Assembly (NCBI GenBank): GCA_009377525.1
Contig: WHTW01000006.1
Span: 1-40,000 of the forward strand
Direction: 5' to 3'
Length of the DNA: 40,000 bases
From: Rhodospirillales bacterium
Lineage (GTDB): Bacteria; Pseudomonadota; Alphaproteobacteria; Reyranellales; Reyranellaceae
Shown here: positions 1 through 40,000 of the stretch, piece after piece
How positions within the stretch are numbered: position 1 is the first letter of the stretch
How the letters are laid out: every line of letters begins with the position of its first letter
Position numbers and translations under genes: made by a program
Notes under the pieces: generated by a model
Told to the model about the DNA's origin: nothing
Seen by the model: the letters and a program-made list of their open reading frames with translations, nothing else
Databases searched by the model: none

Positions 1-152
1 GCTACAAGGCTTCACTGGCCAGATGAATCCCATGCATAAGACCAGTTTCATGGAAGCGATGGTCTAGGGGCCAGTCCATCACGTGTCGTGGCCGGACTCT
101 CAACGGGCTATAATGGAGCTTCAGACCGGCGCCGGCAGAAAGAAGGTGCGCC

Positions 153-2957
<2,805 letters not shown>

Positions 2958-2958
2958 A

Positions 2959-2998
2959 GCACATTCCGTTCGGCTGGAATCAGCCGAACGGAATGTGC
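2959..2998 (+). terminator. Perfect 18-bp stem / 4-nt loop hairpin 2 nt after the UPF0182 stop
   Basis: gcacattccgttcggctg-gaat-cagccgaacggaatgtgc. No T-run follows, so it may be a stabiliser, a REP-like element or a factor-dependent terminator. Confidence 0.5.
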
Positions 2999-3027
2999 CC
3001 GTTGCAACAAATACCCCCAGTGCGCGC

Positions 3028-3073
3028 ATTTCCGATTTGATGGAACCGCTTGCGGTTCCATCAAATCGGAAAT
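3028..3073 (-). terminator. 22-bp perfect palindrome just downstream of the minus-strand small lipoprotein gene
   Basis: atttccgatttgatggaaccgc-tt-gcggttccatcaaatcggaaat, ending 4 nt before the stop codon at 3078-3080. Confidence 0.5.
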
Positions 3074-3077
3074 CGCT

Positions 3078-3260
3078 CTAACGCGTGTAGACGGTCGTCG
3101 TCGTGGTCTTGGGCGCCGTGTCGGTGTAGACGACGGCGGACGGCACAGGTGCCACCACTGCGGTGGAGGGCGCCGGTTGAACGGTCCGTTCCTCGCGGAC
3201 CGTGCAGGCCGCCGCGAGGATGGAGCTCGCGACGCAGGCAAGGACAAGGAGCGGCTTCAT
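3078..3260 (-). CDS. Tiny lipoprotein (60 aa), TTVY-R family paralog 1
   Basis: Internal ATG (cat at 3258-3260) of the 121-aa ORF gives MKPLLVLACVASSILAAAC with a signal peptide and lipobox (LAAC). C-terminus VVYTDTAPKTTTTTVYTR is shared with two paralogs. Confidence 0.6.
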   Translation of the reverse strand: MKPLLVLACVASSILAAACTVREERTVQPAPSTAVVAPVPSAVVYTDTAPKTTTTTVYTR

Positions 3261-3270
3261 GGCTTGCTCC

Positions 3271-3462
3271 CTAGCGGCTGTAGACGGTTGTGGTCGAGGC
3301 AGCCGGCACCGGATCGGTGTAGACCACGGTGTTCGACGCCGGAACCGGCGTGGCGACGACGGTCGTCGCCGGAGTGGTAGGACGCTCCACGGTCTCATGC
3401 CGAAAGGTGCACGCGCTGACCAGGCCGACAACGACGATGGCAAAAACGGGAAGAGATTTCAT
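3271..3462 (-). CDS. Tiny lipoprotein (63 aa), TTVY-R family paralog 2
   Basis: Internal ATG (cat at 3460-3462) gives MKSLPVFAIVVVGLVSAC (lipobox). C-terminus VVYTDPVPAASTTTVYSR. Lies in tandem with paralog 1. Confidence 0.6.
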   Translation of the reverse strand: MKSLPVFAIVVVGLVSACTFRHETVERPTTPATTVVATPVPASNTVVYTDPVPAASTTTVYSR

Positions 3463-3709
3463 CGGTGGTACTCCCTGTGTGGCACGACAACGGGTCGTCC
3501 GGTCGCAGGTTGCGTTCAAAAACAAGCCACCGGCGTGGCAGGAACTCATCGGATTGCGCAACCGCCGTTCGCTGCACTGCGTTCATGTTTTGCCGGTTTC
3601 TCCCACGTACCGGCCCCCGCCTCGAAGGCCGCTCCTCGACCAGGTCGGTGAGTGCGCTCGAGGCGGGGCCTGACGGAGAACGCGCGGCATGTCCGTCGCG
3701 GGGGACTGA

Positions 3710-4174
3710 ATGGCCGCCGAGAGCGCGGGTATCCTCCTGTACAAACGCGAAGGCCGCGGGTTGCTGGTGTTGCTGGTCCATCCCGGCGGTCCCTTCTGGC
3801 GCAACAAGAACGACGGAGCCTGGTCGATCCCCAAGGGCGAACGCGGCGGTGGCGAGGACGCGGAGACGACGGCGCGCCGGGAGTTCCTCGAGGAGTTGGG
3901 CGTCGTGCCGACAGGTGTGCTGATCCCGCTCGGACGCATTCGCCAGCGCGGCGGCAAACACGTCGATGGCTTCGCGCTCGAAGGCGATCTCGACGTCACG
4001 CGCATCTCTGGCAACACCTTCGAGATCGAATGGCCGCCACACAGCGGCCGGCGGCAATCCTTTCCCGAGGTCGATCGTGCGGCGTGGTTCTCGCCGAGCG
4101 AAGCGCGTCAAAAGATCAATGCCGGCCAGAGGCCATTCATCGACCACCTCGAAGAACTCTGTGCGAAGTCGTGA
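3710..4174 (+). CDS. NUDIX hydrolase (154 aa)
   Basis: Complete Nudix box GERGGGEDAETTARREFLEELGV fits GX5EX7REUXEEXGU. Confidence 0.85.
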   Translation: MAAESAGILLYKREGRGLLVLLVHPGGPFWRNKNDGAWSIPKGERGGGEDAETTARREFLEELGVVPTGVLIPLGRIRQRGGKHVDGFALEGDLDVTRISGNTFEIEWPPHSGRRQSFPEVDRAAWFSPSEARQKINAGQRPFIDHLEELCAKS

Positions 4175-4177
4175 GAA

Positions 4178-4199
4178 AGGCGGCCCTTGCGGGCCGCCT
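4178..4199. terminator. Bidirectional intrinsic terminator between convergent NUDIX and OmpA genes
   Basis: aggcggccc-ttgc-gggccgcct followed by cttctt; T/A-rich on both sides. Confidence 0.7.
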
Positions 4200-4217
4200 C
4201 TTCTTGGACGATCGATT

Positions 4218-4877
4218 TCAGCTCGGTCCGACGGGCCGGCCTGGCCAGCGGTAGCCGGGTGCCGGGAGCGGGATCTTGTGGGCGATCAAGGCATTCTCCA
4301 GCACGGGAATGTCGCCCTGGTAGTCGCCTGCTTCGCACTTGGCGATGGCCGCCGCTTCAGGCGTATCGAGCTGGGAGGTGCGGTACTCGCGCCACTTGTC
4401 GCTCAAGGCCTTGCAGTAGCTGCGCGGGTCGGAGAACACCGTGGTGGTCGAGACCATCTGGGTGCCATCGATCACGATTTCGACGCGCCGGTTCTGTGGC
4501 TCGCGCACACCGTCGCCGGTCTGCACCAGCAGGCCCGCTTCGCCGCGGCCGATCACCTGGATGGCCTCGGCCGGCACGCCTTGGCGGACCAGTTCGTTCT
4601 TCACCGCGTTGGCGCGGCGCAACGACAGTGCCATGTTGTAGTTCTCCGGTCCCGACGTATCGGTATGGCCGGTTGCCGTGATGCGCGCACTTCCGCGCGT
4701 CTTGAACGCGGCGGCTGCCTGTCCGATGGTCTGCACCGCCTGTTGCGACAGGTTCGAGCGATCCCAGTCGAAGAAGACCATGAACGACCGCGGCGCCGCG
4801 ACGGGCGGCGGTGGCTCCGAGGCGCAGGCGGCCACGAGCAGCGTCGTCGCAAGGACAACCAACAGTTTCCTGTGCAT
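4218..4877 (-). CDS. OmpA-family lipoprotein with a Cys-containing C-terminal extension (219 aa)
   Basis: Signal peptide and lipobox (LVAAC). OmpA_C motifs: ITATGHTDTSGPENYNMALSLRRANAV...NRRVEI. C-terminal domain is shared with the 27351-27983 paralog. Confidence 0.85.
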   Translation of the reverse strand: MHRKLLVVLATTLLVAACASEPPPPVAAPRSFMVFFDWDRSNLSQQAVQTIGQAAAAFKTRGSARITATGHTDTSGPENYNMALSLRRANAVKNELVRQGVPAEAIQVIGRGEAGLLVQTGDGVREPQNRRVEIVIDGTQMVSTTTVFSDPRSYCKALSDKWREYRTSQLDTPEAAAIAKCEAGDYQGDIPVLENALIAHKIPLPAPGYRWPGRPVGPS

Positions 4878-5030
4878 GATTTGCTCCCCTCAAAGCAGAG
4901 GCTTCGAAGGGGCGGGGCTCCCCTCCGGATCGCGCACCAACGTGTGCGTTCGAAGGGAAACGCCACAATCCTGCCCAGGGTCCCGCGCCGTGCAGAATGT
5001 CTGCGCAAGCCTGTTTTTTGCAGTGCCGGT

Positions 5031-6134
5031 TCAGGCAGCGAGCTTGTAGAGCTCCGCTACGTTGTCGCGCAGGATGCGCTTCTTCAGCTCGGGGCTGAGA
5101 TGCGCGGTCTGCTCAGCGATCACGTCCTGGCTGCGCGGCCAGGTGGAATCACTGTGCGGGAAGTCGCTGGCCCACATGAGCTGGTGAGGATCGAGCTGGT
5201 CGGCAAACCGGAAAGCCGTCCAGTCGTCCTGAAAGGTGAGCGCGATGTGCTTGCGGAAATACTCCGACGGCAGGCGCTGGAGTTCCTTGCCCTTCATCCA
5301 GTAGCGATGGCGCTTGTAGGCGTGGTCCATGCGATACATGAAATGCGGCGCCCAGCCTGCATCGGCTTCGACGCAGACGACGCGCAGCTTGGGATGCCGT
5401 TCGAACACGCCGGAATAGACCAGCATGCCCATGATGTCCTGACAGCCGCGGATGATCGACAGGAAGCTGTTAATCTTGGGTCCGCGCGGCTTGATCATGG
5501 TGTTGTCGCCGCTCGACGTCAGGATGTGGAAGCTGAGAGGCAGTTCGAGCGCAACTGCCGCCTCCCAGAACGGATCGAACGCGGGATCGTCGTAGTCCTT
5601 CTCGCCGGGATTACCCGGCATCATGACGCCACGAAAACCCATCGCCGTGATTCGCTCGAGATCCTCGATGCCTTCCTTGATCGTGCGTATGCAGGTCTGG
5701 CCCATCCCGATCAGGCGCTCGGGATCATGCGAGACGTAGGTCTGCAGCCAGCGATTGTAGGCGTCGAAGCACGCCTTCTTGTAGTCGAGGTCGGGATGAT
5801 TGCAGAGCAGCATGCCGACGCTGGGATAGATGACCTCGGCGGCAACGCCGTCCTTGTCCTGGTCGGCCAGGCGCCCGGTCGGATCCCAGCCGCTGCGGTG
5901 CAAATCGTCGAACCTGGCGCCGCCGATCCGGATATCCTTGGGGTCGACGCCGGCCGCGGCAATCAGGCCCATCGGCACCGGCGTCTTCATGCCCTCGACG
6001 ACGTAGATGTCGCCCATACCTTCCTTGTAGACGACGTGCGGCGCCCTCCCCCGCCACGCCGGGTCGATGTGATCGACATAGCAGTTGGGCGGCTCCGTGA
6101 TGTGCGAATCGGCCGAAATCGGACGCCAGTCCAT
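5031..6134 (-). CDS. Amidohydrolase-2 (ACMSD-like) family metal-dependent hydrolase (367 aa)
   Basis: N-terminal ISADSHITEP motif (metal-binding His), DFPHSDSTWP near the C-terminus, and typical PF04909-like length. Confidence 0.8.
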   Translation of the reverse strand: MDWRPISADSHITEPPNCYVDHIDPAWRGRAPHVVYKEGMGDIYVVEGMKTPVPMGLIAAAGVDPKDIRIGGARFDDLHRSGWDPTGRLADQDKDGVAAEVIYPSVGMLLCNHPDLDYKKACFDAYNRWLQTYVSHDPERLIGMGQTCIRTIKEGIEDLERITAMGFRGVMMPGNPGEKDYDDPAFDPFWEAAVALELPLSFHILTSSGDNTMIKPRGPKINSFLSIIRGCQDIMGMLVYSGVFERHPKLRVVCVEADAGWAPHFMYRMDHAYKRHRYWMKGKELQRLPSEYFRKHIALTFQDDWTAFRFADQLDPHQLMWASDFPHSDSTWPRSQDVIAEQTAHLSPELKKRILRDNVAELYKLAA

Positions 6135-6288
6135 TGGGTTTCCTCCTGCCTGCGCGGTCCGAATCGTAGGCAGACGCGGCGTCCCGCCGCAAGCTGGCGC
6201 GGAACGCCCGTTTCGGCGGGCGGCAACGGTTGAACCGGTTCCGGTGCTATGGCATACCCCGCCCCTCCGAGGCCTCCGGCCTCCGGGC

Positions 6289-6363
<75 letters not shown>

Positions 6364-6447
6364 CTCCAAAGTGCCCATTTATCAGGGGAATACAGGTTTC
6401 ATAGGCATCTTCGTCGCCGCGCTGGTACAAAGGAGAGGTACAAAGCG

Positions 6448-8163
6448 ATGGCGATCCTGTGCATGGCGCGACCGTGGAAGCATCCGAAGACTGGCGTCTA
6501 CTATTTCCGCCGGGTGATCCCCGAGGGACTGCGTCCGTTCGTTCCCGAGGGCGACACGGCCGCGCCCGAGCGGCGCCTAGCGAAGCACGAATACAAGCGC
6601 TCGCTCCACACGAAGGATGCACCCACGGCAAAGCGTCTCTATGCGGATGCCGCTGCGATTTGCGATGACTACTTCTCCTCACTGAGAGCCGCGAAGGAAC
6701 GAGCAGCCGCCACTGAGGTAGGAGGGCTCGCCAGCCAAGCGGCCGGCTCCAGGCACGCCACACCCGAGGCCTCGGCCACCGGGCACCCGACGACGTTCTC
6801 CCTCCGAGCGCTCGCAGCGGAGCTTGGTCAAGAGATCATCCAGCGCAACGCCGGGGCGCCGCCGGCTGCCGCATTCAAGAACAACCGAGCGATACCGCCG
6901 GGACCCTGGGGTACTCCGAGAGAACCTTGGGCCAGCCATCGATACGCCCTGGCGACCAGCCTTCGCGCGAAGATGCGGGCCAGTCAGCATGAGTACGTGA
7001 CCACACCTTCAAGGGAGTTCCTCGGGGCACGCGGCATTACTCTGTCGCCCGATGAACAGCAGTGGGAAGAGTTCTGCGAGCTTTCCTGCGAGGCGATCGA
7101 CGCGGCCCTAGAAACGCTCCAGCGACGCTACCGGCACGGTGACAACGACACTGCCACGAGCGACGCACCGTTGGTCCAGCGCTTCCCCGTAGGGATGCCT
7201 GAGAGCCGCCCGAGGGTTGCTATAGCGCCGCTAGGCGCGGCTATCACGGGCCTCATTGAGACGTGGGCGAAGGGGCGCGAAAACCCGAGACAACGAACAC
7301 GCGAGCGTTTCGCTCGAAGGCTTGAACAGTTCTCAGCCTTCCTCAAGCACGATGACGCGATGGCCGTCACAAGCAAAGACCTGAGACGTTGGCGTGACCA
7401 CCTTCGTAATGAGGGCCGCACGGCAAAGACTGTGAACGAGGATTGCGTTGCGGCGGTGACCACTGTCTTTCGGGCAGCATCGGCAGAGGAAGTTCTCCCG
7501 ACCTACCCCTTCCACGATTACAAGGCACTGAGAGAAGACAAAACGAAAGAGAACGCCCGCCGCCCCTACACCGAAGAGGAAGCCCGAAGGCTTCTCACTT
7601 GCGCTCGATTGCGCACGGACGCGCTACGCTGGCTGCCGTGGCTCATGGCCTATACCGGCGCGCGCATTGGCGAGGTTGCCCAGCTTCGCAAGGAAGACGT
7701 GAGAACCGAGCACGGCATTAAGGTCCTGCGGATCACGGGCGGCACTGAGAAGGGGCATGAGGTCAAGACCGGCTCGTCACGACGCGACGTACCGTTGCAC
7801 CGCGCGGTAATAGACGAAGGCTTCTTGAAGTACGTTGGCGGCGCGAAGGAGGGACCGCTCTTCTCCGACCTTCCGCCGGGCCGTCTCGGCAAGCGTGGGG
7901 ATGCGGCCTCCACTGAGTACCGCCGTTGGGCGCGCGGGGTGGTAGGCATAACGGACAAGCGGGCTGTGGCGCACTCTTGGCGTCACCGCATGGAAGACCA
8001 GCTACGCGAGATAGAGGCACCCGAGGAGGTAGCAGCGGCGATCACCGGCCGGACCCGCCAAGGGTCGCGGGCTGGATACGGCAAGGGACCGTCACTGGCG
8101 CTCCAGGCACGATGGCTGGCAAAGATACCGGCGGTGAAGCTCGGGGCGGACACCCGCACTTAG
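6448..8163 (+). CDS. int: Tyrosine-type site-specific integrase (571 aa)
   Basis: ATG at 6448 preceded by aggagagg; the track ORF start at 6319 lies inside the tRNA. N-terminus ARPWKHPKTGVYYFRRVIP is typical of alphaproteobacterial island integrases. Catalytic region: AYTGARIGEV...HSWRHRMEDQL...GYGKG (R..HxxR..Y). Confidence 0.9.
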   Translation: MAILCMARPWKHPKTGVYYFRRVIPEGLRPFVPEGDTAAPERRLAKHEYKRSLHTKDAPTAKRLYADAAAICDDYFSSLRAAKERAAATEVGGLASQAAGSRHATPEASATGHPTTFSLRALAAELGQEIIQRNAGAPPAAAFKNNRAIPPGPWGTPREPWASHRYALATSLRAKMRASQHEYVTTPSREFLGARGITLSPDEQQWEEFCELSCEAIDAALETLQRRYRHGDNDTATSDAPLVQRFPVGMPESRPRVAIAPLGAAITGLIETWAKGRENPRQRTRERFARRLEQFSAFLKHDDAMAVTSKDLRRWRDHLRNEGRTAKTVNEDCVAAVTTVFRAASAEEVLPTYPFHDYKALREDKTKENARRPYTEEEARRLLTCARLRTDALRWLPWLMAYTGARIGEVAQLRKEDVRTEHGIKVLRITGGTEKGHEVKTGSSRRDVPLHRAVIDEGFLKYVGGAKEGPLFSDLPPGRLGKRGDAASTEYRRWARGVVGITDKRAVAHSWRHRMEDQLREIEAPEEVAAAITGRTRQGSRAGYGKGPSLALQARWLAKIPAVKLGADTRT

Positions 8164-8172
8164 GCCCGAGCG

Positions 8173-8379
8173 GTGCACGATGCGTTCGGGACGACCCCGA
8201 CGAAGACCGCGAGGTTTGCCCAGATACTCCGCGAGGAGTTCGCCAAGATGTACGCCAGCGATCCATTTGAATGCTTGCGCGCGTCATTACGCTTCTGGGG
8301 CGTGACACTGCCCGAGGAGCCCGCCATGGGCACCCTGGACCCCGCCCAGATCGCCCACGCCGAATACCTCTTCGCGTAG
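8173..8379 (+). pseudogene. Relic of the C-terminus (motif C to end) of a second T7-type RNA polymerase
   Basis: VHDAFGTTPTKTARFAQILREEFAKMYA...EYLFA aligns with the end of the full-length RNAP in this island (VHDSFGTTPERAGDLAKVLRETFSEMYA...LYAFG) and with T7 RNAP IHDSFGT...FAFA. It begins 9 nt after the integrase stop, in the same frame. Confidence 0.7.
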
Positions 8380-8410
8380 CCCAATACATTGTAAAGGCTA
8401 TGCTTTCTCT

Positions 8411-8800
8411 CTGAGTATAACCATTGCGGCCCAAGCAACATCGGGACGGACACCGCCCCGCAAGGGAGCCCGCCATGTAACCCCATCAATCGGAGGTCAC
8501 GAATGCCCCATCTCACCATCCGCCGCTCGGTCGGCCAGATCACACTCACGGCCGCGCCTAGCCGCGCCTGTATCAGCGGACCGTCGTGAACCCCCGTTTG
8601 TCGCGATAACCCATTGGTGGCGCTGAGGGTTATTCGCTGAGTATAGGTAATGTGGGCCGGGCAACATCGGATTGACCCCCCTTGGCGGGGGCCAAAGCAG
8701 GGCTCAAGCCACTGCGTTTGCGATGCTTTACCTCTTTCGTGCCCATATGACGGACAGCCGCACCTAGCCGAGCACGAACGTCCCCCGTTCTCTTTTGTTT
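8411..8800 (+). repeat. Two diverged tandem copies (about 226-bp period) of a noncoding unit with conserved blocks
   Basis: CTGAGTATA at 8411 and 8637; GCAACATCGG at 8435 and 8661 (the same 24-nt offset in both copies); GCCGC(G/A)CCTAGCCG at 8551 and 8757; CCCCCGTT at 8591 and 8782. Confidence 0.6.
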
Positions 8801-8887
8801 TTGGACAGTGGGCCCCCGCCCCGCCGTCCGCACCTGTAGCAGTCCGCAACCCTGTCTCCTCTCTGTGGAGTTTCCAAACCAACTCAC

Positions 8888-9103
8888 ATGACAAATGATC
8901 TCATCTCTCTGGCCGACGCCGCCGCCGAGCTTCGCATTAGCACGAAGACCCTCGATAGGTGGCGACGTGCCGGCAAAGGCCCCGACTACCTTCGATCCGC
9001 AAGCGGCCACGTCCACTATAGCCGGCAGACCCTCGATACTTGGCGTGCACAGCAAGTGACCACCGAAAGCGTTCGCTACCTCTTGCTTGAGGGCGTTGCG
9101 TGA
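8888..9103 (+). CDS. AlpA/excisionase-like helix-turn-helix DNA-binding protein (71 aa)
   Basis: LISLADAAAELRISTKTLDRWRRAGKGPDY...HYSRQTLDTW has an HTH_17/MerR-type excisionase pattern. It is the first gene after the integrase module. Confidence 0.7.
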   Translation: MTNDLISLADAAAELRISTKTLDRWRRAGKGPDYLRSASGHVHYSRQTLDTWRAQQVTTESVRYLLLEGVA

Positions 9104-9576
9104 AAGCGCGCGAGGCGACATCGCCGCTCCAAGCCATTCGAGCCAAGTGTTTGGACTGTTCAATGGGCAGTCCCGCCGAGGTTCGCCGCTGCCATTTGAC
9201 CGACTGCGCACTGTGGCCGTTTCGCCTTGGCAAGGGGGCACCCATCTCCGAAGCCCAACGGGAAGCTCGCCGTGCGTCCGTCCGTAAAGCCGCCGCCAGC
9301 CACCTGAAGCCCCATACGGTACGGCGATTTGGAACAACGGACGAGACAGGTGGGGCTACCCCCCCGGTGAGACTGCGCTCTAAAAAGTCCCATACGGTAC
9401 GGGGGACACCGAGCGAAGCGCGGGCCGACGCTCTCGCCCGACGCCAAGCCGCAACCATCGTCGACAAGGGTATCCGCTATCGGAAGAAGCCTCTTACCTT
9501 TGAACAGGAGTACCACCTCATAATGCGGAAGCCGAGGACTGCCCACCCGAGCGGAGCGAGGGGCTCCCGTGGATGA
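9100..9576 (+). CDS. Cys4 zinc-ribbon protein common in mobile elements (158 aa; C-terminal half doubtful)
   Basis: GTG start overlaps the upstream stop (GTGA). IRAKCLDCSMGSPAEVRRCHLTDCALWPFRLGKG gives C-x2-C-x10-C-x4-C. The C-terminal half contains DNA-level repeats at 9311/9389 and 9546. Confidence 0.55.
   Translation: MKAREATSPLQAIRAKCLDCSMGSPAEVRRCHLTDCALWPFRLGKGAPISEAQREARRASVRKAAASHLKPHTVRRFGTTDETGGATPPVRLRSKKSHTVRGTPSEARADALARRQAATIVDKGIRYRKKPLTFEQEYHLIMRKPRTAHPSGARGSRG
9311..9402 (+). repeat. 14-bp perfect direct repeat CCCATACGGTACGG x2, 78 bp apart
   Basis: Copies at 9311-9324 and 9389-9402, with similar flanks (aagCcccatacggtacggCg and aagTcccatacggtacggGg). Confidence 0.8.
9546..9565 (+). 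repeat. 20-bp motif cccgagcggagcgaggggct (left member of a perfect inverted pair)
   Basis: Exact reverse complement of 19521-19540. Confidence 0.9.
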
Positions 9577-9778
9577 AGCCACGATGCAACGCATTCGGGA
9601 CAGCATTCAGCACGCCATCGACAACCGCACCTATTCCCCGCCGCAGCACCAGGAGCCCACTGACTGCTTCCGGGAAATCCTCGATATCGCACGAGACGCT
9701 CTTTGCACCTTCGGCTGTAGCCTCCGCGACCTAGCGGCGCTCATCGAGACGCACCTAGTCGCCGCGATCCTTGTATAG
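9569..9778 (+). CDS. Hypothetical protein (69 aa) with an N-terminal MDEAxxxRIRxSI module
   Basis: GTG start overlaps the previous gene by 8 nt. The N-terminus MDEATMQRIRDSI recurs twice at the start of the next gene. Confidence 0.4.
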   Translation: MDEATMQRIRDSIQHAIDNRTYSPPQHQEPTDCFREILDIARDALCTFGCSLRDLAALIETHLVAAILV

Positions 9779-9784
9779 AGCGAC

Positions 9785-12700
9785 ATGGACGAGGCACTTC
9801 TAAATCGTATTCGAGCCAGCATAGCCGGCGCTCCAGTCCCGCCAGCCACTTCGCCACCGACAGCCTCGCCCAAGGCCGGCGCTATGGACGAAGCTACGAT
9901 GGAAAGAATTCGAGCCAGCATCGAGCGTGGGCGTACCGTCCCACCTCGCCCCACGGATCAAACTGCAATCGCGAACCCGACACACGCGGGCCTTCCACAG
10001 TCTGAGCCTCACAGCGCCGACGCCGCGCCCGGCCCGAACCTTGCTGCAGCCGTACAGGGCAACCGGGACACCCTCGGGATGCTCGCCAACACGCTCCTAG
10101 GGGGCGCCCGAGACGCTCTCCAGGGCACCCTCGAAACAGTCCATAGCGCAGCCGGCCTCGCGGGTGACGTAGCGGAGAGCATGGGCACGCTGCCCGATAG
10201 CTTCCCGCGGCCTACCGCCGACAACGCGCCGAAGCTTCCCGAAGTCCCCCGTGCGGACGAGAGCACGAACGAAGGCGTCGCCATGAACGTCGCCCGAGAC
10301 CTGGAGCGCTTCGTGCTCGGCTTCGTGGGTGGTGGTGCGATCCTGAGAGGTGCGGGAGTGGCGACGAACACCCTTCGAGGAGCGGCCGGCGCTGGCTTCG
10401 TGGGAGACTTCGTGGTCACGGGAGCCAACGACAACCGCTTGGTCGACCTCTTCGAGAAGGTGCCAGCGCTACGGGGGCCGTTCCTTGAGTACATCTCGAC
10501 GGACGGTGATGAGGACCTCCTCAAGCACAAGCTTGGCGCGGCCGTAGAGGGCCTGTTCTTCGGGGGAGCTATCGACGGGCTCCAAAGGATCGCTGGCGTT
10601 ATCCGAAGGTCCATCAAGGCGGAGAAGACGGGCGGTGCTGAGGCGGCTGAAAGGGTGATCCAAGAGTCAGCGGAGGAGATGCAGGAGGCTGCCACGGAGA
10701 TCAATGCGTGGAGCGGCGCACCTAGCGAGGCTATCGACCCAGGTGCTCCCGTGGCGACGCACCCACCGGTCCGGCTGGACGAACGTGGGCAAATCGAGAT
10801 GTTCCCCGAGGTGGTCCGCCGTGAGGAGGCGATCGAGGATATCCAGCTTCAAATCAAGGGCGACCGCTACCTCGACCCTGAGACAGGCAAAGAGAAGCTA
10901 CTTCCCATCTCCAATCGAGCGCGAGAGGAGTTGACCAGTGTTGCCGCCGATCCTAACGCGCCCTTGCACATCGACAAGCTCACCCCGGAGACCCGAGAAG
11001 AACTACTCCGTGCCCTTGCGTCGGACAATGAAGCGGCTCGCTTCTTCAATCCGAAGACTGTTCGCGGCAAGACGTTCGCGCTGGACGATGCGCGGCGGGC
11101 CGACTTCGACGCGGCTATGGAGCGCTCGCTCTCGATCCCGTATGCCACGCTGAAAGCCGAGAACCCCGGCGCGGCTATCGAGGACACCCTCAGCACCTTC
11201 CTGAACTACCGCTACATGGAGAGCGCCGATAGCGTGAAGGTGACGCTGGACGAGATGGCCACGGCTATGGAGCCTCAGGTTGCAAAGCACCTCGGCGGCT
11301 TTCCCCAGACGCACGCGCAAGTCCAGGAGACGGCAGGATGGCTCGGCATGAAGCCCGAAGTCCTCCTTGCATCACTGTCCCAGCAAGCACGCGCTGCCGA
11401 ACACATGCCCGCTCTTCTCGTGGCAGGTAAGACGTGGATACAAAGCCTCGCCCGCGACATTCACCAGATTAGCAAGGCGATCGATAGCGGCATGGCGACG
11501 GACACCGCGAAGATAGAGCTTGTGCGCCGGCAGGACATCCTTGCCGATCTCATCTCGACGTTGAAGTCCGTCCAGACAGCGAGCGCGCGCACGACAGCGG
11601 CGGGCAGGATCAGGACGAGCGACGCGCTCACCCATGAGGAAATGGGAACGCTGCTTCGCGAGGTGGGCGAAGACAACTTCAAGCTCATCAGCCGCAAGCT
11701 CGCGCTTACCGAGGGCAACCCGCAGGCGGTCATCTCCATCCTTGAGCCAACGTTCGGGCAGAAGTCGTGGGGCGTGGCGAACGAGTTCTGGATCAACGCG
11801 ATCCTCAGTGGCCCGGCAACGCACGTTATCAATCTCACGACGGGCTTGCGTAACACTGCCCTCTTCCCGCTCTTCAAGATCACTGGCGGCCTGCTTACGG
11901 GCGACATGAAGTCGGTCCGCATCGGCATCGGCCAGTACGCCGGCCTTCGTGGTGCGGTCTTCAACAGCTTCGAGATGGCCAAGCGGTCCCTCCTCACGGA
12001 GAACGCCTACGTTGATGCGAGCTTCCACCAGATCGAGCGCGAGCGGCTCTGGATCAAGGCGGACACCTTCAGCACGGACCCCAGCGGCACGCTTGGGCAA
12101 GGCATCGAGGCGCTCGGCACGGCCATTCGTATGCCGTCGCGGTTCCTCACGGCTGAGGATGAGTTTTTGAAGCAGTTGACCTATCGTGCTTCGGTGACGG
12201 CGAGGGCTCACGAGGAAGCTATTGAGCGGGGATTGTCGGACAACCGGACGGTCTCCTACTTCGTGGACGGCGAGAAGAAGATGATATCCGAGGTGGATGA
12301 GTACGTCCGTGATCGGATGCAAGAAGCGTTTCACCCCAGGATGGAACACGGGCTAGACCAAGCGGCCCTTCGGGATGCTCGCCGTGCAACGTTCACGAGC
12401 CCGCTCAAGACAGCGACTTGGGGCAACATGACCAGTCTTGGCGAGATAGCCCAGCAAGCCGCAGCAAGGGCACCGTGGATACGACACACGATCCTGCCGT
12501 TCACGAGGGTGCCCACGAACATCTTCCGCGAGATGATTTTGGAGAGCCCACTGGCTCCGATCCGGAAGCAGTTCTGGACCGACCTGAGGGCCGGCGGAGA
12601 AGCACGGTCCGACGCTATCGGGCGCGTGGCGCTCGGCACAACATTCTGGACTGGCGCGGCAATGCTCGCGAGCGAAGGGATCATTACCGGCAAGGGTCCT

Positions 12701-13711
12701 ACTGATCCGAAGCTACAGAAGCAGTGGCGAGCGGCGGGCAATCAGCCGTATTCAATCCGGTTCGCGAGCATGGGGCCGGACGGCAAGGACCTGTTCATCT
12801 CCTACAACAGGTTCGACCCGACAGCCGGTGTGCTCGCGCTGGCGGCCGACTTTGCGTACATCGCCGCTCACGTAGACGAGCGCACGCAAGATGCGCTGGC
12901 CATGACGCTCACGCTCACGCTGGCGAACAATCTCAACAGCAGAACTTATCTTCGTAGCCTGACGGAGTTGACTTCGATCCTCGGGTCTAATGATCGCGCC
13001 GGCCCGCATCTAGTGGAGCGCTGGTTGAATTCGCGGGCTGCTTCCTACGTACCCCGGATCGTGTCGGCGGTTAATCCAGATGATACGTTGAGGGATGCCC
13101 GTGACGCGCTGGAAGCGATCCAGGCGAGGATACCGGGATTGAGTGACGGACTACCGCCTCGGCGAGACACCTTCGGCGAGCCCATCGTGCCGTCCGTTGG
13201 CTGGCCGTACAGCCAGGTCAATCCCTTTGCAATAGCGGTGGGCAAGGATGGAGCGGCGCGGCGCGAGCTAGGTTACTGGGCTGAGAGCGAAACCCGCAGT
13301 CAATTTGAGATGCCCTCGCCGAAGATCGATGGACTTATCGATCTACGCGACGCCAAGAACTCACAGACTGGCCAGAGCGGCTATGACCGCTGGCTCGAAA
13401 TCCTGACTGAGCCAAGGTTCGGAGGAAAGACCGCAGAGGAGCGGATTGACGATATCGTGGCAAGCGATGGCTACAGGAATTTGAAGGAGCGTGGCGTTGA
13501 AAGCCCGATCTATCGCCGGCACCCCGCCGTTGAATTCTTGAGAGAGCAACTTGGATCACACTACGGCATTGCCCGCGAACTCATGCTTGCGGAAGTCGGC
13601 TTCGAAGACCTCCGCGCCGCGTTGCAAATCTATGAGGCGAGCAAGCGCGCCGTCCCTGTGGGCGCCGTAGCACCGTCCAACCCGGCGCTTGATCAGTTGC
13701 TAAAGCGGTAG
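9785..13711 (+). CDS. Large orphan protein (1308 aa), function unknown; possibly a phage internal/ejected virion-type protein
   Basis: Uninterrupted 3.9-kb ORF with non-shadow composition. The N-terminus has two MDEAxxxRIRASI modules and an Ala/Pro-rich linker. I found no NTPase, polymerase or lytic transglycosylase motif. Confidence 0.85.
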   Translation: MDEALLNRIRASIAGAPVPPATSPPTASPKAGAMDEATMERIRASIERGRTVPPRPTDQTAIANPTHAGLPQSEPHSADAAPGPNLAAAVQGNRDTLGMLANTLLGGARDALQGTLETVHSAAGLAGDVAESMGTLPDSFPRPTADNAPKLPEVPRADESTNEGVAMNVARDLERFVLGFVGGGAILRGAGVATNTLRGAAGAGFVGDFVVTGANDNRLVDLFEKVPALRGPFLEYISTDGDEDLLKHKLGAAVEGLFFGGAIDGLQRIAGVIRRSIKAEKTGGAEAAERVIQESAEEMQEAATEINAWSGAPSEAIDPGAPVATHPPVRLDERGQIEMFPEVVRREEAIEDIQLQIKGDRYLDPETGKEKLLPISNRAREELTSVAADPNAPLHIDKLTPETREELLRALASDNEAARFFNPKTVRGKTFALDDARRADFDAAMERSLSIPYATLKAENPGAAIEDTLSTFLNYRYMESADSVKVTLDEMATAMEPQVAKHLGGFPQTHAQVQETAGWLGMKPEVLLASLSQQARAAEHMPALLVAGKTWIQSLARDIHQISKAIDSGMATDTAKIELVRRQDILADLISTLKSVQTASARTTAAGRIRTSDALTHEEMGTLLREVGEDNFKLISRKLALTEGNPQAVISILEPTFGQKSWGVANEFWINAILSGPATHVINLTTGLRNTALFPLFKITGGLLTGDMKSVRIGIGQYAGLRGAVFNSFEMAKRSLLTENAYVDASFHQIERERLWIKADTFSTDPSGTLGQGIEALGTAIRMPSRFLTAEDEFLKQLTYRASVTARAHEEAIERGLSDNRTVSYFVDGEKKMISEVDEYVRDRMQEAFHPRMEHGLDQAALRDARRATFTSPLKTATWGNMTSLGEIAQQAAARAPWIRHTILPFTRVPTNIFREMILESPLAPIRKQFWTDLRAGGEARSDAIGRVALGTTFWTGAAMLASEGIITGKGPTDPKLQKQWRAAGNQPYSIRFASMGPDGKDLFISYNRFDPTAGVLALAADFAYIAAHVDERTQDALAMTLTLTLANNLNSRTYLRSLTELTSILGSNDRAGPHLVERWLNSRAASYVPRIVSAVNPDDTLRDARDALEAIQARIPGLSDGLPPRRDTFGEPIVPSVGWPYSQVNPFAIAVGKDGAARRELGYWAESETRSQFEMPSPKIDGLIDLRDAKNSQTGQSGYDRWLEILTEPRFGGKTAEERIDDIVASDGYRNLKERGVESPIYRRHPAVEFLREQLGSHYGIARELMLAEVGFEDLRAALQIYEASKRAVPVGAVAPSNPALDQLLKR

Positions 13712-13714
13712 CCC

Positions 13715-14218
13715 GTGACTACCGCCAAGTTACACTCAGCTGAAGAGCTAGCAGTGGTGCGGGCAACGTTTGCGTTGGACGGGGACGAGCTTCTTCGCAA
13801 AGGCAAGCCGGTCAAGCACCGGGCCAATGCCAACAAGTCGCCGTACAAATCCGTCGAATTCAGGTTGGGCAACGCGCGAGTGCATTGGAAGCTGTCTCGG
13901 CTGAAATTCTTCTTAGCTCATGGCTGGCTCCCGCCCGTGGTCGACCACAGAAACGGAGACAGGTTGAACGACAGTCTTGCTAATCTTCGGGCAGCCTCTT
14001 ATGCCCAGAACAACCAAAATTCGCGACGCCGAAAGACCCGTCTTGGTCTCCCGAGAGGCGTGGAGCGGAACGGCAAACGGTTTGTGGCTAGGCTCAAAAC
14101 GGATGGCCGCATGAAATACCTGGGAACTTACGACACCCCCGAAGCCGCGTCTCTCGCCGTCCAGGAGAAGAGCAAAGAGCTTCGTGGCGCTTTCCATCGG
14201 TACAGGCGGAAGGGGTAA
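13715..14218 (+). CDS. HNH endonuclease with C-terminal AP2 DNA-binding domain (homing-endonuclease type, 167 aa)
   Basis: VDHRNGDRLNDSLANLRAASYAQNNQN (HNH_3 pattern) followed by GVERNGKRFVARLKTDGRMKYLGTYDTPEAASLAV (AP2 pattern). Starts 4 nt after the 1308-aa gene. Confidence 0.8.
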   Translation: MTTAKLHSAEELAVVRATFALDGDELLRKGKPVKHRANANKSPYKSVEFRLGNARVHWKLSRLKFFLAHGWLPPVVDHRNGDRLNDSLANLRAASYAQNNQNSRRRKTRLGLPRGVERNGKRFVARLKTDGRMKYLGTYDTPEAASLAVQEKSKELRGAFHRYRRKG

Positions 14219-14410
14219 AGGGCCATCGGCTCCTACCAATGCACTTCCCGCAATCGGCGAAGGCGGAGAGCGAGAGCGAGAAGATATGTGCGGCTCGCCG
14301 AGGGCGCTCCCGATAACTCCCTCAATAGAGAGGTGACTGATTTGCCCGATACCAAGCCGACACGGGACGATTTGATAGAAGCTGGATTTGAAAGTCCGTC
14401 GACGAAGGAG

Positions 14411-14464
14411 CCGAGCGAAGCGAGCTACTCACCGCCGCCAACGCGGAAGCCGAGCGAAGCGAGG
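14411..14464 (+). repeat. Two direct copies of the CCGAGCGAAGCGAG(G) island motif
   Basis: Copies at 14411-14424 and 14450-14464. The same motif occurs at 19326-19340 and, as a partial copy, at 9409-9420. The G-variant occurs at 9546, 16390 and 19521. Confidence 0.8.
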
Positions 14465-14612
14465 CCTTCGCCGCCCAACAAGGTTCCACCGGGGCTCCCT
14501 CAGCCGCGCCCCGTTGACGGCGACTTCCATTCAAGCCCCGTTCGTCGCTCTTGGGATCGCCTCCGCATAGCCGCCGTTCCATCACCCAACAAAAAGGGAT
14601 AACCCAACCTCC

Positions 14613-15104
14613 ATGTCTTTCACTTCCAAAAACAAGAACAAGCCCACCACGATCGACGGCCACGCGCTTCCCCCTGGCATTCGCCCGAAGAACGCGACGA
14701 TGCGTCTTGTCCGTGACAAAGACGGCAAGGCTTCCTTCAAGATCGTAGAGCTAGGCGTTCCCGAAACCGTGACGGTCGGCCGAACCACAATCAATCACCT
14801 CGCAGACGGTCCTTACAGCCGCCGGGAAACCGCCGAGATCAACGCGGAGCAACTCCGCAAGGGCTTGCCAGTTCAGCGCGTACAACAGCACTGGCAGCAT
14901 TCGGTGTCGGCCGACTTGACCGAGAAGCCGAGTGAGCTTGCCCGGAGCCTCGCAAGCGACAAGGGCAAGGTGGGCGTCGCCAAGAAGGCCGGCGCGAAGT
15001 ATGCCGAAGACGAGAACGCGCGCCGCAAGAGTTACAACGGCCCGCAGCAGACTTCCGTGTCCGTGCGGATGGGTGAACGCGCCCCGCGCAAGGCCGGGAC
15101 CTAA
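14613..15104 (+). CDS. Hypothetical basic protein (163 aa)
   Basis: ORF on the island coding strand with non-shadow Lys-rich composition. No recognisable domain. Confidence 0.5.
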   Translation: MSFTSKNKNKPTTIDGHALPPGIRPKNATMRLVRDKDGKASFKIVELGVPETVTVGRTTINHLADGPYSRRETAEINAEQLRKGLPVQRVQQHWQHSVSADLTEKPSELARSLASDKGKVGVAKKAGAKYAEDENARRKSYNGPQQTSVSVRMGERAPRKAGT

Positions 15105-15111
15105 GCGCGCG

Positions 15112-15411
15112 ATGACGGCTAAGACACGCGTGCTCGACGTTGAGGCCCGCATCGCGGTACTTGAGGTACTTCTAGAGCAGTCCCCAGCCTCTCCCCCGCT
15201 GGCTCCCGGCGGCCCCGTGAAGATGCGCGTGAGCAACTTGGAAGTTCGCCTGGAGGCACTGGAGGCGGCTGTCGGTGGTGGCTATGAGCCGCCGTTCGAT
15301 CCGAGCGCGACGTTACCGCTTGCATGGTGGTCGCCGTCGCCGTGGAAGAGAAGGTTGGAGAAGCTGGAGGCGCGCTTGGAGGCACTGGAGACGTTCGTAG
15401 CAGCCCTTTGA
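15112..15411 (+). CDS. Coiled-coil protein, SPWKR paralog A (99 aa)
   Basis: Internal ATG at 15112. Heptad-like repeats VEARIAVLE / LEVRLEALE / LEARLEALE and the motif WWSPSPWKRRLE. Paralogous to the next gene. Confidence 0.55.
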   Translation: MTAKTRVLDVEARIAVLEVLLEQSPASPPLAPGGPVKMRVSNLEVRLEALEAAVGGGYEPPFDPSATLPLAWWSPSPWKRRLEKLEARLEALETFVAAL

Positions 15412-15412
15412 G

Positions 15413-15712
15413 TTGACCGTGGCTCAGTATCGAGGACTGCCCCCAAAGGCGCGAGTGGAAGCCGTTGAGGCGCGCGTGGCGGCCTTGGAAAGCGGTGGCG
15501 GTGGGGCCTCCGATCTCTCCGTGATAGCCGCGCCCCGCTTCGCTATGGTGCACTTGTCAAACTTGGAGACGCGCATGAGGGCGCTTGAGATCACGCAAGA
15601 GGGATATAGCGCCGCCCGGACGTGGCCATCGTGGTCCCCGTGGAAGCGTCTAGAGGCACTTGAGACGCGAGTGGCAGCCTTGGAGAGCGCGAGCCCTAGC
15701 ACGTCGCCGTAG
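15413..15712 (+). CDS. Coiled-coil protein, SPWKR paralog B (99 aa)
   Basis: Starts 2 nt after paralog A (TTG, or GTG a few codons in). VEARVAALE / LETRMRALE / LETRVAALE and WSPWKRLE. Same length as paralog A. Confidence 0.55.
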   Translation: MTVAQYRGLPPKARVEAVEARVAALESGGGGASDLSVIAAPRFAMVHLSNLETRMRALEITQEGYSAARTWPSWSPWKRLEALETRVAALESASPSTSP

Positions 15713-15856
15713 TAGTTAGCCCAATCCAGAAGAAGGTGGACGCAGTCAGGGCCGAGCCCCTGTTGCGCCCGCCTTTTTCTCGCTCGCCCAAGCCTCCCTT
15801 ACTCAGCGCTCCCACACACTCCCTGTGATAACTTTCGAAAAGGGGGACCATTACCG

Positions 15857-16351
15857 ATGCCGATAGGTGCCAGTCTTATTGCCAAAGCCGAAGTCCGAAC
15901 GCTTCTTTGTGTTGATGACAAATGCCTTCACGCGTGGCGCTCGCGTCATGCCGGTCCTGCTCGGGAAGGGGACGGATACGACCTCGCCCAAGTTGAGGAA
16001 GTGAGAGCACAAATGCTCATACTCGGCAGCTATGGGCTCCAGGTGAAGAATGCCGAGCGGCCGTTGGGCTCGATAACCTTCTCACGAGAAGACGACACTG
16101 AGACACTAGGCGCGGCCCAAGTTAAGAAACTGTTGGCCATCGATCAAAGCATCTTGTCTCACTGGCTTGCCGCTCTCCCATTTCCCATTGGGCCAATACC
16201 GAAGAGGACGAAGATCAAAGGCCCGTGGAAGTACCGGAAGAACCAAGTGCTAGAAGTGCGGGCTGCGCTTCTCATTCTAGGTGATAGGTACAAGTTGGGC
16301 CTAACCGACACTCCTCATTTCCTGACACACGCGGGACCGACTTGGCAGTAA
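15857..16351 (+). CDS. Hypothetical protein with two internally duplicated HTH-like modules (164 aa)
   Basis: Module 1: KAEVRTLLCVDDKCLHAWRSR...VEEVRAQMLILG. Module 2: AAQVKKLLAIDQSILSHWLAAL...VLEVRAALLILG. This is the most AT-rich coding stretch of the island. Confidence 0.55.
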   Translation: MPIGASLIAKAEVRTLLCVDDKCLHAWRSRHAGPAREGDGYDLAQVEEVRAQMLILGSYGLQVKNAERPLGSITFSREDDTETLGAAQVKKLLAIDQSILSHWLAALPFPIGPIPKRTKIKGPWKYRKNQVLEVRAALLILGDRYKLGLTDTPHFLTHAGPTWQ

Positions 16352-18978
16352 TCCCGGTGGACGCCGACTTGATAGCGCCGCTAGAGGAGCCCTCGCTCCG
16401 CTCGGGCGCGGCTATGCGCGAGCAGGAGAACTTGGAGCGCGAAGCGTTTGAAACGGGAAGGCGGCGGCTCAATGCATTCCTAAGGAAAGCCCGAGAGACA
16501 GGCACGGAGAGCTTCACAGCGCCGGGACAGTGGATTGTCCGGCAAGTGATCGGCCCCATGGCGGATATGCTGTCGCAAGAGTTTGTGACCAGCAATAGCG
16601 CCCGTGCCACGAGAGGCGGAGCGATGATCCACGCCATCAAGGACATGGACCCGCTCTTCCTTTGCGCCGTTGCGGCCCGCACGGCTCTAAACGGTGCGTG
16701 GTCTCGGGACAACGGAGGAAAGCTCTCGCTAACGCTGGTGTCCGCCAAGATCGGCGCGGCCATCGAAGACGAGTGGCGGTGGCACGAGTGGCGAAAGCTC
16801 GACCCAAAGCAAGCGCGATGGGCACAAGACGTTGTGAACGAAGGTCGTAGTGCGGGCGGAGCCCGTTACAAGCGAGCAGCGGCGCGCAAGGTGGGCGGCT
16901 TGTTCCTCCCGGAAGAGCTATTGGCTCCGTGGCCGTCCGACAAGCAAGTAGCGCTCGGGTTGCGCTTCGTGGACTACATGGTTAGCCCGTCAGTCGGCCT
17001 TTTCGAGGTGACTAAAATGTTGTCCGGACGCCGTGGACCCTCAAAGGCCAAGCTCGCACTTAAGCTCAGCCCAATCGCAGTCCAGCGAGCCGACGAAGTC
17101 GTAGACCTCTTCGCCACTTCTCAGGCGCTCACGTGGCCGCTCATCGTTCCGCCAAAGCCCTGGACGGCGCCTACTGGAGGCGGATTTTGGTTCCGCGAAA
17201 GGACAGCCACCGACATTTGCCCGGAAGGTCTCAAGCCGTTCCCGCTGGTCCGATGGGCAAGCCCCGAGCAACGCAAGGCGCTCGATCGCGCTGATCTCTC
17301 CACCGTGTACGCGGGTCTCAACGCGGTCCAAGAGACTCCCTGGAGGATCAACAAGCGCGTCCTTGGGGTTTGGTCTGCGATGCTCGACGGCGGCTTCGGC
17401 CCAACAGACGATATCGTCGAGTGGGATAACGAAGAGCCGCCCGAGCGCGTCCCCGATGACGAGTGGGAAGACATGTCGGACGAAGACCGCCTCGAACACC
17501 GGCACGAAATATCAGAAGTCTTTGGACGAAACCGCAAGGCCGTCTCAAAGCGCGTGCGTCAGCATCGCCTCAAGCGTGTGGTTGATCGCTTCGCCAAGTA
17601 TCCGGCGATCTACTTTGCTTACAACTGTGACAGACGAGGCCGCGTCTATACATCGTCTTCGGATATCTCGCCTCAAGGGAGCCGTCTAGAGAAGGGACTG
17701 CTGGAGTTTGCGGTCGGGGATGAGCTTTCGGATACAGGCGAGGCCCCCTCGCCGATCCGCTCGGGCGTGTACTGGCTCAAGGTGGTAGTGGCGAACTACT
17801 ACGGCTTCGACAAGGTGAGCTTCGATGACCGGGCGAAGTGGACAGACGCAAACAAAGAGATGATCCTCTCGGTAGCAGCCCGTCCTCTTGATGACCAAAG
17901 ATGGTGGAGCGCGAGCGAGAAAACGAGATGGCAGTTCCTTGCCGCGTGCTTTGCCTATCAGGAGTGGAAGGAAGAGACGACGGCCGGCCGGCGGTACGTC
18001 TGCCACTTGCCGGTGATGCTCGACGGCACTTGCAATGGGCTCCAGCATTGGGCGGCATTATTGCGTGACGAGAAGGTTGGGCAGTTCGTCAATCTTGTGC
18101 CCGGTGACAAGCCCATGGACCTCTACGGGAGGGTTGCCAGTAGGGCGAGGGAGGAGATCGAAAGAGCGGTCGAGAGACGGCAACAGTGGGCGCTCGAATG
18201 CCAAGCGCTCGGGATCGACCGCAACTTCGCCAAGCCGGTCGTCATGGGCTTCCCTTACGGGCGGACCCGGTGGTCGATCTACGAGGAGATTGAGAAGGCG
18301 TTGCGGCGGAAGATAGAGAAGAGCGACGGCTCAAGTCCAAACTGGTGGACCGACAAAGAGGCTCGCTCGGGTGTCGTCAAGTTCCTCGTGGAGACGCTTT
18401 GGACGGCCACGATTGCGGAGACTGAGAAGCCCGATGCGGGGCGCAAGTATCTACAAGCGGTTGCCCAAGAGTGGAAGAAGGCCGCACCGGATACGCCGTT
18501 GGCTTGGATGAGCCCGAGCGGCTTCCCCGTGGTCCTGGCGCGGCGTGACCAAGGGCCAATCGAAGGGCGCGTCCGGGAGAAGCTCTTGGGAAAGCTTGTC
18601 ATGCCCAGATTGTGGGCCGGCAAGGGTGCGCTCTACTGGTCGAAGCTGATCTCAGCCATTGCACCCGGCTTCATTCATAGCTTGGACGGAGCCCACTTGG
18701 TCATCGCGCTTGGGGCGGCGGCCCGTTCGGAGATCAATCAGCTAGCGTGTGTGCACGATAGTTTTGGGACAACCCCGGAACGGGCTGGTGATTTGGCGAA
18801 GGTGCTCCGGGAGACGTTCTCGGAGATGTACGCCGAGGGTGATCCCATAGCCGCCCTTGAGGAAGCCCTCAGGCAAGCCGGCGGGCACCCGAACGCAGCA
18901 CCGATCCCGCACGGTCGACCGGAACCGGGGGGCCTTGACGTGGGCGCCATGCGCGGTTCGCTCTACGCGTTCGGGTAA
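16342..18978 (+). CDS. T7-like single-subunit DNA-dependent RNA polymerase (about 873-878 aa; start uncertain: TTG 16342, GTG 16357 or ATG 16414)
   Basis: Motif A [22 protein letters not shown] matches T7 [34 protein letters not shown] matches T7 WFPYNMDWRGRVY. Motif B region is [10 protein letters not shown] and motif C is VHDSFGT. The C-terminus is LYAFG. The length is close to the 883 aa of T7 RNAP. Confidence 0.93.
   Translation: [878 protein letters not shown]
16390..16406 (-). repeat. Copy of the CCCGAGCGGAGCGAGGG island motif (inverted orientation) inside the RNAP 5' end
   Basis: ccctcgctccgctcggg is the reverse complement of the 9546 motif, one C shorter. Confidence 0.75.
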
Positions 18979-18992
18979 AGGGCGGTTGCGGA

Positions 18993-19060
18993 CCCGTACA
19001 GACGATCCAGGGCTTCGCGTGGGGAAAAACCCTCCGGGAAACCTAAATCGTCTGTACGGG
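18993..19060 (+). repeat. 14-bp perfect inverted repeat with a 40-nt spacer just downstream of the RNAP stop
   Basis: cccgtacagacgat (18993-19006) and atcgtctgtacggg (19047-19060). No U-run follows. Confidence 0.7.
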
Positions 19061-19208
19061 CTCCCTAGCCTAGCTAGCGTCGATCAGGGCACTTGACAGG
19101 CCGGCGGGAAGTCGATAACGGCCGCACCACCGACTGTGGCCCGCTTGCCATATTTAGTTAGCCATCTACCTTGCGGAGAGAGATCACTCAAGGACTTCCC
19201 CGAGAGCT

Positions 19209-19560
19209 TAATGAGGAAGCCCACCGGAGGTGAAGGGCTCATGGCTAATGAGGAGCCCACGTAGATAGATTATCAATGAAACTATCCTACCTCTTCCCGA
19301 GGCCATCAGGCCGAAGGGCTCTCTTCCGAGCGAAGCGAGGCTACTACCCTAGAGGGATCATGAGGGAAGCCCACTGACAGTGGATGTCCTCATGGCGTCC
19401 TAGAGGTAAGGGAAGATAGCCCCTCGGCCCGAAGGCCTCGGGGAAGGGAAGGATAGCCCACCTATAAAGAACCAATGGAAGGATAGCCCTAGAGCCGGTT
19501 CAGGAGCTAGCTCAAGAGACAGCCCCTCGCTCCGCTCGGGGATCAGGATTGATAGCCCAT
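19209..19560 (+). repeat. Array of 7 same-orientation short degenerate repeats (two subfamilies ending in GCCC)
   Basis: T(A/C)ATGAGG(G)A(A)GCCCAC at 19209, 19246 and 19358. GGA(A/T)(G/T)(G)ATAGCCC at 19410, 19446, 19476 and 19546. Spacing is irregular (30-112 bp). Confidence 0.75.
19521..19540 (-). repeat. 20-bp motif (right member of the perfect inverted pair)
   Basis: agcccctcgctccgctcggg is the reverse complement of 9546-9565. Confidence 0.9.
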
Positions 19561-19562
19561 GG

Positions 19563-19838
19563 ATGATCCACCGTCGACGAAGCTCTCGACGAAACCCCCG
19601 TTGTTCCCGAGACCTCCACCGAGGCGGAGCCGATGGGCTACCGAGACGTTCCCAGGGACTTCGCCCGGAGGCCCCCTGGGCCATGGCTGGTGATGGCACC
19701 ACTCGACGCAAACATCTGGGTACCTACGACACTCCCGAAGAAGCCGGAGCGGTCGCCAAAGCAGCCCGCGTGGAGCTTGCAGGCGTGTTCCTGCCCGGCC
19801 CCACTCGATACCGCGCGAAGATGGCGTCCGGCCGATGA
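19563..19838 (+). pseudogene. Relic of an AP2-domain (homing endonuclease-type) gene
   Basis: ...RPEAPWAMAGDGTTRRKHLGTYDTPEEAGAVAKAARVELAGVF parallels GRMKYLGTYDTPEAASLAVQEKSKELRGAF of the intact HNH-AP2 gene. No HNH part is present and the upstream frame is junk. Confidence 0.5.
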
Positions 19839-20150
19839 TTTGGGCTGGGGAAAAATTCCAGTTGGGAATATACGCAAACCCCTAAACGTATCACCTCGGC
19901 GCGCGCGACCCCCCTCTACCCGGCCCGGCCGCCCCTGGCTGGGGCTGGGCACCGCTTCTACGTGTGGGCTCCAGCGAAGCGTTTACGTGCCGCCGCCCAC
20001 GGGAAATCCTTCGCCGCGCCGCGCCCACACCAAGCGGAGCCGAAGGGGTCATCCGTCACTCAATCGGTCACCTCTCTGCCCTAACTCACTGAGCGTGCTC
20101 GGCGCACATGGGATTGCTCGTCCCATAGCGCCGCTTGGGCGCGGCTATCT

Positions 20151-20249
20151 GGGCAGAAAACCCCATCGAACTGCCCTCGGGAAACCCCAATGAATTCAAC
20201 GGCACACTCCCTCGGATTTGCGTGGGCAGAAACCAATTGATTGTTGCCC
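20151..20249 (+). promoter_or_regulatory. Candidate recombinase-binding (res-like) dyads upstream of the serine recombinase
   Basis: GGGCAGAAAA-N10-CTGCCC (20151-20176) and GGGCAGAAAC-CAATTG-ATTGTTGCCC (20224-20249; imperfect dyad centred on CAATTG), ending 43 nt before the ATG. Confidence 0.35.
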
Positions 20250-20291
20250 AGCCGTGGCGTACAAGTGGGCACCTACCAAGGAGCACACACG

Positions 20292-20915
20292 ATGACCACC
20301 AGCACCACCCCGAGGAAGCCCAAGAGAGCCGCCCTGTACCTCCGCGTATCGACCGACCGGCAGACCGTCGAGAACCAGCGGCAAGCCCTGGAGGCCATCG
20401 CAGGCCATCGTGGATGGGATATCGTCGCCACCTACGGTGACAGAGGAGTTAGCGGCGCGAAGGGCCGAAAGGATCGCCCCGAGTTTGACCGGATGCTTAG
20501 CGAAGCGGGACGCGGCAAGTTCGATGTAGTGATGGCCTTCGCCCTGGACCGCATCGGCCGCTCCCTCGGGGACTTGCTTCACACGATCCGCCATCTTGAA
20601 GAGTGCAAGGTCGACCTGTTCATAGACAAACAGATGCTCGATACGACAACGCCCCAAGGGAAGCTCTTGTATGCGGTGACCGGCGCGTTCGCCGAGTTTG
20701 AGCGCGACATGATCGTCCAACGCGTCAACGCTGGGCTAGACCGTGCGCGCACCGCTGGCGTCACCTTGGGCCGCCCGAGGATCGCTGAGAAGACCGAGGC
20801 AGCCATCCGCAAGGCCATCACCAAGGGTGACAAGGGCAAGCACAAGCTCGCCGCTCAGTTCGGCGTGGGCTCGGGGACGGTGGCGCGCATCAAGGCGGAG
20901 ATGGGCCGCACCTAA
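20292..20915 (+). CDS. Serine recombinase, resolvase/invertase family (207 aa)
   Basis: ATG at 20292 preceded by aaggag. AALYLRVSTDRQ (catalytic Ser), VVMAFALDRIGRS, FAEFERDMIVQRVNAGL and a C-terminal HTH (LAAQFGVGSGTVARI). Confidence 0.9.
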   Translation: MTTSTTPRKPKRAALYLRVSTDRQTVENQRQALEAIAGHRGWDIVATYGDRGVSGAKGRKDRPEFDRMLSEAGRGKFDVVMAFALDRIGRSLGDLLHTIRHLEECKVDLFIDKQMLDTTTPQGKLLYAVTGAFAEFERDMIVQRVNAGLDRARTAGVTLGRPRIAEKTEAAIRKAITKGDKGKHKLAAQFGVGSGTVARIKAEMGRT

Positions 20916-21007
20916 ACGCCGTGTACGTGTGAGCACGTAAGAGAAAATGGATATCTGTCTTTTTCAGCAGAGCCATCACAGCCTACCCGAGAGAACCTAA
21001 TAGGGTT

Positions 21008-21087
21008 GACGCATCGCCTTTGCAATGCATCGCGGGGCCATCTCCCGATGCATCACTTACTTGCGCTCCTCTCGATGCATTGCAAAG
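21008..21087. promoter_or_regulatory. Cluster of GATGCAT-type palindromic sites including a 15-bp perfect inverted repeat
   Basis: ctttgcaatgcatcg (21018-21032) and cgatgcattgcaaag (21073-21087), plus cgatgcatc (21046-21054) and gacgcatcg (21008-21016). Confidence 0.45.
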
Positions 21088-21209
21088 ACGATGTTCACAC
21101 TGCAACCGGGCAATACTTTTGATCGTTTGAACGCTTCACCGGAAATCCCTCATGTTGCGCAGACGCGGTGCGAGGGGCTCGCTCGCCCGTATTTCATAGG
21201 AGGAACGAT

Positions 21210-21371
21210 ATGGGCAAGGTCAGTATGCGAACAGTCTTCTATTCGCAGCGTCTTGAGTTCGGCATCTTTGCGTACCGGGGGCTCGCGCCGGTCCAGCCGT
21301 GGGTCGCCAAAGACGGTCCCGGGAACTACTGGCTTGGCCGCTTCAATGTTCTATGGGGCCGCCGTCGCTAG
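21210..21371 (+). CDS. Small hypothetical protein (53 aa)
   Basis: Strong SD taggagga 6-7 nt upstream of ATG 21210. An intrinsic terminator follows about 30 nt downstream. Sequence: MGKVSMRTVFYSQRLEFGIFAYRGLAPVQPWVAKDGPGNYWLGRFNVLWGRRR. Confidence 0.45.
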   Translation: MGKVSMRTVFYSQRLEFGIFAYRGLAPVQPWVAKDGPGNYWLGRFNVLWGRRR

Positions 21372-21402
21372 AAACGGGGGGCGCGCCAGTGGTCCAGTGA
21401 GC

Positions 21403-21434
21403 GGGGTTGCTTCGGCGGCCCCGTTTCCGTTTGG
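21403..21434 (+). terminator. Intrinsic terminator (UUCG-loop hairpin plus T-rich tail)
   Basis: ggggttgc-ttcg-gcggcccc followed by gtttccgttt. Confidence 0.6.
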
Positions 21435-21560
21435 GGTTAGGTACCCGCTCACCCGAAAGGCGGGCACTTCCAAGAGGTCCTCCAGGGTGGTACAAGGGAG
21501 TACAAGCGCGGCTTACCTAAGTCCTTGATTTATAGGCACTTGGGCATGGTCCACCGGCAA

Positions 21561-21583
21561 TTCAATCCTGTCCGGCAGCACCA
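21561..21583 (+). repeat. attR: 23-bp direct repeat (displaced tRNA-Thr 3' end)
   Basis: ttcaatcctgtccggcagcacca is identical to 6341-6363. Confidence 0.85.
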
Positions 21584-21658
21584 GTTTCTTTCCCGATCAT
21601 GTACGCAAATGCTTGCCGGGACACGATCACGCGCCCCGGCAGCACCTGTCGTTTCTGG

Positions 21659-21826
21659 TTAGCGGGTCGTGTAGACCGTCGTCGTGGCCGGCGCCGGGTC
21701 GGCATAGACCACGGTGCGCTCGGAGACGGTCGGCGCGGGCTTCTCGACTACGCGCTCGGAAGTGGCAACGGTGCAGCCCACCACCAGAGCGCTGGCTGCG
21801 ATGGCAATCAGCGGAACGTATTTCAT
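21659..21826 (-). CDS. Tiny lipoprotein (55 aa), TTVY-R family paralog 3
   Basis: Internal ATG (cat at 21824-21826) gives MKYVPLIAIAASALVVGC (lipobox). C-terminus VVYADPAPATTTVYTTR. Lies 76 bp outside attR. Confidence 0.6.
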   Translation of the reverse strand: MKYVPLIAIAASALVVGCTVATSERVVEKPAPTVSERTVVYADPAPATTTVYTTR

Positions 21827-21962
21827 GTTCGGCTCCCTCTGCTGTATCGCCGAGCCAACGGAGCGGCGTCGCGGCGGGTTGCCTGAACAACGTCCGTGAT
21901 CTTTGCCGGACCAGGGAACCGTAGCACGCAACCAAATGCCTGCACCGGCTCGCCGGCGGGCC

Positions 21963-22620
21963 TCATGCCGGTTGCGCGTTGCCTAGTTCCGCATGAAGCC
22001 TTCGGGCTCGCCCTGGGCCCAGCCCAGCGTTCTTCATCGTCTCGCCTTTCATCTGCCGCACCACCATCTGCGTCTGCGGGGCCTGCACCGCGATCTGCTC
22101 GCCGATCTTGTGCGGTGCGGGGAAGGCAGGGACGGACAGGACCTGGTGATCGTGCGGGTTGGGATAGTGATGGAGCGTGCCCTTGGGCGGGCCCTCCTCG
22201 GCCCAGGTCTTGAACGCCGCGAAAGAGGTGAACGGCGGCAGGTCGTAGCCGGCGCTGGCCTCGACCACCTTCTCGGCGGCAGCCCACGGCGAGAGATGGA
22301 CGATCGGCGAGTTGCTTCATCAGGTCGATTCGTGAGCAGCGAGAAGTTGTCGTGTCCCGACTTGGCCTGCACCTGGGCAGCGTCGATCAGCAGGAGCTTG
22401 TTGCCTTGCAAGGTGATGAAATCGACCTGGACCTCGACCTTCTCGTTGGCTTAGGTCGATCTGCGCCTTGCACGCCTCGTTGGACCCAGGCACCCAATGA
22501 CCCCACAGGGCAATCGCCAGCTTGCCGGCAGCATAGGCACCGTGCACGAACGGCGCGGCAACGAACGTCGACGCAGCAACGGTACCACCAACAACGCGAC
22601 GACGCGTGATCTGAAGCCAT
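21963..22620 (-). pseudogene. Decayed ABC-transporter substrate-binding protein gene (frameshifts plus internal deletion)
   Basis: SD plus ATG at 22620 is out of frame by 1 with a Tat-like signal (QITRRRVVGGTVAASTFVAAPFVHGAYA). Fragments in three frames: ...WGHWVPGSNEA, ANEKVEVQVDFITLQGNKLLLIDAAQVQAKSGHDNF, and EKVVEASAGYDLPPFTSFAAFKTWAEEGPPKG. Total length is only about half of a normal SBP. Confidence 0.6.
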
Positions 22621-22753
22621 GGTTTCCTCCGTGCTTTCGGTCCTCGACGGGGCCGTCGGAGGAAACGCCAGGAGCCTCGATCCTTCCTGGCAACGGAATT
22701 CCGCCGCCACTTGTTTGCGCTAAGATGCCGGGCAACGAACCGAGGAGGAGACG

Positions 22754-24022
22754 ATGCGCCTGTTGATCGAAGGTGCGATGGTCTGGGACGGCACCGGCGC
22801 GCCGGCTTTTCCAGGCAAAGTGCTTGTCGAGGGTGAACGGATCGCGGCAATTGCACCGCAATCCGAGACTGTTGCATCAAACGGCGCCGAGCGCCTCGAT
22901 GCCACCGGCAAGTTCGTGATGCCGGGCATGGTCGAAGGCCATGCCCATCTGTCGTTCGTCGACACGCCGCGCGGCACGTGGCTGGGCGAGCTGGCGCCGG
23001 AAGACCATGCGCTGCTCACCATGGACGCCGCTCGCAAGCTTCTGGGCGCGGGCTTCACCAGCGCCTGCTCGGCGGCGGCGGCCAAGGTTCGTCTCGACGT
23101 GGCAGTGCGCGACGCCATCAACCAGGGGCTGACCGACGGTCCGCGCCTGCTCGCCGCCAGCCCCGAACTCACGGTCACCGGCGGTCTGGGCGATGGCCGC
23201 AAGCTGCATCTGCATCAGGACAGCTTCGGCATCGCCGTCGACGGGCCCGACGAGGTGCGCCGCCTGGCGCGGCTCTGCCTGCGCGAGGGCGTCGACACCA
23301 TCAAGCTCAACATCTCGGGCGACTTCGGAACCGAATCCGCGCCGTCGGAGGCCGCCGTCATGACCGACGCGGAGGTGGCGGCGGGCGTCGAAGCCGCCCA
23401 CACGATCGGCCGGCGCGTCGCCGCCCATGCGCGCGCATCGGCTTCGGTCAAACGCGCCGTCAAGCATGGCGTCGACGTGATCTACCATTGTGACTATGCC
23501 GACGAGGAAGCGCTCGACCTCCTGGAGGCGGCGAAGGACCGCGTCTTCACCGGTCCGGCGATCGGCATCGTGCTGGCGCGGCTGGACCAAGTGCGCGGCG
23601 ACAACACGCCCCAGGGCCGCATCTTCTTCGAGCGTCTGAAGCCGCTCTACGAAGCGACCTGCCGCACGCACAACGAGATGCGCCGCCGCGGCATCCGCGT
23701 CGTCGTGGGCGGCGACTATGGCTTCGCCGCCAACCCGCAGGGCACCAACGCCCGCGATCTCGATCACTTCGTGACCCATTTCGGCTTCAGCCCGAGCGAA
23801 GCGCTGCAGGCGGCGACCCGCACCGGCGGCGAGATCATGAAGCGCGGCCACGAGCTCGGCCTGGTCAAGCCGGGCTATCTTGCCGACCTGCTGCTGGTCG
23901 ACGGCGATCCACTCAAGGACGTGCGCGTGCTGCAGGACAAGAAGCGCCTGGCCTTCATCATGAAGGGCGGCGTGCGATACGTGCCGTGCGAAGGCGCACC
24001 GCACGTCAGGCGGCTGCACTAG
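22754..24022 (+). CDS. Amidohydrolase family protein (COG1228-like metal-dependent hydrolase, 422 aa)
   Basis: SD gaggaggag. VMPGMVEGHAHLSF (HxH metal motif) and C-terminal GYLADLLLVDGDPLKD, typical of this family. Confidence 0.85.
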   Translation: MRLLIEGAMVWDGTGAPAFPGKVLVEGERIAAIAPQSETVASNGAERLDATGKFVMPGMVEGHAHLSFVDTPRGTWLGELAPEDHALLTMDAARKLLGAGFTSACSAAAAKVRLDVAVRDAINQGLTDGPRLLAASPELTVTGGLGDGRKLHLHQDSFGIAVDGPDEVRRLARLCLREGVDTIKLNISGDFGTESAPSEAAVMTDAEVAAGVEAAHTIGRRVAAHARASASVKRAVKHGVDVIYHCDYADEEALDLLEAAKDRVFTGPAIGIVLARLDQVRGDNTPQGRIFFERLKPLYEATCRTHNEMRRRGIRVVVGGDYGFAANPQGTNARDLDHFVTHFGFSPSEALQAATRTGGEIMKRGHELGLVKPGYLADLLLVDGDPLKDVRVLQDKKRLAFIMKGGVRYVPCEGAPHVRRLH

Positions 24023-24199
24023 TTCCATGGCACGATGATTTTGACCCGTTGGCAGCCGGCTGGCTGAGAAGCCACCGGGCGGTGCATGCAGTGCCGTCAG
24101 CGGTGCGAGAGGTTTCCGGCGTTTCCGGCGTTTCCGACAGAGAGCCTGGTTGGACTGCACCCCTCGGGTGAGACAGCAAAACGCCGGACAGCTGGTTGA

Positions 24200-24435
24200 T
24201 CATTGATCGAGCTTCTGAAGCTTGAGGTCAAGGCGATGCTCGGGCGGGGGCGGCGCGAAGCCGTCAGCTCGCGCAGCGCCTCCAGCCCACCCTGCCGTAC
24301 CTGGTCCTGCCACTCGTACAGACGCTGCCGGTGGACCTTCAGATCCGCCGCCACTGCCGATGCCGACTCGCCGGCCGCCAGCCGGCCGACCGCTCCTCGC
24401 TTGCTCTCTGCCGATATCACTAAAGGTCGTTTCAT
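24200..24435 (-). pseudogene. IS3-family transposase OrfA-like relic (HTH fragment, frameshifted or truncated)
   Basis: MKRPLVISAESKRGAVGRLAAGESASAVAADLKVHRQRLYEWQDQVRQGGLEAL resembles the FSAEFKRGAV...RW OrfA pattern. A leucine-zipper-like tail (RLDLKLQKLDQ) lies in another frame. No OrfB follows. Confidence 0.45.
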
Positions 24436-24989
24436 CAGTTCCTCTCCTTGCGAGAAACTGTCCGCATTTTACATGTCTCACTTTCGGGGTGCACTCCAGG
24501 TGGCCCTTTGAGATCGTACCCCCTATGGGTTGGGCCTCCTTCCGAGTTCGGACAGTTACGCAAGTTTCACAACCGGATCGCCGCACCGAAGATCCGGAGC
24601 CCCGAGGCCGTCCCGTCCGCATGCAAGCGTCCGCCGGGCTGCGCGGTGTCTGCCGCGCCCTTCTGGTCTCGGATCAACGATGCATAGAGCGGCAACGCGG
24701 GGAAGCAACGCGACAGGCCGATATTATAACTCAAGTCCATCTCTTGTCAAGAACTTCAGTCAGAGGCAGCCCGTTTCGTTTTCGCGACTTCTTGCGCTCC
24801 GTAGAGGGCCACATCTGGCAGGCCGAACGGGCGATCACGCCACTCCTTGTGTCGCTGAGCCCAAGTGCCAGCAATGCTTTCAACGCCGACACGACGTCCC
24901 GACAGGCGACAATCCGCGCAACGGCTTCATCACGATCCTCATCCGGCCACGCGATCTGCAAATCCTTGCGTGACTCACACTCCAACCCG

Positions 24990-25919
24990 TCAAAACCTCT
25001 GTGACAAGCTACTGGCCGCAGGCCGGCGCAAGGTGATGACGACGACCTCGCCGCGCGTGTTGAAGCGTAGCGGAAGGTCCGACACGCCAAGGCCGCGGCT
25101 GGTGTAGCCGATCATCCGGCCCTGCCGCCACAGGCCGCTCGCGGCGTGCCGGCAGCGCTTGAGATGGGTGACCAGCGGCCGGCCGCCCGGCAGGCAGATC
25201 TGGCCGCCGTGCGTGTGGCCGCAAAGATAGAGCGCGTAGCCCGCGTCGTCGGCATCGTCGGCAACCTCGGCCGAATGCACCAGGGCGATGCGGAACTCGC
25301 CGTCATGATCGCCAAGCGCCGACAGCGCCGCCTCGGTGTAGAAGCTGTGGACGTCGTCAAGGCCGGTGACGCGCAAGCTGTCGCCGCCGCGCTGCAAGAG
25401 AATCGAGCGGTTGACCAGGACGTCGAAGCCCGCGCGCTCGAGCGTACCGACCATAGCCGCCGGATCATGGTTGCCCAGCACGGCGAGGCGTGGGCCGCGC
25501 ACGCGAACGCCGGACAGCGCCTCCATCAGCAGCCCGGTCGAGTGCTCGATCGGCGCGCGCGGATGGCCGTGGACGTCGCCGGTGACGGCGAGCATGTCGA
25601 CCTCGACGCCATCGAGCAGCACCCGCGCCGCCTGCGCGAGTTCGGGGAAGTGGTCGAGATGGGTATCGCTCAACTGCAGGATGCGATAACCGTCGAACGC
25701 CGGCGGCAGATCCGGCAGGGCGAGTTCGAGCTCGACCTTGCGCAGGTCGAGCGCGTTGCGCCGGCCGCGCGCAAACACCGGCGTCCGGCGCAGCGTTCCA
25801 CCCAGCACCGTGACGACAGCCCTGAAAGCGAGCTTGCGCCAGCGGCCGTACGGGCCGGCACGGCTGACCAAGTACCGGCTGTCCTCGATGGCGCGCCGTC
25901 GTGTGGCCCAATCCTCCAT
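24990..25919 (-). CDS. Metallophosphoesterase (YkuE/COG1408-like; start at MEDW preferred, alternative 25967)
   Basis: Motifs LQLSDTHL, VTGDV, LGNHD and CGHTHGGQ are the canonical calcineurin-like phosphoesterase signature. Confidence 0.8.
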   Translation of the reverse strand: MEDWATRRRAIEDSRYLVSRAGPYGRWRKLAFRAVVTVLGGTLRRTPVFARGRRNALDLRKVELELALPDLPPAFDGYRILQLSDTHLDHFPELAQAARVLLDGVEVDMLAVTGDVHGHPRAPIEHSTGLLMEALSGVRVRGPRLAVLGNHDPAAMVGTLERAGFDVLVNRSILLQRGGDSLRVTGLDDVHSFYTEAALSALGDHDGEFRIALVHSAEVADDADDAGYALYLCGHTHGGQICLPGGRPLVTHLKRCRHAASGLWRQGRMIGYTSRGLGVSDLPLRFNTRGEVVVITLRRPAASSLSQRF

Positions 25920-25966
25920 GACGCCGGCAGACCTAACACAGGACGGAATGGCGCGCCGCCGCGACA

Positions 25967-27271
25967 TTGCATCGCCGCGGCGGCCGTTACAGACTTGAGC
26001 CCTTGCTTCGTTGGCTCGTCGACCATGCCGGCCTGCAGCGGCCCTATCGCTTCGATCGCACCTTCACGGTGCTGGCCGCGCTGGCGCTTGCCGCCCTTGT
26101 CGGCGCCGTGGCCCTGCGGCTGTCGCTGCGCGACGAGCTTGCCCTGCAGACACCGCGCGGCTGGTACTTCGTCTATCTGGCAGCCTTGCTGGCGCTTGCC
26201 CTCGCCCTGGCGCGCCGGCCGCGGCTGGCGGCAATCGCCCTGTCGCTGGCCGCGCTGGAGATCGGGTTGGGATTCGGCTCGGCGGTCCTCCACAAGTACC
26301 GCCTGACCGGGGCGGAGATCCTGTTTCCGCGCAACTACACGCGGCCGGCCTATGGCTGGCATCCGCTGCTGCAGGCGCTGCCGCTGCCGATGGCGCCGGA
26401 CCAGGCGGGCAAGGCCCGCGTGTTCATCAATGCCGAGCGCCTGCGCGGCCCGCAACGCTCCAACGACCAGCTCAAGGGCAAGATCGTGATCGCCCTGTTC
26501 GGCGGATCGACCACCCTCGACTTCGTGTCGCCGGAGGGCCGGACATGGGCCGACCAGCTCGAGCGGCTGCTCGGGCCCGATCGCCATGCCGTGATCAATC
26601 GCGGCGTCAGCGGCTACACCACCGCCGAGCATGTGCTGCAGACCGCCTTCTACCAGCGAAGCTTCGGGGTCGAGCCGACCTGCGCGATCTACTACATCGG
26701 CTGGAATGATCTCAGGAACGCCCACATCGTCGGGCTCGATCCCGGCTATGCCGACTATCATCTGCGCACCATGGTCGACGCGTTTGAAGCGCGGCGGGCG
26801 GTCAGGCCCTCCCTTTCGGTGTCGCCGACGCTCAGCCTGCTCGGCCGCCTGGCGGGCCTGGCGTTCGACACGGTCCGTCCGGCGGGGTCGCCGCGCGGCC
26901 AGGCGAGTGCGGCGCCCGATCCCGCGCTGGAGGCGATCTATCGGCGCAACATCGAGACGATCTCGGCAATCAACCGCCAGAGCGGCGTCAGGACGATATG
27001 GGTCGGCCAGGTGATGAACCGGGCCGTCCTGACGCGCGACCAGACCGACGGCTGGCTGCCGTTCGTGCACGACAAGGACGTATGGCCACTGATCAGCCGC
27101 CTGAACGGCATCGTGCGCCGGGAGGCAGCGAGGCTCGGCGACACCTATGCCGACATTCCCGTCGATGATTTCCACCCGGCCGATTTCGGCGACGAGGGCC
27201 ATTTCACGCCGGCCGGCTCGCTCAAATTCGCGACACTGCTGGCGCCGCAGGTGAAGCAAGCCTGTCCCTGA
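25967..27271 (+). CDS. Membrane-anchored SGNH/GDSL-family hydrolase (up to 434 aa; start uncertain, TTG in the track)
   Basis: N-terminal TM helices, then IALFGGSTT (block I Ser), GVSGYTT (block II Gly), GWNDL (block III) and DEGHF (block V Asp/His). Confidence 0.7.
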   Translation: MHRRGGRYRLEPLLRWLVDHAGLQRPYRFDRTFTVLAALALAALVGAVALRLSLRDELALQTPRGWYFVYLAALLALALALARRPRLAAIALSLAALEIGLGFGSAVLHKYRLTGAEILFPRNYTRPAYGWHPLLQALPLPMAPDQAGKARVFINAERLRGPQRSNDQLKGKIVIALFGGSTTLDFVSPEGRTWADQLERLLGPDRHAVINRGVSGYTTAEHVLQTAFYQRSFGVEPTCAIYYIGWNDLRNAHIVGLDPGYADYHLRTMVDAFEARRAVRPSLSVSPTLSLLGRLAGLAFDTVRPAGSPRGQASAAPDPALEAIYRRNIETISAINRQSGVRTIWVGQVMNRAVLTRDQTDGWLPFVHDKDVWPLISRLNGIVRREAARLGDTYADIPVDDFHPADFGDEGHFTPAGSLKFATLLAPQVKQACP

Positions 27272-27293
27272 GCAGCCGACGCGACATGAAAAA

Positions 27294-27318
27294 GGCGGCC
27301 CCCTTTCGGCGGGCCGCC
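27294..27318. terminator. Bidirectional intrinsic terminator between convergent genes
   Basis: aaaaa-ggcggccc-cctttcggc-gggccgcc-ctcttc. Confidence 0.7.
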
Positions 27319-27350
27319 CTCTTCAACCGGCGTGAGCCGGGTTTATGTCA

Positions 27351-27983
27351 TCAGGTGCGCGGAGGCAGCTGGATCTTGGCGTCGGTCAGCAGCTTCTCGA
27401 GCACCGGGATGCCGCCGGCATAGTCGCCGGCGTCGCACTTGGCGATCGCTTGCGGGCCCGGGCCCTGAGCGGTCGTGCGGTCATAGTTGCGCCACAGCCT
27501 GGAGAGCTGCGCACAATAGGCCTGGTCGTTGGTCATCGGTGCCGCGGCCATCTGCGGCATGGTGACCTCGACACGACGATTCTGCGGTTCGCGCACGCCG
27601 TCGCCGGTCTGCACCAGCAGGCCCGCTTCGCCGCGGCCGACGGTGGTGATGGCGGCGGCGGGAACGCCGAGCTTGACCAGCGCGCCCTTGACGGCGTTGG
27701 CGCGGCGCAGCGACAACGCCATGTTGTAGGCTTCGGTGCCGGTCGTATCGGTATGGCCGGTGGCCGTGATACGTGCAGCCTGCTTGGCCTTGAAGGCGTC
27801 GCGCGCCTGCTCAAGCACGTTCAACGAGGCATCCGACAGCCGGGTGCTATCCCAGTCGAAGAACACCATGAAAGCCTGCGGCGGCGGCGGTGGCGGCGGC
27901 GGTGGCGGTGGCGGTGGCGGCTCAGACGCGCATGCGCCCAACAGGTAGGCGGCTGCGACGAGACCCAACAACTTCTTCAGCAT
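27351..27983 (-). CDS. OmpA-family lipoprotein paralog with a poly-proline linker (210 aa)
   Basis: Lipobox LLGAC, a run of about 14-15 Pro, OmpA_C motifs (ITATGHTDTTGTEAYNMALSLRRANAV...NRRVEV), and the same Cys-containing C-terminal domain as 4218-4877. Confidence 0.85.
   Translation of the reverse strand: MLKKLLGLVAAAYLLGACASEPPPPPPPPPPPPPPQAFMVFFDWDSTRLSDASLNVLEQARDAFKAKQAARITATGHTDTTGTEAYNMALSLRRANAVKGALVKLGVPAAAITTVGRGEAGLLVQTGDGVREPQNRRVEVTMPQMAAAPMTNDQAYCAQLSRLWRNYDRTTAQGPGPQAIAKCDAGDYAGGIPVLEKLLTDAKIQLPPRT
27879..27920. repeat. (NGG)14 simple-sequence tract encoding the poly-Pro linker
   Basis: cggcggcggcggtggcggcggcggtggcggtggcggtggcgg. The paralog at 4218-4877 has only PPPP at this position. 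Confidence 0.9.
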
Positions 27984-28086
27984 AGATTTTCCCCCTCAAA
28001 CGTGGCGTCACGCGACCGCGGGCCACAAAACACGGTGGACCGCCGGGCACGCGGCGCCATTTTGCCGGCGCGCGCAACCCTAGGCA

Positions 28087-28605
28087 ATGGAAACACGCGG
28101 CGGACACCGTCCCCCGCCAAATGCTTCGGACATGTCACCCGCCAGTCACACTGCAAATATCGATCACTCGCGAACGCCTGTTCTTCGCGAGTCAAGGAAC
28201 GAATGGGGCCGCCTTGCAGCACCGGCTCTGCTGGCCATGGCTTGCGCGCTGGTATTCCTGCTGTTCCATCTCGGCTCGCAGCGGCCACCTTGGATCTTCG
28301 CCGCCGCCCTGGTCGCCGGGCTGGCGATCGGCATGCTGCGGGGCTTCACCCTCCAGCTCCAGGTCGACCACATGTTCGACAAGGTCCGCCTGCCGCGGGC
28401 GCGCGGCTCGTTCCTGGTCGCCCTGGGCCTGGTGGCCGCCGTGCTGCTCGAGATCGGCGGCTCTTTGGCGGGGCCGGACGGCCTGCCCTTTCGTCTGATC
28501 GCGCCCGAGATTGCCGCAGCCTGCGCCGGCATGCTAACCGGGCGGGCATTGGCCATTGCGATGCGTTGGCGGGGAGCGCCGCATGTCGACCTTCATCGCC
28601 TGTAG
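28087..28605 (+). CDS. Small multi-TM membrane protein, paralog family member 1 (short form; alternative start 28132)
   Basis: Core LRGFTLQLQVDHMFDKVRLPRARGSF...GRALAIAMRWRGAPHVDLHRL is shared with 28633, 30066 and 30510. Confidence 0.55.
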   Translation: METRGGHRPPPNASDMSPASHTANIDHSRTPVLRESRNEWGRLAAPALLAMACALVFLLFHLGSQRPPWIFAAALVAGLAIGMLRGFTLQLQVDHMFDKVRLPRARGSFLVALGLVAAVLLEIGGSLAGPDGLPFRLIAPEIAAACAGMLTGRALAIAMRWRGAPHVDLHRL

Positions 28606-28632
28606 AGCCCGGCAACGCGCCGTCGAGGGCCA

Positions 28633-29097
28633 ATGCTGAACGTCCTTCATCTGCTGGCGGCGCTGGCGATGGCCGGCTGCCTCTACGCCCTGTGGCGCGA
28701 GGCGCGCGGTATCTCCCAGTCGCGCGGCCATCTGATGGTGGCCCCGCCGCTGGCCTTCGGTTGCGCGCTGCTGATGATCGGCCTGACCGAGCCCGACCTG
28801 CAGCAGCCCGACGTGTTGCGTATCGCCATCGCGGCGGGCGCCCTGCTGGGCGCCGCCCGCGGCTGGTTCATGGCCGTCGACATCGACCCGCTGTGGTCGA
28901 CCGTGCGGCTGCCGAGCGGCAGCGACGGCTTCTGGATGGTGATCCTGCTGGCGTTCGTGGTCGCCATGGCCGCCGCCGCGCCGTTCGTCTCGACGCAGGG
29001 CCAGTCGTACGTGCCCTATGCCACGGCCGCCGTGGCGTTCGGTGCCGGCTTCCTGTCGACCCGGGCCGTGGCGGTCTATCTGCGCACCCGGAGCTGA
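28633..29097 (+). CDS. Small multi-TM membrane protein, paralog family member 2 (long form, 154 aa)
   Basis: ARGWFMAVDIDPLWSTVRLPSGSDGF...TRAVAVYLRTRS; about 5 hydrophobic helices. Confidence 0.6.
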   Translation: MLNVLHLLAALAMAGCLYALWREARGISQSRGHLMVAPPLAFGCALLMIGLTEPDLQQPDVLRIAIAAGALLGAARGWFMAVDIDPLWSTVRLPSGSDGFWMVILLAFVVAMAAAAPFVSTQGQSYVPYATAAVAFGAGFLSTRAVAVYLRTRS

Positions 29098-29126
29098 CTA
29101 CACTGATCCCCGTGTGGGAGGGTTTC

Positions 29127-29936
29127 ATGGTCGTGGCCAGGGTTGCGCTGCTGTCGCTTGCGCTCGCCGGATCGGCGGCGGCGCAAGGCACTCGGCCGGC
29201 GCCCAACCAGTCGGCCCCCGGCCCGCAGGCGCCGCTCTCCGCTCCCGGCCCAGGGAGCGGTTCGGGCAGCGGCGCAAGCGACGAGCTCGCCGACCCCAAG
29301 ACCGGCTGCAAGATCGTGCGGGCCGACGACGAACCGAACATCAGCATCGCCTGGTCGGGCGAGTGCTATCACGGCTTGGCTCACGGTCAGGGCATCCTGC
29401 AATGGTATCAGGGCGGCAAGCCGATCGCGCGCTACGAGGGTGAGATGAAGGACGGCCTGGCCAACGGCTCGGGCAAGATCACCTATGCCAACGGCACCCG
29501 TTACGAGGGCGAATGGCAGAACGGCGAGCGATACGGGCGCGGCATCTTCACCTTCGCCAACGGCGCGCGCTACACCGGTGACTTCCGCGACAACAAGCCC
29601 AACGGACGCGGCACCTACATCTGGACCAACGGCAACCGCTACGTCGGCGATTTCCGCGACAATCAGCGTACCGGGCGCGGCACGCTCTACTACGCCAATG
29701 GCGACCGCTATGAGGGCGACTTCGTCGACGGCAAGGCGCAAGGCCGCGGCACGCGCACCTATGCCGACGGTGGCCGCTACGACGGCGAATGGCGCAACGA
29801 CCTGCCCAACGGCTACGGCACACGCTACGCCGCCAATGGCCAGAGCTACGCCGGCAACTGGCAGAACGGCTGTTTCCGCGAGGGCCGTCGCTGGGCCACC
29901 ATCGGCGTCACCGCCCAGCACTGCGGTTTCCAATGA
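29127..29936 (+). CDS. Secreted MORN-repeat protein (269 aa)
   Basis: Internal ATG at 29127 after ggagg. Signal peptide MVVARVALLSLALAGSAAAQG. About 8 consecutive YxGxxxxGxxxGxG MORN units (YEGEWQNGERYGRGIFTF, YTGDFRDNKPNGRGTYIW, ...). The upstream 1.8 kb of the 863-aa track ORF is a shadow. Confidence 0.85.
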   Translation: MVVARVALLSLALAGSAAAQGTRPAPNQSAPGPQAPLSAPGPGSGSGSGASDELADPKTGCKIVRADDEPNISIAWSGECYHGLAHGQGILQWYQGGKPIARYEGEMKDGLANGSGKITYANGTRYEGEWQNGERYGRGIFTFANGARYTGDFRDNKPNGRGTYIWTNGNRYVGDFRDNQRTGRGTLYYANGDRYEGDFVDGKAQGRGTRTYADGGRYDGEWRNDLPNGYGTRYAANGQSYAGNWQNGCFREGRRWATIGVTAQHCGFQ

Positions 29937-30065
29937 CGTTGATCTCCAATGTCTATCTGACGCATGGCCTGATGCTCTTGTGCGCGTTCGCCGCGGCCTA
30001 CGCCGCCCGGCCCGAAAGCACCGGCCGCATCGTTCCAGAATGACGGCCCGCGGTGGCTGCCCTGC

Positions 30066-30464
30066 TTGCGGCGATGTCTCGCGCTGATTGCCTATCCGAC
30101 GTGGGGCAAGCTCGAGAATCCCGGCCTCTGGATGTTCGCCATCCTTGCCGCTCTTGCCGGCTTGGTGCGCGGCTACTGGCTGCGGATCTATGTCGACCAT
30201 AGTTGGCGTTTGCTACGGCCGCGGAAAGCATATGATTGCCTCATCGCGGCCGCCGGGCTGATCGGTCTGGCGCTGGTCGAGATCGCCCTGCCCGCGACTG
30301 GCCCTGCCGACCAGCCGACGATGGAACTCGGCCTGACCGTGATAGCCTCCTTCCTGGTCGGCCGGTCGGCCGCCGTGCTGTTGCGCTCCAGGCAGGAGCA
30401 CCAGTCGGATCTGCACGACAGCTATCGCCGCCCGCCGAAGGATAGTGGTCATGCAGCCGGTTGA
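30066..30464 (+). CDS. Small multi-TM membrane protein, paralog family member 3 (short form, 132 aa)
   Basis: VRGYWLRIYVDHSWRLLRPRKAYDCL...GRSAAVLLRSRQ. Confidence 0.55.
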   Translation: MRRCLALIAYPTWGKLENPGLWMFAILAALAGLVRGYWLRIYVDHSWRLLRPRKAYDCLIAAAGLIGLALVEIALPATGPADQPTMELGLTVIASFLVGRSAAVLLRSRQEHQSDLHDSYRRPPKDSGHAAG

Positions 30465-30509
30465 CTGTTCGCGTCCAGCAGGCCGTGTAGGTCTGTCGGG
30501 GAGAACATC

Positions 30510-31034
30510 GTGTGCAGACGCGTCACTCCGTCGATGACTTATCCAGTCAGCCTCGTAAACATCCTGACGGTGATCGCCGCCGCGGCCTGCCTGTGGGCTG
30601 CGGTCCCGGAAGCCCGGGGCAAGCCGCAGAAGCTATGGCGCCTTGCCGTGCCGCCGGTCTTCGCCACGCTGGTCGCCCTGGTGCTGCTGGCCGGCGCGGT
30701 GACGAGCTTCACGCACGACGCGACGTGGGCCGCCACCGCCCTGGTGGGCACCGTGGGCGGGTATATCCGCGGCCGCTCGATCGGCGTGCAGACCGACCAG
30801 GTATGGGGCGTGGTGCGCCCGCAGCCGGCGCTTGACGGCGCCGTGATCGCCGTCGGCGTGGTCGCGGCGGCCCTGATCGATGCCATCGCCGGCTTCCTGC
30901 CGCCGGGGATCTTGCCCCGACAGGCTCATATCGCCGCTGCAAGCTCGCTGTTCGCGGGCTATCTTGCCGGACGCGCCTGGACCATGGGCACGCGCGCCGC
31001 CGGCTCGCCGCACGTCGACCTGGAGCATCCGTGA
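30510..31034 (+). CDS. Small multi-TM membrane protein, paralog family member 4 (long form; GTG 30510 after ggggag, or ATG 30534)
   Basis: IRGRSIGVQTDQVWGVVRPQPALDGA...GRAWTMGTRAAGSPHVDLEHP. The C-terminus matches member 1 (GAPHVDLHRL). Confidence 0.6.
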   Translation: MCRRVTPSMTYPVSLVNILTVIAAAACLWAAVPEARGKPQKLWRLAVPPVFATLVALVLLAGAVTSFTHDATWAATALVGTVGGYIRGRSIGVQTDQVWGVVRPQPALDGAVIAVGVVAAALIDAIAGFLPPGILPRQAHIAAASSLFAGYLAGRAWTMGTRAAGSPHVDLEHP

Positions 31035-31035
31035 C

Positions 31036-31314
31036 ATGCCGACCCAGCCCAGCCTGATCATGATCCAGTTCCTGCAGTGGGTCGCCGACCGGCCCCGCAG
31101 CCGCGAGGACGTCATGGACGCCTGGCGCAGCTCCTGCCCGCGCTTTCCGGTGTGGGAAGATGCGCGCGCCGACGGGCTGATCCGCCAATGCGGCGGCGAG
31201 CGCGGCGAGCACCGCGTCGAGCTGACCGAACGCGGCCGGGCGGCGCTTCGCCGCGCCGATATCCGGCCGCGCCCAACGCGCGATCAGGCGGCGGCCAGCA
31301 GATCGGGACCGTAG
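31036..31314 (+). CDS. Small soluble hypothetical protein (92 aa), possibly winged-helix-like
   Basis: ATG lies 2 nt after the stop of paralog 4. MPTQPSLIMIQFLQWVADRPRSREDVMDAWRSSCPRFPVWEDA...VELTERGRAAL. The 3' end overlaps the convergent DUF805 gene by 31 nt. Confidence 0.4.
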   Translation: MPTQPSLIMIQFLQWVADRPRSREDVMDAWRSSCPRFPVWEDARADGLIRQCGGERGEHRVELTERGRAALRRADIRPRPTRDQAAASRSGP

Positions 31315-31664
31315 CTGTTGGGGCCGGGCGTGCCGCGCAGGAAGCCGCACTCGATCAGGTACCACAGCCCGCCGATGATCGGCACCAAGACGATCAGCAC
31401 CCACCAGCCGCTCTTGTCGCGGTCGTGATAGCGCTTCACGGCGACGGCGATCGAGATCCAGGTCGCGATCACCACAAAGACGAAGATCACGACGCCGGCA
31501 ACCGGGCCGATGGCCGACGCGATCTCTTCGGGATCGCCCGACATCGCCGCGCCGCCAAGGATCGCGGCGAAGAGGATCACTTCAACGACGACGATTCCGA
31601 GCGCGACCAGCCAGAATTTGGCGCGATTGGCCCGTCCCTGAAAGCTGAACAGCAAATTTGCCAT
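31284..31664 (-). CDS. DUF805 family inner membrane protein (126 aa)
   Basis: F.GRANRAKFW at the N-terminus and VKRYHDRDKSGWW...GTPGPNSYGPD, the DUF805 hallmark. Confidence 0.8.
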   Translation of the reverse strand: MANLLFSFQGRANRAKFWLVALGIVVVEVILFAAILGGAAMSGDPEEIASAIGPVAGVVIFVFVVIATWISIAVAVKRYHDRDKSGWWVLIVLVPIIGGLWYLIECGFLRGTPGPNSYGPDLLAAA

Positions 31665-31750
31665 TTGTCATCTCCCCCGAACCGGAGTGGCAGGTTCGTC
31701 GCCGCGCATCATTTCTTGGGGCGGCGCGACCGTGCCTCAGGTTACTATAG

Positions 31751-32800
31751 ATGCGCATGACCCTCCAGCGCGCCGCCCTCTGGGCCATCGTTGTTGCGGC
31801 CACGATGTACCTTCTCGTGGCGGGGCGCGGCCTGCTTCTGCCCTTCGTGCTGGGCATCGTGCTCTGGTACATGGTCGACGCCCTGGCCGACGCCTTCGAA
31901 CACCCACGCTTCGGCCGCCTGCGCCTGCCGCGGCCGGTCGCCCTGGTGGCGGCGGTTTGCATCATGGGCGGCCTGCTGTGGGTGGTCGGCCGCACCATCG
32001 GGCGCAACGTCAGCGCCGTGATTGCCGCCGCGCCCAACTACGAACGCCGCCTGCAGACCCTGATCAATGAAGGTGCGCGGCTGATCGGCGTCGAACAGGC
32101 GCCGACTATCGGCGAGCTGTTCGATCGCATCAGCCTTGCCGATACGCTGAGCAGCATCGCCACGGCCGCCGCCTCGGTGGTGAGCGTGGCCGGCATCGTC
32201 GTGATCTATGCCGGCTTCCTGTTCGTCGAGCAGGTGCGCTTCCGCCGCAAGCTCGTCATTGTACTGGGTTCCGGCGACAACCAGGAACGCGTGCAGGCCG
32301 TGCTCGACCAGATCGACCATGACATCCGCGTCTATATCCGCATCAAGACCACGCTCGCCGTGATCACCTCGGCATTGGCCTACATCGTCATGGCCGCGGT
32401 CGGCGTCGACTTCGCGGCCTTCTGGGCGGTCATGGTGTTCTTCTTCTATTACATTCCGACCATCGGCTCGATCCTCGCCATCGTCGCGCCGGCCATGCTG
32501 ACGCTGGTGCAGTTCGATGATCTGACGCCTTTCCTGATCGTGCTGCTGCTGTTCGGCACCATCCAGGTCGTGACGGCGAACGTGGTCGAGCCCGCCATCA
32601 TGGGCAGCACGCTCAACCTCTCGCCGCTGGTGGTGATCGTCTCGCTGATGGTGTGGGGCACGATATGGGGCGTCGTCGGCATGTTCCTGTGCGTGCCGAT
32701 CACGGTGGTCAGCCTGATCGTGCTGGCCCAGTTCAAGACGACGCGGCCGATTGCCGTGCTGCTGTCCTCCGACGGCAGGATTCCCGAGCCGCGGCGATGA
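31751..32800 (+). CDS. AI-2E family transporter (PerM/UPF0118, 349 aa)
   Basis: Multi-TM protein. YIPTIGSILA...NVVEPAIMGSTLNLSPLVVIVSLMVWGTIWGVVGMFLCVPITVV matches the family C-terminal signature. Confidence 0.85.
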   Translation: MRMTLQRAALWAIVVAATMYLLVAGRGLLLPFVLGIVLWYMVDALADAFEHPRFGRLRLPRPVALVAAVCIMGGLLWVVGRTIGRNVSAVIAAAPNYERRLQTLINEGARLIGVEQAPTIGELFDRISLADTLSSIATAAASVVSVAGIVVIYAGFLFVEQVRFRRKLVIVLGSGDNQERVQAVLDQIDHDIRVYIRIKTTLAVITSALAYIVMAAVGVDFAAFWAVMVFFFYYIPTIGSILAIVAPAMLTLVQFDDLTPFLIVLLLFGTIQVVTANVVEPAIMGSTLNLSPLVVIVSLMVWGTIWGVVGMFLCVPITVVSLIVLAQFKTTRPIAVLLSSDGRIPEPRR

Positions 32801-33996
32801 GAAAGCTCGCCCTTCTCGCGATCCTCGCCGCCACGGCGGCGCAGGCGCAAACGCCGCCGGCCGAACCCCGCATCCAGGGCCAGCCGCCGGGCTCGCAGGT
32901 GATGTATGCCTGCCCCGGCGGCACCGATTTTGCCGCCGCCTTTTCCACGGACGGTGGCCTCGCGACGATCAGCGTCCCGGGTCAGCCGGAAGTCGAGCTG
33001 TCACGTCTGCCTTCGGGCTCGGGTTTCGCTTTCGGCGATTCCTACTACGAGCTGCGCGGCCGGGGTCGTGAAGCCACCCTGACGGCCGGCGGGCGCTCGA
33101 TGCGCTGCCATGCCATCGGACGACCTGACGAACCTCCGCGCACCTATCAGGGCGGCGGCCTCACAATCACCCTGTTCCCCGACGGCATCTTTCGCCTGCG
33201 CGATCGCAGTGGCGACGCCGAGACGCTCGATCTCGGCCAGTGGGCACAGGAAGTCGATGGCGGCGTGCGCATGGTGCTGCGCGGCGGCACAGTCGCCCGG
33301 CGCGTCTTCCGCGAGGCCAATGGCGACAAGCTGATCGCCGAGAACGGGAGCGAGCTCGAGCGCGCCGCCACCGCCGATCCGATCGATGATCGCTTCCGGC
33401 TCGCCGGCCTCTACCGCGACACCCAGACCGGCGGCCTGTTCACCGAGTGCCTGACGCGCCGCACCTTCGAGGTGGCGCCGACCGGCGCCGAGCCCGATCT
33501 CGAACGCGCCTGGACCGAAGCGACTCCGTCAAAGGGAGCGCAGCTCTATGTCGAGATCGTTGGTCGCTTCGTCTCCGGCGAGGTCCGTGCCGAGCGGTTT
33601 CTCAGCCTCAAGCGCGACGGGACGTGCCCGCCTCTGGCGCCACGCAGCTCGGCGCTGCGCGAAACCGAATGGCGGGTGACCGAGATCGACGGCGAGCGGC
33701 CGGTCTACGACGACTGGCGGCAACGGCCGAGATTGCGACTCGACGATCACGGCAAGTTCAGCGGCTCGACCGGCTGCAATTCGATGTCCGGCAGCTACCA
33801 GCTCGATACCGACGGGCTGCGCTTCGAACCGGCGGCCACGACCCTGGCCGGCTGCCCGCCGGCGCTTGCCGCTGCCGAGAAGCGCTTTCTCGATGCGCTG
33901 TCCGCGGTGCGCCAGGCGCAACTCGCCGGCACGACCCTCGATCTGCTGGACAGCGCCGGCAAGCGCCGCCTCCGCCTCGAAGCGCGCGGACGGTAA
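32797..33996 (+). CDS. Periplasmic protein with an MliC-like N-terminal domain and a META (HslJ-like) C-terminal domain (399 aa)
   Basis: ATGA start/stop overlap with the transporter gene. Signal peptide MRKLALLAILAATAAQAQ. YACPGG...SGSGFAFGDSYYELRGRGREATL...CHA (MliC pattern). WRVTEIDG...FSGSTGCNSMSGSYQLD...AGCPP (META pattern). Confidence 0.7.
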   Translation: MRKLALLAILAATAAQAQTPPAEPRIQGQPPGSQVMYACPGGTDFAAAFSTDGGLATISVPGQPEVELSRLPSGSGFAFGDSYYELRGRGREATLTAGGRSMRCHAIGRPDEPPRTYQGGGLTITLFPDGIFRLRDRSGDAETLDLGQWAQEVDGGVRMVLRGGTVARRVFREANGDKLIAENGSELERAATADPIDDRFRLAGLYRDTQTGGLFTECLTRRTFEVAPTGAEPDLERAWTEATPSKGAQLYVEIVGRFVSGEVRAERFLSLKRDGTCPPLAPRSSALRETEWRVTEIDGERPVYDDWRQRPRLRLDDHGKFSGSTGCNSMSGSYQLDTDGLRFEPAATTLAGCPPALAAAEKRFLDALSAVRQAQLAGTTLDLLDSAGKRRLRLEARGR

Positions 33997-34005
33997 GTGC
34001 TGGAA

Positions 34006-34112
34006 GCCACTCCGTGGCGCTCATGGTCAATGGAGCGCGGACCTCCGGTCCGCATCATGATCATGAGCGGACCGGAGGTCCGCGCTCCGAAGAAGACGCG
34101 CCACGGAGTGGC
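34006..34112. repeat. 107-bp nested perfect palindrome between convergent genes
   Basis: Outer 15-bp stem gccactccgtggcgc / gcgccacggagtggc (34006-34020 / 34098-34112). Inner 22-bp stem ggagcgcggacctccggtccgc / gcggaccggaggtccgcgctcc (34032-34053 / 34067-34088). Confidence 0.85.
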
Positions 34113-34128
34113 GCTCTCCCAGCAAAGA

Positions 34129-35634
34129 CTATGGCTCGGCCGTCGGATCGGCCCGCAGAACCAGCACACGGCCTCCATCGTCCAGGTCGATGCGCAGGAA
34201 GGGCATGCTGGCGCGCGGCAGATCGGCATCGGCATGGCCTTCGAACTCGCGGTCGATATCGTCGAACAGCCGCACGTAGAGCTTCCATTCGACCATCCCT
34301 GGCTCGATCGGCACGCGCACCGCCTCGCGCCAGTCGAGGGCGCGAACGCCGCTCTTGGCCACCGTCTCATTCGGCCGGTCACGCACCAGGGTCGCCTCGA
34401 AGCGGCCGATCGTCGCCGTTCGTGCGCTGCGCATGACCGGGCGGGCGATCACGGCGATGCAGACCTGTGCGGGCTCCTCGGCGGGAACGAACTCCACCGA
34501 GCCCGCGTTCAGCGCCGGGTCGCTGACGTCATCCCGCCAGCCCAGCCGTTCGACGATGACCACGCGCCGACGCTCCTTGTCGAAGCGCCAGCCGGCCGGC
34601 GGATCGAAGCAGCGGCGCACCGTACGGGTCTCGCCTGCGGGCGCACGCGACAGGATCTCGGGTGACACCAGGGTGTTGGCCTCCAGCGTCGTCGTACGCA
34701 CCAGCTGGTCGAAGGCGAACGAGCCCGGACGGTCGGGCAGCACGGTGAACAGCAGCTGGAACGACACCGCGCGCGAGGCGCGTCGGAAGGAAAGCGTGGC
34801 CGCCGCGAAGCTGGTTCGCCGCCCGTCGGTCGCGAAGGCCGTGCGCGGCACCACAAAGCGCAGCCGCTCAGGCCCTACCGTCGCCCGCCCTCGCCATGTA
34901 CCGATCGACAACACCGGTGGCGGGCCACCGGCGGTCGCCAGATGCGGGCCGACGATCTCGATCTCCAGCGGCGCGTCCTCGTTGCCGGCCTTGGCGAAAT
35001 CCGGCGCGTAGCGCGGCACGGCCTGCACTGCCGGGTTGGCAGTCGGTCCGCCCGGCGCGTCGAGCCGAAGCGCGCCCTGCGGTGCGGCGCCCGGCGCGCC
35101 AGGCGCCAGCGTCAGCTCGCCGGTAGCTTGGCGCGGCGGCACGAAGCGTGGCGTATAGAACAAGATCAGCGGCGCATCATCGGCCGCCAATCGGTCGAGC
35201 TGCGCCGCAGCGCCGATGGCCGCCTTGTGGGCAGCCAGGCGCGCGCCCTCGCCCGGCTTGTCGAGCGCGTCCTTGAGCGCGCCATTCAGCGCGTCGAGCT
35301 CGCTGAAAGCCTGGTGCCGGAAGGCCGGCAGAAGATCGAAGGCGCGATCACCATCGGATTCCGTGCGCACTGTCAGGGCGTCCATCAACAGGCCGGCGGT
35401 TCGGAAGGCAGGCAGCAGGCCGATCCGCGCTTCGCCGTCGGCACGGGCCTGTAGGCCGGCGCGCTCGGCCCGCAGAAGGGCGATCCTTTCGCCGACCGTC
35501 GGTCCGCTCGCCGGCACCTCCTCGCGCATCACCGCGAAGATGACGGCCGCCAGCATCAGGCCGGCCGCGGCGACCACGGCGAGCGCCCGGCGCACGCGCC
35601 GTGCATCGTCAGTCGAACGGGAAGCCGCAGCCAT
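34129..35634 (-). CDS. Hypothetical N-terminally membrane-anchored protein (501 aa)
   Basis: Single TM (ALAVVAAAGLMLAAVIFAV) and then a large domain with non-shadow composition. No family recognised. Confidence 0.65.
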   Translation of the reverse strand: MAAASRSTDDARRVRRALAVVAAAGLMLAAVIFAVMREEVPASGPTVGERIALLRAERAGLQARADGEARIGLLPAFRTAGLLMDALTVRTESDGDRAFDLLPAFRHQAFSELDALNGALKDALDKPGEGARLAAHKAAIGAAAQLDRLAADDAPLILFYTPRFVPPRQATGELTLAPGAPGAAPQGALRLDAPGGPTANPAVQAVPRYAPDFAKAGNEDAPLEIEIVGPHLATAGGPPPVLSIGTWRGRATVGPERLRFVVPRTAFATDGRRTSFAAATLSFRRASRAVSFQLLFTVLPDRPGSFAFDQLVRTTTLEANTLVSPEILSRAPAGETRTVRRCFDPPAGWRFDKERRRVVIVERLGWRDDVSDPALNAGSVEFVPAEEPAQVCIAVIARPVMRSARTATIGRFEATLVRDRPNETVAKSGVRALDWREAVRVPIEPGMVEWKLYVRLFDDIDREFEGHADADLPRASMPFLRIDLDDGGRVLVLRADPTAEP

Positions 35635-35692
35635 GCCGCGATTTTAGCATGGCCGGTGGCGCCGCGAGCGGCGGTGCTTTGTCAGAACGACG

Positions 35693-36499
35693 TCAGTACG
35701 AGAACAGTACCGGCAGGGTCGAATTGAGAATGAGATGGCGCGTCATGCCGCCGAAGATCATCTGCCGAAGGCGACTTTGCGTGTAGGCGCCTTTGACGAT
35801 CAGGTCAGCGCCGCCGGCGACCGCGGTGTCGACGATCGTCTGGCCGGCCGAGCGATTGCCTGGCTTGACGTGCTGGCTGGTGACGTTGAGGCCGTGGCTT
35901 CTGAGCGATTCGGCGATCTCGGCCGCACTCGGCCCTGGTACCATCGCGCCGTCGACGCTCAGCACGTCGATCGACTCGGCGCCGCTCAGCACCGGCATGG
36001 CGAGGGAGATGGCGCGCGCGCTCTCGGTCGAGCCGTTCCAGGCGAACAGGATCCGCTTGCCGACCATGCCGCCGAAACCCTGCGGCACGACCAGGACCGG
36101 CCGTCCGGAATCGAACAAGGCGGTCTCGAAGACGCTCTCCGGCATCTTGGGCAGCGCGCCGGGCTGCGGCATGACGATCAGGTCGTAGGCACGCCCGATG
36201 GTGCCTATGGCGGTCGGGCCGCTGTCGTCGGACGAGCGCCATTCCGAGTTGAGCCCGGCCGCCCGCTGCTCGAAGGCCTGCTTCACGGCCGCGACGCGCT
36301 GGCGTTCCTCGGCGTCCTCGGCCAGCCCTCCGCCGATCGGCGCGCCCATGCCGGCGTCGGCCCAGGCCATGCTCATGACGCCATAGGAGGGCGGTTCCAG
36401 CCCTACCAGCTTGGCGTCGAAGGCCCGCGCGAGCTTCGCGGCCAGATCAAATGCGGACGGGTCTTCTGCCGTCCAGGCCATTGTCAGGATTGACTTCAT
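35693..36499 (-). CDS. Universal stress protein, tandem Usp domains (268 aa)
   Basis: ILFAWNGSTESARA...ADLIVKGAYTQSRLRQMIFGGMTRHLILNSTLPVLFSY is a typical UspA C-terminus. Confidence 0.8.
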   Translation of the reverse strand: MKSILTMAWTAEDPSAFDLAAKLARAFDAKLVGLEPPSYGVMSMAWADAGMGAPIGGGLAEDAEERQRVAAVKQAFEQRAAGLNSEWRSSDDSGPTAIGTIGRAYDLIVMPQPGALPKMPESVFETALFDSGRPVLVVPQGFGGMVGKRILFAWNGSTESARAISLAMPVLSGAESIDVLSVDGAMVPGPSAAEIAESLRSHGLNVTSQHVKPGNRSAGQTIVDTAVAGGADLIVKGAYTQSRLRQMIFGGMTRHLILNSTLPVLFSY

Positions 36500-36792
36500 G
36501 ACATGCCTCCCCTGTCGTTGAACGATAGCACGGGCCTGGATCGCAGTGGGTCTGCAAAAGTAAAGCCGGCCAAAGGTTCAGCGCCAACGATGAAGTTGAT
36601 ACAATTATAGCGTTGAGGGTCTGTTCGTTATCAATATGTTAGTTCTCAGACCTCAACCATTTAATGAGGTCAGGGACGCATACACGTCCCAGCGTTCGGG
36701 TCGATCGCTTCATTGGTCCCCAGAACCGTGGGGCGATGGGCCAGGAACGCCGGTCAAGGCCAGAAGAACGTTCTTTTTCTTTGGAGATACCA

Positions 36793-36957
36793 ATGCTGTC
36801 CATTTTCCGTCGTCTGATGAAAAGCGAACAGGGCGCCACCGCCATCGAGTACACGCTGATCGCCTCGCTGATCGCCGTCGCTGCGATCGCCGCCATGACC
36901 ACTGTCGGCGAGAATATCACCAACGTGCTCACCAACGTCTCCACTGCGTTGAACTGA
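36793..36957 (+). CDS. flp: Flp/Fap family type IVb pilin (54 aa)
   Basis: SD ggaga. MLSIFRRLMKSEQG/ATAIEYTLIASLIAVAAIAAM carries the G-x4-EY Flp motif and a hydrophobic core. Confidence 0.8.
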   Translation: MLSIFRRLMKSEQGATAIEYTLIASLIAVAAIAAMTTVGENITNVLTNVSTALN

Positions 36958-37107
36958 TTACGCCGACTTTGGTTAGACGTGGGCAGTCCGGCAACGGGCC
37001 GCCCACTTCTTTTTGTCGGTGCGCCGGCCGGGCGCACAACTTGGCCGCTACAAAGCTACACGCAGAATGGTTGTACCGGTCGGCCAAGCCGACAGGGTTG
37101 ACTACCA

Positions 37108-37284
37108 ATGCTGCCTCGCCTGCCCTCCGTCTTCTGCCGCCTCGTCCGAAACCAGGGCGGCGTCACGATGGTCGAATATGCGCTGCTGGCCGCGCTGCTT
37201 TCGCTGGCGACCGTGGCGACGTTGAACAGCGTCGGGCAGGCGATTCAGAGCGTCATGAGCGCCGCCACGAGCGGAATGAACTGA
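37108..37284 (+). CDS. flp: Flp/Fap family type IVb pilin, second copy (58 aa; below the ORF-track cutoff)
   Basis: Own translation: MLPRLPSVFCRLVRNQGG/VTMVEYALLAALLSLATVATLNSVGQAIQSVMSAATSGMN. Confidence 0.75.
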   Translation: MLPRLPSVFCRLVRNQGGVTMVEYALLAALLSLATVATLNSVGQAIQSVMSAATSGMN

Positions 37285-37475
37285 TGTTTCGAGCCATCCC
37301 CCTGCATCCGCATGCTCACCTGTCAGCTGTGTCGGCGCGGCTCGAGCATGGTCGGCTACAGCTCGCTGGCGCTGCTGGTGGCGATAGCGGCGATCACGTT
37401 GCTGGGGCACGCACACACCGAGGCCGGCGGCGCGCCAGCGCGCCGGCGGCACCGTTTCGTCGGACTGACCGAAGC

Positions 37476-38066
37476 TCAGCGAATCTGCGCTGCCTTGGGA
37501 ACGATCCATGCGAAGCGGTCGGACAATGCCGCCAGCGTGATGCGGTTGATGGCGTCGGCTGTGACGGTGGCGCCGCCGGTCGCATCCGGCAGGTCGCGCG
37601 TCGCCACCGTATCGGCCGCGATCGTGCTCATGAAGCCGTTGTCGGTCGCGCACCGCACCGTCGCCGACACGCACATGTGGGTCATGAAGCCGCCGACGAT
37701 CAGGTTCTTGCGGCCGCTCGCGGTCAGGTGCTTGGCAAGATCGGTCCCGGCGAAGGCATTGGGCAGGCCCTTGTCGACGATCGTCTCGCCAGGACGTGGC
37801 GCGAGGGGTGCGACGATTTCGTAGCCGCTCGACGACGGGTTGAATGCCTTGCCCGCCGACTTGTGCCGCACATGCACGATGGGAGCCCCGGCCGTGCGCG
37901 CCTTCTCGAGCAAGCCGGCCAACGCCTCGATCGCCGGTTGCACGCCGGGCAGGGGCAGCAGGCCATCGGTGTATTCCCGCTGTGCATCGATGATCAGCAG
38001 AACGCCATCGGCCATGGTCGCCGGTGTCGGCGCCATCCCCGCCATCTGCAGCATTGTCATCGCCAT
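37476..38066 (-). CDS. Isochorismatase-family cysteine hydrolase (196 aa)
   Basis: LLIIDAQREY (Asp), VVDKG-type Lys region, and LIVGGFMTHMCVSATVR (catalytic Cys). Confidence 0.85.
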   Translation of the reverse strand: MAMTMLQMAGMAPTPATMADGVLLIIDAQREYTDGLLPLPGVQPAIEALAGLLEKARTAGAPIVHVRHKSAGKAFNPSSSGYEIVAPLAPRPGETIVDKGLPNAFAGTDLAKHLTASGRKNLIVGGFMTHMCVSATVRCATDNGFMSTIAADTVATRDLPDATGGATVTADAINRITLAALSDRFAWIVPKAAQIR

Positions 38067-38342
38067 GTTCGCTCCCTTCTATTACGCTACGGTTGTGTAA
38101 GTCTTGGCCCCATCAACGCCTAAGGCGATGCATTTTGCAAGTCCCCCGGGCGCATGACACAAGCCTGCGCGTCACGATCCTGTCATTGGCGGCAATGCCA
38201 TGATGCGTGCGCCGACGGCCCCTCCCGGACGCCGTGGCGGCTATCCGCAGCTTTGCTGTAAGAAATATAGGAAAATTTCGGAACGCCAATCATACAATTC
38301 ATCGTAGACCGTTCCGATCGCCGCTGGCAGGATGATGCCAGC

Positions 38343-38996
38343 ATGGATGTCCCCCGCAAGATTCTGGTCGATACCCTGGCGCGGCGGCCCGACCTCGACC
38401 TCAAGAACCTGTCGCTGGCGATCGGGCGCAATCATGCCTACCTGCAGCAGTATCTGATGCGCGGCTCGCCGCGTGAGTTGCCCGAATCGGCGCGGCACGG
38501 GCTTGCCCCGCTGCTGGGTGTGTCGCCGGACGACCTGCGCTCGACGGCGCCGCCGGCCGGCGGCGGGCTGGGTGGCGATCCGCGCGGCTCGGTGCTGCGG
38601 GCCGACCGCACAGACCTGCCGGTCTACGCCTCGGCGGAAGGCGGTGGTGGCGCGATTATCATCACCAACGAGCCGATCGACTACGTGCGCCGGCCCGAGC
38701 CCTTGTTGTCCGTCCGCGACAGCTATGGCTGTTACGTGATCGGCGACAGCATGAGCCCCGCCTATGAACAGGGGGACCTGCTGCTCATCCATCCCGGCCG
38801 GCCGGTGCGGCCGGGCGATGACTGCGTCTTCGTGCGTGATCCGGGCGATGGCTCCCAGCATGCCCTGGTCAAGCGCCTGCTGCGCATCACGCCGGAGAAA
38901 TGGCGGGTCCGCCAGTTCAACCCGGCAAAGGATTTCGACCTCGATCGCGGGCAGTGGCAGAAGGCTCAGCTGATCGTCGGCAAGTATGCCCGCTAG
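38343..38996 (+). CDS. CI/LexA-like repressor: N-terminal HTH plus C-terminal S24 peptidase domain (217 aa)
   Basis: VIGDSMSPAYEQGDLLLIHP (catalytic Ser) and ALVKRL (Lys) form the S24 dyad. An Ala-Gly-rich linker sits between the domains. Confidence 0.8.
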   Translation: MDVPRKILVDTLARRPDLDLKNLSLAIGRNHAYLQQYLMRGSPRELPESARHGLAPLLGVSPDDLRSTAPPAGGGLGGDPRGSVLRADRTDLPVYASAEGGGGAIIITNEPIDYVRRPEPLLSVRDSYGCYVIGDSMSPAYEQGDLLLIHPGRPVRPGDDCVFVRDPGDGSQHALVKRLLRITPEKWRVRQFNPAKDFDLDRGQWQKAQLIVGKYAR

Positions 38997-39032
38997 GCCG
39001 TTGTATAGGAAATATTCCTATCTCACCCGATC

Positions 39033-40000
39033 ATGGCGGGACGGATCGTCGCCATGAAGGCCATCGTCGTGGGCGGCGGCATCATGGGGCTGGCGACCGC
39101 ATGGGCCTTGGCGAGCGAAGGCCACGCGGTCGAGTTGTTCGAACAGGGCCCGCTGCCCAATCCGCTGGCCTCGTCGATGGACGAGCATCGCCTGATCCGC
39201 CATCCCTACGGCGATCATGTGGGTTATGCGCGCATGATCGACCGGGCCTATGCCGCCTGGGACCTGCTGTGGGGCGATCTCGGCCAGCGTCTCTACGCCG
39301 CCACCGGCACGCTGGCCCTTACCGGCAACGGCGAGACCTGGGCAGAGCGCTCGGCCGCGGCATTGGCCGCCATCGGCAAGTCGATGAGGGAGATGCCGCT
39401 CGACGAGCTGCCGCGGCGCTTTCCAGAGCTCGACGCGCGCGGTGTCGAACGCGCCTTCTGGATGGACACCGGCGGCGTGCTGTTTGCCCAGGACATCGTC
39501 ATGGCGCTGGCGCGGCTTCTCGCCGGGCGACCGAACGTGGTCCTGCATGCCGAGACACCCGTCCGCACGGTCGATCTCGAGCATGGACGGATCGTCACCG
39601 ACGCCGGCGTCCACCACGATGCCGACGTGGTCGTGGTCGCGGCGGGCGCGTGGGTCGGCCGGCTGCTGCCAGCGGATCGCCGCCTGATCCCGTCACGCCA
39701 GGTCGTCATCTATTTCAACCTGCCCACAGACCAGCGCGCGATCTGGACAAGCTATCCCATGGTCATCGACAAGACCGGCGATGTCGGTCTGTACCTTGTG
39801 CCGCCGGCCGAAGGCCGCGGGCTCAAGATCGGCGACCACGTCTTCAGCCGGACCGGCGAGCCTTCGGCCGAGCGCCAAGCGCATGCAGAGGAGATGCAGC
39901 CCCTGCTTCGGCGCTGCCGCGACTTGATCAAGGACTTCGATCGTTGGCGCATCGAGCGGCTGAAGGTCTGCTTCTATACGGTGACCGACGACGAGCGCTT
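39033..40000 (+). CDS. FAD-dependent oxidoreductase (DAO/sarcosine oxidase-like), 3'-truncated by the window end (alternative start 39054)
   Basis: Own translation: MKAIVVGGGIMGLATAWALASEGHAVELFE (Rossmann GxGxxG plus acidic residue). Open to position 40000. Not in the ORF track because no stop falls within the window. Confidence 0.8.
   Translation, partial: MAGRIVAMKAIVVGGGIMGLATAWALASEGHAVELFEQGPLPNPLASSMDEHRLIRHPYGDHVGYARMIDRAYAAWDLLWGDLGQRLYAATGTLALTGNGETWAERSAAALAAIGKSMREMPLDELPRRFPELDARGVERAFWMDTGGVLFAQDIVMALARLLAGRPNVVLHAETPVRTVDLEHGRIVTDAGVHHDADVVVVAAGAWVGRLLPADRRLIPSRQVVIYFNLPTDQRAIWTSYPMVIDKTGDVGLYLVPPAEGRGLKIGDHVFSRTGEPSAERQAHAEEMQPLLRRCRDLIKDFDRWRIERLKVCFYTVTDDER

Follow-up and report, generated by a model that had tools for sequence, protein, structure and literature searches.

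The window, that is, the whole 40,000-nucleotide stretch of DNA that was analysed, carries an island of 15.2 kb at a tRNA-Thr gene. Its features are as follows, with evidence in parentheses.

6289-6363, + strand: tRNA-Thr(GGT), the integration target (ARAGORN; Rfam RF00005, 72.8 bits)
6341-6363, + strand: attL, the 3' 23 nt of tRNA-Thr (exact repeat)
6451-8163, + strand: tyrosine integrase with N-terminal DUF6538 (Pfam, phrog_1, conserved catalytic positions)
8173-8379, + strand: relic of the C-terminus of a single-subunit RNA polymerase (ssRNAP), 68 aa (PF00940, 6.7e-7; phrog_414, 2e-12)
8408-8800, + strand: non-coding leader ahead of HTH_17 (repeat family D7)
8888-9103, + strand: HTH_17 protein, excisionase/AlpA-like, DNA-binding (PF12728, 1.7e-7; phrog_66, 9e-9)
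9100-9576, + strand: 158-aa protein with N-terminal Cys4 zinc ribbon (sequence)
9569-9883, + strand: 69-aa ORF and 33-codon extension (repeat D11; translations)
9884-13711, + strand: T7 gp16-type internal virion (ejectosome) protein, full length (phrog_6651; tblastn)
13715-14218, + strand: HNH-AP2 homing-endonuclease-like protein (PF13392, 5.9e-7; phrog_99, 2e-31; PADLOC HEase)
14288-15712, + strand: small ORFs of 104 aa and 163 aa and two coiled-coil 'LEALE' proteins (ORF list)
15857-16351, + strand: double HTH_17-like protein (BLAST clustering with HTH17 and L001 5169-5651)
16357-18978, + strand: full-length T7-type ssRNAP (PF00940, RPOL_N, phrog_414)
18989-19066, + strand: long stable hairpin, terminator or RNA-processing type (folding energy vs shuffles)
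19200-19560, + strand: degenerate short-repeat cluster (units GAGGAAGCCCAC / GGAAGGATAGCCCA / CCTAGAGG)
19563-19838, + strand: relic of an HNH-AP2 gene, AP2 part only (BLAST clustering with 13715-14218 and L004 2836-3381)
19852-19925 and 20065-20129, + strand: phage-junction homology, ~80-bp block and second segment (nhmmer, alignments, blastn)
20150-20240, + strand: putative recombinase-binding or promoter region (alignment with L001; function by position)
20289-20915, + strand: small serine recombinase, resolvase/Pin-like invertase type (PF00239, 1.8e-41)
21012-21093, no strand: inverted repeat I4, 26 nt, 88% complementary, 30-nt loop, between recombinase gene and attR
21561-21583, + strand: attR, exact copy of the tRNA 3' end (exact repeat)

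The att repeat, TTCAATCCTGTCCGGCAGCACCA, is 23 bp in length and is found in exactly two copies in the window, at the positions listed. It is the longest repeat common to both island ends and stretches to 29 nt at 93% identity (repeat D10). The composition of the island marks it as foreign, because there are 33 CTAG sites inside it vs 6 in the remaining 25 kb of the window, and its GC content is lower. A first-pass annotation had described the tRNA-Thr, perfect att repeats, an integrase beside the tRNA and a gene set on a single strand. All are present (ARAGORN, Rfam, exact-repeat search), and the chain of ORFs is found as listed on the + strand.

The integrase matches DUF6538 in Pfam (2.5e-13) and phrog_1 (6e-26); its Phage_integrase and SAM-like domains score slightly under the Pfam cut-offs (26.9 vs 27.1 and 22.0 vs 22.3 bits). 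The enzyme retains the catalytic R/K/HxxR/Y positions, shares 54-64% identity with its counterparts in L001, L007 and L021, three of the related elements described below, and looks intact. The identification of an AlpA-like HTH is borne out by HTH_17: phrog_66 is annotated 'excisionase and transcriptional regulator', and the protein occurs in all six element lineages, the island copy being 46-52% identical to its counterparts. The leader ahead of it has a 37-nt repeat in two copies (8408-8444 and 8634-8670), ending in GCAACATCGG, and a terminator-like hairpin with a T-run at 8776-8800, in a terminator scan that overall was not above chance. A related motif, CCAAGCAACATC, and a hairpin with a T-run are found between RNAP and HTH_17 in L003 and L007. 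The serine recombinase was also correctly recognised; its ORF as listed begins at 20241. It is 78% identical to that of L001 and has ~45 metagenome clusters at >=80% identity, and close homologues are named 'DNA invertase Pin-like' in source records.

The ssRNAP had been thought intact, and this stands. It matches phrog_414 over its whole length (24-877; 4e-182), as well as PF00940 (3.9e-79) and RPOL_N, all six T7 catalytic residues (D537, R627, K631, Y639, H811 and D812) are kept, and the enzyme is predicted to be catalytically intact. It is identical to the MAG protein GEV13_03170; the nearest relatives, at 42-47% identity, are in elements L001, L003, L004 and L007 and an Enhydrobacter prophage. 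The RNAP relic, rightly noted earlier as such, begins 10 nt past the integrase stop codon. It shares 62-63% identity with the C-terminal ends of the L003, L005 and L007 polymerases, in elements where HTH_17 follows RNAP, and a similar relic is upstream of HTH_17 in L004. The double-HTH gene is directly upstream of the RNAP gene and overlaps it, a pairing that L001 keeps (5169-5651 precedes RNAP). Directly 3' of the RNAP stop codon is the long hairpin (-49.2 kcal/mol; z = -6.4 vs shuffles). Its counterpart in L001 scores z = -4.8; in L004 a hairpin and T-run occupy the equivalent place.

The island had been said to contain no recognisable virion genes. This proves incorrect for its largest ORF, listed at 1308 aa with a start at 9785, which profile searches assign to phrog_6651, 'internal virion protein' (E 1.8e-49). 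By tblastn it matches 'internal virion protein D', the T7 gp16 equivalent, of Autographiviridae pelagiphages and roseophages. The island gp16 is 80% identical in amino acid and 79.8% in nucleotide sequence to a gene of L020, a 40.6-kb T7-like phage contig, called complete, with portal, capsid, tube, nozzle, fibre and terminase. The L020 gene sits at the gp14-gp15-gp16 position, and a second phage gives a like picture. Identity to the gp16 of element L021 is 70%. The island frame is intact over 3.8 kb, with zero stop codons and a dN/dS of 0.16-0.22. The 69-aa ORF and the 33-codon extension each open with a copy of the gp16 N-terminal motif (V/MDEA..RIR.SI), and the gp16 5' end is present in triplicate (repeat D11: 9593-9606, 9809-9822 and 9908-9921). 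These copies look like recombination scars.

The HNH-AP2 protein, present as annotated (PF13392, phrog_99), is 48% identical to an L004 protein. The 158-aa zinc-ribbon protein has no match in Pfam, PHROG or PADLOC; its N-terminal ~45 aa belong to a domain that is widespread but uncharacterised, with 4499 clusters at E<=1e-3 and no Pfam model. The small ORFs at 14288-15712 show no family matches in the same collections beyond sub-threshold coiled-coil ones, and perhaps not all are genuine genes. By codon-position GC, 14613-15104 resembles coding sequence, and 8650-8898, 19633-20193, 21025-21528 and the AP2 relic do not; for the 163-aa protein, AF2 gives a model with a pLDDT of 50, too low for use. 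Among the island ORFs, Pfam, PHROG and PADLOC searches recognised no replication initiator, Rep/primase, small terminase, capsid-size or packaging-redirection gene. The homing endonuclease is the sole PADLOC match.

The reported repeat array is present as a cluster of degenerate ~14-nt units, but not as a tandem repeat, since TRF finds none in the region. With <=3 mismatches, GGAAGGATAGCCCA has 10 matches vs 2.8 expected, 4 of the 10 being inside 19410-19559. A conserved hairpin (19420-19444) is embedded in the cluster, and the hairpin block is common to L001 and L021. Like arrays are found in L004 and flank the junction in phages L102, L020 and L105; the island cluster appears to be their counterpart. 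The ~80-bp block contains GGGAATATAC followed by GACCCCCCTCTACCC, and the second segment is collinear too. An nhmmer profile of the block hits exactly once in the window, once in every element and once in each of these three phages, and not at all in ~95 other loci (~1 Mb of T7-like loci). By blastn the island junction is collinear with L102. The phages have the block between terminase and early genes, in the non-coding late/early junction; in every element it precedes the recombinase gene, within ~100-350 bp upstream. On these alignments, the cluster and block are evidently homologous to the late/early junction of three related phages, which are taken to be temperate because L105 has an integrase in its early region. 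The block is conserved among elements with proteins only 40-55% identical, and therefore selection appears to act on it as a cis site. Missing from the elements is the AT-rich middle part that the junction has in phages, where the sole ATCTGT of L102 and L105 lies, and the cis site of the elements may for this reason be incomplete for packaging. The region at 20150-20240 has TGGGCAGAAAAC twice and a CAATTGATT motif, common to L001.

Similar islands are found in other bacteria. At least five further lineages of small elements (six with the island) are built alike, with a DUF6538 integrase, HTH_17, between one and three of the ejectosome genes gp14/15/16, in most cases RNAP, and the junction block followed by a Pin-like recombinase. 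Among them are:

L001: integrase, HNH, HTH17, gp14, double HTH, RNAP, recombinase
L021: integrase, HNH, restriction enzyme, HTH17, gp14, gp15, gp16, recombinase; without RNAP
L007/L005/L003: tRNA-Ser, integrase, cargo, RNAP, HTH17, gp14, with or without gp15, recombinase
L004: a further variant of the plan

The elements use two different tRNAs, and protein identities between lineages are 40-80%. Capsid, portal, terminase and DNA polymerase have no calls in the island, where the absence is strict for its whole length, or in the examined parts of the relatives, which for most stop short of the right-hand end. The ejectosome set differs by member, the island having gp16 only and L001 gp14 only. 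Cargo beside the integrase also varies: L005 has CBASS-like genes, L003, L007 and L021 an NmeDI-like restriction enzyme, and Schlafen/AlbA and AAA_13 are also found in neighbouring variable slots. L005 and L007 are 95-100% identical apart from cargo. Decay of the elements is apparently common, since L108-110 are minimal remnants with block and recombinase only; in L108 an inverted integrase fragment adjoins these.

Backbone genes are better kept between elements than are phage-type modules. Element-to-element identities reach 81% for the integrase and are 74-83% for the recombinase; HTH_17, the DUF6538 integrase and the block-adjoining recombinase were not seen in phages, a comparison that covers the candidate phages without their left halves. 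The modules are often nearer to a phage copy than to that of another element. The L021 gp14 and gp15 are 51 and 55% identical to those of L007 (without gp16), and L021 gp14, gp15 and gp16 are 63, 69 and 74% identical to those of L020; the island gp16, as given above, is also nearer to L020 than to L021. The L007 RNAP is 44-56% identical to those of the window, L001 and L004, 65% to that of the Enhydrobacter prophage and 84% to that of its own sub-lineage member L003.

With a probability of roughly 0.5, the island belongs to an undescribed satellite-like family that arose from temperate T7-like (Autographiviridae-type) phages and still trades genes with them. Its members would be elements of small size, from about 15 kb upwards, that integrate at tRNA genes and most likely live as satellites of these phages. 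The comparisons show an element-specific backbone of DUF6538 tyrosine integrase, HTH_17 regulator and Pin-like serine recombinase, and on it the phage-type modules gp16, intact ssRNAP and a junction copy directly upstream of the recombinase gene. The island copy seems somewhat eroded, being without gp14 and gp15 and having three gene relics. The satellite suggestion of the first-pass annotation gains from the recurrent non-phage backbone, its better conservation and the conserved junction block; its PICI-like label is not supported in the sense of membership, with neither Rep/primase nor packaging-redirection genes found. Against a satellite speak also the other replication and packaging genes not recognised above, the relics and the decayed L108-110. 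A variable ejectosome gene set is odd if the genes are essential, and 15.2 kb is a poor fit to a 40-kb T7-type head.

The strongest of the alternatives, though rather unlikely, is that the island is what remains, as an inert mosaic, of one or more temperate T7-like prophages. Prophages inserted at the tRNA in tandem or in succession would have recombined and undergone large deletions, leaving integrase, gp16, RNAP and junction; the island would now be immobile and its intact genes simply young. The three relics (RNAP C-terminus, AP2 part and gp16 5' copies), the further decayed L108-110, the lack of recognised replication and packaging genes and the 80% identity of gp16 to a bona fide phage gene are consistent with this, as is the L007-type gene order, which is that of a permuted T7-like prophage minus DNA-metabolism and morphogenesis blocks. 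The earlier idea of a deleted prophage is right in that scars are present and gp16 and junction stem from a temperate T7-like phage lineage. A simple deletion, however, is disfavoured, as the island is not collinear with that phage and has only gp16 and junction in common with it. Recurrence of the reduced plan in at least six lineages at two tRNAs, a backbone unseen in phages yet better kept than the phage modules, and a non-coding block kept across deep divergence also argue against an inert remnant, as do perfect att repeats, intact frames of int, gp16 and RNAP (2.6 kb), and different cargo in the near-identical L005 and L007.

Improbable is an island domesticated from phage for defence or exclusion, without particle-mediated transfer, in which gp14/15/16-type proteins or a foreign RNAP hamper incoming T7-like phages, for example by poisoned ejectosome/core assembly or mis-transcribed phage DNA, and are kept by host or element for that. 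The ejectosome genes have close relatives in co-occurring phages, and the adjoining variable slots carry defence genes. Defence functions are commonly carried by known satellites and prophages, and this view is compatible with the satellite reading, not exclusive of it. However, no PADLOC model except the homing endonuclease is matched, and the junction block beside the recombinase and the integrity of integrase and att are left unexplained. Very improbable is the block as target or crossover site of the serine recombinase, rather than a replication or packaging site, with the element recombining with phage genomes (by inserting into a phage end or capturing genes from it) or inverting a segment: its constant position upstream of the recombinase gene, subfamily-specific conserved motifs there, the Pin-like homologues, the inverted fragment in L108 and the modules visibly exchanged with phages favour this, but the three phages have the block without a recombinase gene in the following 1.7-5.7 kb, and it is common to both recombinase subfamilies (only 30-35% identical), whose specific motifs are outside it.

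As a satellite, the element would sit integrated at tRNA-Thr until a related T7-like phage replicates in the cell, whereupon integrase and HTH_17 would excise it. The junction copy would offer the helper's replication and packaging machinery a cis site for handling the element's DNA. T7 packages plasmids that have an origin and the concatemer junction. The RNAP with cognate promoters would give helper-independent transcription, and may, as in T7, prime replication beside the RNAP gene and pull DNA into the new cell. The element's ejectosome protein would be built into the particle. After injection, the recombinase would circularise the DNA or resolve it at sites next to the junction, and integrase would finally insert it at the tRNA. 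The confidently called genes all share one orientation, reading away from the junction, as would suit RNAP-driven transcription, priming and DNA entry.

The island is bordered by a tRNA gene and a repeat of its terminal sequence. The last 23 nt of tRNA-Thr(GGT), the sole tRNA that ARAGORN finds in the window, read TTCAATCCTGTCCGGCAGCACCA and have a single further exact copy, at 21561-21583. The island's two ends share no longer exact match; at 93% identity the repeat can be followed over 29 nt. The intervening 15.2 kb has a GC content below that of the flanks, and all confident genes are on the plus strand. CTAG sites are concentrated there, with 33 of the window's 39 inside the island and 6 in the other 25 kb. 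The idea of two tandem elements was dropped, a third att copy being absent inside the island. An Rfam scan returned the tRNA only, and a sigma-70 promoter and terminator scan of the island did not rise above shuffled sequences.

Features of the island other than the gp16-type gene
6289-6363, tRNA-Thr(GGT), found by ARAGORN
6451-8163, plus strand, tyrosine recombinase with DUF6538 and Phage_integrase domains, catalytic R/K/HxxR/Y conserved
8173-8379, plus strand, relic of an ssRNAP C-terminus, 68 aa
8888-9103, plus strand, HTH_17 protein, excisionase/AlpA-like
9100-9576, plus strand, zinc-ribbon protein, 158 aa, of a widespread unnamed family
13715-14218, plus strand, HNH-AP2 homing endonuclease, the only return of PADLOC for the island
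15857-16351, plus strand, double HTH_17-like protein
16357-18978, plus strand, full-length single-subunit RNA polymerase (ssRNAP), matching phrog_414 at 4e-182 over its full length
19563-19838, plus strand, AP2 relic
19852-19925, junction block, ~80 bp, non-coding, one copy in the window by profile search
20289-20915, plus strand, small serine recombinase

The first-pass annotation recognised no virion genes in the island, and this does not hold for the 1308-aa ORF. It matches phrog_6651, 'internal virion protein', with an E value of 1.8e-49, and in tblastn it matches 'internal virion protein D' (IVP-D) of Autographiviridae pelagiphages and roseophages. In roseophage CRP-804, genes of gp14 and gp15 size are followed by IVP-D and then by a gene in the tail-fibre position that is annotated as hypothetical. 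This position identifies the 1308-aa ORF as the equivalent of T7 gp16, an internal virion (ejectosome) protein of similar length. The nearest relative, P0068, has 79-80% amino acid identity and 79.8% nucleotide identity over 3.6 kb. Its home is a 40.6-kb contig of an uncultured temperate T7-like phage (L020) that encodes portal, scaffold, Gp10A-like capsid, tube, nozzle, gp14, a 651-aa protein in the gp15 position, fibre and terminase; contigs L102 and L105 represent a second and a third phage of this kind. The island gp16 gene is intact, full length and stop-free, with dN/dS values of 0.16-0.22 against the phage copies. The gp14 and gp15 genes are absent from the window and present in sister elements, and of the CRP-804 structural set IVP-D alone matches the window. 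A conserved stretch of ~14 nt at the gp16 start (V/MDEA..RIR.SI) is found in triplicate, at 9593-9606, 9809-9822 and 9908-9921. With the gp16 5' end tripled, both the 69-aa ORF and the 33-codon start of the listed ORF are likely scars of recombination, and they look like remains of former gp16 replacements.

The ssRNAP keeps all of the T7 catalytic residues D537, R627, K631, Y639, H811 and D812, and is identical to GEV13_03170, a protein encoded on a 100.6-kb contig of a Rhodospirillales MAG. An exact-protein look-up of the window RNAP and the 1308-aa ORF gave no match, owing to start-codon differences, and a single-protein scan of genome contigs gave none. The domain of the zinc-ribbon protein is widespread, uncharacterised and without a Pfam family; a proposal that this protein is a divergent gp14 was dropped, as similarity to gp14 is undetectable. 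Small ORFs in 14288-15712 have no family match, and the AF2 model of a 163-aa protein has a pLDDT of 50. Codon-position GC is non-coding-like at 8650-8898, 19633-20193 and 21025-21528, which suggests that these segments are not genes.

The closest RNAPs are 40-47% identical and are found in small-element settings, in loci from metagenomes and MAGs.

Gene orders of related elements
L001, paired with L002: integrase (64% identical to the window's), HNH, 223 aa, HTH_17, gp14 (PF24072), double HTH, RNAP, recombinase (78%)
L007, a Reyranella MAG, with L005 and L003: tRNA-Ser(GGA), integrase, variable cargo, RNAP, HTH_17, gp14, 644-aa protein, 94 aa, 226 aa, ~700 bp non-coding, recombinase
L004: rearranged variant in which an RNAP relic of its own precedes HTH_17
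L021, a 15.5-kb contig that begins just after tRNA-Ser: integrase, HNH, 223 aa, NmeDI-like restriction enzyme, HTH_17, gp14, 89 aa, 646 aa, gp16 (70%), 246 aa, recombinase; no RNAP

The L003 locus is without the 644-aa protein, and L021 was found through the gp16 search. The PF24072 T7_gp14 match is above the Pfam cut-off, and the element proteins of 644-653 aa share 45-69% identity with the protein that the phages encode in the gp15 position. No capsid, portal, terminase or DNA polymerase gene is present in the fetched parts of the related loci; these parts stop short of the right ends of most elements, and all relatives are metagenome or MAG sequences. Four features are proposed to characterise the family, and all are found in the window: a DUF6538 integrase at a tRNA gene, HTH_17, at least one ejectosome gene, and the junction block directly upstream of a small serine recombinase gene. 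The last three recur in L001, L003, L004, L005/L007 and L021. L001, L007 and L021 show the DUF6538 integrase and L005 a partial 3' end of it, the L003 and L004 loci end short of it, and among the related loci the tRNA is seen in L007 only. An ssRNAP is found in five of six lineages, being absent from L021, and is thus frequent rather than universal. RNAP C-terminal relics lie upstream of HTH_17 in the window (8173-8379) and in L004 (1710-2042), both of which also hold a full RNAP elsewhere. The window relic is nearer the RNAPs of L003, L005 and L007 (62-63%). Two relics before HTH_17, together with this kinship, suggest an ancestral RNAP-HTH_17 order and replacement of RNAP genes.

L005 (180-2200) and L007 (4750-7460) are otherwise 95-100% identical and differ in the cargo after the integrase: a patatin and a CD-NTase-like gene (CBASS-like) in the former, an NmeDI_C-like restriction enzyme in the latter. 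P4 and PICI satellites have defence-gene hotspots of the same kind as this slot. Relatives (L001 10959-12494, L003 13880-15324, L004 17378-18070) carry minus-strand cargo downstream of the recombinase gene (Schlafen/AlbA_2, Trypsin_2 with AAA_13, SRAP) and then a conserved plus-strand set: a regulator of 131-158 aa, a protein of 162-167 aa, an SNase and a protein of 74-79 aa. Phage L105 encodes a homologue of the regulator in its early region. The window island has neither this minus-strand cargo nor the plus-strand set.

At the DNA level, the junction block is the signature shared by elements and phages. Its profile finds exactly one copy per related element, in every case a short distance before the recombinase gene, and one copy in each of the three phages, where it lies in non-coding DNA that separates the terminase-side late genes from the first of the early genes. 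In ~95 other loci, most of them T7-like contigs, it has no match. L102 is also matched by a second collinear segment, 20065-20129, and the motifs conserved between block and recombinase gene are specific to each recombinase subfamily. The phage junctions have CTAG-rich short-repeat arrays on both sides, the same layout as in the island, where the 1-kb bin 19001-20000 has seven CTAG sites, six of them in the 19065-19510 repeat region. This layout resembles that of the T7 terminal repetition, which is flanked by repeat arrays. A DNA-pattern scan for the block had no match in IMG/VR, and in metagenomes it returned nothing but the known L003 contig and one chance match, L104 (T-rich, unrelated). 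No cultured phage was found to have the junction DNA.

The repeat array described in the first-pass annotation stands in a weaker form: TRF calls nothing between the RNAP and recombinase genes, and about eight degenerate units (GAGGAAGCCCAC, GGAAGGATAGCCCA, CCTAGAGG) are present in 19200-19560. With up to 3 mismatches, GGAAGGATAGCCCA has 10 matches in the window versus 2.8 expected, four of them within 150 bp. A small hairpin at 19420-19444 is common to the window, L001 and L021. A larger one, 18989-19066, directly follows the RNAP stop codon (-49 kcal/mol, z = -6.4) and has a counterpart at L001 8337-8422; its arms (CCGTACAG...) are partly conserved in L001, though the RNAPs are just 47% identical. 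The position of this hairpin and of the repeat region corresponds to that of the R1.1 site, phi1.1 promoters and primary origin in T7. When repeats in L020 and L102 were searched for a phage-promoter consensus, only chance-level families emerged. In the 19-24-kb L102 and L105 loci, ATCTGT occurs singly on the coding strand, in an AT-rich patch (L102 22256; L105 13589), 271-295 bp after the block. A comparable feature of T7 is the class II pause signal, found at the concatemer junction. The pause idea holds for phages L102 and L105 only and fails for the elements, from which the AT-rich centre with ATCTGT is absent.

A related phage is present in a cultured bacterium. In Enhydrobacter aerosaccus ATCC 27094 an RNAP gene, whose product is 65-66% identical to the L003 and L007 RNAPs, is followed by endonuclease I, primase and DNA polymerase genes. 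The locus (L008 9974-22361) is a full T7-like prophage, apparently complete, and is listed in IMG/VR as a 42.9-kb UViG, IMGVR_UViG_2582581318_000001 (L022). This prophage could serve as an experimental helper or model. On the left, its RNAP gene adjoins host genes for a DAO oxidoreductase and an AMP-binding enzyme. In L105 the junction is followed by early genes, the regulator related to that of the elements, and a tyrosine integrase, which shows that phages of this group are temperate. Their nearest cultured capsids and terminases are 37-47% identical. Scans of IMG/VR with gp16 and with a gp15 alignment, and of JGI metagenomes with gp15, found no match.

The island may be compared with several known systems. 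Temperate, integrase-bearing phages of Autographiviridae type, for instance HTVC019P-type pelagiphages, roseophages CRP-804/114 and cyanophage P-SSP7, are represented in this analysis by contigs L020, L102 and L105 and by the Enhydrobacter prophage. They share with the island an ssRNAP with all catalytic residues, as expected of a complete T7-like prophage. They also share gp16-type (window) and gp14/gp15-type (relatives) proteins that are 50-80% identical to phage genes, the junction block with arrays, tRNA integration by a tyrosine integrase, and one-directional genes. However, they are ~40 kb long, as against ~15 kb, and the island lacks their DNA polymerase, primase-helicase, structural, lysis and terminase genes. 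No island ORF has a Pfam or PHROG match to DNA polymerase or primase-helicase, and tblastn with the CRP-804 DNA polymerase, primase, SSB and exonuclease found nothing in the window. Portal, scaffold, major capsid, tail tube A/B (tube/nozzle), fibre, and small and large terminase were likewise not found in the island by Pfam, PHROG or CRP-804 tblastn. Conversely, the HTH_17, junction-side Pin-like recombinase and DUF6538-type integrase are not present in the fetched phage parts, which exclude the left arms.

PICIs/SaPIs resemble the island in size class (~10-15 kb), att flanks, a terminal integrase followed by a small HTH regulator and, in the relatives, variable accessory or defence cargo. They differ in their replication module (primase or Rep helicase with ori), for which no island ORF has a family in Pfam, PHROGs or PADLOC. 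They also differ in packaging and capsid-redirection genes (terS, ppi, cpmAB, rcm, HNH with cos), none of which was recognised, the HNH present being of homing-endonuclease type. The putative helper here is a T7-like podophage. To our knowledge, PICIs have no RNAP or ejection proteins, and the island has both. P4-like satellites and PICMIs share an integrase with an AlpA-like regulator, defence hotspots and a dependence on helper structural genes that the island would have as well; however, families matching primase alpha, Sid/Psu/Delta and the cos of a P2-like helper are not found in the island. PICMIs are packaged as concatemers without capsid remodelling, are defined by an int-alpA-prim core inserted next to fis, and are described with no mention of an RNAP or ejectosome gene (PMC10803314). 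The island differs in that a primase was not found and the insertion is at tRNA-Thr. T7 transducing plasmids provide another parallel, in that the island has an RNAP gene, an adjacent repeat/hairpin region at the T7 primary-origin position and a junction copy. Chung and Hinkle reportedly found in 1990 that the T7 origin and concatemer junction suffice for packaging of such plasmids. The island, however, is natural and integrative, and the elements lack the AT-rich junction centre of the phages. Since the island does not match a complete T7-like prophage, a PICI/SaPI, a P4-like satellite or a PICMI, and a full-text literature search for satellites with an ssRNAP, Autographiviridae, ejectosome or internal virion proteins found nothing comparable, it is classed as a phage-derived and probably helper-dependent integrative element.

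The anatomy, the homologies, the family, the conserved cis block and the mosaic pattern are directly observed. From these it is inferred that perhaps the islands are satellites of temperate T7-like phages, a reading to which we assign a probability of about 0.5. It is suggested by what the elements keep, namely RNAP, ejection proteins and the genome-end region, and by what is missing, the DNA polymerase, capsid, tail and terminase that a helper can supply. The items kept are genome-specific ones in T7 biology, where RNAP transcribes, primes the origin just downstream of gene 1, aids genome entry and takes part in concatemer processing. The junction-side recombinase would circularise or resolve incoming or replicated DNA. 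In P1 Cre/lox and Mu Gin/P1 Cin, recombinase genes adjoin their sites in the phage genome; the island likewise has a small site-specific recombinase gene directly beside a conserved genome-end cis region. By analogy, cyclisation or resolution after injection is a plausible role, although the enzyme differs from Cre in being a serine (Pin/resolvase-type) recombinase, and a lox-like site or invertible segment is putative at most. More tentatively, these may be the first described satellites of T7-like podophages, with a set of genes that has no precedent, including their own DNA-ejection proteins (gp14/15/16) and ssRNAP. They would use a copy of the helper's genome-end junction for replication and packaging by the helper, a Pin-like recombinase would circularise the injected linear DNA before tRNA integration, and modules would be swapped with helpers.

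The main rival, that the islands are inert mosaic remnants, is less likely. It is consistent with the relics inside the island, with ejectosome sets that are inconsistent among members, and with the failure to recognise a replication or packaging-redirection gene. Decay also happens, as L108-L110 keep just tRNA-Ser, an integrase fragment, the block and the recombinase. On the other side is the mosaic pattern of identities between the backbone (DUF6538 integrase, HTH_17, Pin-like recombinase) and the phage-type modules. The integrases of L021 and L007 are 81% identical and those of the window and L001 64%; recombinases are 74-83% identical within L003/L004/L007/L021 and 78% between the window and L001. 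The gp14 and gp15 proteins of L021 are 51% and 55% identical to those of L007, and its gp14, gp15 and gp16 are 63%, 69% and 74% identical to those of phage L020. The window gp16 is 80% identical to that of the phage versus 70% to that of element L021, and the L007 RNAP is 65% identical to that of the Enhydrobacter prophage versus 44% to the window's. As judged from these identities, the pattern is contrary to the prediction of uniform vertical decay; it points to an element backbone that persisted and repeatedly acquired or renewed phage modules. A role in defence or exclusion, compatible with either the satellite or the remnant reading, is improbable.

Siphophages, myophages and a few other phages have known satellites, and for T7-like podophages the searchable literature yielded none. 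In T7-type biology, transcription, genome entry, replication priming and packaging are interlinked. If the satellite reading is true, the toolkit would differ from the Rep, TerS and capsid-size genes of known satellites, and the kept RNAP, ejection proteins and genome-end cis region would reveal it. The question of which T7 functions are genome-specific would become testable, and an overlooked class of mobile islands, which bring defence genes as well, would be added in soil Alphaproteobacteria. Even as inert islands, they are a record of prophage reduction in a recurrent and unusual form and of ongoing gene flow with uncultured temperate T7-like phages, and they provide a set of divergent, apparently intact ssRNAPs.

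The minimal remnant (L108/L109 8419-10612, and L110) is at tRNA-Ser(GGA), between the ordinary host genes lepA and Transgly_assoc, and has an inverted integrase fragment. Its block has an nhmmer E value of 8e-8, and its recombinase is 84-85% identical to the window's. A 583-nt 'tmRNA*' called there by ARAGORN is implausible and probably a false positive. In a distant lineage, L107 (16876-20541), a DUF6538 integrase (28% identical, opposite strand) occurs with gp13-like and PF24072 T7_gp14 proteins. A window-type recombinase (84-89% identical, depending on the measure) is 7 kb away and the block is absent. This integrase type may be broadly associated with T7 ejectosome genes. Tests of the ~15-kb contigs for circularity found no terminal overlaps. 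In the window, a 26-nt inverted repeat at 21012-21093 (88% complementary, 30-nt loop) follows the recombinase gene and precedes attR; an integrase arm site and a terminator are possible roles. Upstream of the tRNA, a 755-aa ORF (3966-6233) has no Pfam match and odd codon-position GC (GC1 0.79, GC3 0.63), and the real gene in this region may be on the opposite strand, e.g. 5031-6134 (minus).

Follow-up and report, generated by a model that had tools for sequence, protein, structure and literature searches.

The first 40,000 nucleotides (forward strand) of contig WHTW01000006.1 from a Rhodospirillales bacterium (GCA_009377525.1), hereafter the window, contain a 15.2-kb island that is integrated in a tRNA-Thr gene and carries a gene of 1,308 codons. 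By its profile match and the synteny of its relatives, the encoded protein is a gp16-class ejection protein of T7-like phages that lacks the transglycosylase domain, an optional feature of the class. As such, it is a commonplace representative of a very large phage family; the novelty is its genomic location. The reading that best accommodates the data, and that we consider probable, is that this gp16 resides on a reduced, satellite-like island derived from temperate T7-like phages.

A gp16-class internal virion protein

The gene is open over all 1,308 codons (9785 to 13711, plus strand), and its product matches the PHROG 6651 profile, "internal virion protein," with an E value of 1.8e-49. By tblastn, it matches 47 phage records (best E value, 1e-51). 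About half of the phage matches listed are annotated as internal virion protein or internal virion protein D; these belong to pelagiphages, roseophages, and cyanopodoviruses and include one cultured Autographiviridae phage. The N-terminal part is variable up to approximately position 10740, and the conserved C-terminal core (10742 to 13708) is matched by 9,380 cluster representatives at an E value of ≤1e-3 and by 2,232 at ≤1e-30. The original prediction had labeled the protein an orphan, which these matches contradict; its hint, drawn from size, at a gp16-class protein was right.

The relatives P0002 to P0012 are 60 to 79% identical to the window protein. Among these, P0002, P0003, P0007, and P0009 (63 to 79% identity) are flanked by gp15 (640 to 651 amino acids) and a tail fiber gene, and in four T7-like phage contigs of about 40 kb, the portal, capsid, tube, nozzle, and gp14 genes all lie upstream of the gp16 relative. 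The gp16 gene is described as third in a gp14-gp15-gp16 operon, with the nozzle gene before and the tail fiber gene after it (PMC8954989). Relatives in the four phage contigs occupy this position; in the window, gp14 and gp15 are absent. The profile match and the placement of the relatives between gp15 and the tail fiber gene therefore identify the protein as a member of the gp16 class.

A Pfam scan of the 1,308 residues gave no domain at an E value of ≤0.01, and thus no lytic transglycosylase domain, in agreement with the earlier remark that no enzymatic motif is evident. That remark had treated the N-terminal transglycosylase domain as diagnostic; the domain is phage specific rather than universal (PMC8954989), so its absence is no bar to membership of the class. 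Modeling with AlphaFold predicts a protein that is nearly all helix, in low-confidence models (mean pLDDT of 50 and 61), and the only hydropathy peaks are at residues 176 to 194 and 1010 to 1030. The gp16 profile found no match in a sequence search of the PDB, and Foldseek with the low-confidence models found none at an E value of ≤0.001, T7 gp16 included, so the structural check that had been proposed gave no link to T7 gp16 by sequence or fold.

The likeness to T7 gp16 lies in length (1,318 and 1,308 amino acids), the all-alpha structure that the low-confidence models predict, the PHROG 6651 match shared with internal virion protein D, the place of the close relatives' gene as last of the gp14-gp15-gp16 set and directly before the tail fiber gene, the combination of a conserved C-terminal core with a variable N terminus, and a basic end (...LLKR). 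The window protein differs in having, where the transglycosylase domain would be, a clade-specific helix motif, in carrying this motif in two tandem copies with a third on a separate 69-amino-acid open reading frame (ORF), and in being encoded outside any phage, with no adjoining gp14 or gp15. Comparison of the gene with its closest phage counterpart (L001) gives a dN/dS ratio of 0.15; the ratio is about 0.17 on the window branch and 0.13 to 0.15 among island copies.

Three copies of an N-terminal motif

The motif MDEAxxxRIRxSI occurs at codon 1 of gp16 (copy B, MDEALLNRIRASI, 9785 to 9823), at codon 34 (copy C, MDEATMERIRASI, 9884 to 9922), and at codon 1 of the 69-amino-acid ORF (copy A, V/MDEATMQRIRDSI, 9569 to 9607), confirming both the long ORF and the three copies reported in the original prediction. 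Scanning the window in all six frames with a regular expression returns just these three matches, all at these sites, so the copies are not due to chance. Copies A and C are alike over 32 residues (E value, 0.008), copy B is nearest to the consensus of the homologues, and the gp16 homologues align starting at residue 34. Nine of the fetched loci yielded the motif, each with a single copy at the start of gp16; three copies are present in the window only. As aligned here, MDEAxxxRIRxSI is the conserved extreme N terminus of this gp16 clade.

At conserved residues, synonymous differences affect about half of the codons (6 of 8 between A and B, 5 of 10 between A and C, and 4 of 9 between B and C). 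Since the codons differ while the peptide is kept, the copies are old and conserved at the peptide level rather than recent DNA duplicates. The AlphaFold models place helices at residues 3 to 14 and 36 to 49 (block-mean pLDDT of approximately 65 to 82), with linkers of pLDDT <50 between them. Copy A opens an ORF (9569 to 9778, plus strand) that starts with GTG 8 nucleotides downstream of a GAGG Shine-Dalgarno sequence and has the codon-position composition of a coding sequence (GC2, 0.41; GC3, 0.74); its first 32 residues resemble copy C, and the remainder has no homologue.

The repeats had been proposed to be either duplicated translation-start modules or a repeated interaction peptide. The latter fits better, because the repeats are conserved as peptides and the two gp16 copies are predicted to be helical on disordered linkers. 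Because the motif in gp16 is predicted to form a short helix, tethered by a disordered and proline-rich segment, we infer that it docks onto a core partner, for example gp15 or the portal. The two extra N-terminal modules and the absence of gp14 and gp15 are best explained if the 5' border of the gp16 cassette was rearranged and the resulting copies were retained as peptides.

A tRNA-integrated island without morphogenesis genes

The island begins at a tRNA-Thr(GGU) gene (6289 to 6363, plus strand; ARAGORN and Rfam tRNA), the 3' end of which (6341 to 6363) forms attL. An exact 23-nucleotide copy of this end, TTCAATCCTGTCCGGCAGCACCA, forms attR at the right end of the island (21561 to 21583, plus strand); the repeat occurs at 6341 and 21561 only, and host genes follow beyond attR. 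The GC content is 61.6% in the island and 65 to 67% in the flanks. The order of genes, with every feature for which coordinates are given here on the plus strand, is integrase, truncated RNA polymerase (RNAP), AlpA-like HTH gene, 158-amino-acid ORF, 69-amino-acid ORF, gp16, HNH gene, small ORFs, full-length RNAP, a near-terminal element shared with phages, and a serine recombinase.

The tyrosine integrase (6448 to 8163; Pfam DUF6538 at the N terminus, Phage_integrase, and SAM-like domains; PHROG 1, E value of 1e-25) belongs to the island backbone. Islands L003, L004, and L006 encode integrases that share 49% identity with it; with 571 amino acids and its DUF6538 type, it is unlike the 367-amino-acid integrase of phage L014. 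It is followed by the truncated 3' end of a first single-subunit RNAP gene (8173 to 8379; 68 codons, VHDAFGT...YLFA*), of which 66 of 68 residues (97%) are identical to the C terminus of P0064, the RNAP of phage L001, a 40,653-nucleotide contig that also carries the closest gp16 (79% identical). Positions 8170 to 8594 of the window are collinear with 4078 to 4525 of L014, at 83 to 100% nucleotide identity. The second RNAP gene is full length (16342 to 18978, 878 codons; Pfam RNA_pol, E value of 4e-79; PHROG 414, E value of 4e-182) and divergent, its best relatives being 44 to 46% identical; the alignment shows no variation at the motif A, B, and C positions of the polymerase.

Between the polymerases, the AlpA/excisionase-like HTH_17 gene (8888 to 9103; Pfam HTH_17, E value of 1.7e-7; PHROG 66) heads the operon and is 41 to 52% identical to the HTH_17 genes located 5' of gp14 in islands L003 to L006. 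Its stop overlaps the start of the 158-amino-acid ORF (9100 to 9576), the stop of which in turn overlaps the GTG start of the 69-amino-acid ORF. The 158-amino-acid product has a Cys-rich N terminus and is encoded at the site of gp14/gp15 in the sister islands; it gave no family match in Pfam, PHROG, or PADLOC, and none of the fetched loci contains a homologue. Directly 3' of gp16 lies a gene like those of homing endonucleases (13715 to 14218; Pfam HNH_3 with AP2; PHROG 99, E value of 2e-31; PADLOC "HEase"), with homologues in island L004 (44%) and in phage L002, 3' of the terminase gene (40%). At the equivalent site, islands L003, L005, and L006 have a related 245-amino-acid gene, which in L003 is a weak HNH_3 match.

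Toward the right end, nhmmer and alignment identify a conserved noncoding element (19856 to 19918, plus strand) that is common to the window and islands L003, L005, L006, and L016 and also lies in a gene-free stretch near the terminus of phages L001, L002, and L009. With a profile built without the window, it is the sole match in the 40 kb, at a modest E value of 5e-4. The 186-amino-acid ORF over it is probably not coding, because its GC1, GC2, and GC3 are flat. A small serine recombinase of the resolvase/invertase type (20241 to 20915; Pfam Resolvase, E value of 2e-41; PHROG 125) follows; the resolvase in the Hyphomicrobium island L010 shares 32% identity with it, and every island has a resolvase at the equivalent relative position.

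Pfam and PHROG scans of the island ORFs returned no head, portal, capsid, tail, terminase, or DNA polymerase gene and no replication module (primase, helicase, or Rep family), and the composition profile shows no AT-rich dip. PADLOC found no known defense family in the island except for the weak homing-endonuclease match. At 90% identity, the gp16, RNAP, and HNH proteins of the window are singletons. An intact T7-like prophage was rejected, RNAP and gp16 being the only such phage genes in the window.

Related islands and modules shared with phages

Differing subsets of the polymerase, gp14, gp15, and gp16 recur in five or six further islands integrated at tRNA genes: L003, L004, L005, L006 to L008, and L016 (Reyranella) and L010 (Hyphomicrobium chromosome). 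Those closer to the window island also have the near-terminal element of the phages. L010 has the same integrase-gp16-RNAP-resolvase order as the window. No gp16 is present in L016, neither gp14 nor gp15 in the window and L010, and no RNAP in L003 to L005; the window and L004 retain truncated RNAP remnants, and in L006 a 192-amino-acid gene replaces gp15. L004 spans 20.4 kb, is flanked by att sites, and carries PIN, TIR, and AAA_15 genes; defense-type cargo across the sister islands comprises PIN_12, TIR, AAA_15/21, and NmeDI-like genes. A recognizable replication module or small terminase is found in none of the islands. This recurrence, together with the att-flanked structure and the lack of morphogenesis and replication genes, bears out the possibility, raised earlier, of a satellite or defense-type element, here a nonautonomous one.

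Island modules are 77 to 97% identical to phage modules. In L003, gp14, gp15, and the gp16 core are 87 to 90% identical to those of phage L002, the similarity stopping exactly at the gp16 stop codon, and the L006 RNAP is 86% identical to that of L002. Backbone genes of the L003 type (integrase, HTH_17, and resolvase) were not found in the approximately 38 kb fetched per phage for L001/L014 and L002/L013. The junctions between HTH_17 and gp14 and between gp16 and the HNH-like gene are common to islands whose gp16 genes differ by a dS of 0.6 to 0.8. Between L003 and L004, the backbone resolvase is 80% identical, versus 47% for gp14 and gp15 of the cassette; the backbone being more conserved than the cassette, we conclude that the cassette was replaced on a persisting backbone.

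Comparison with satellites and integrated phages

With phage-inducible chromosomal islands (PICIs), the window island shares a size of about 15 kb, a specific att site, and an integrase at the left end. In Gram-negative PICIs, an AlpA-type regulator heads the operon (PMC6092414). Here, a putative regulator of the HTH_17 family heads a rightward operon, at the same position as in the sister islands. We take HTH_17 to be the Pfam family that includes AlpA. As in PICIs and other satellites (P4, cfPICI, and PLE), lysis, head, tail, and terminase genes are absent, the sister islands carry defense-type cargo, and sequences are held in common with the putative helper phage. Unlike in PICIs, neither a pri-rep replication module nor an origin was recognized in the window island, which carries a virion gene, gp16 (accompanied in sister islands by gp14 and gp15), and a single-subunit RNAP; the putative helpers are T7-like podoviruses. 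With a virion protein gene aboard, the island is therefore not to be classed as a PICI. We know of no described satellite class that carries virion ejection genes or a single-subunit RNAP, and to our knowledge the known classes (P4, PICI, cfPICI, and PLE) do not parasitize T7-like phages.

Integrated temperate T7-like phages (for example L001/L014, the Enhydrobacter aerosaccus prophage L017, and approximately 60 of 80 genomic single-subunit RNAP loci) share with the window a single-subunit RNAP, gp16, the near-terminal element, and integration next to a tRNA gene. The window differs from them in lacking primase-helicase, DNA polymerase, portal, capsid, tube, nozzle, fiber, lysis, and terminase genes, in its integrase (DUF6538 type, 571 versus 367 amino acids), and, relative to the sequenced parts of these phages, in its added HTH_17 and serine recombinase genes. 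At those approximately 60 RNAP loci, primase-helicase and DNA polymerase genes lie 4 to 8 kb 3' of the RNAP.

Origin and possible role of the island

In the favored, satellite-like reading, the window holds one of a recurring family of reduced, mosaic islands that keep subsets of RNAP, gp14, gp15, and gp16 on a backbone of their own and exchange these cassettes with contemporary phages. In related phages, the gp16-class protein would be packed in the capsid core and, by analogy with T7 gp16, expelled at infection to build the section of the DNA conduit that lies in the inner membrane and cytoplasm. Island gp16 would be made during helper infection and enter helper-built particles, and the island would hitch-hike on phages of the L001 type.

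A stronger form of this proposal is rather unlikely. The window island, L003 to L006, L016, and L010 could constitute an undescribed satellite class of temperate T7-like podoviruses. Just as tentatively, its members might combine their own DNA-entry toolkit (gp14, gp15, gp16, and RNAP) with the helper's near-terminal element and travel in helper capsids. It is similarly speculative that cassettes are swapped with helpers, possibly by way of the adjoining HNH endonuclease, and that the extra gp16 N-terminal helices and the 69-amino-acid peptide compete for the core-assembly partner.

The most serious alternative, although an unlikely one in our estimate, is decay: the island would be what remains of a T7-like prophage, or of some older chimeric element, with gp16 and RNAP intact only owing to the recency of the deletions or to gene conversion from infecting phages, gp16 without a present role, and the extra N-terminal copies as neutral rearrangement scars. 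The truncated RNAP (8173 to 8379), a degraded 60-amino-acid gene, and the loss of gp14 and gp15 agree with this, and the variable module content of the islands, with the RNAP truncations in the window and L004 and the L006 192-amino-acid gene, also fits slow decay. The collinearity of the modules with the phage map, which simple prophage deletion would produce, the singleton status of the gp16, RNAP, and HNH proteins, and the absence of replication and packaging genes suit a remnant and count against the satellite-like reading. Decay is harder to reconcile with the persistence of ORFs of 1,308 and 878 codons, with a dN/dS of approximately 0.17 for gp16 on the window branch, with a full second RNAP kept after the first was lost, and with tightly coupled genes and peptide-conserved motif copies. 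The junctions shared among islands of such gp16 divergence and the cassette replacement deduced between L003 and L004 also speak against it.

An anti-phage exclusion element is improbable. Its gp16 (and gp14 and gp15 in sister islands) would be a decoy or dominant-negative subunit that poisons the core of assembling L001-type virions or blocks the incoming ejectosome at the envelope, while the HNH enzyme would cut the phage genome and the extra helix and 69-amino-acid peptide would titrate whatever partner the N terminus of phage gp16 binds. Cassettes that track contemporary phage alleles (79 to 97% identity), the cargo of the sister islands, the HNH gene adjoining gp16, and a separate peptide bearing the gp16 helix motif are all compatible with this. 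However, the PADLOC result for the window island offers little to it, purifying selection is equal on island and phage gp16, with no sign of a crippled variant, and exclusion alone leaves the kept near-terminal element and RNAP unexplained.

That the protein is an orphan of a new kind, the prime effector of a defense or satellite island and unrelated to T7-like core proteins, is hardly credible: the empty Pfam, PDB, and Foldseek searches would suit it, but it fails on what the original prediction itself had named as evidence against it, the PHROG 6651 match and relatives in complete T7-like structural modules, as well as on thousands of homologues and gp14-gp15-gp16 synteny in four phage contigs and a cultured Autographiviridae phage.

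If the islands are mobilized by T7-like phages, satellite biology would reach a major phage group, and the islands would offer a natural system for the recruitment of ejection proteins to the capsid core by N-terminal helices and show that ejectosome cassettes pass back and forth between chromosomal islands and phages. As mere remnants, they would still record which parts of T7-like prophages persist and that such remnants recombine with circulating phages.

The 1,308-codon gene encodes a gp16-class protein

Translation confirmed that the ORF at 9785 to 13711 (+) is open over 1,308 codons, and Pfam retrieved no domain from its product, in agreement with the original prediction. Family membership largely explains what had been described as an orphan with a triplicated module: the protein itself is an ordinary member of the gp16, or internal virion protein D, family. 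It matched PHROG 6651 ("internal virion protein") with an E value of 1.8e-49, and tblastn matched 47 phage genomes (HTVC019P-type pelagiphages, Roseobacter CRP phages, and cyanopodoviruses), with about half of the matches listed annotated as internal virion protein (D). The gene for tail tubular protein B in Roseobacter phage CRP-804 (Autographiviridae) is followed by two small genes, a 707-aa gene, and then the homologue. A phmmer search of 1.84 billion cluster representatives with the C-terminal 989-aa core of gp16 gave 9,380 matches at an E value of ≤1e-3 and 2,232 at ≤1e-30, mostly 1,100 to 1,300 aa in length.

Eleven relatives share 60 to 79% identity with the protein. Four of these (P0002, P0003, P0007, and P0009) are encoded on contigs of 32 to 41 kb in the order portal, scaffold, capsid, tube, nozzle, gp14, gp15, gp16 relative, tail fibre, and later terminase, with a gp15 of 640 to 651 aa directly before the gp16 relative. 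This gene order and the family matches show, at the level of sequence, that the ORF is the gp16 of that lineage and its product a gp16-class ejection protein. The lack of a transglycosylase domain like that of T7 gp16 does not count against membership, as this domain is phage specific (PMC8954989).

A PDB sequence search with a gp16 profile returned chance matches only, and pattern scans with gp16 alignment A2 retrieved no relative from genome_contigs, viral_contigs, or metagenome_contigs. The structural comparison that had been proposed (AlphaFold models searched with Foldseek against the PDB) gave no match at an E value of ≤0.001 for residues 320 to 1308 (pLDDT of 50) or 1 to 332 (pLDDT of 61), which at this low model confidence is uninformative rather than negative. 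The dN/dS ratio of gp16 by the Nei-Gojobori method is 0.15 between the window and phage L001 and 0.13 to 0.15 among the related islands L003, L005, and L006, and a three-taxon decomposition places it at about 0.17 on the window branch. At 90% identity, the window gp16, RNA polymerase (RNAP), and HNH proteins are singletons among 15 billion proteins.

A conserved N-terminal motif is multiplied at the head of the operon

The three predicted copies of MDEAxxxRIRxSI are present, at codon 1 (MDEALLNRIRASI) and codon 34 (MDEATMERIRASI) of gp16 and at the GTG start of the upstream 69-aa ORF (9569 to 9778, +; MDEATMQRIRDSI), and a six-frame regular-expression scan found no others in the 40-kb window. 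In each of the nine fetched loci that contain the motif, a single copy stands at the first codon of gp16; it was not found in island L004, where the gp16 gene call begins further downstream. These comparisons show the motif to be the conserved N terminus of this gp16 clade as read from sequence, uniquely multiplied in the window. Homologues align with the window gp16 only from residue 34 onward, and residues 1 to 33 therefore form an extra in-frame module. The copy at residue 1 is the closest to the homologue consensus, and those in the 69-aa ORF and at residue 34 are alike across 32 residues (E value of 0.008). Synonymous codon differences occur at about half of the amino acid positions conserved between copies; by this comparison, the copies are old and have been conserved at the peptide level.

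AlphaFold predicts helices at gp16 residues 3 to 14 and 36 to 49 (block-mean pLDDT of about 65 to 82), each followed by a linker with a pLDDT of <50. The HTH_17 gene, a 158-aa ORF, the 69-aa ORF, gp16, and the HNH gene are joined by stop/start overlaps or gaps of 3 to 7 nt. From the motif conservation, the retention at the peptide level, the predicted helices and linkers, and the tight gene coupling, we infer that the motif is a putative tethered docking helix. The 158-aa ORF (9100 to 9576, +), at the place of gp14 and gp15, has a Cys-rich N terminus (CLDC...C...C) and gave no family match and no homologue in any related locus.

The gene lies in an island within tRNA-Thr

The 3' end of tRNA-Thr (6289 to 6363) is a 23-nt exact repeat with its sole other copy at 21561, and this pair delimits an island of 15.2 kb with a GC content of 61.6%, versus 65 to 67% in the flanks. 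The island encodes, in order, a DUF6538-type integrase, a 68-codon remnant of an RNAP C terminus, HTH_17, the 158-aa and 69-aa ORFs, gp16, an HNH_3-AP2 endonuclease, five small ORFs, an 878-aa single-subunit RNAP (ssRNAP), a non-coding stretch, and a serine recombinase, followed on the right by ordinary host genes. No capsid, portal, tail, terminase, DNA polymerase, or primase genes are present in the island. ORFs at 19633 to 20193 (186 aa) and 21025 to 21528 were rejected as genes on their GC1/2/3 pattern. The composition profile has no AT-rich, origin-like dip, Rfam matched the tRNA only, PADLOC returned nothing beyond a weak homing-endonuclease match, and a sigma-70 promoter and terminator scan gave no enrichment versus shuffled sequence. 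A tandem-array origin was rejected, as the island has no internal att copy.

The homing-endonuclease-like HNH_3-AP2 gene (13715 to 14218, +) starts 3 nt past the gp16 stop codon and has homologues in island L004 and, after the terminase gene, in phage L002. Sister islands carry a related 245-aa gene at the same gp16 junction, the L003 copy being a weak HNH_3 match. The HNH_3-AP2 gene may mark a boundary of cassette exchange.

Several further features were observed. Between the HNH gene and the RNAP, the ORFs at 14932 to 15411 and 15413 to 15712 (+) are adjacent paralogues (38% identity over 96 residues) with sub-threshold Pfam matches to a coiled-coil region (DUF7310). The 16-mer CCGAGCGAAGCGAGGC occurs five times across the island (9409, 9547, 14411, 14450, and 19326, +), with two of the copies in a 39-nt tandem repeat within the ORF at 14288 to 14602, and twice inverted, near 16390 and 19524. 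A 37-nt direct repeat (8408 to 8444 and 8634 to 8670, +; 226 nt apart) is intergenic, upstream of HTH_17; it occurs nowhere else in the window and has no good match in the 12 related loci scanned, and a diverged counterpart of its first copy lies downstream of the RNAP gene in phage L014. A role as a phage promoter is unsupported, because none of the phage or island loci contains a repeat of the sequence. Just upstream of the tRNA, a 755-aa ORF (3966 to 6233, +) with an atypical codon-position pattern (GC1 of 0.79, GC3 of 0.63) and no Pfam or PHROG match may be mis-framed or an unusual gene.

Related islands share a backbone and have modules in common with T7-like phages

Related islands were found in L003, a whole contig of 15.5 kb in which no terminal overlap indicating circularity was found; in L004, of 20.4 kb, with host genes on either side and a 19-nt att repeat at tRNA-Ser; in L005; in L006 (the same island seen as L007 and L008); and in L016, from a Reyranella MAG, also integrated at tRNA-Ser. 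L003 to L006 and L016 share the order integrase, cargo, (RNAP), HTH_17, gp14, (89-aa gene), gp15, gp16, 245-aa HNH-like gene, non-coding stretch, and resolvase. Their content differs, as a 192-aa gene replaces gp15 in L006, L016 is without gp16, and L003 to L005 are without the RNAP, of which L004 retains a C-terminal remnant. The L004 cargo includes PIN_12, TIR, and AAA_15. Defence-type cargo within the att boundaries of sister islands comprises PIN_12, TIR, AAA_15/21, and an NmeDI_C-like gene (L004 2493 to 3551, 16339 to 17193, and 18972 to 20927; L003 3093 to 4229). In the Hyphomicrobium sp. CS1BSMeth3 chromosome (L010), the order is tRNA-Gln, integrase, gp16-like gene, RNAP, and resolvase, and the 1733-aa gp16-like product (PHROG 6651) has just 24% identity to the window gp16.

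The RNAP remnant of the window (8173 to 8379, +), directly past the integrase stop codon, is identical at 66 of 68 residues (97%) to P0064, the RNAP of the 40,653-nt phage contig (L001/L014) that also encodes the closest relative of the window gp16, with differences between these two gp16 proteins at about 21% of residues. Positions 8170 to 8594 are collinear with the 3' end of this phage's RNAP gene and the gene that follows, a 60-aa gene present as a degraded copy at 8496 to 8594 (+). Upstream of its RNAP, this phage encodes an integrase of its own that differs from that of the window island. The full-length ssRNAP (16342 to 18978, +) represents a deeply divergent lineage, with 44 to 46% identity to its best relatives and invariant residues at the aligned polymerase motif A, B, and C positions. 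In a census of 80 genomic ssRNAP loci, about 60 were canonical prophages, with the RNAP followed by primase-helicase and DNA polymerase, and L016 was the only clear island of this kind.

L003 and phage L002 are 87 to 90% identical over gp14, gp15, and the gp16 core, and their nucleotide similarity breaks off exactly at the gp16 stop codon. The L006 RNAP is 86% identical to that of the 41,120-nt contig of phage L002, a likeness limited to the RNAP gene. L003-type backbone genes (integrase, HTH_17, and resolvase) were not found in the approximately 38 kb fetched per phage. The resolvases of L003 and L004 share 80% identity, but their gp14 and gp15 only 47%, which suggests replacement of the cassette on a persisting backbone.

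The non-coding stretch of the islands and the gene-free stretch past the phage terminase have two segments in common (80 to 88% identity). The second, of about 65 nt (...CAGCCCGGGATATTC...GACCCCCCTCTA), is also kept in L016 as well as in phages L001 and L009. In the islands, it is found upstream of the resolvase genes (L003 14221 to 14291, L005 12263 to 12333, L006 16086 to 16155, and L016 15724 to 15783); in the phages, it is in the gene-free region past the terminase gene (L001 23679 to 23748, L002 23070 to 23139, and L009 21965 to 22034). An element profile built without the window has a single match there (19856 to 19918, +; E value of 5e-4), and, as in other islands, the resolvase gene follows a few hundred nucleotides downstream. 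Possible functions of the element are as an early promoter, a recombinase site, or a signal for the genome end or packaging.

A proposed satellite-like island family of temperate T7-like phages

These comparisons show gp16 to be carried by a mosaic, non-autonomous island, one of a recurring type that has modules in common with temperate T7-like phages. We infer that the family behaves like a satellite of such phages; the window copy would be a rearranged family member in which gp14, gp15, and the first RNAP have been lost and a second RNAP gained. Slow decay of the island and a role in exclusion or as a decoy are both live alternatives to satellite behaviour; these islands have shown neither a replication module nor an excised or packaged form, and they differ in module content. 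Size, att site, integrase, and AlpA-type gene are points in which the window island resembles the Gram-negative PICIs (PMC6092414). It is without a pri-rep module and contains structural genes, at odds with two defining features of PICIs, and is therefore not to be filed as one. It is not an intact T7-like prophage.

The literature searched describes no satellites of T7-like phages and no islands with ejection proteins and an ssRNAP, an absence of evidence within that scope, and offered nothing relevant on DUF6538. The cultured strain Enhydrobacter aerosaccus ATCC 27094 carries a T7-like prophage (L017; NZ_FUWJ01000005.1, 209211 to 231571), with primase-helicase and DNA polymerase approximately 71% identical to those of phage L001/L014, and is a possible experimental helper and host system. 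Unlike the protein itself, the context of this gp16 gene is unusual and merits follow-up.

Follow-up and report, generated by a model that had tools for sequence, protein, structure and literature searches.

An att-bounded element at a tRNA-Thr gene carries a T7-family RNA polymerase

The window analyzed here is a 40-kb stretch of a bacterial chromosome contig. It contains a 15.2-kb segment, hereafter the island, that is bordered by att cores (29 bp from the 3' end of tRNA-Thr, repeated on either side) and that has a GC content of about 0.61, against 0.65-0.70 in its flanks (Table 1). The RNA polymerase (RNAP) gene under study lies inside this segment. A first-pass annotation had called the polymerase chromosomal, which is correct for the contig, but the gene does not belong to the host: an integrative element inserted at tRNA-Thr carries it as cargo.

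Table 1. Features of the island and its borders, in window coordinates
Feature	Position	Strand	Evidence or remark
tRNA-Thr(GGT)	6289..6363	+	ARAGORN; Rfam tRNA 72.8 bits
attL core, 3' 29 nt of tRNA-Thr	6335-6363	+	direct repeat
Tyrosine integrase, N-terminal DUF6538	6448..8163	+	Pfam DUF6538 2.6e-13, Phage_integrase, Phage_int_SAM_1
A-type RNAP stub, last 70 codons, motif C VHDAFGTT to EYLFA and stop	8167..8379	+	translation
Conserved 26-nt element (..TTGCGGCCCAAGCAACATCGG), copy 1	8419..8444	+	
Conserved 26-nt element, copy 2	8645..8670	+	direct repeat
HTH_17 (excisionase/AlpA/MerR-like) protein	8888..9103	+	Pfam HTH_17 1.7e-07, 31.8 bits vs 27-bit cut-off
Cys-rich ORF	9100..9576	+	ORF only
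T7 gp16-like internal virion (ejection) protein D, full length, 1308 aa	9785..13711	+	PHROG 6651 1.8e-49
HNH-AP2 homing-type endonuclease	13715..14218	+	Pfam HNH_3 5.9e-07 and AP2; PHROG 99 2.4e-31
Two or three ORFs with coiled-coil LEARLEALE repeats	14613..15712	+	ORFs, codon-position GC
Tandem double-HTH protein	15857..16351	+	stop overlaps/abuts RNAP start candidates
Intact B-position T7-family RNAP	16342..18978	+	starts: TTG 16342, GTG 16357, ATG 16414
Long hairpin directly 3' of RNAP stop	18990..19062	+	MFE -54.3 kcal/mol, z -5.9
Non-coding stretch, short repeats GATAGCCC x4, GGAAGCCCAC x2, 15-mer CCGAGCGRAGCGAGG x2	19190..19560		
Frameshifted stub of second HNH-AP2 endonuclease, AP2 part only	19620..19838 (approx.)	+	PHROG 99 2.4e-05, three-frame translation
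Small serine recombinase (resolvase/invertase type)	20292..20915	+	Pfam Resolvase 1.8e-41
attR core	21555..21583	+	27/29 identical to tRNA-Thr 3' end

The integrase starts at the first ATG past the tRNA (6448) and is 50% identical to the integrase of a related locus, L010, which adjoins a tRNA-Ser gene; identity to the integrases of loci L090 and L175 is about 40%. One codon past its stop, with the frame unchanged, begins the polymerase stub, which shares 62-63% identity with the C-termini of the L007, L010, and L011 RNAPs and 39% with the intact island RNAP. Relatives have a full RNAP directly behind the recombinase, where the island has only this stub. The RNAP relic reported in the first-pass annotation is an A polymerase (RNAP_A) that was deleted in place, leaving the B polymerase (RNAP_B) as the only one, and the AP2 relic that it reported is likewise present. 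L007, L010, and L011 also carry the 26-nt element found behind the stub, in each case immediately past the stop of the RNAP gene; L009 has six copies ahead of its HTH_17 gene, and 14 kb of a complete prophage contain one. The element is absent from L175, L091, and L006. The HTH_17 protein itself is 50% identical to the product of the gene behind the RNAP in L007 and L010.

In the central part of the island, the gp16-like gene has tblastn matches annotated as 'internal virion protein D' in podoviruses. Its identity to gp16 of phage L004, whose T7-like structural module is complete, reaches 79% in amino acids and 80% in nucleotides, with a dN/dS of 0.16, and homology between the island and L004 is limited to this gene. 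The adjacent HNH-AP2 gene is inserted at the exact place of the tail-fibre gene in the L004 gene order. Neither the Cys-rich ORF nor the coiled-coil ORFs matched a family in Pfam, PHROG, or PADLOC. The double-HTH protein aligns with the L175 protein o174 (25% identity over 158 aa, E 2.6e-12), in which the 88-aa HTH of L091 occurs twice. Behind the RNAP, about 1.3 kb contain no convincing gene; the hairpin in this region has an equivalent in L009 in which the base of the stem is identical and the inner stem differs. The resolvase that follows is 85% identical in amino acids and 77% in nucleotides to the L175 resolvase downstream of RNAP_B (dN/dS 0.12).

A tblastn search of the 40 kb with three reference sets found no DNA polymerase (DNAP), primase-helicase, portal, capsid, tail tube, or terminase gene; gp16 was the only match. 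Likewise, Pfam, PHROG, and PADLOC recognized no replication module (primase/Rep), replication initiator, small terminase, or capsid-remodelling gene in the island, which in place of a replication module of its own offers only repeat-rich non-coding stretches.

The polymerase is full length and retains all catalytic residues

From TTG 16342, the RNAP frame runs for 878 codons without a stop. The gene matched RNA_pol (PF00940, E 3.9e-79) and RPOL_N (PF14700, E 3.4e-12) in Pfam and, end to end, PHROG 414 'RNA polymerase' (E 4.3e-182), which covers residues 24-877 and includes the N-terminal promoter-binding domain. T7 RNAP chains aligned over residues 25-842 at E 2e-90, and a partial match was obtained to PHROG 2166 'N4-like RNA polymerase' (E 9.6e-58). 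Together, these results bear out the first-pass annotation of an intact T7-family RNAP of 878 aa. The start that it had left ambiguous between TTG, GTG, and ATG remains so; GTG 16357 is the start in the NCBI call of an identical protein (P0001, GEV13_03170, 873 aa), which comes from a Rhodospirillales MAG on a 100,587-bp contig. Codon-position GC is 0.63/0.48/0.73, similar to that of the neighboring gp16-like gene.

Residue conservation was read from an alignment of 29 RNAP sequences that included T7. All T7 catalytic and NTP-binding residues are kept in the island RNAP, including the palm Asp pair (D561 in motif A and D806 in motif C, T7 D537 and D812) and the T/DxxGR motif (D430/R434, T7 D421/R425; 878-aa numbering). 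In motif B and the O-helix, R627, K631, Y639, and G640 are conserved, as are K451, Y595, H779, H805, and F877 elsewhere. Each motif string quoted in the first-pass annotation was found in the translation, and so was the C-terminal YAFG, which forms the 'foot' and contains the conserved F877. Changes that are odd when compared with T7 are common to relatives L006, L093, and L090: R632P, which adjoins the motif B residues, also occurs in L006; the terminal G is also present in L093, with other relatives ending in S, D, or A; and the third such change is W422R.

An AF2 model of the RNAP (pLDDT 83.8, pTM 0.81) matched T7 RNAP elongation complexes with TM scores of 0.77-0.85. A β-hairpin segment aligned at the position of the T7 specificity loop; it is shorter than that of T7 and hypervariable within the clade, even between RNAPs that are 84% identical. 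The first-pass annotation had proposed such an alignment and structure prediction as checks, naming loss of the catalytic Asp residues or of the specificity loop as grounds for rejection; the Asp residues and this candidate loop segment are present. Judged by its sequence, the RNAP is an apparently competent, full-length T7-family single-subunit enzyme that, with every catalytic residue in place, is probably active.

Relatives share a reduced, two-polymerase gene order

An exhaustive homologue search of 1.84 billion cluster representatives returned P0047 (47% identity), P0048 (42%), and P0050 (39%) as the nearest relatives. The island RNAP belongs to a small clade (bootstrap 100 in a neighbor-joining tree, 33-47% identity), in which it pairs with L006 (bootstrap 98). 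Of the 80 genome loci that encode related RNAPs, the majority carry primase-helicase and DNAP genes 4-8 kb downstream. A complete 42.9-kb prophage in the clade (L011/L174) keeps the gene order usual for T7 and is the only clade member seen in IMG/VR.

The other clade loci are arranged differently. L175 reads Tyr-integrase, RNAP_A, 2xHTH, gp14, o92, RNAP_B, resolvase, and L091 reads large serine recombinase (LSR), RNAP_A, HTH, gp14, o94, start of RNAP_B. We defined the two-polymerase reduced T7-like element as a class from these two loci, and both polymerases of L175 retain all catalytic residues. The other contexts are those of L010 and L007 (tRNA-Ser, int, .., RNAP, HTH, gp14, in part gp15, .. 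resolvase), L009 (LSR, HTH_17, gp14, RNAP, HNH), L006 (gp14, o80, RNAP), L090 (int, RNAP), and L008 (LSR, RNAP). The shared plan is recombinase, RNAP_A, HTH_17, gp14 (sometimes gp15/gp16), small ORF, RNAP_B, resolvase. On the available contigs, which are all metagenome-derived and for the most part short and lacking defined ends, the relatives on this plan carry no genes for DNA replication, capsid, tail, or packaging. Because the complete L011/L174 prophage keeps the ordinary T7 order, the adjacency of RNAP and gp14 is a derived state.

The island follows this plan with losses. Its recombinase is followed by the stub, which falls in the A subclade (62% identical to L010/L011). Two HTH genes are present, and the gp16-like gene takes the place of gp14. 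The intact RNAP occupies the B position ahead of the resolvase, and its closest relative, in L006, likewise lies behind gp14 and a small ORF. This copy is more damaged than its relatives, with RNAP_A deleted, the gp14/o94 module absent, and AP2 reduced to a stub.

By sequence similarity, the left part of the island (integrase, stub, HTH) resembles L010/L090, and the right part (RNAP, resolvase) resembles L006/L175. This composition, together with the MAG source, would fit two RNAP genes brought together from tandem unrelated elements or by mis-assembly, in which case no two-polymerase element would exist. We consider this very improbable, since no third copy of the att core was found inside the island, the order A..gp14..B recurs on three independent contigs from other samples, and gp14 adjoins RNAP_A in four loci and RNAP_B in four.

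Related elements are under purifying selection

Between L007 and L010, dN/dS is 0.22 for RNAP, 0.27 for gp14, 0.04 for HTH, and 0.23 for the resolvase (dS 0.5-1.5), and the RNAPs of L175 (B) and L009 give 0.20. Values span 0.20-0.28 for the RNAPs of the related small elements and 0.04-0.28 at dS 0.5-1.6 for their genes overall. These ratios show purifying selection on the genes of the related elements.

For the island copy itself, whose nearest relative is 47% identical, selection is plausible, with the low ratios of the related RNAPs as indirect support. The first-pass annotation had argued for it from an intact frame beside decayed neighbors. This is weak evidence because the integrase, gp16-like, HNH, and resolvase genes, the remaining large ORFs of the island, have intact frames too, and because deletion or frameshift, rather than gradual point decay, produced both relics. 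On the other hand, the relaxed-selection signature that it named as counter-evidence was not seen: the island RNAP departs from the clade at 5 of 105 invariant columns, compared with 4-15 in five of nine other members and 0-2 in the L007/L010/L011/L009 group, and relative-rate tests gave no consistent acceleration.

These data bear on whether the island is a dead fossil, that is, a defective T7-like prophage remnant that is shrinking by deletion and has no current function, with an RNAP frame that is open only because the remnant is young. Such a history would agree with the two relics, the mosaic module order, and the lack of a promoter set; in Pseudomonas petrae, L086 is a scrambled remnant of this kind, with an RNAP, gp15/gp16 fragments, and an HNH gene. 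However, the reduced plan recurs with intact, constrained ORFs across RNAPs that are 33-47% identical, a distance over which neutral decay is expected to close an 800-codon ORF. Moreover, the integrase, the HTH_17 gene, and the att cores are intact, and the RNAP carries no surplus of private changes at positions that are invariant in the clade. We therefore regard a fossil as unlikely, although it is an alternative to be taken seriously.

A probable origin of the island from temperate T7-like phages

We favor, with a probability of roughly 0.6, the reading that the RNAP is the transcription engine of a possibly helper-dependent element, mosaic in make-up and reduced from temperate T7-like phages. 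The ancestors would have been temperate T7-like phages of Reyranella/Enhydrobacter-type alphaproteobacteria, which reduction and mosaicism turned into the 15.2-kb element. RNAP production may be coupled to the double-HTH gene just upstream, and the enzyme would transcribe the co-directional plus-strand genes of the element (8.9-21.5 kb) from element-specific sites. Our search of the island for a clear multi-copy, one-orientation promoter found none, the best plus-strand pair having at most 17/22 matches, and this counts against a transcription engine. Unable to replicate or package itself, the element may rely on, or interfere with, a complete T7-like phage with a nearly shared gp16, in a satellite-like lifestyle.

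Co-option by the host, in which the RNAP and the gp16-like protein might, for instance, act as a decoy or trigger against phages or drive a host-beneficial gene, appears quite improbable. Defence-like genes do stand beside relatives (ApeA-like in L010; Trypsin_2 and AAA_13 in L007; SLFN_AlbA_2 and DUF4238 in L175), and ejection-protein genes are retained without the remaining virion genes. Nevertheless, PADLOC found no defence component among the island proteins, the RNAP still resides in an element that has an integrase and att sites of its own, and the element family is patchy and rare and is not conserved in a host lineage.

A more specific and tentative extension, which we hold to be rather unlikely, is that T7-like phages have their first satellites or interfering parasites in these 10-16 kb integrative elements, which are stripped of replication and morphogenesis genes. 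The elements would use one or two orthogonal T7-type RNAPs for a private transcription cascade and load their own ejection proteins (gp14/15/16) into helper-built particles, the island being a member that survives on the B polymerase alone. T7 RNAP primes replication at the T7 origin, and the RNAPs of such satellites might also prime the element's own origin. The only hints of helper packaging are the 79% identity of gp16 to that of a complete phage and the absence from IMG/VR.

The usual explanation for a T7-type polymerase in a bacterial chromosome is an ordinary T7-like prophage. The RNAP described here instead belongs to a rare, well-supported clade with members in small elements that are unable to build a virion and that retain one or two divergent RNAPs and ejection-protein genes under purifying selection. 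We know of no described satellites of the T7-like phage family, and autonomous parasites of these phages would be a new kind of satellite. They would also be a natural instance of a small genome that encodes two orthogonal single-subunit polymerases, and would have practical value as a source of new polymerase-promoter pairs. Even as fossils, the elements would record a repeated route of T7-like prophage reduction.

Comparison with known systems

The island RNAP shares with T7 RNAP (PDB 1CEZ, 1H38, 1S77; PF00940/PF14700; PHROG 414) its length class, an N-terminal domain with palm, fingers, and thumb, the motifs A, B, C, and T/DxxGR, and a C-terminal aromatic 'foot'; the predicted fold agrees with that of T7 at a TM score of about 0.8. 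It differs in being only 28% identical, in a specificity-loop segment that is shorter and unrelated in sequence, in W422 to R, R632 to P, and a YAFG instead of FAFA terminus, and in the location of its gene in a 15-kb island without phage replication genes or, gp16 apart, virion genes.

T7-like prophage elements have been reported as widespread, and Pasto, HTVC019P, and LUZ100 are temperate T7-like phages with an integrase beside the RNAP (discussed in PMC10134795). The island resembles them in tRNA integration and in a recombinase directly upstream of an RNAP (tRNA-Thr, integrase, RNAP_A stub; compare L090 and L175), and the 42.9-kb prophage of Enhydrobacter aerosaccus ATCC 27094 (IMGVR_UViG_2582581318_000001) has an RNAP of the same clade, 40% identical to the island RNAP and 62% to the stub. 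However, such prophages are collinear, are about 40 kb long, and carry full replication and virion sets (endonuclease I, primase-helicase, DNAP, portal, capsid, tail, terminase). The 15.2-kb island lacks this layout, has gp16 as its sole virion gene, and descends from a two-polymerase plan.

With phage satellites (P4, PICI/cf-PICI, PLE), the island has in common a size of 10-16 kb, an integrase and att sites at a tRNA or gene hotspot, an AlpA/excisionase-type HTH gene, an incomplete virion set with few helper-like structural genes, and defence-like cargo near its relatives. Unlike them, it has no recognized primase/Rep, small terminase, or capsid-size gene, and it carries a phage-type RNAP and an ejection protein. 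To our knowledge, no described satellite family carries this combination, and our literature search found no paper joining satellite, T7-like, RNA polymerase, and helper phage. Phage N4 uses a virion RNAP and RNAPII, two phage-type polymerases that act in sequence in one genome. In contrast to N4, whose architecture and gene content are unrelated, both polymerases of the two-polymerase elements are full-length T7-type paralogues of a single clade.

The polymerase gene is cargo of an integrative element

The first-pass annotation described the single-subunit RNA polymerase (RNAP) of the window as chromosomal. This holds insofar as the contig is bacterial and host genes lie on both sides, but the gene is not a host gene, since it is found inside an att-bounded integrative element, of which it is cargo (see the table of island features). 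All genes between the repeats (15.2 kb) are on the + strand, and GC content is ~0.60-0.63 inside the repeats versus 0.65-0.70 outside. On both sides of the island the genes are of ordinary chromosomal kinds: a UPF0182 family protein (E 5.9e-291), a metallophosphatase, a GDSL lipase and a MORN-repeat protein of 863 aa, the first and last of these at 153-2957 and 27345-29936. Reyranella and Enhydrobacter are the nearest genomes with related elements, which is consistent with the Rhodospirillales label of this metagenome-assembled genome (MAG).

With its intact integrase, excisionase-type HTH protein and near-identical att cores, the island looks excisable. Searching the whole 40 kb by tblastn with three T7-like reference protein sets, we found no primase-helicase, DNA polymerase, portal, scaffold, capsid, tail-tube, fibre or terminase gene. 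PADLOC recognized no defence system among the island proteins, the tRNA was the sole match in an Rfam scan, and TRF detected no tandem arrays 3' of the window RNAP.

Features of the island, in order along the window
Feature	Position	Strand	Remark
tRNA-Thr(GGT)	6289-6363		last 29 nt repeated downstream
Tyrosine integrase, DUF6538-type	first gene of island	+	
RNAP_A stub, 70 codons	after integrase	+	VHDAFGTT...EYLFA, then stop
Conserved 26-nt element, two copies	8419-8444, 8645-8670		after stub
HTH_17 protein	after 26-nt element copies	+	
Two small ORFs	after HTH_17	+	
T7 gp16-like internal virion protein	after small ORFs	+	1308 aa
HNH-AP2 endonuclease	after gp16-like gene	+	
Coiled-coil ORFs	between HNH-AP2 and double-HTH genes	+	function not assigned
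Double-HTH protein	15857-16351	+	stop abuts window RNAP start
Window RNAP	16342-18978	+	
Long hairpin, then repeat-rich non-coding DNA	3' of window RNAP; hairpin 18990-19062		
AP2 stub	3' of repeat-rich stretch	+	frameshifted
Resolvase	last island gene	+	
att repeat, right copy	21555-21583		27/29 identical to tRNA-Thr 3' end

The window RNAP resembles a competent T7-type enzyme

As first annotated, the reading frame is open throughout, with 878 uninterrupted codons from TTG 16342. An identical protein, GEV13_03170, is recorded as a hypothetical protein from a 'Rhodospirillales bacterium' MAG (source contig 100,587 bp), and its length of 873 aa implies a start at GTG 16357. Homology to T7 RNAP begins at the ATG 16414 codon, and the reported ambiguity of the start codon stands. 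A short N-terminal extension of similar kind is present in L006, the closest relative, and a 15-mer repeat copy overlaps 16391-16405 in the start region.

The protein matches the Pfam families RNA_pol (E 3.9e-79) and RPOL_N, PHROG 414 over its full length (E 4.3e-182), and T7 RNAP chains (E 2e-90). The hallmark motifs and catalytic aspartates read by eye were borne out by a 29-sequence alignment, in which D421, R425, K441, D537, Y571, R627, K631, Y639, G640, H784, H811, D812 and F882 (T7 numbering), the residues of T7 catalysis, are all conserved. Codon-position GC (0.63/0.48/0.73) follows the same pattern as the neighbouring gp16-like gene and is that of a real gene. An AlphaFold2 model built from a 25-sequence input (pLDDT 83.8, pTM 0.81) resembles T7 RNAP elongation complexes, on which it superposes with TM 0.77-0.85. 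Together, the alignment and the predicted fold present the window RNAP as a competent-looking T7-type polymerase.

Related polymerases occupy reduced elements, some with two polymerase genes

A word-indexed search with the window RNAP returned no relative above 32% identity. Among 1.84 billion cluster representatives, an exhaustive search recovered a handful of closer proteins missed by the word-indexed one, the best at 47%. Together with two genome loci, these proteins form a clade (NJ bootstrap 100%), within which the window RNAP groups with L006 (98%). Replication and morphogenesis genes are absent nearby in every related locus tabulated here.

Gene order at loci encoding related polymerases
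Locus	Gene order
L175 (= L096), 15.9-kb contig	DUF6538 integrase, RNAP_A, double HTH, gp14, o92, RNAP_B, two small genes, resolvase, SLFN_AlbA_2
L091/L092	host genes, large serine recombinase, RNAP_A, HTH, gp14, o94, start of second RNAP
L010 (Reyranella MAG), L007	tRNA-Ser, integrase, two minus-strand genes, RNAP, HTH, gp14 (+ gp15-like), o94, o258, resolvase-like
L009	large serine recombinase, repeat array, HTH_17, gp14, RNAP, HNH
L006	gp14, o80, RNAP
L090	integrase, RNAP
L008	large serine recombinase, RNAP

The L010/L007 integrase is 50% identical to that of the window; no attR was found within the L010 locus. The start of the second RNAP in L091/L092 is 60% identical to the L009 RNAP. L175 carries two apparently intact T7-type RNAP genes (1844-4222 and 6046-8376), and L091 likewise has two on one small element (10001-12346 and 13761-14162); the paired enzymes are ~33% identical to each other, and between their genes lie one for an HTH protein, gp14 and an ORF of 92-94 aa. 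All catalytic residues are present in both L175 polymerases. Defence-like genes (ApeA N-terminal domain, Trypsin_2 + AAA_13, SLFN_AlbA_2, DUF4238) lie beside related elements (L010 4777-6165; L007 13880-15324; L175 11000-14222).

The 70-codon stub of the window is 62-63% identical to the C-termini of the A-type RNAPs of L007, L010 and the Enhydrobacter prophage L011, and only 39% identical to the window RNAP. Relative to the window, L175 has a resolvase 85% identical, an integrase 41% identical and a double-HTH protein homologous to ORF 15857-16351. The window therefore follows the order recombinase - RNAP_A - HTH - internal virion protein - RNAP_B - resolvase, with RNAP_A cut down to the stub. 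No third att copy was found within the island, so the two polymerase genes are parts of a single unit. The integrase stop (TAG 8161-8163) and the stub are one codon apart in the same reading frame (8161-8172), and the integrase C-terminus departs from its relatives 3' of the IPAVK motif, which suggests that the left end of the deletion lies in or just 3' of the integrase 3' end.

The island is a mosaic related to temperate T7-like phages

The gp16-like gene is 79% identical in amino acids and 80% in nucleotides to gp16 of L004, a 40.7-kb metagenomic contig that encodes a full T7-like structural module, in the order portal, scaffold, capsid, tube, nozzle, gp14, gp15, gp16, fibre, terminase. Homology to L004 ends at the borders of the gp16 gene, and the HNH gene of the window occupies the exact place of the phage fibre gene. 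The island parts differ in origin, with gp16 close to a phage and the RNAP without a relative above 47%. The small elements are themselves mosaic: their gp14 and o94 genes share 77-86% identity where the RNAPs share about 40%.

The clade also includes a prophage RNAP, L011/L174, from Enhydrobacter aerosaccus ATCC 27094. This 42.9-kb prophage, an IMG/VR entry, is arranged as T7 ordinarily is (RNAP, small genes, endonuclease I, primase-helicase, DNA polymerase), and no gp14 adjoins its RNAP. Most others among 80 genome loci with related RNAPs are ordinary T7-like prophages. T7-like prophages have been reported to be widespread, with the RNAP adjoining the integrase (PMC10134795). The small elements thus probably derived from temperate T7-like phages through loss of the genome middle. 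When the RNAP alignment was used to scan metagenomes and IMG/VR, ordinary T7-like phages were among the matches listed; an IMG/VR scan with gp16 gave no matches, and a scan for a clade-specific DNA pattern matched only the Enhydrobacter prophage.

An independent scrambled remnant, with no DNA polymerase or capsid gene, occurs in Pseudomonas petrae P2653 (L086, 7355-20264). It comprises an integrase, an RNAP, an Ant-like protein, an HNH endonuclease, gp15 in two fragments, a gp16 truncated at its N-terminus, a pair of small internal virion proteins and another HNH; ejection-protein genes are again flanked by HNH endonucleases.

Candidate regulatory sites

A repeat-based promoter search found no + strand pair above 17/22 in the island, and sigma-70 and terminator scans stayed at background level. 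The 26-nt non-coding element, which ends CCAAGCAACATC (TATAnnGGACCAAGCAACATC-like), is common to elements with RNAPs only ~40% identical; beyond the window it occurs in L009 (1939-2537; a six-copy array with ~100-nt spacing), L010 (8177, 11300), L007 (5364) and L011 (12480; one copy in 14 kb of the complete prophage), and it is absent from L175, L091 and L006. T7 has its phi1.1 promoters and origin just 3' of the RNAP gene, and the 26-nt element likewise lies 3' of A-type RNAP genes. It resembles a T7 promoter of the phi1.1 type. Given its distribution across the loci, however, an origin or operator is as likely as a promoter, and the element is a candidate for any of the three.

The 15-mer CCGAGCGRAGCGAGG occurs nine times in the window (0.97 expected), with 7/9 copies inside the island in both orientations (9409, 9547, 14411, 14450 and 19326 on the + strand; 16391 and 19525 on the - strand). 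One copy lies 9 nt upstream of ATG 16414, and the 15-mer is included in a perfect 20-nt inverted pair (9546-9565/19521-19540) flanking 9566-19520. A related copy is found upstream of the HNH gene in L009 (about 6560). We rejected the 15-mer as a general resolvase/invertase site, since it is missing from L175 even though the resolvase there is 85% identical. GATAGCCC occurs four times within 145 nt (19415-19558; seven in the window, 0.92 expected) and adjoins two copies of GGAAGCCCAC. The cluster is iteron-like, but no initiator gene could be recognised in its vicinity.

Hairpins lie directly 3' of B-position RNAP stop codons in the window (MFE -54.3 kcal/mol, z -5.9), L009 (6255-6325; z -3.2) and L006 (3285-3323; only the 5' arm before the contig ends). 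The stem base CC(G/C)TACAG...CTGTACGGG is constant, and the inner stems differ yet pair; the hairpin could be a processing, termination or recombination site.

Where these RNAPs align to the T7 specificity loop, their sequence is hypervariable. The L007 and L010 RNAPs, 84% identical overall, are almost unrelated across T7 739-770 (specificity loop). Such divergence may stem from diversifying selection on promoter choice, or the loop may have ceased to read DNA.

Constraint on the polymerase and its neighbours

Because the best relative (47%) is too distant for dS, we replaced dN/dS of the window RNAP with that of its relatives, conservation counts and relative-rate tests. Between L007 and L010 (dS 0.5-1.5), dN/dS is low in every gene of the reduced element: 0.22 for the RNAP, 0.27 for gp14, 0.04 for the HTH gene, 0.23 for the resolvase-like gene and 0.12-0.22 for the rest. 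The value is 0.20 for L175 RNAP_B against L009, and 0.12 and 0.16 for the window resolvase and gp16, each against its nearest relative.

The main rival reading, that the island is a young fossil, is favoured by the RNAP_A and AP2 relics, the missing gp14 module and the failure to find a promoter. The window RNAP itself departs from clade-invariant columns at 5/105 positions (L006 6, L090 5, L175B 4, L175A 14, L091 15; L007, L010, L011 and L009 0-2). It also differs at 11 columns that T7-like phages conserve, and some of these differences are clade or subclade traits: R632P is common to L006, the terminal G also occurs in L093 and W422R in L090. Tajima relative-rate tests reached significance with L010/L011 as outgroup but with none of six other outgroups, and we therefore claim no acceleration. 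These column counts, shared traits and inconsistent rate tests give no sign of relaxed constraint, while falling short of direct proof of constraint on this copy.

A possible role and comparison with known systems

We propose that the window RNAP would be made at a low level or upon induction, perhaps coupled to the double-HTH gene, and would then transcribe the co-directional gene block from element-specific sites. The element cannot replicate or package itself, yet its relatives conserve polymerase and ejection-protein genes, and its gp16 follows that of a complete phage. It is most economically read as depending on a T7-like phage resident in the same cell, or as interfering with one.

Our literature search, incomplete in coverage, found T7-like prophages, and neither a satellite with an RNAP nor a two-polymerase T7-like element. 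The T7-type RNAP family and T7-like prophages are already known; new to the literature searched is a T7-type RNAP clade associated with reduced elements, some of which carry a divergent polymerase on either side of an ejection-protein module, and the interest of the window RNAP lies in this genomic context, not in the ORF itself.

Follow-up and report, generated by a model that had tools for sequence, protein, structure and literature searches.

Short tandem repeats behind a T7-type RNA polymerase gene in a decayed prophage: a tentative case for phage promoters

What might a dense cluster of short repeats do directly behind the gene of a phage-type RNA polymerase (RNAP) in a bacterial chromosome? 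The question arises in a window of 40 kb (the whole stretch of DNA analysed here), in which the repeats are found in a non-coding spacer of 584 bp (18979-19562) that follows the polymerase gene. The spacer is part of a genomic island. The tRNA-Thr(GGT) gene is located at 6289-6363, and its last 29 nt recur at 21555-21583 with 93% identity; both repeats lie on the + strand, the 3' end of the tRNA (6335-6363) representing attL and the copy attR, and they therefore mark the limits of an island of 15.2 kb. Every island gene is encoded on the + strand. Matches to Pfam or PHROG families were obtained for a tyrosine integrase (6448-8163), an Xis/AlpA-like (excisionase-like) HTH protein (8888-9103), a T7-type internal virion protein of 1308 residues (9785-13711; phrog_6651, 2e-49), an HNH-AP2 endonuclease with an intact gene (13715-14218), the RNAP and a small serine recombinase (20241-20915). 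The island further contains a C-terminal fragment of 68 residues of a second, different single-subunit RNAP (8173-8379), which is 37% identical to the full one, and a double-HTH protein encoded just upstream of the RNAP gene (15857-16351). The same scan of the island ORFs gave no match to replication, head, tail or terminase genes of T7-like phages and none to a replication-initiator or primase family, and several ORFs had no match of any kind. Judged by its gene content, the island is what extensive deletion has left of one or two temperate T7-like prophages. A late-to-early junction was located at 14219-14612.

The first-pass annotation had recognised an RNAP gene as the neighbour of the array, and this assignment is borne out by matches to Pfam RNA_pol (4e-79) and, over the full length, to phrog_414 (4e-182). 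The intact gene for this T7-type single-subunit enzyme occupies positions 16414 to 18978 of the + strand; its reading frame is open from 16342, with the ATG at 16414 as the probable start codon. In an alignment with T7 RNAP, the sequences DGTCNGLQH (D537) and VHDSFGT (D812) and the K/Y of motif B are all retained; with motifs A, B and C intact, the enzyme is predicted to be catalytically complete. It is also an orphan, since the best relatives found among 5.8 billion proteins and the annotated phages share at most 32% identity with it, and its own protein is not on record. Genome, viral and metagenome contigs queried with the RNAP yielded no relatives of the island. The two nearest relatives of the enzyme are encoded on temperate T7-like contigs, and in both cases an integrase is encoded shortly before the polymerase. 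The spacers of one of them carry a dispersed 21-nt family.

That the array DNA is non-coding, as had been proposed, is in agreement with its flat GC content across codon positions (0.55-0.58) and with five to nine stops in every frame. The spacer contains no PHROG match, and in the six frames of 18979-19842 the AP2 part of the downstream ORF is all that matches. A decayed coding region was rejected as the origin of the repeats on these grounds and because the stretch does not resemble the N-terminal part of the intact HNH-AP2 endonuclease. The rejection leaves unexplained that seven of the eight AGCCC cores described below share one codon phase (mod 3; binomial P of about 0.008). The downstream ORF itself comprises 91 codons (19563-19838, + strand) and keeps only the AP2-like stretch of an HNH-AP2 endonuclease (phrog_99, 2e-5 over 36 residues). 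It is 35% identical to the C-terminus of the island HNH-AP2, its GC content by codon position is 0.73/0.65/0.60, and no homologue was found at E<=0.001; from its sequence, it is probably a decaying fragment. The 1.26 kb around the array are gene-poor and devoid of an intact gene.

The repeats fall into two families. Family A, ATGAGG-N1-3-GCCCAC, is present only at 19211, 19248 and 19360 of the 40-kb window, which corresponds to three occurrences against 0.02 expected; none of 100 shuffles reached three. Its members are A1 (TAATGAGGAAGCCCAC, 19209-19224), A2 (TAATGAGGA-GCCCAC with a 1-nt deletion, 19246-19260) and A3 (TCATGAGGGAAGCCCAC with a 1-nt insertion, 19359-19374). Family B occurs as GGAAGGATAGCCC(A) at 19447 and 19477, as GGATTGATAGCCC at 19546 and, with a 1-nt deletion, as GGGAAG-ATAGCCCC at 19410. 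The corresponding repeats are B1 (19410-19423), B2 (GGAAGGATAGCCCA, 19447-19460), B3 (GGAAGGATAGCCCT, 19477-19490) and B4 (GGATTGATAGCCCA, 19546-19559), the last of which abuts the ATG at 19560/19563. These are the seven + strand repeats, three of family A and four of family B, that had been listed in the first-pass annotation, and all of them were found again. An eighth + strand copy can be added to the list: B5 (AGAGACAGCCCC, 19513-19524) is followed by CCCTCGCTCCGCTCGGG, which is a - strand copy of the dispersed element M3, so that the whole feature spans 19513-19540. Hence, eight AGCCC cores are located within 350 bp, all of them on the coding strand. The sequence GGAWKGATAGCCC was found three times with at most one mismatch, while 0.19 occurrences were expected, and GATAGCCC is present seven times in the 40-kb window against 0.92 expected, with four occurrences inside 150 bp. 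The repeat cluster is real and far above chance.

The copies differ in how much they have in common. B1 to B3 share 15-16 nt, B4 agrees at 11 of 14 positions and B5 at fewer, whereas the two families have only AGCCC(A)C in common and differ in their whole upstream half. In three copies (A2, A3 and B1), 1-nt indels separate the purine tract from AGCCC. Successive copies are 36, 114, 50, 37, 30, 36 and 33 nt apart, i.e. irregularly spaced and without helical phasing. The claim that all repeats have the same orientation is valid for the seven listed copies; however, degenerate inverted copies are present as well. One of them is an A-like sequence on the - strand (GAAGGGCTCATGG, 19232-19244, read from the sequence), which can pair with A1 or A2; together with those at 19282-19291, 19316-19327 and 19380-19393, the inverted copies pair with A1, B2, B1 and A3, respectively. 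Related strings had also been reported at 8376, 15716 and 19155. They do exist, but they share only seven to nine bases with the repeats, which is at the level of chance because hundreds of chance 9-mer pairs are expected in an island of 15 kb according to our arithmetic.

One explanation for such an array would be neutral debris without a present function, left by direct and inverted duplications that arose locally as the prophage DNA decayed, perhaps along with small dispersed repeat modules that colonise the spacers of the island. The absence of an intact gene from the surrounding 1.26 kb, the indels in the copies and an inverted duplication of 46 nt with 83% identity are in line with this explanation, and so are two elements that are scattered through the island spacers, namely M3 and a palindrome of the form ATAGCGCCGCT..GGCGCGGCTAT. 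M3 (CCGAGCGAAGCGAGGC) is present within the array at 19326-19341 on the + strand, and the + strand has further copies at 9409, 9547, 14411 and 14450, the - strand has copies at 16390 and 19524, and one of the palindrome copies encloses an M3 element. However, B2 and B3 are identical at 15 of 16 positions over AAKGGAAGGATAGCCC and then agree at only 3 of the next 14 nt, and the probability of such core edges for a drifting 30-nt duplication was calculated by us to be about 7e-5. The family cores were therefore preserved or inserted as modular units, which makes pure debris unlikely. The excess of family A over expectation and the common phase of seven of the eight cores also speak against debris, which is the least probable of all readings considered here.

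The array is probably a cis-acting repeat region of a T7-like phage. Among the functions that such a region could have, tandem promoters for the adjacent RNAP, be they relic or weak, combined with RNA hairpins are favoured tentatively and with a probability of roughly 30%. Tandem promoters, an origin and iterons had been suggested in the first-pass annotation by analogy with T7; the analogy is soundly based, but each of the three functions meets with difficulties. The polymerase next to the array is of the T7 type, has intact motifs and is encoded in a prophage remnant with a virion protein, an HNH endonuclease and an integrase. A precedent is provided by T7, in which the promoters phi1.1A and phi1.1B are located 26 and 101 nt after gene 1 (T7 record). 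Without exception, the eight copies are found on the coding strand, the 15-16 nt common to B1 to B3 have the length of a promoter, and family B ends in ATA/G, which corresponds to positions -3 to +1 of the T7 promoter AATACGACTCACTATAG (here and below, the slash stands in front of the presumed start). If the G of GCCC is assumed to be the start, family B would read GATA/G and family A GGAA/G. The sharp edges of the cores favour recognition sites over drifting duplications.

Sites outside the array likewise support the promoter reading. The block CTAGAGGAGCCCTCGCTCCGCTCGGG (16381-16406, + strand) lies just upstream of the RNAP ATG and shares the perfect 17-nt core CCCTCGCTCCGCTCGGG with positions 19524-19540 of the array. 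AGAG..AGCCC precedes both copies of this core, one of which is located 8 nt before the ATG of the RNAP gene and the other 22 nt before the AP2 ORF. For phage LUZ100, a phage promoter has been described immediately in front of the RNAP gene (PMC10134795), and it can serve as a precedent for such a position. The weak B-core GATARCCCA is found on the + strand in three other island spacers (8605, 14598 and 15715), where the match is somewhat better than in the related strings mentioned above, and is only weakly enriched; all ten of its + strand matches in the 40-kb window are inside the island. Moreover, the spacer that follows the RNAP fragment at 8173-8379, i.e. the second post-RNAP spacer of the island, has a two-copy motif of its own that ends in TATA/G.

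Several observations argue against promoters. Eight sites in 350 bp are without precedent among T7-type promoter clusters, and T7-type promoters are contiguous sequences of about 17-23 bp in near-identical copies without indels, a pattern from which the array departs by the 1-nt indels in three copies. The upstream halves of families A and B differ, so it is unlikely that one polymerase reads both. The region from -17 to -10 is neither conserved nor AT-rich, and no other gene of the island is preceded by a good copy; outside the array, only weak sites are present (8605, 14598, 15715 and 16386), although the element is heavily deleted and possibly derived from two phages, which makes this absence weak evidence. 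Transcripts starting at B4 or at the site at 14598 would have leaders of 5-11 nt without a ribosome-binding site. The occurrence of degenerate inverted copies also counts against promoters, as does the finding that in the nearest relatives of the RNAP no more than 22-90 nt follow the polymerase gene, without an array there; the dispersed 21-nt family of one of them illustrates how such a family is distributed over spacers. In addition, no relative was found from which conservation could be judged. A blastn search of 18979-20240 against phages and plasmids gave no match, a search for the pattern AAGGATAGCCC-N15-45-AAGGATAGCCC returned 25 matches that were all unrelated perfect tandem repeats, and relatives of the array were found in none of the genomes, metagenomes, phages and plasmids searched; the motif strings appear in no relevant paper of the literature searched.

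By analogy, the array would work most like the control spacer that follows gene 1 of T7. The spacer between T7 genes 1 and 1.1 contains a hairpin-forming RNA (R1.1) and the primary origin. Both spacers lie directly after the RNAP gene and contain short sequences in tandem on the coding strand. However, T7 has two identical promoters of 17-23 nt (17 of 17 positions in phi1.1A and phi1.1B) at a distance of 75 nt in a spacer of 185 nt, whereas the island has eight sites of 13-16 nt, two families, some with indels, and a palindrome of 175 nt in a spacer of 584 nt. The island spacer also differs from that of T7 in having no AT-rich unwinding stretch, and its motif is almost absent from the rest of the element. 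A T7-type primary origin consists of promoters followed by a markedly AT-rich region; here, the GC content of the spacer, taken over 60 nt at a time, reaches a minimum of 0.48, which speaks against such an origin. LUZ100 (PMC10134795) resembles the island in being temperate and T7-like, in encoding an integrase and in having a promoter-like site immediately in front of the RNAP gene. In LUZ100, however, there are eight promoters with a 17-bp motif that are distributed genome-wide and have been mapped by their 5' ends, while the sites of the island are clustered in one spacer and predicted.

It is conceivable, though doubtful, that the repeats are instead operator or iteron-like sites with the core AGCCC(A)C, to which a DNA-binding protein of the island binds and thereby controls the expression of the RNAP and of the genes behind it. 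Among the several DNA-binding proteins that the island encodes, the candidates are HNH-AP2 (13715-14218), the double-HTH protein (15857-16351) and the Xis/AlpA-like HTH protein (8888-9103). The GCC box of plants is AGCCGCC, and AGCCCAC is a similarly short and GC-rich core; the sites found here are putative, however, the AP2 ORF next to them looks decayed, and their conserved part is longer than one AP2 site. AP2 domains have been reported to bind short G/C-rich motifs (bioRxiv 10.64898/2026.02.23.707548), and the core common to the copies, which is GC-rich and comprises only 5-9 nt, fits this report. The sharp core edges are compatible with binding sites too, and the presence of both orientations could be tolerated by a binding site, but not by a promoter. 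An AGCCC block is located just before the RNAP ATG and another one just before the AP2 ORF. On the other hand, the spacing lacks helical phasing, the 8-10 family-specific nt upstream of the core exceed what one AP2 domain needs, and the adjacent AP2-only ORF is without a homologue. True iterons are unlikely because no replication-initiator family was found among the ORFs scanned; iterons are, moreover, near-identical direct repeats of 17-22 bp at regular, helically phased distances, from which the array departs by its irregular spacing, its two families and its indels.

The architecture of the array is most closely matched by the repeats at the genome ends of T7-type phages. Such arrays flank the terminal repeat, presumably for concatemer processing or terminase recognition. 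The first 340 bp of T7 contain CCTAAAG 11 times on one strand, compared to 0.2 expected, and the Rhizobium phage Pasto has at least eight copies of the CACCCATCGG type in and beside its 271-bp terminal repeat. Like the array, these repeats form sets of 8-11 one-strand copies with a core of 5-10 nt in 250-350 bp of non-coding DNA, and they share its irregular spacing and its sub-variants. According to this third reading, concatemer-junction or packaging repeats were moved next to the RNAP gene by a large deletion; the replication, head, tail and terminase genes of a T7-like phage have been lost, and a deletion junction in the gene-poor stretch of 1.26 kb is plausible. An inverted repeat near the concatemer junction of T7 is said to have been proposed as a processing hairpin by Chung, Nardone and Hinkle in 1990. 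However, the arrays of T7 and Pasto are located in and beside the terminal repeat between late and early genes, and a T7-type map would place the ends upstream of the RNAP gene (14219-14612 in the island), while the array follows that gene. Since a deletion could have moved the array, its location merely makes genome-end repeats less probable. The copies are also more widely spaced (30-114 nt compared to typically 12-25 nt in T7 and Pasto) and are accompanied by inverted copies and a long palindrome, and a terminal repeat is not recognisable in the remnant. Overall, an origin from genome ends seems unlikely.

The inverted copies lead to the question of whether the spacer acts as RNA. A hairpin of 75 nt (18990-19064, + strand) begins 12 nt past the stop codon of the RNAP gene and has a folding energy of -46.6 kcal/mol (z -6.25); it is not followed by a U-run, and no intrinsic terminator was called for it. 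The degenerate inverted copies build an imperfect palindrome of 175 nt (19282-19456) and two smaller hairpins. The arms of the palindrome, 19282-19327 and 19411-19456, comprise 46 nt each and show a complementarity of 83%; B1 and B2 lie in the right arm, and the tip is formed by the local hairpin of A3, which provides the 5' arm, with 19380-19395. The palindrome folds with -104 kcal/mol as RNA (z -7.8) and with a z-score of -6.0 as DNA.

A structured leader or non-coding RNA produced from the + strand, in which the repeats are hairpin arms or protein-binding GGA or purine motifs, is therefore another reading that has to be considered. Processing, attenuation or the titration of a protein would be potential roles of such an RNA. 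The z-scores of the two main hairpins and that of the whole spacer (-5.6 compared to shuffles) are in its favour, and A1, A3, B1, B2 and B5 are paired in the minimum-energy fold. The sequence at 19232-19244, which pairs with A1 or A2, is part of an attenuator-like arrangement with a 17-codon ORF across them, and the + strand is strongly purine-rich at 19400-19520. However, the - strand folds equally well (z -5.8), and the mismatches in the long arms, of which two versus three are wobble-compatible transitions by hand count, are biased towards G-U in neither strand. In the minimum-energy fold, B3 and B4 stay unpaired, no homologues were found that would permit an analysis of covariation, and Rfam contained nothing that matched, neither at the gathering score nor at E<=5. 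Taken as the main function of the array, a structured RNA is thus quite unlikely.

In the promoter reading, hairpins and repeats would belong to one and the same control region. The array would be the non-coding control spacer after the polymerase gene of a temperate T7-like phage, which is now a decayed remnant of 15 kb. The family B sites of 13-16 nt (consensus AAGGGAAGGATA/GCCC) would represent tandem promoters or promoter relics for the adjacent RNAP, and one related site would lie just upstream of the RNAP gene itself. The RNAP may recognise these sites and start transcription at the G of ATA/GCCC, proceeding rightward on the strand of all island genes. The 75-nt hairpin and the 175-nt palindrome may act on the RNA level in processing or termination, in a similar manner to R1.1, the RNase III site that follows gene 1 of T7. 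Judging from the inverted duplication and from the indels in three of the copies, some copies may have lost their function.

A more far-reaching version of this idea is that the island RNAP has been kept intact together with its own multi-site promoter cassette. The two would form a new orthogonal pair with the unusually short promoter GGAAGGATA/GCCC, possibly a domesticated module that drives a structured RNA and is autoregulated via the upstream site; this version must be regarded as distinctly improbable. If the sites are promoters at all, they would define the specificity of a polymerase without a close relative and could be a useful orthogonal expression part, and they would be evidence that a transcription module which still works has been retained by a chromosomal remnant of a T7-like phage. 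As genome-end repeats or operator sites, they would instead help to reconstruct the decay and recombination of temperate T7-like prophages at tRNA sites. In either case, the result is local and limited to a single island without relatives, and no question of long standing hinges on the array.

A number of other candidates were tried and rejected. A type III toxin-antitoxin RNA or a CRISPR array, which would consist of near-perfect tandem repeats with a fixed period (about 36 nt, or repeats of 23-47 nt with spacers) next to a toxin or cas gene, does not fit the irregular period; Tandem Repeats Finder reported nothing even at a score of 30, and no ToxN-like or Cas gene was matched among the island ORFs scanned. 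A known RNA family was dismissed based on the Rfam result. Against a MITE or a host REP element speak the facts that the palindrome is single in the window, that it has no target-site duplication and that none of the motifs occurs in the 25 kb of host DNA in the window. Res sites of the serine recombinase seem a poor explanation, since 700 bp separate the array from the recombinase gene, and this gene is immediately preceded by repeats of its own. CTAGAG is not enriched (7 found, 8.5 expected), and the heptamer GCGAAGC, which could have indicated a mini-hairpin signal, is common throughout the GC-rich window. Read on the - strand, the A-like sequence CCTCATTAAG resembles the T3 promoter CCCTCACTAAAG; this likeness was judged to be coincidental because the spacing to a G differs among the copies and all genes are encoded on the + strand.

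The stop codon of the integrase gene (6448-8163) is followed after 9 nt by the C-terminal fragment of a second single-subunit RNA polymerase (RNAP), which comprises 68 residues (8173-8379) and ends in ...EYLFA. The fragment matches phrog_414 (2e-12) and shares 37% identity with the full RNAP encoded at 16414-18978. In the spacer on its 3' side (8380-8887), a separate repeat, CTGAGTATA(A/G), is present twice, at positions 8411 and 8637, and sequence similarity continues for about 35 nt past each copy. With its terminal TATA|G, this repeat resembles a T7 promoter. The presence of a fragment of a second RNAP together with a separate repeat in its spacer suggests that the tRNA site was used by two T7-like phages in succession.

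In the array downstream of the full RNAP gene, seven of the eight AGCCC cores (19218-19554) lie in one phase modulo 3. It coincides with the frame of the AP2 fragment that lies 3' of the array, in which the cores read Ser-Pro; neither an open frame nor a coding signal was found between 19218 and 19554 in any of the frames. At the start of the array, the segment 19232-19244 is predicted from the sequence to pair with either of the family A repeats A1 (19209-19224) and A2 (19246-19260), resulting in alternative hairpins, and a 17-codon open reading frame (ORF), MRKPTGGEGLMANEEPT, covers both repeats within 19211-19264. On reading of the sequence, this layout of alternative hairpins with a spanning short ORF resembles an attenuator. 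The closest relative of the RNAP is encoded on contig L083, where the regions 1888-4600 and 6690-6780 are of note. The spacers of this contig contain five copies of the 21-nt repeat GTGAGGCATCCCCTGCCTAGA, each of which is part of a unit of about 55 nt located 5' of early genes. A tRNA-like sequence, which was spotted by eye between the integrase and RNAP genes of L083, may be its attP.

The imperfect palindrome ATAGCGCCGCT-(A / TG / 21-nt insert)-GGCGCGGCTAT occurs three times in the window: within the integrase gene (7222-7244), immediately 5' of the RNAP ATG (16372-16415) and 95 nt 5' of the serine recombinase gene (20125-20148). The latter two copies bracket the RNAP gene plus the array, and in the copy at the RNAP gene one of the dispersed M3 elements splits the centre. 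A search for the palindrome pattern in viral contigs gave no match. The palindromes are candidate operator or recombinase sites. In addition, a direct repeat, TGGGCAGAAA(A)CC, is found at 20150 and 20223 (region 20150-20235), and an inverted GTTGCCCAGCC lies immediately 5' of the serine recombinase gene (20241-20915); these repeats may be the recombinase's own res- or hix-like sites.

The M3 element itself, CCGAGCG(A/G)AGCGAGG(GGCT), is 16-20 nt long and present in seven copies in spacer-like DNA of the island, five on the plus strand (9409, 9546, 14411, 14450 and 19326) and two on the minus strand (16390-16406 and 19524-19540). It is predicted to form the hairpin CC-GA-GC-[GNA]-GC-GA-GG. The exact 20-mer was not found in viral contigs; it was present in 50 metagenome contigs representing about 30 unrelated contexts (GC 0.44-0.73), with a chance expectation at high GC of maybe about 10. 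Some of these contigs carry two to three copies and loop variants, and their comparison revealed neither a common neighbouring gene nor conservation of the flanks. The matches across metagenomes may belong to a single family or may be GC-rich hairpins that arose by convergence.

Among the genes of the remnant, none matched a capsid, portal, tail or terminase family. A 1308-residue internal virion protein similar to T7 gp16 is retained as a full-length ORF (9785-13711), and its persistence alongside an intact RNAP raises the question of whether some island genes are maintained by selection. The adjacent 99-codon ORFs 15112-15411 and 15413-15712 are apparent paralogues, each with LEARLEALE-type coiled-coil repeats and a common WSPWKR..LE motif; the family search returned no match for either. 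Finally, TGCTG and CTGCT pentamers are concentrated in a single 350-bp stretch of the 40 kb, with 9-10 copies, a cluster that is probably a coding repeat.
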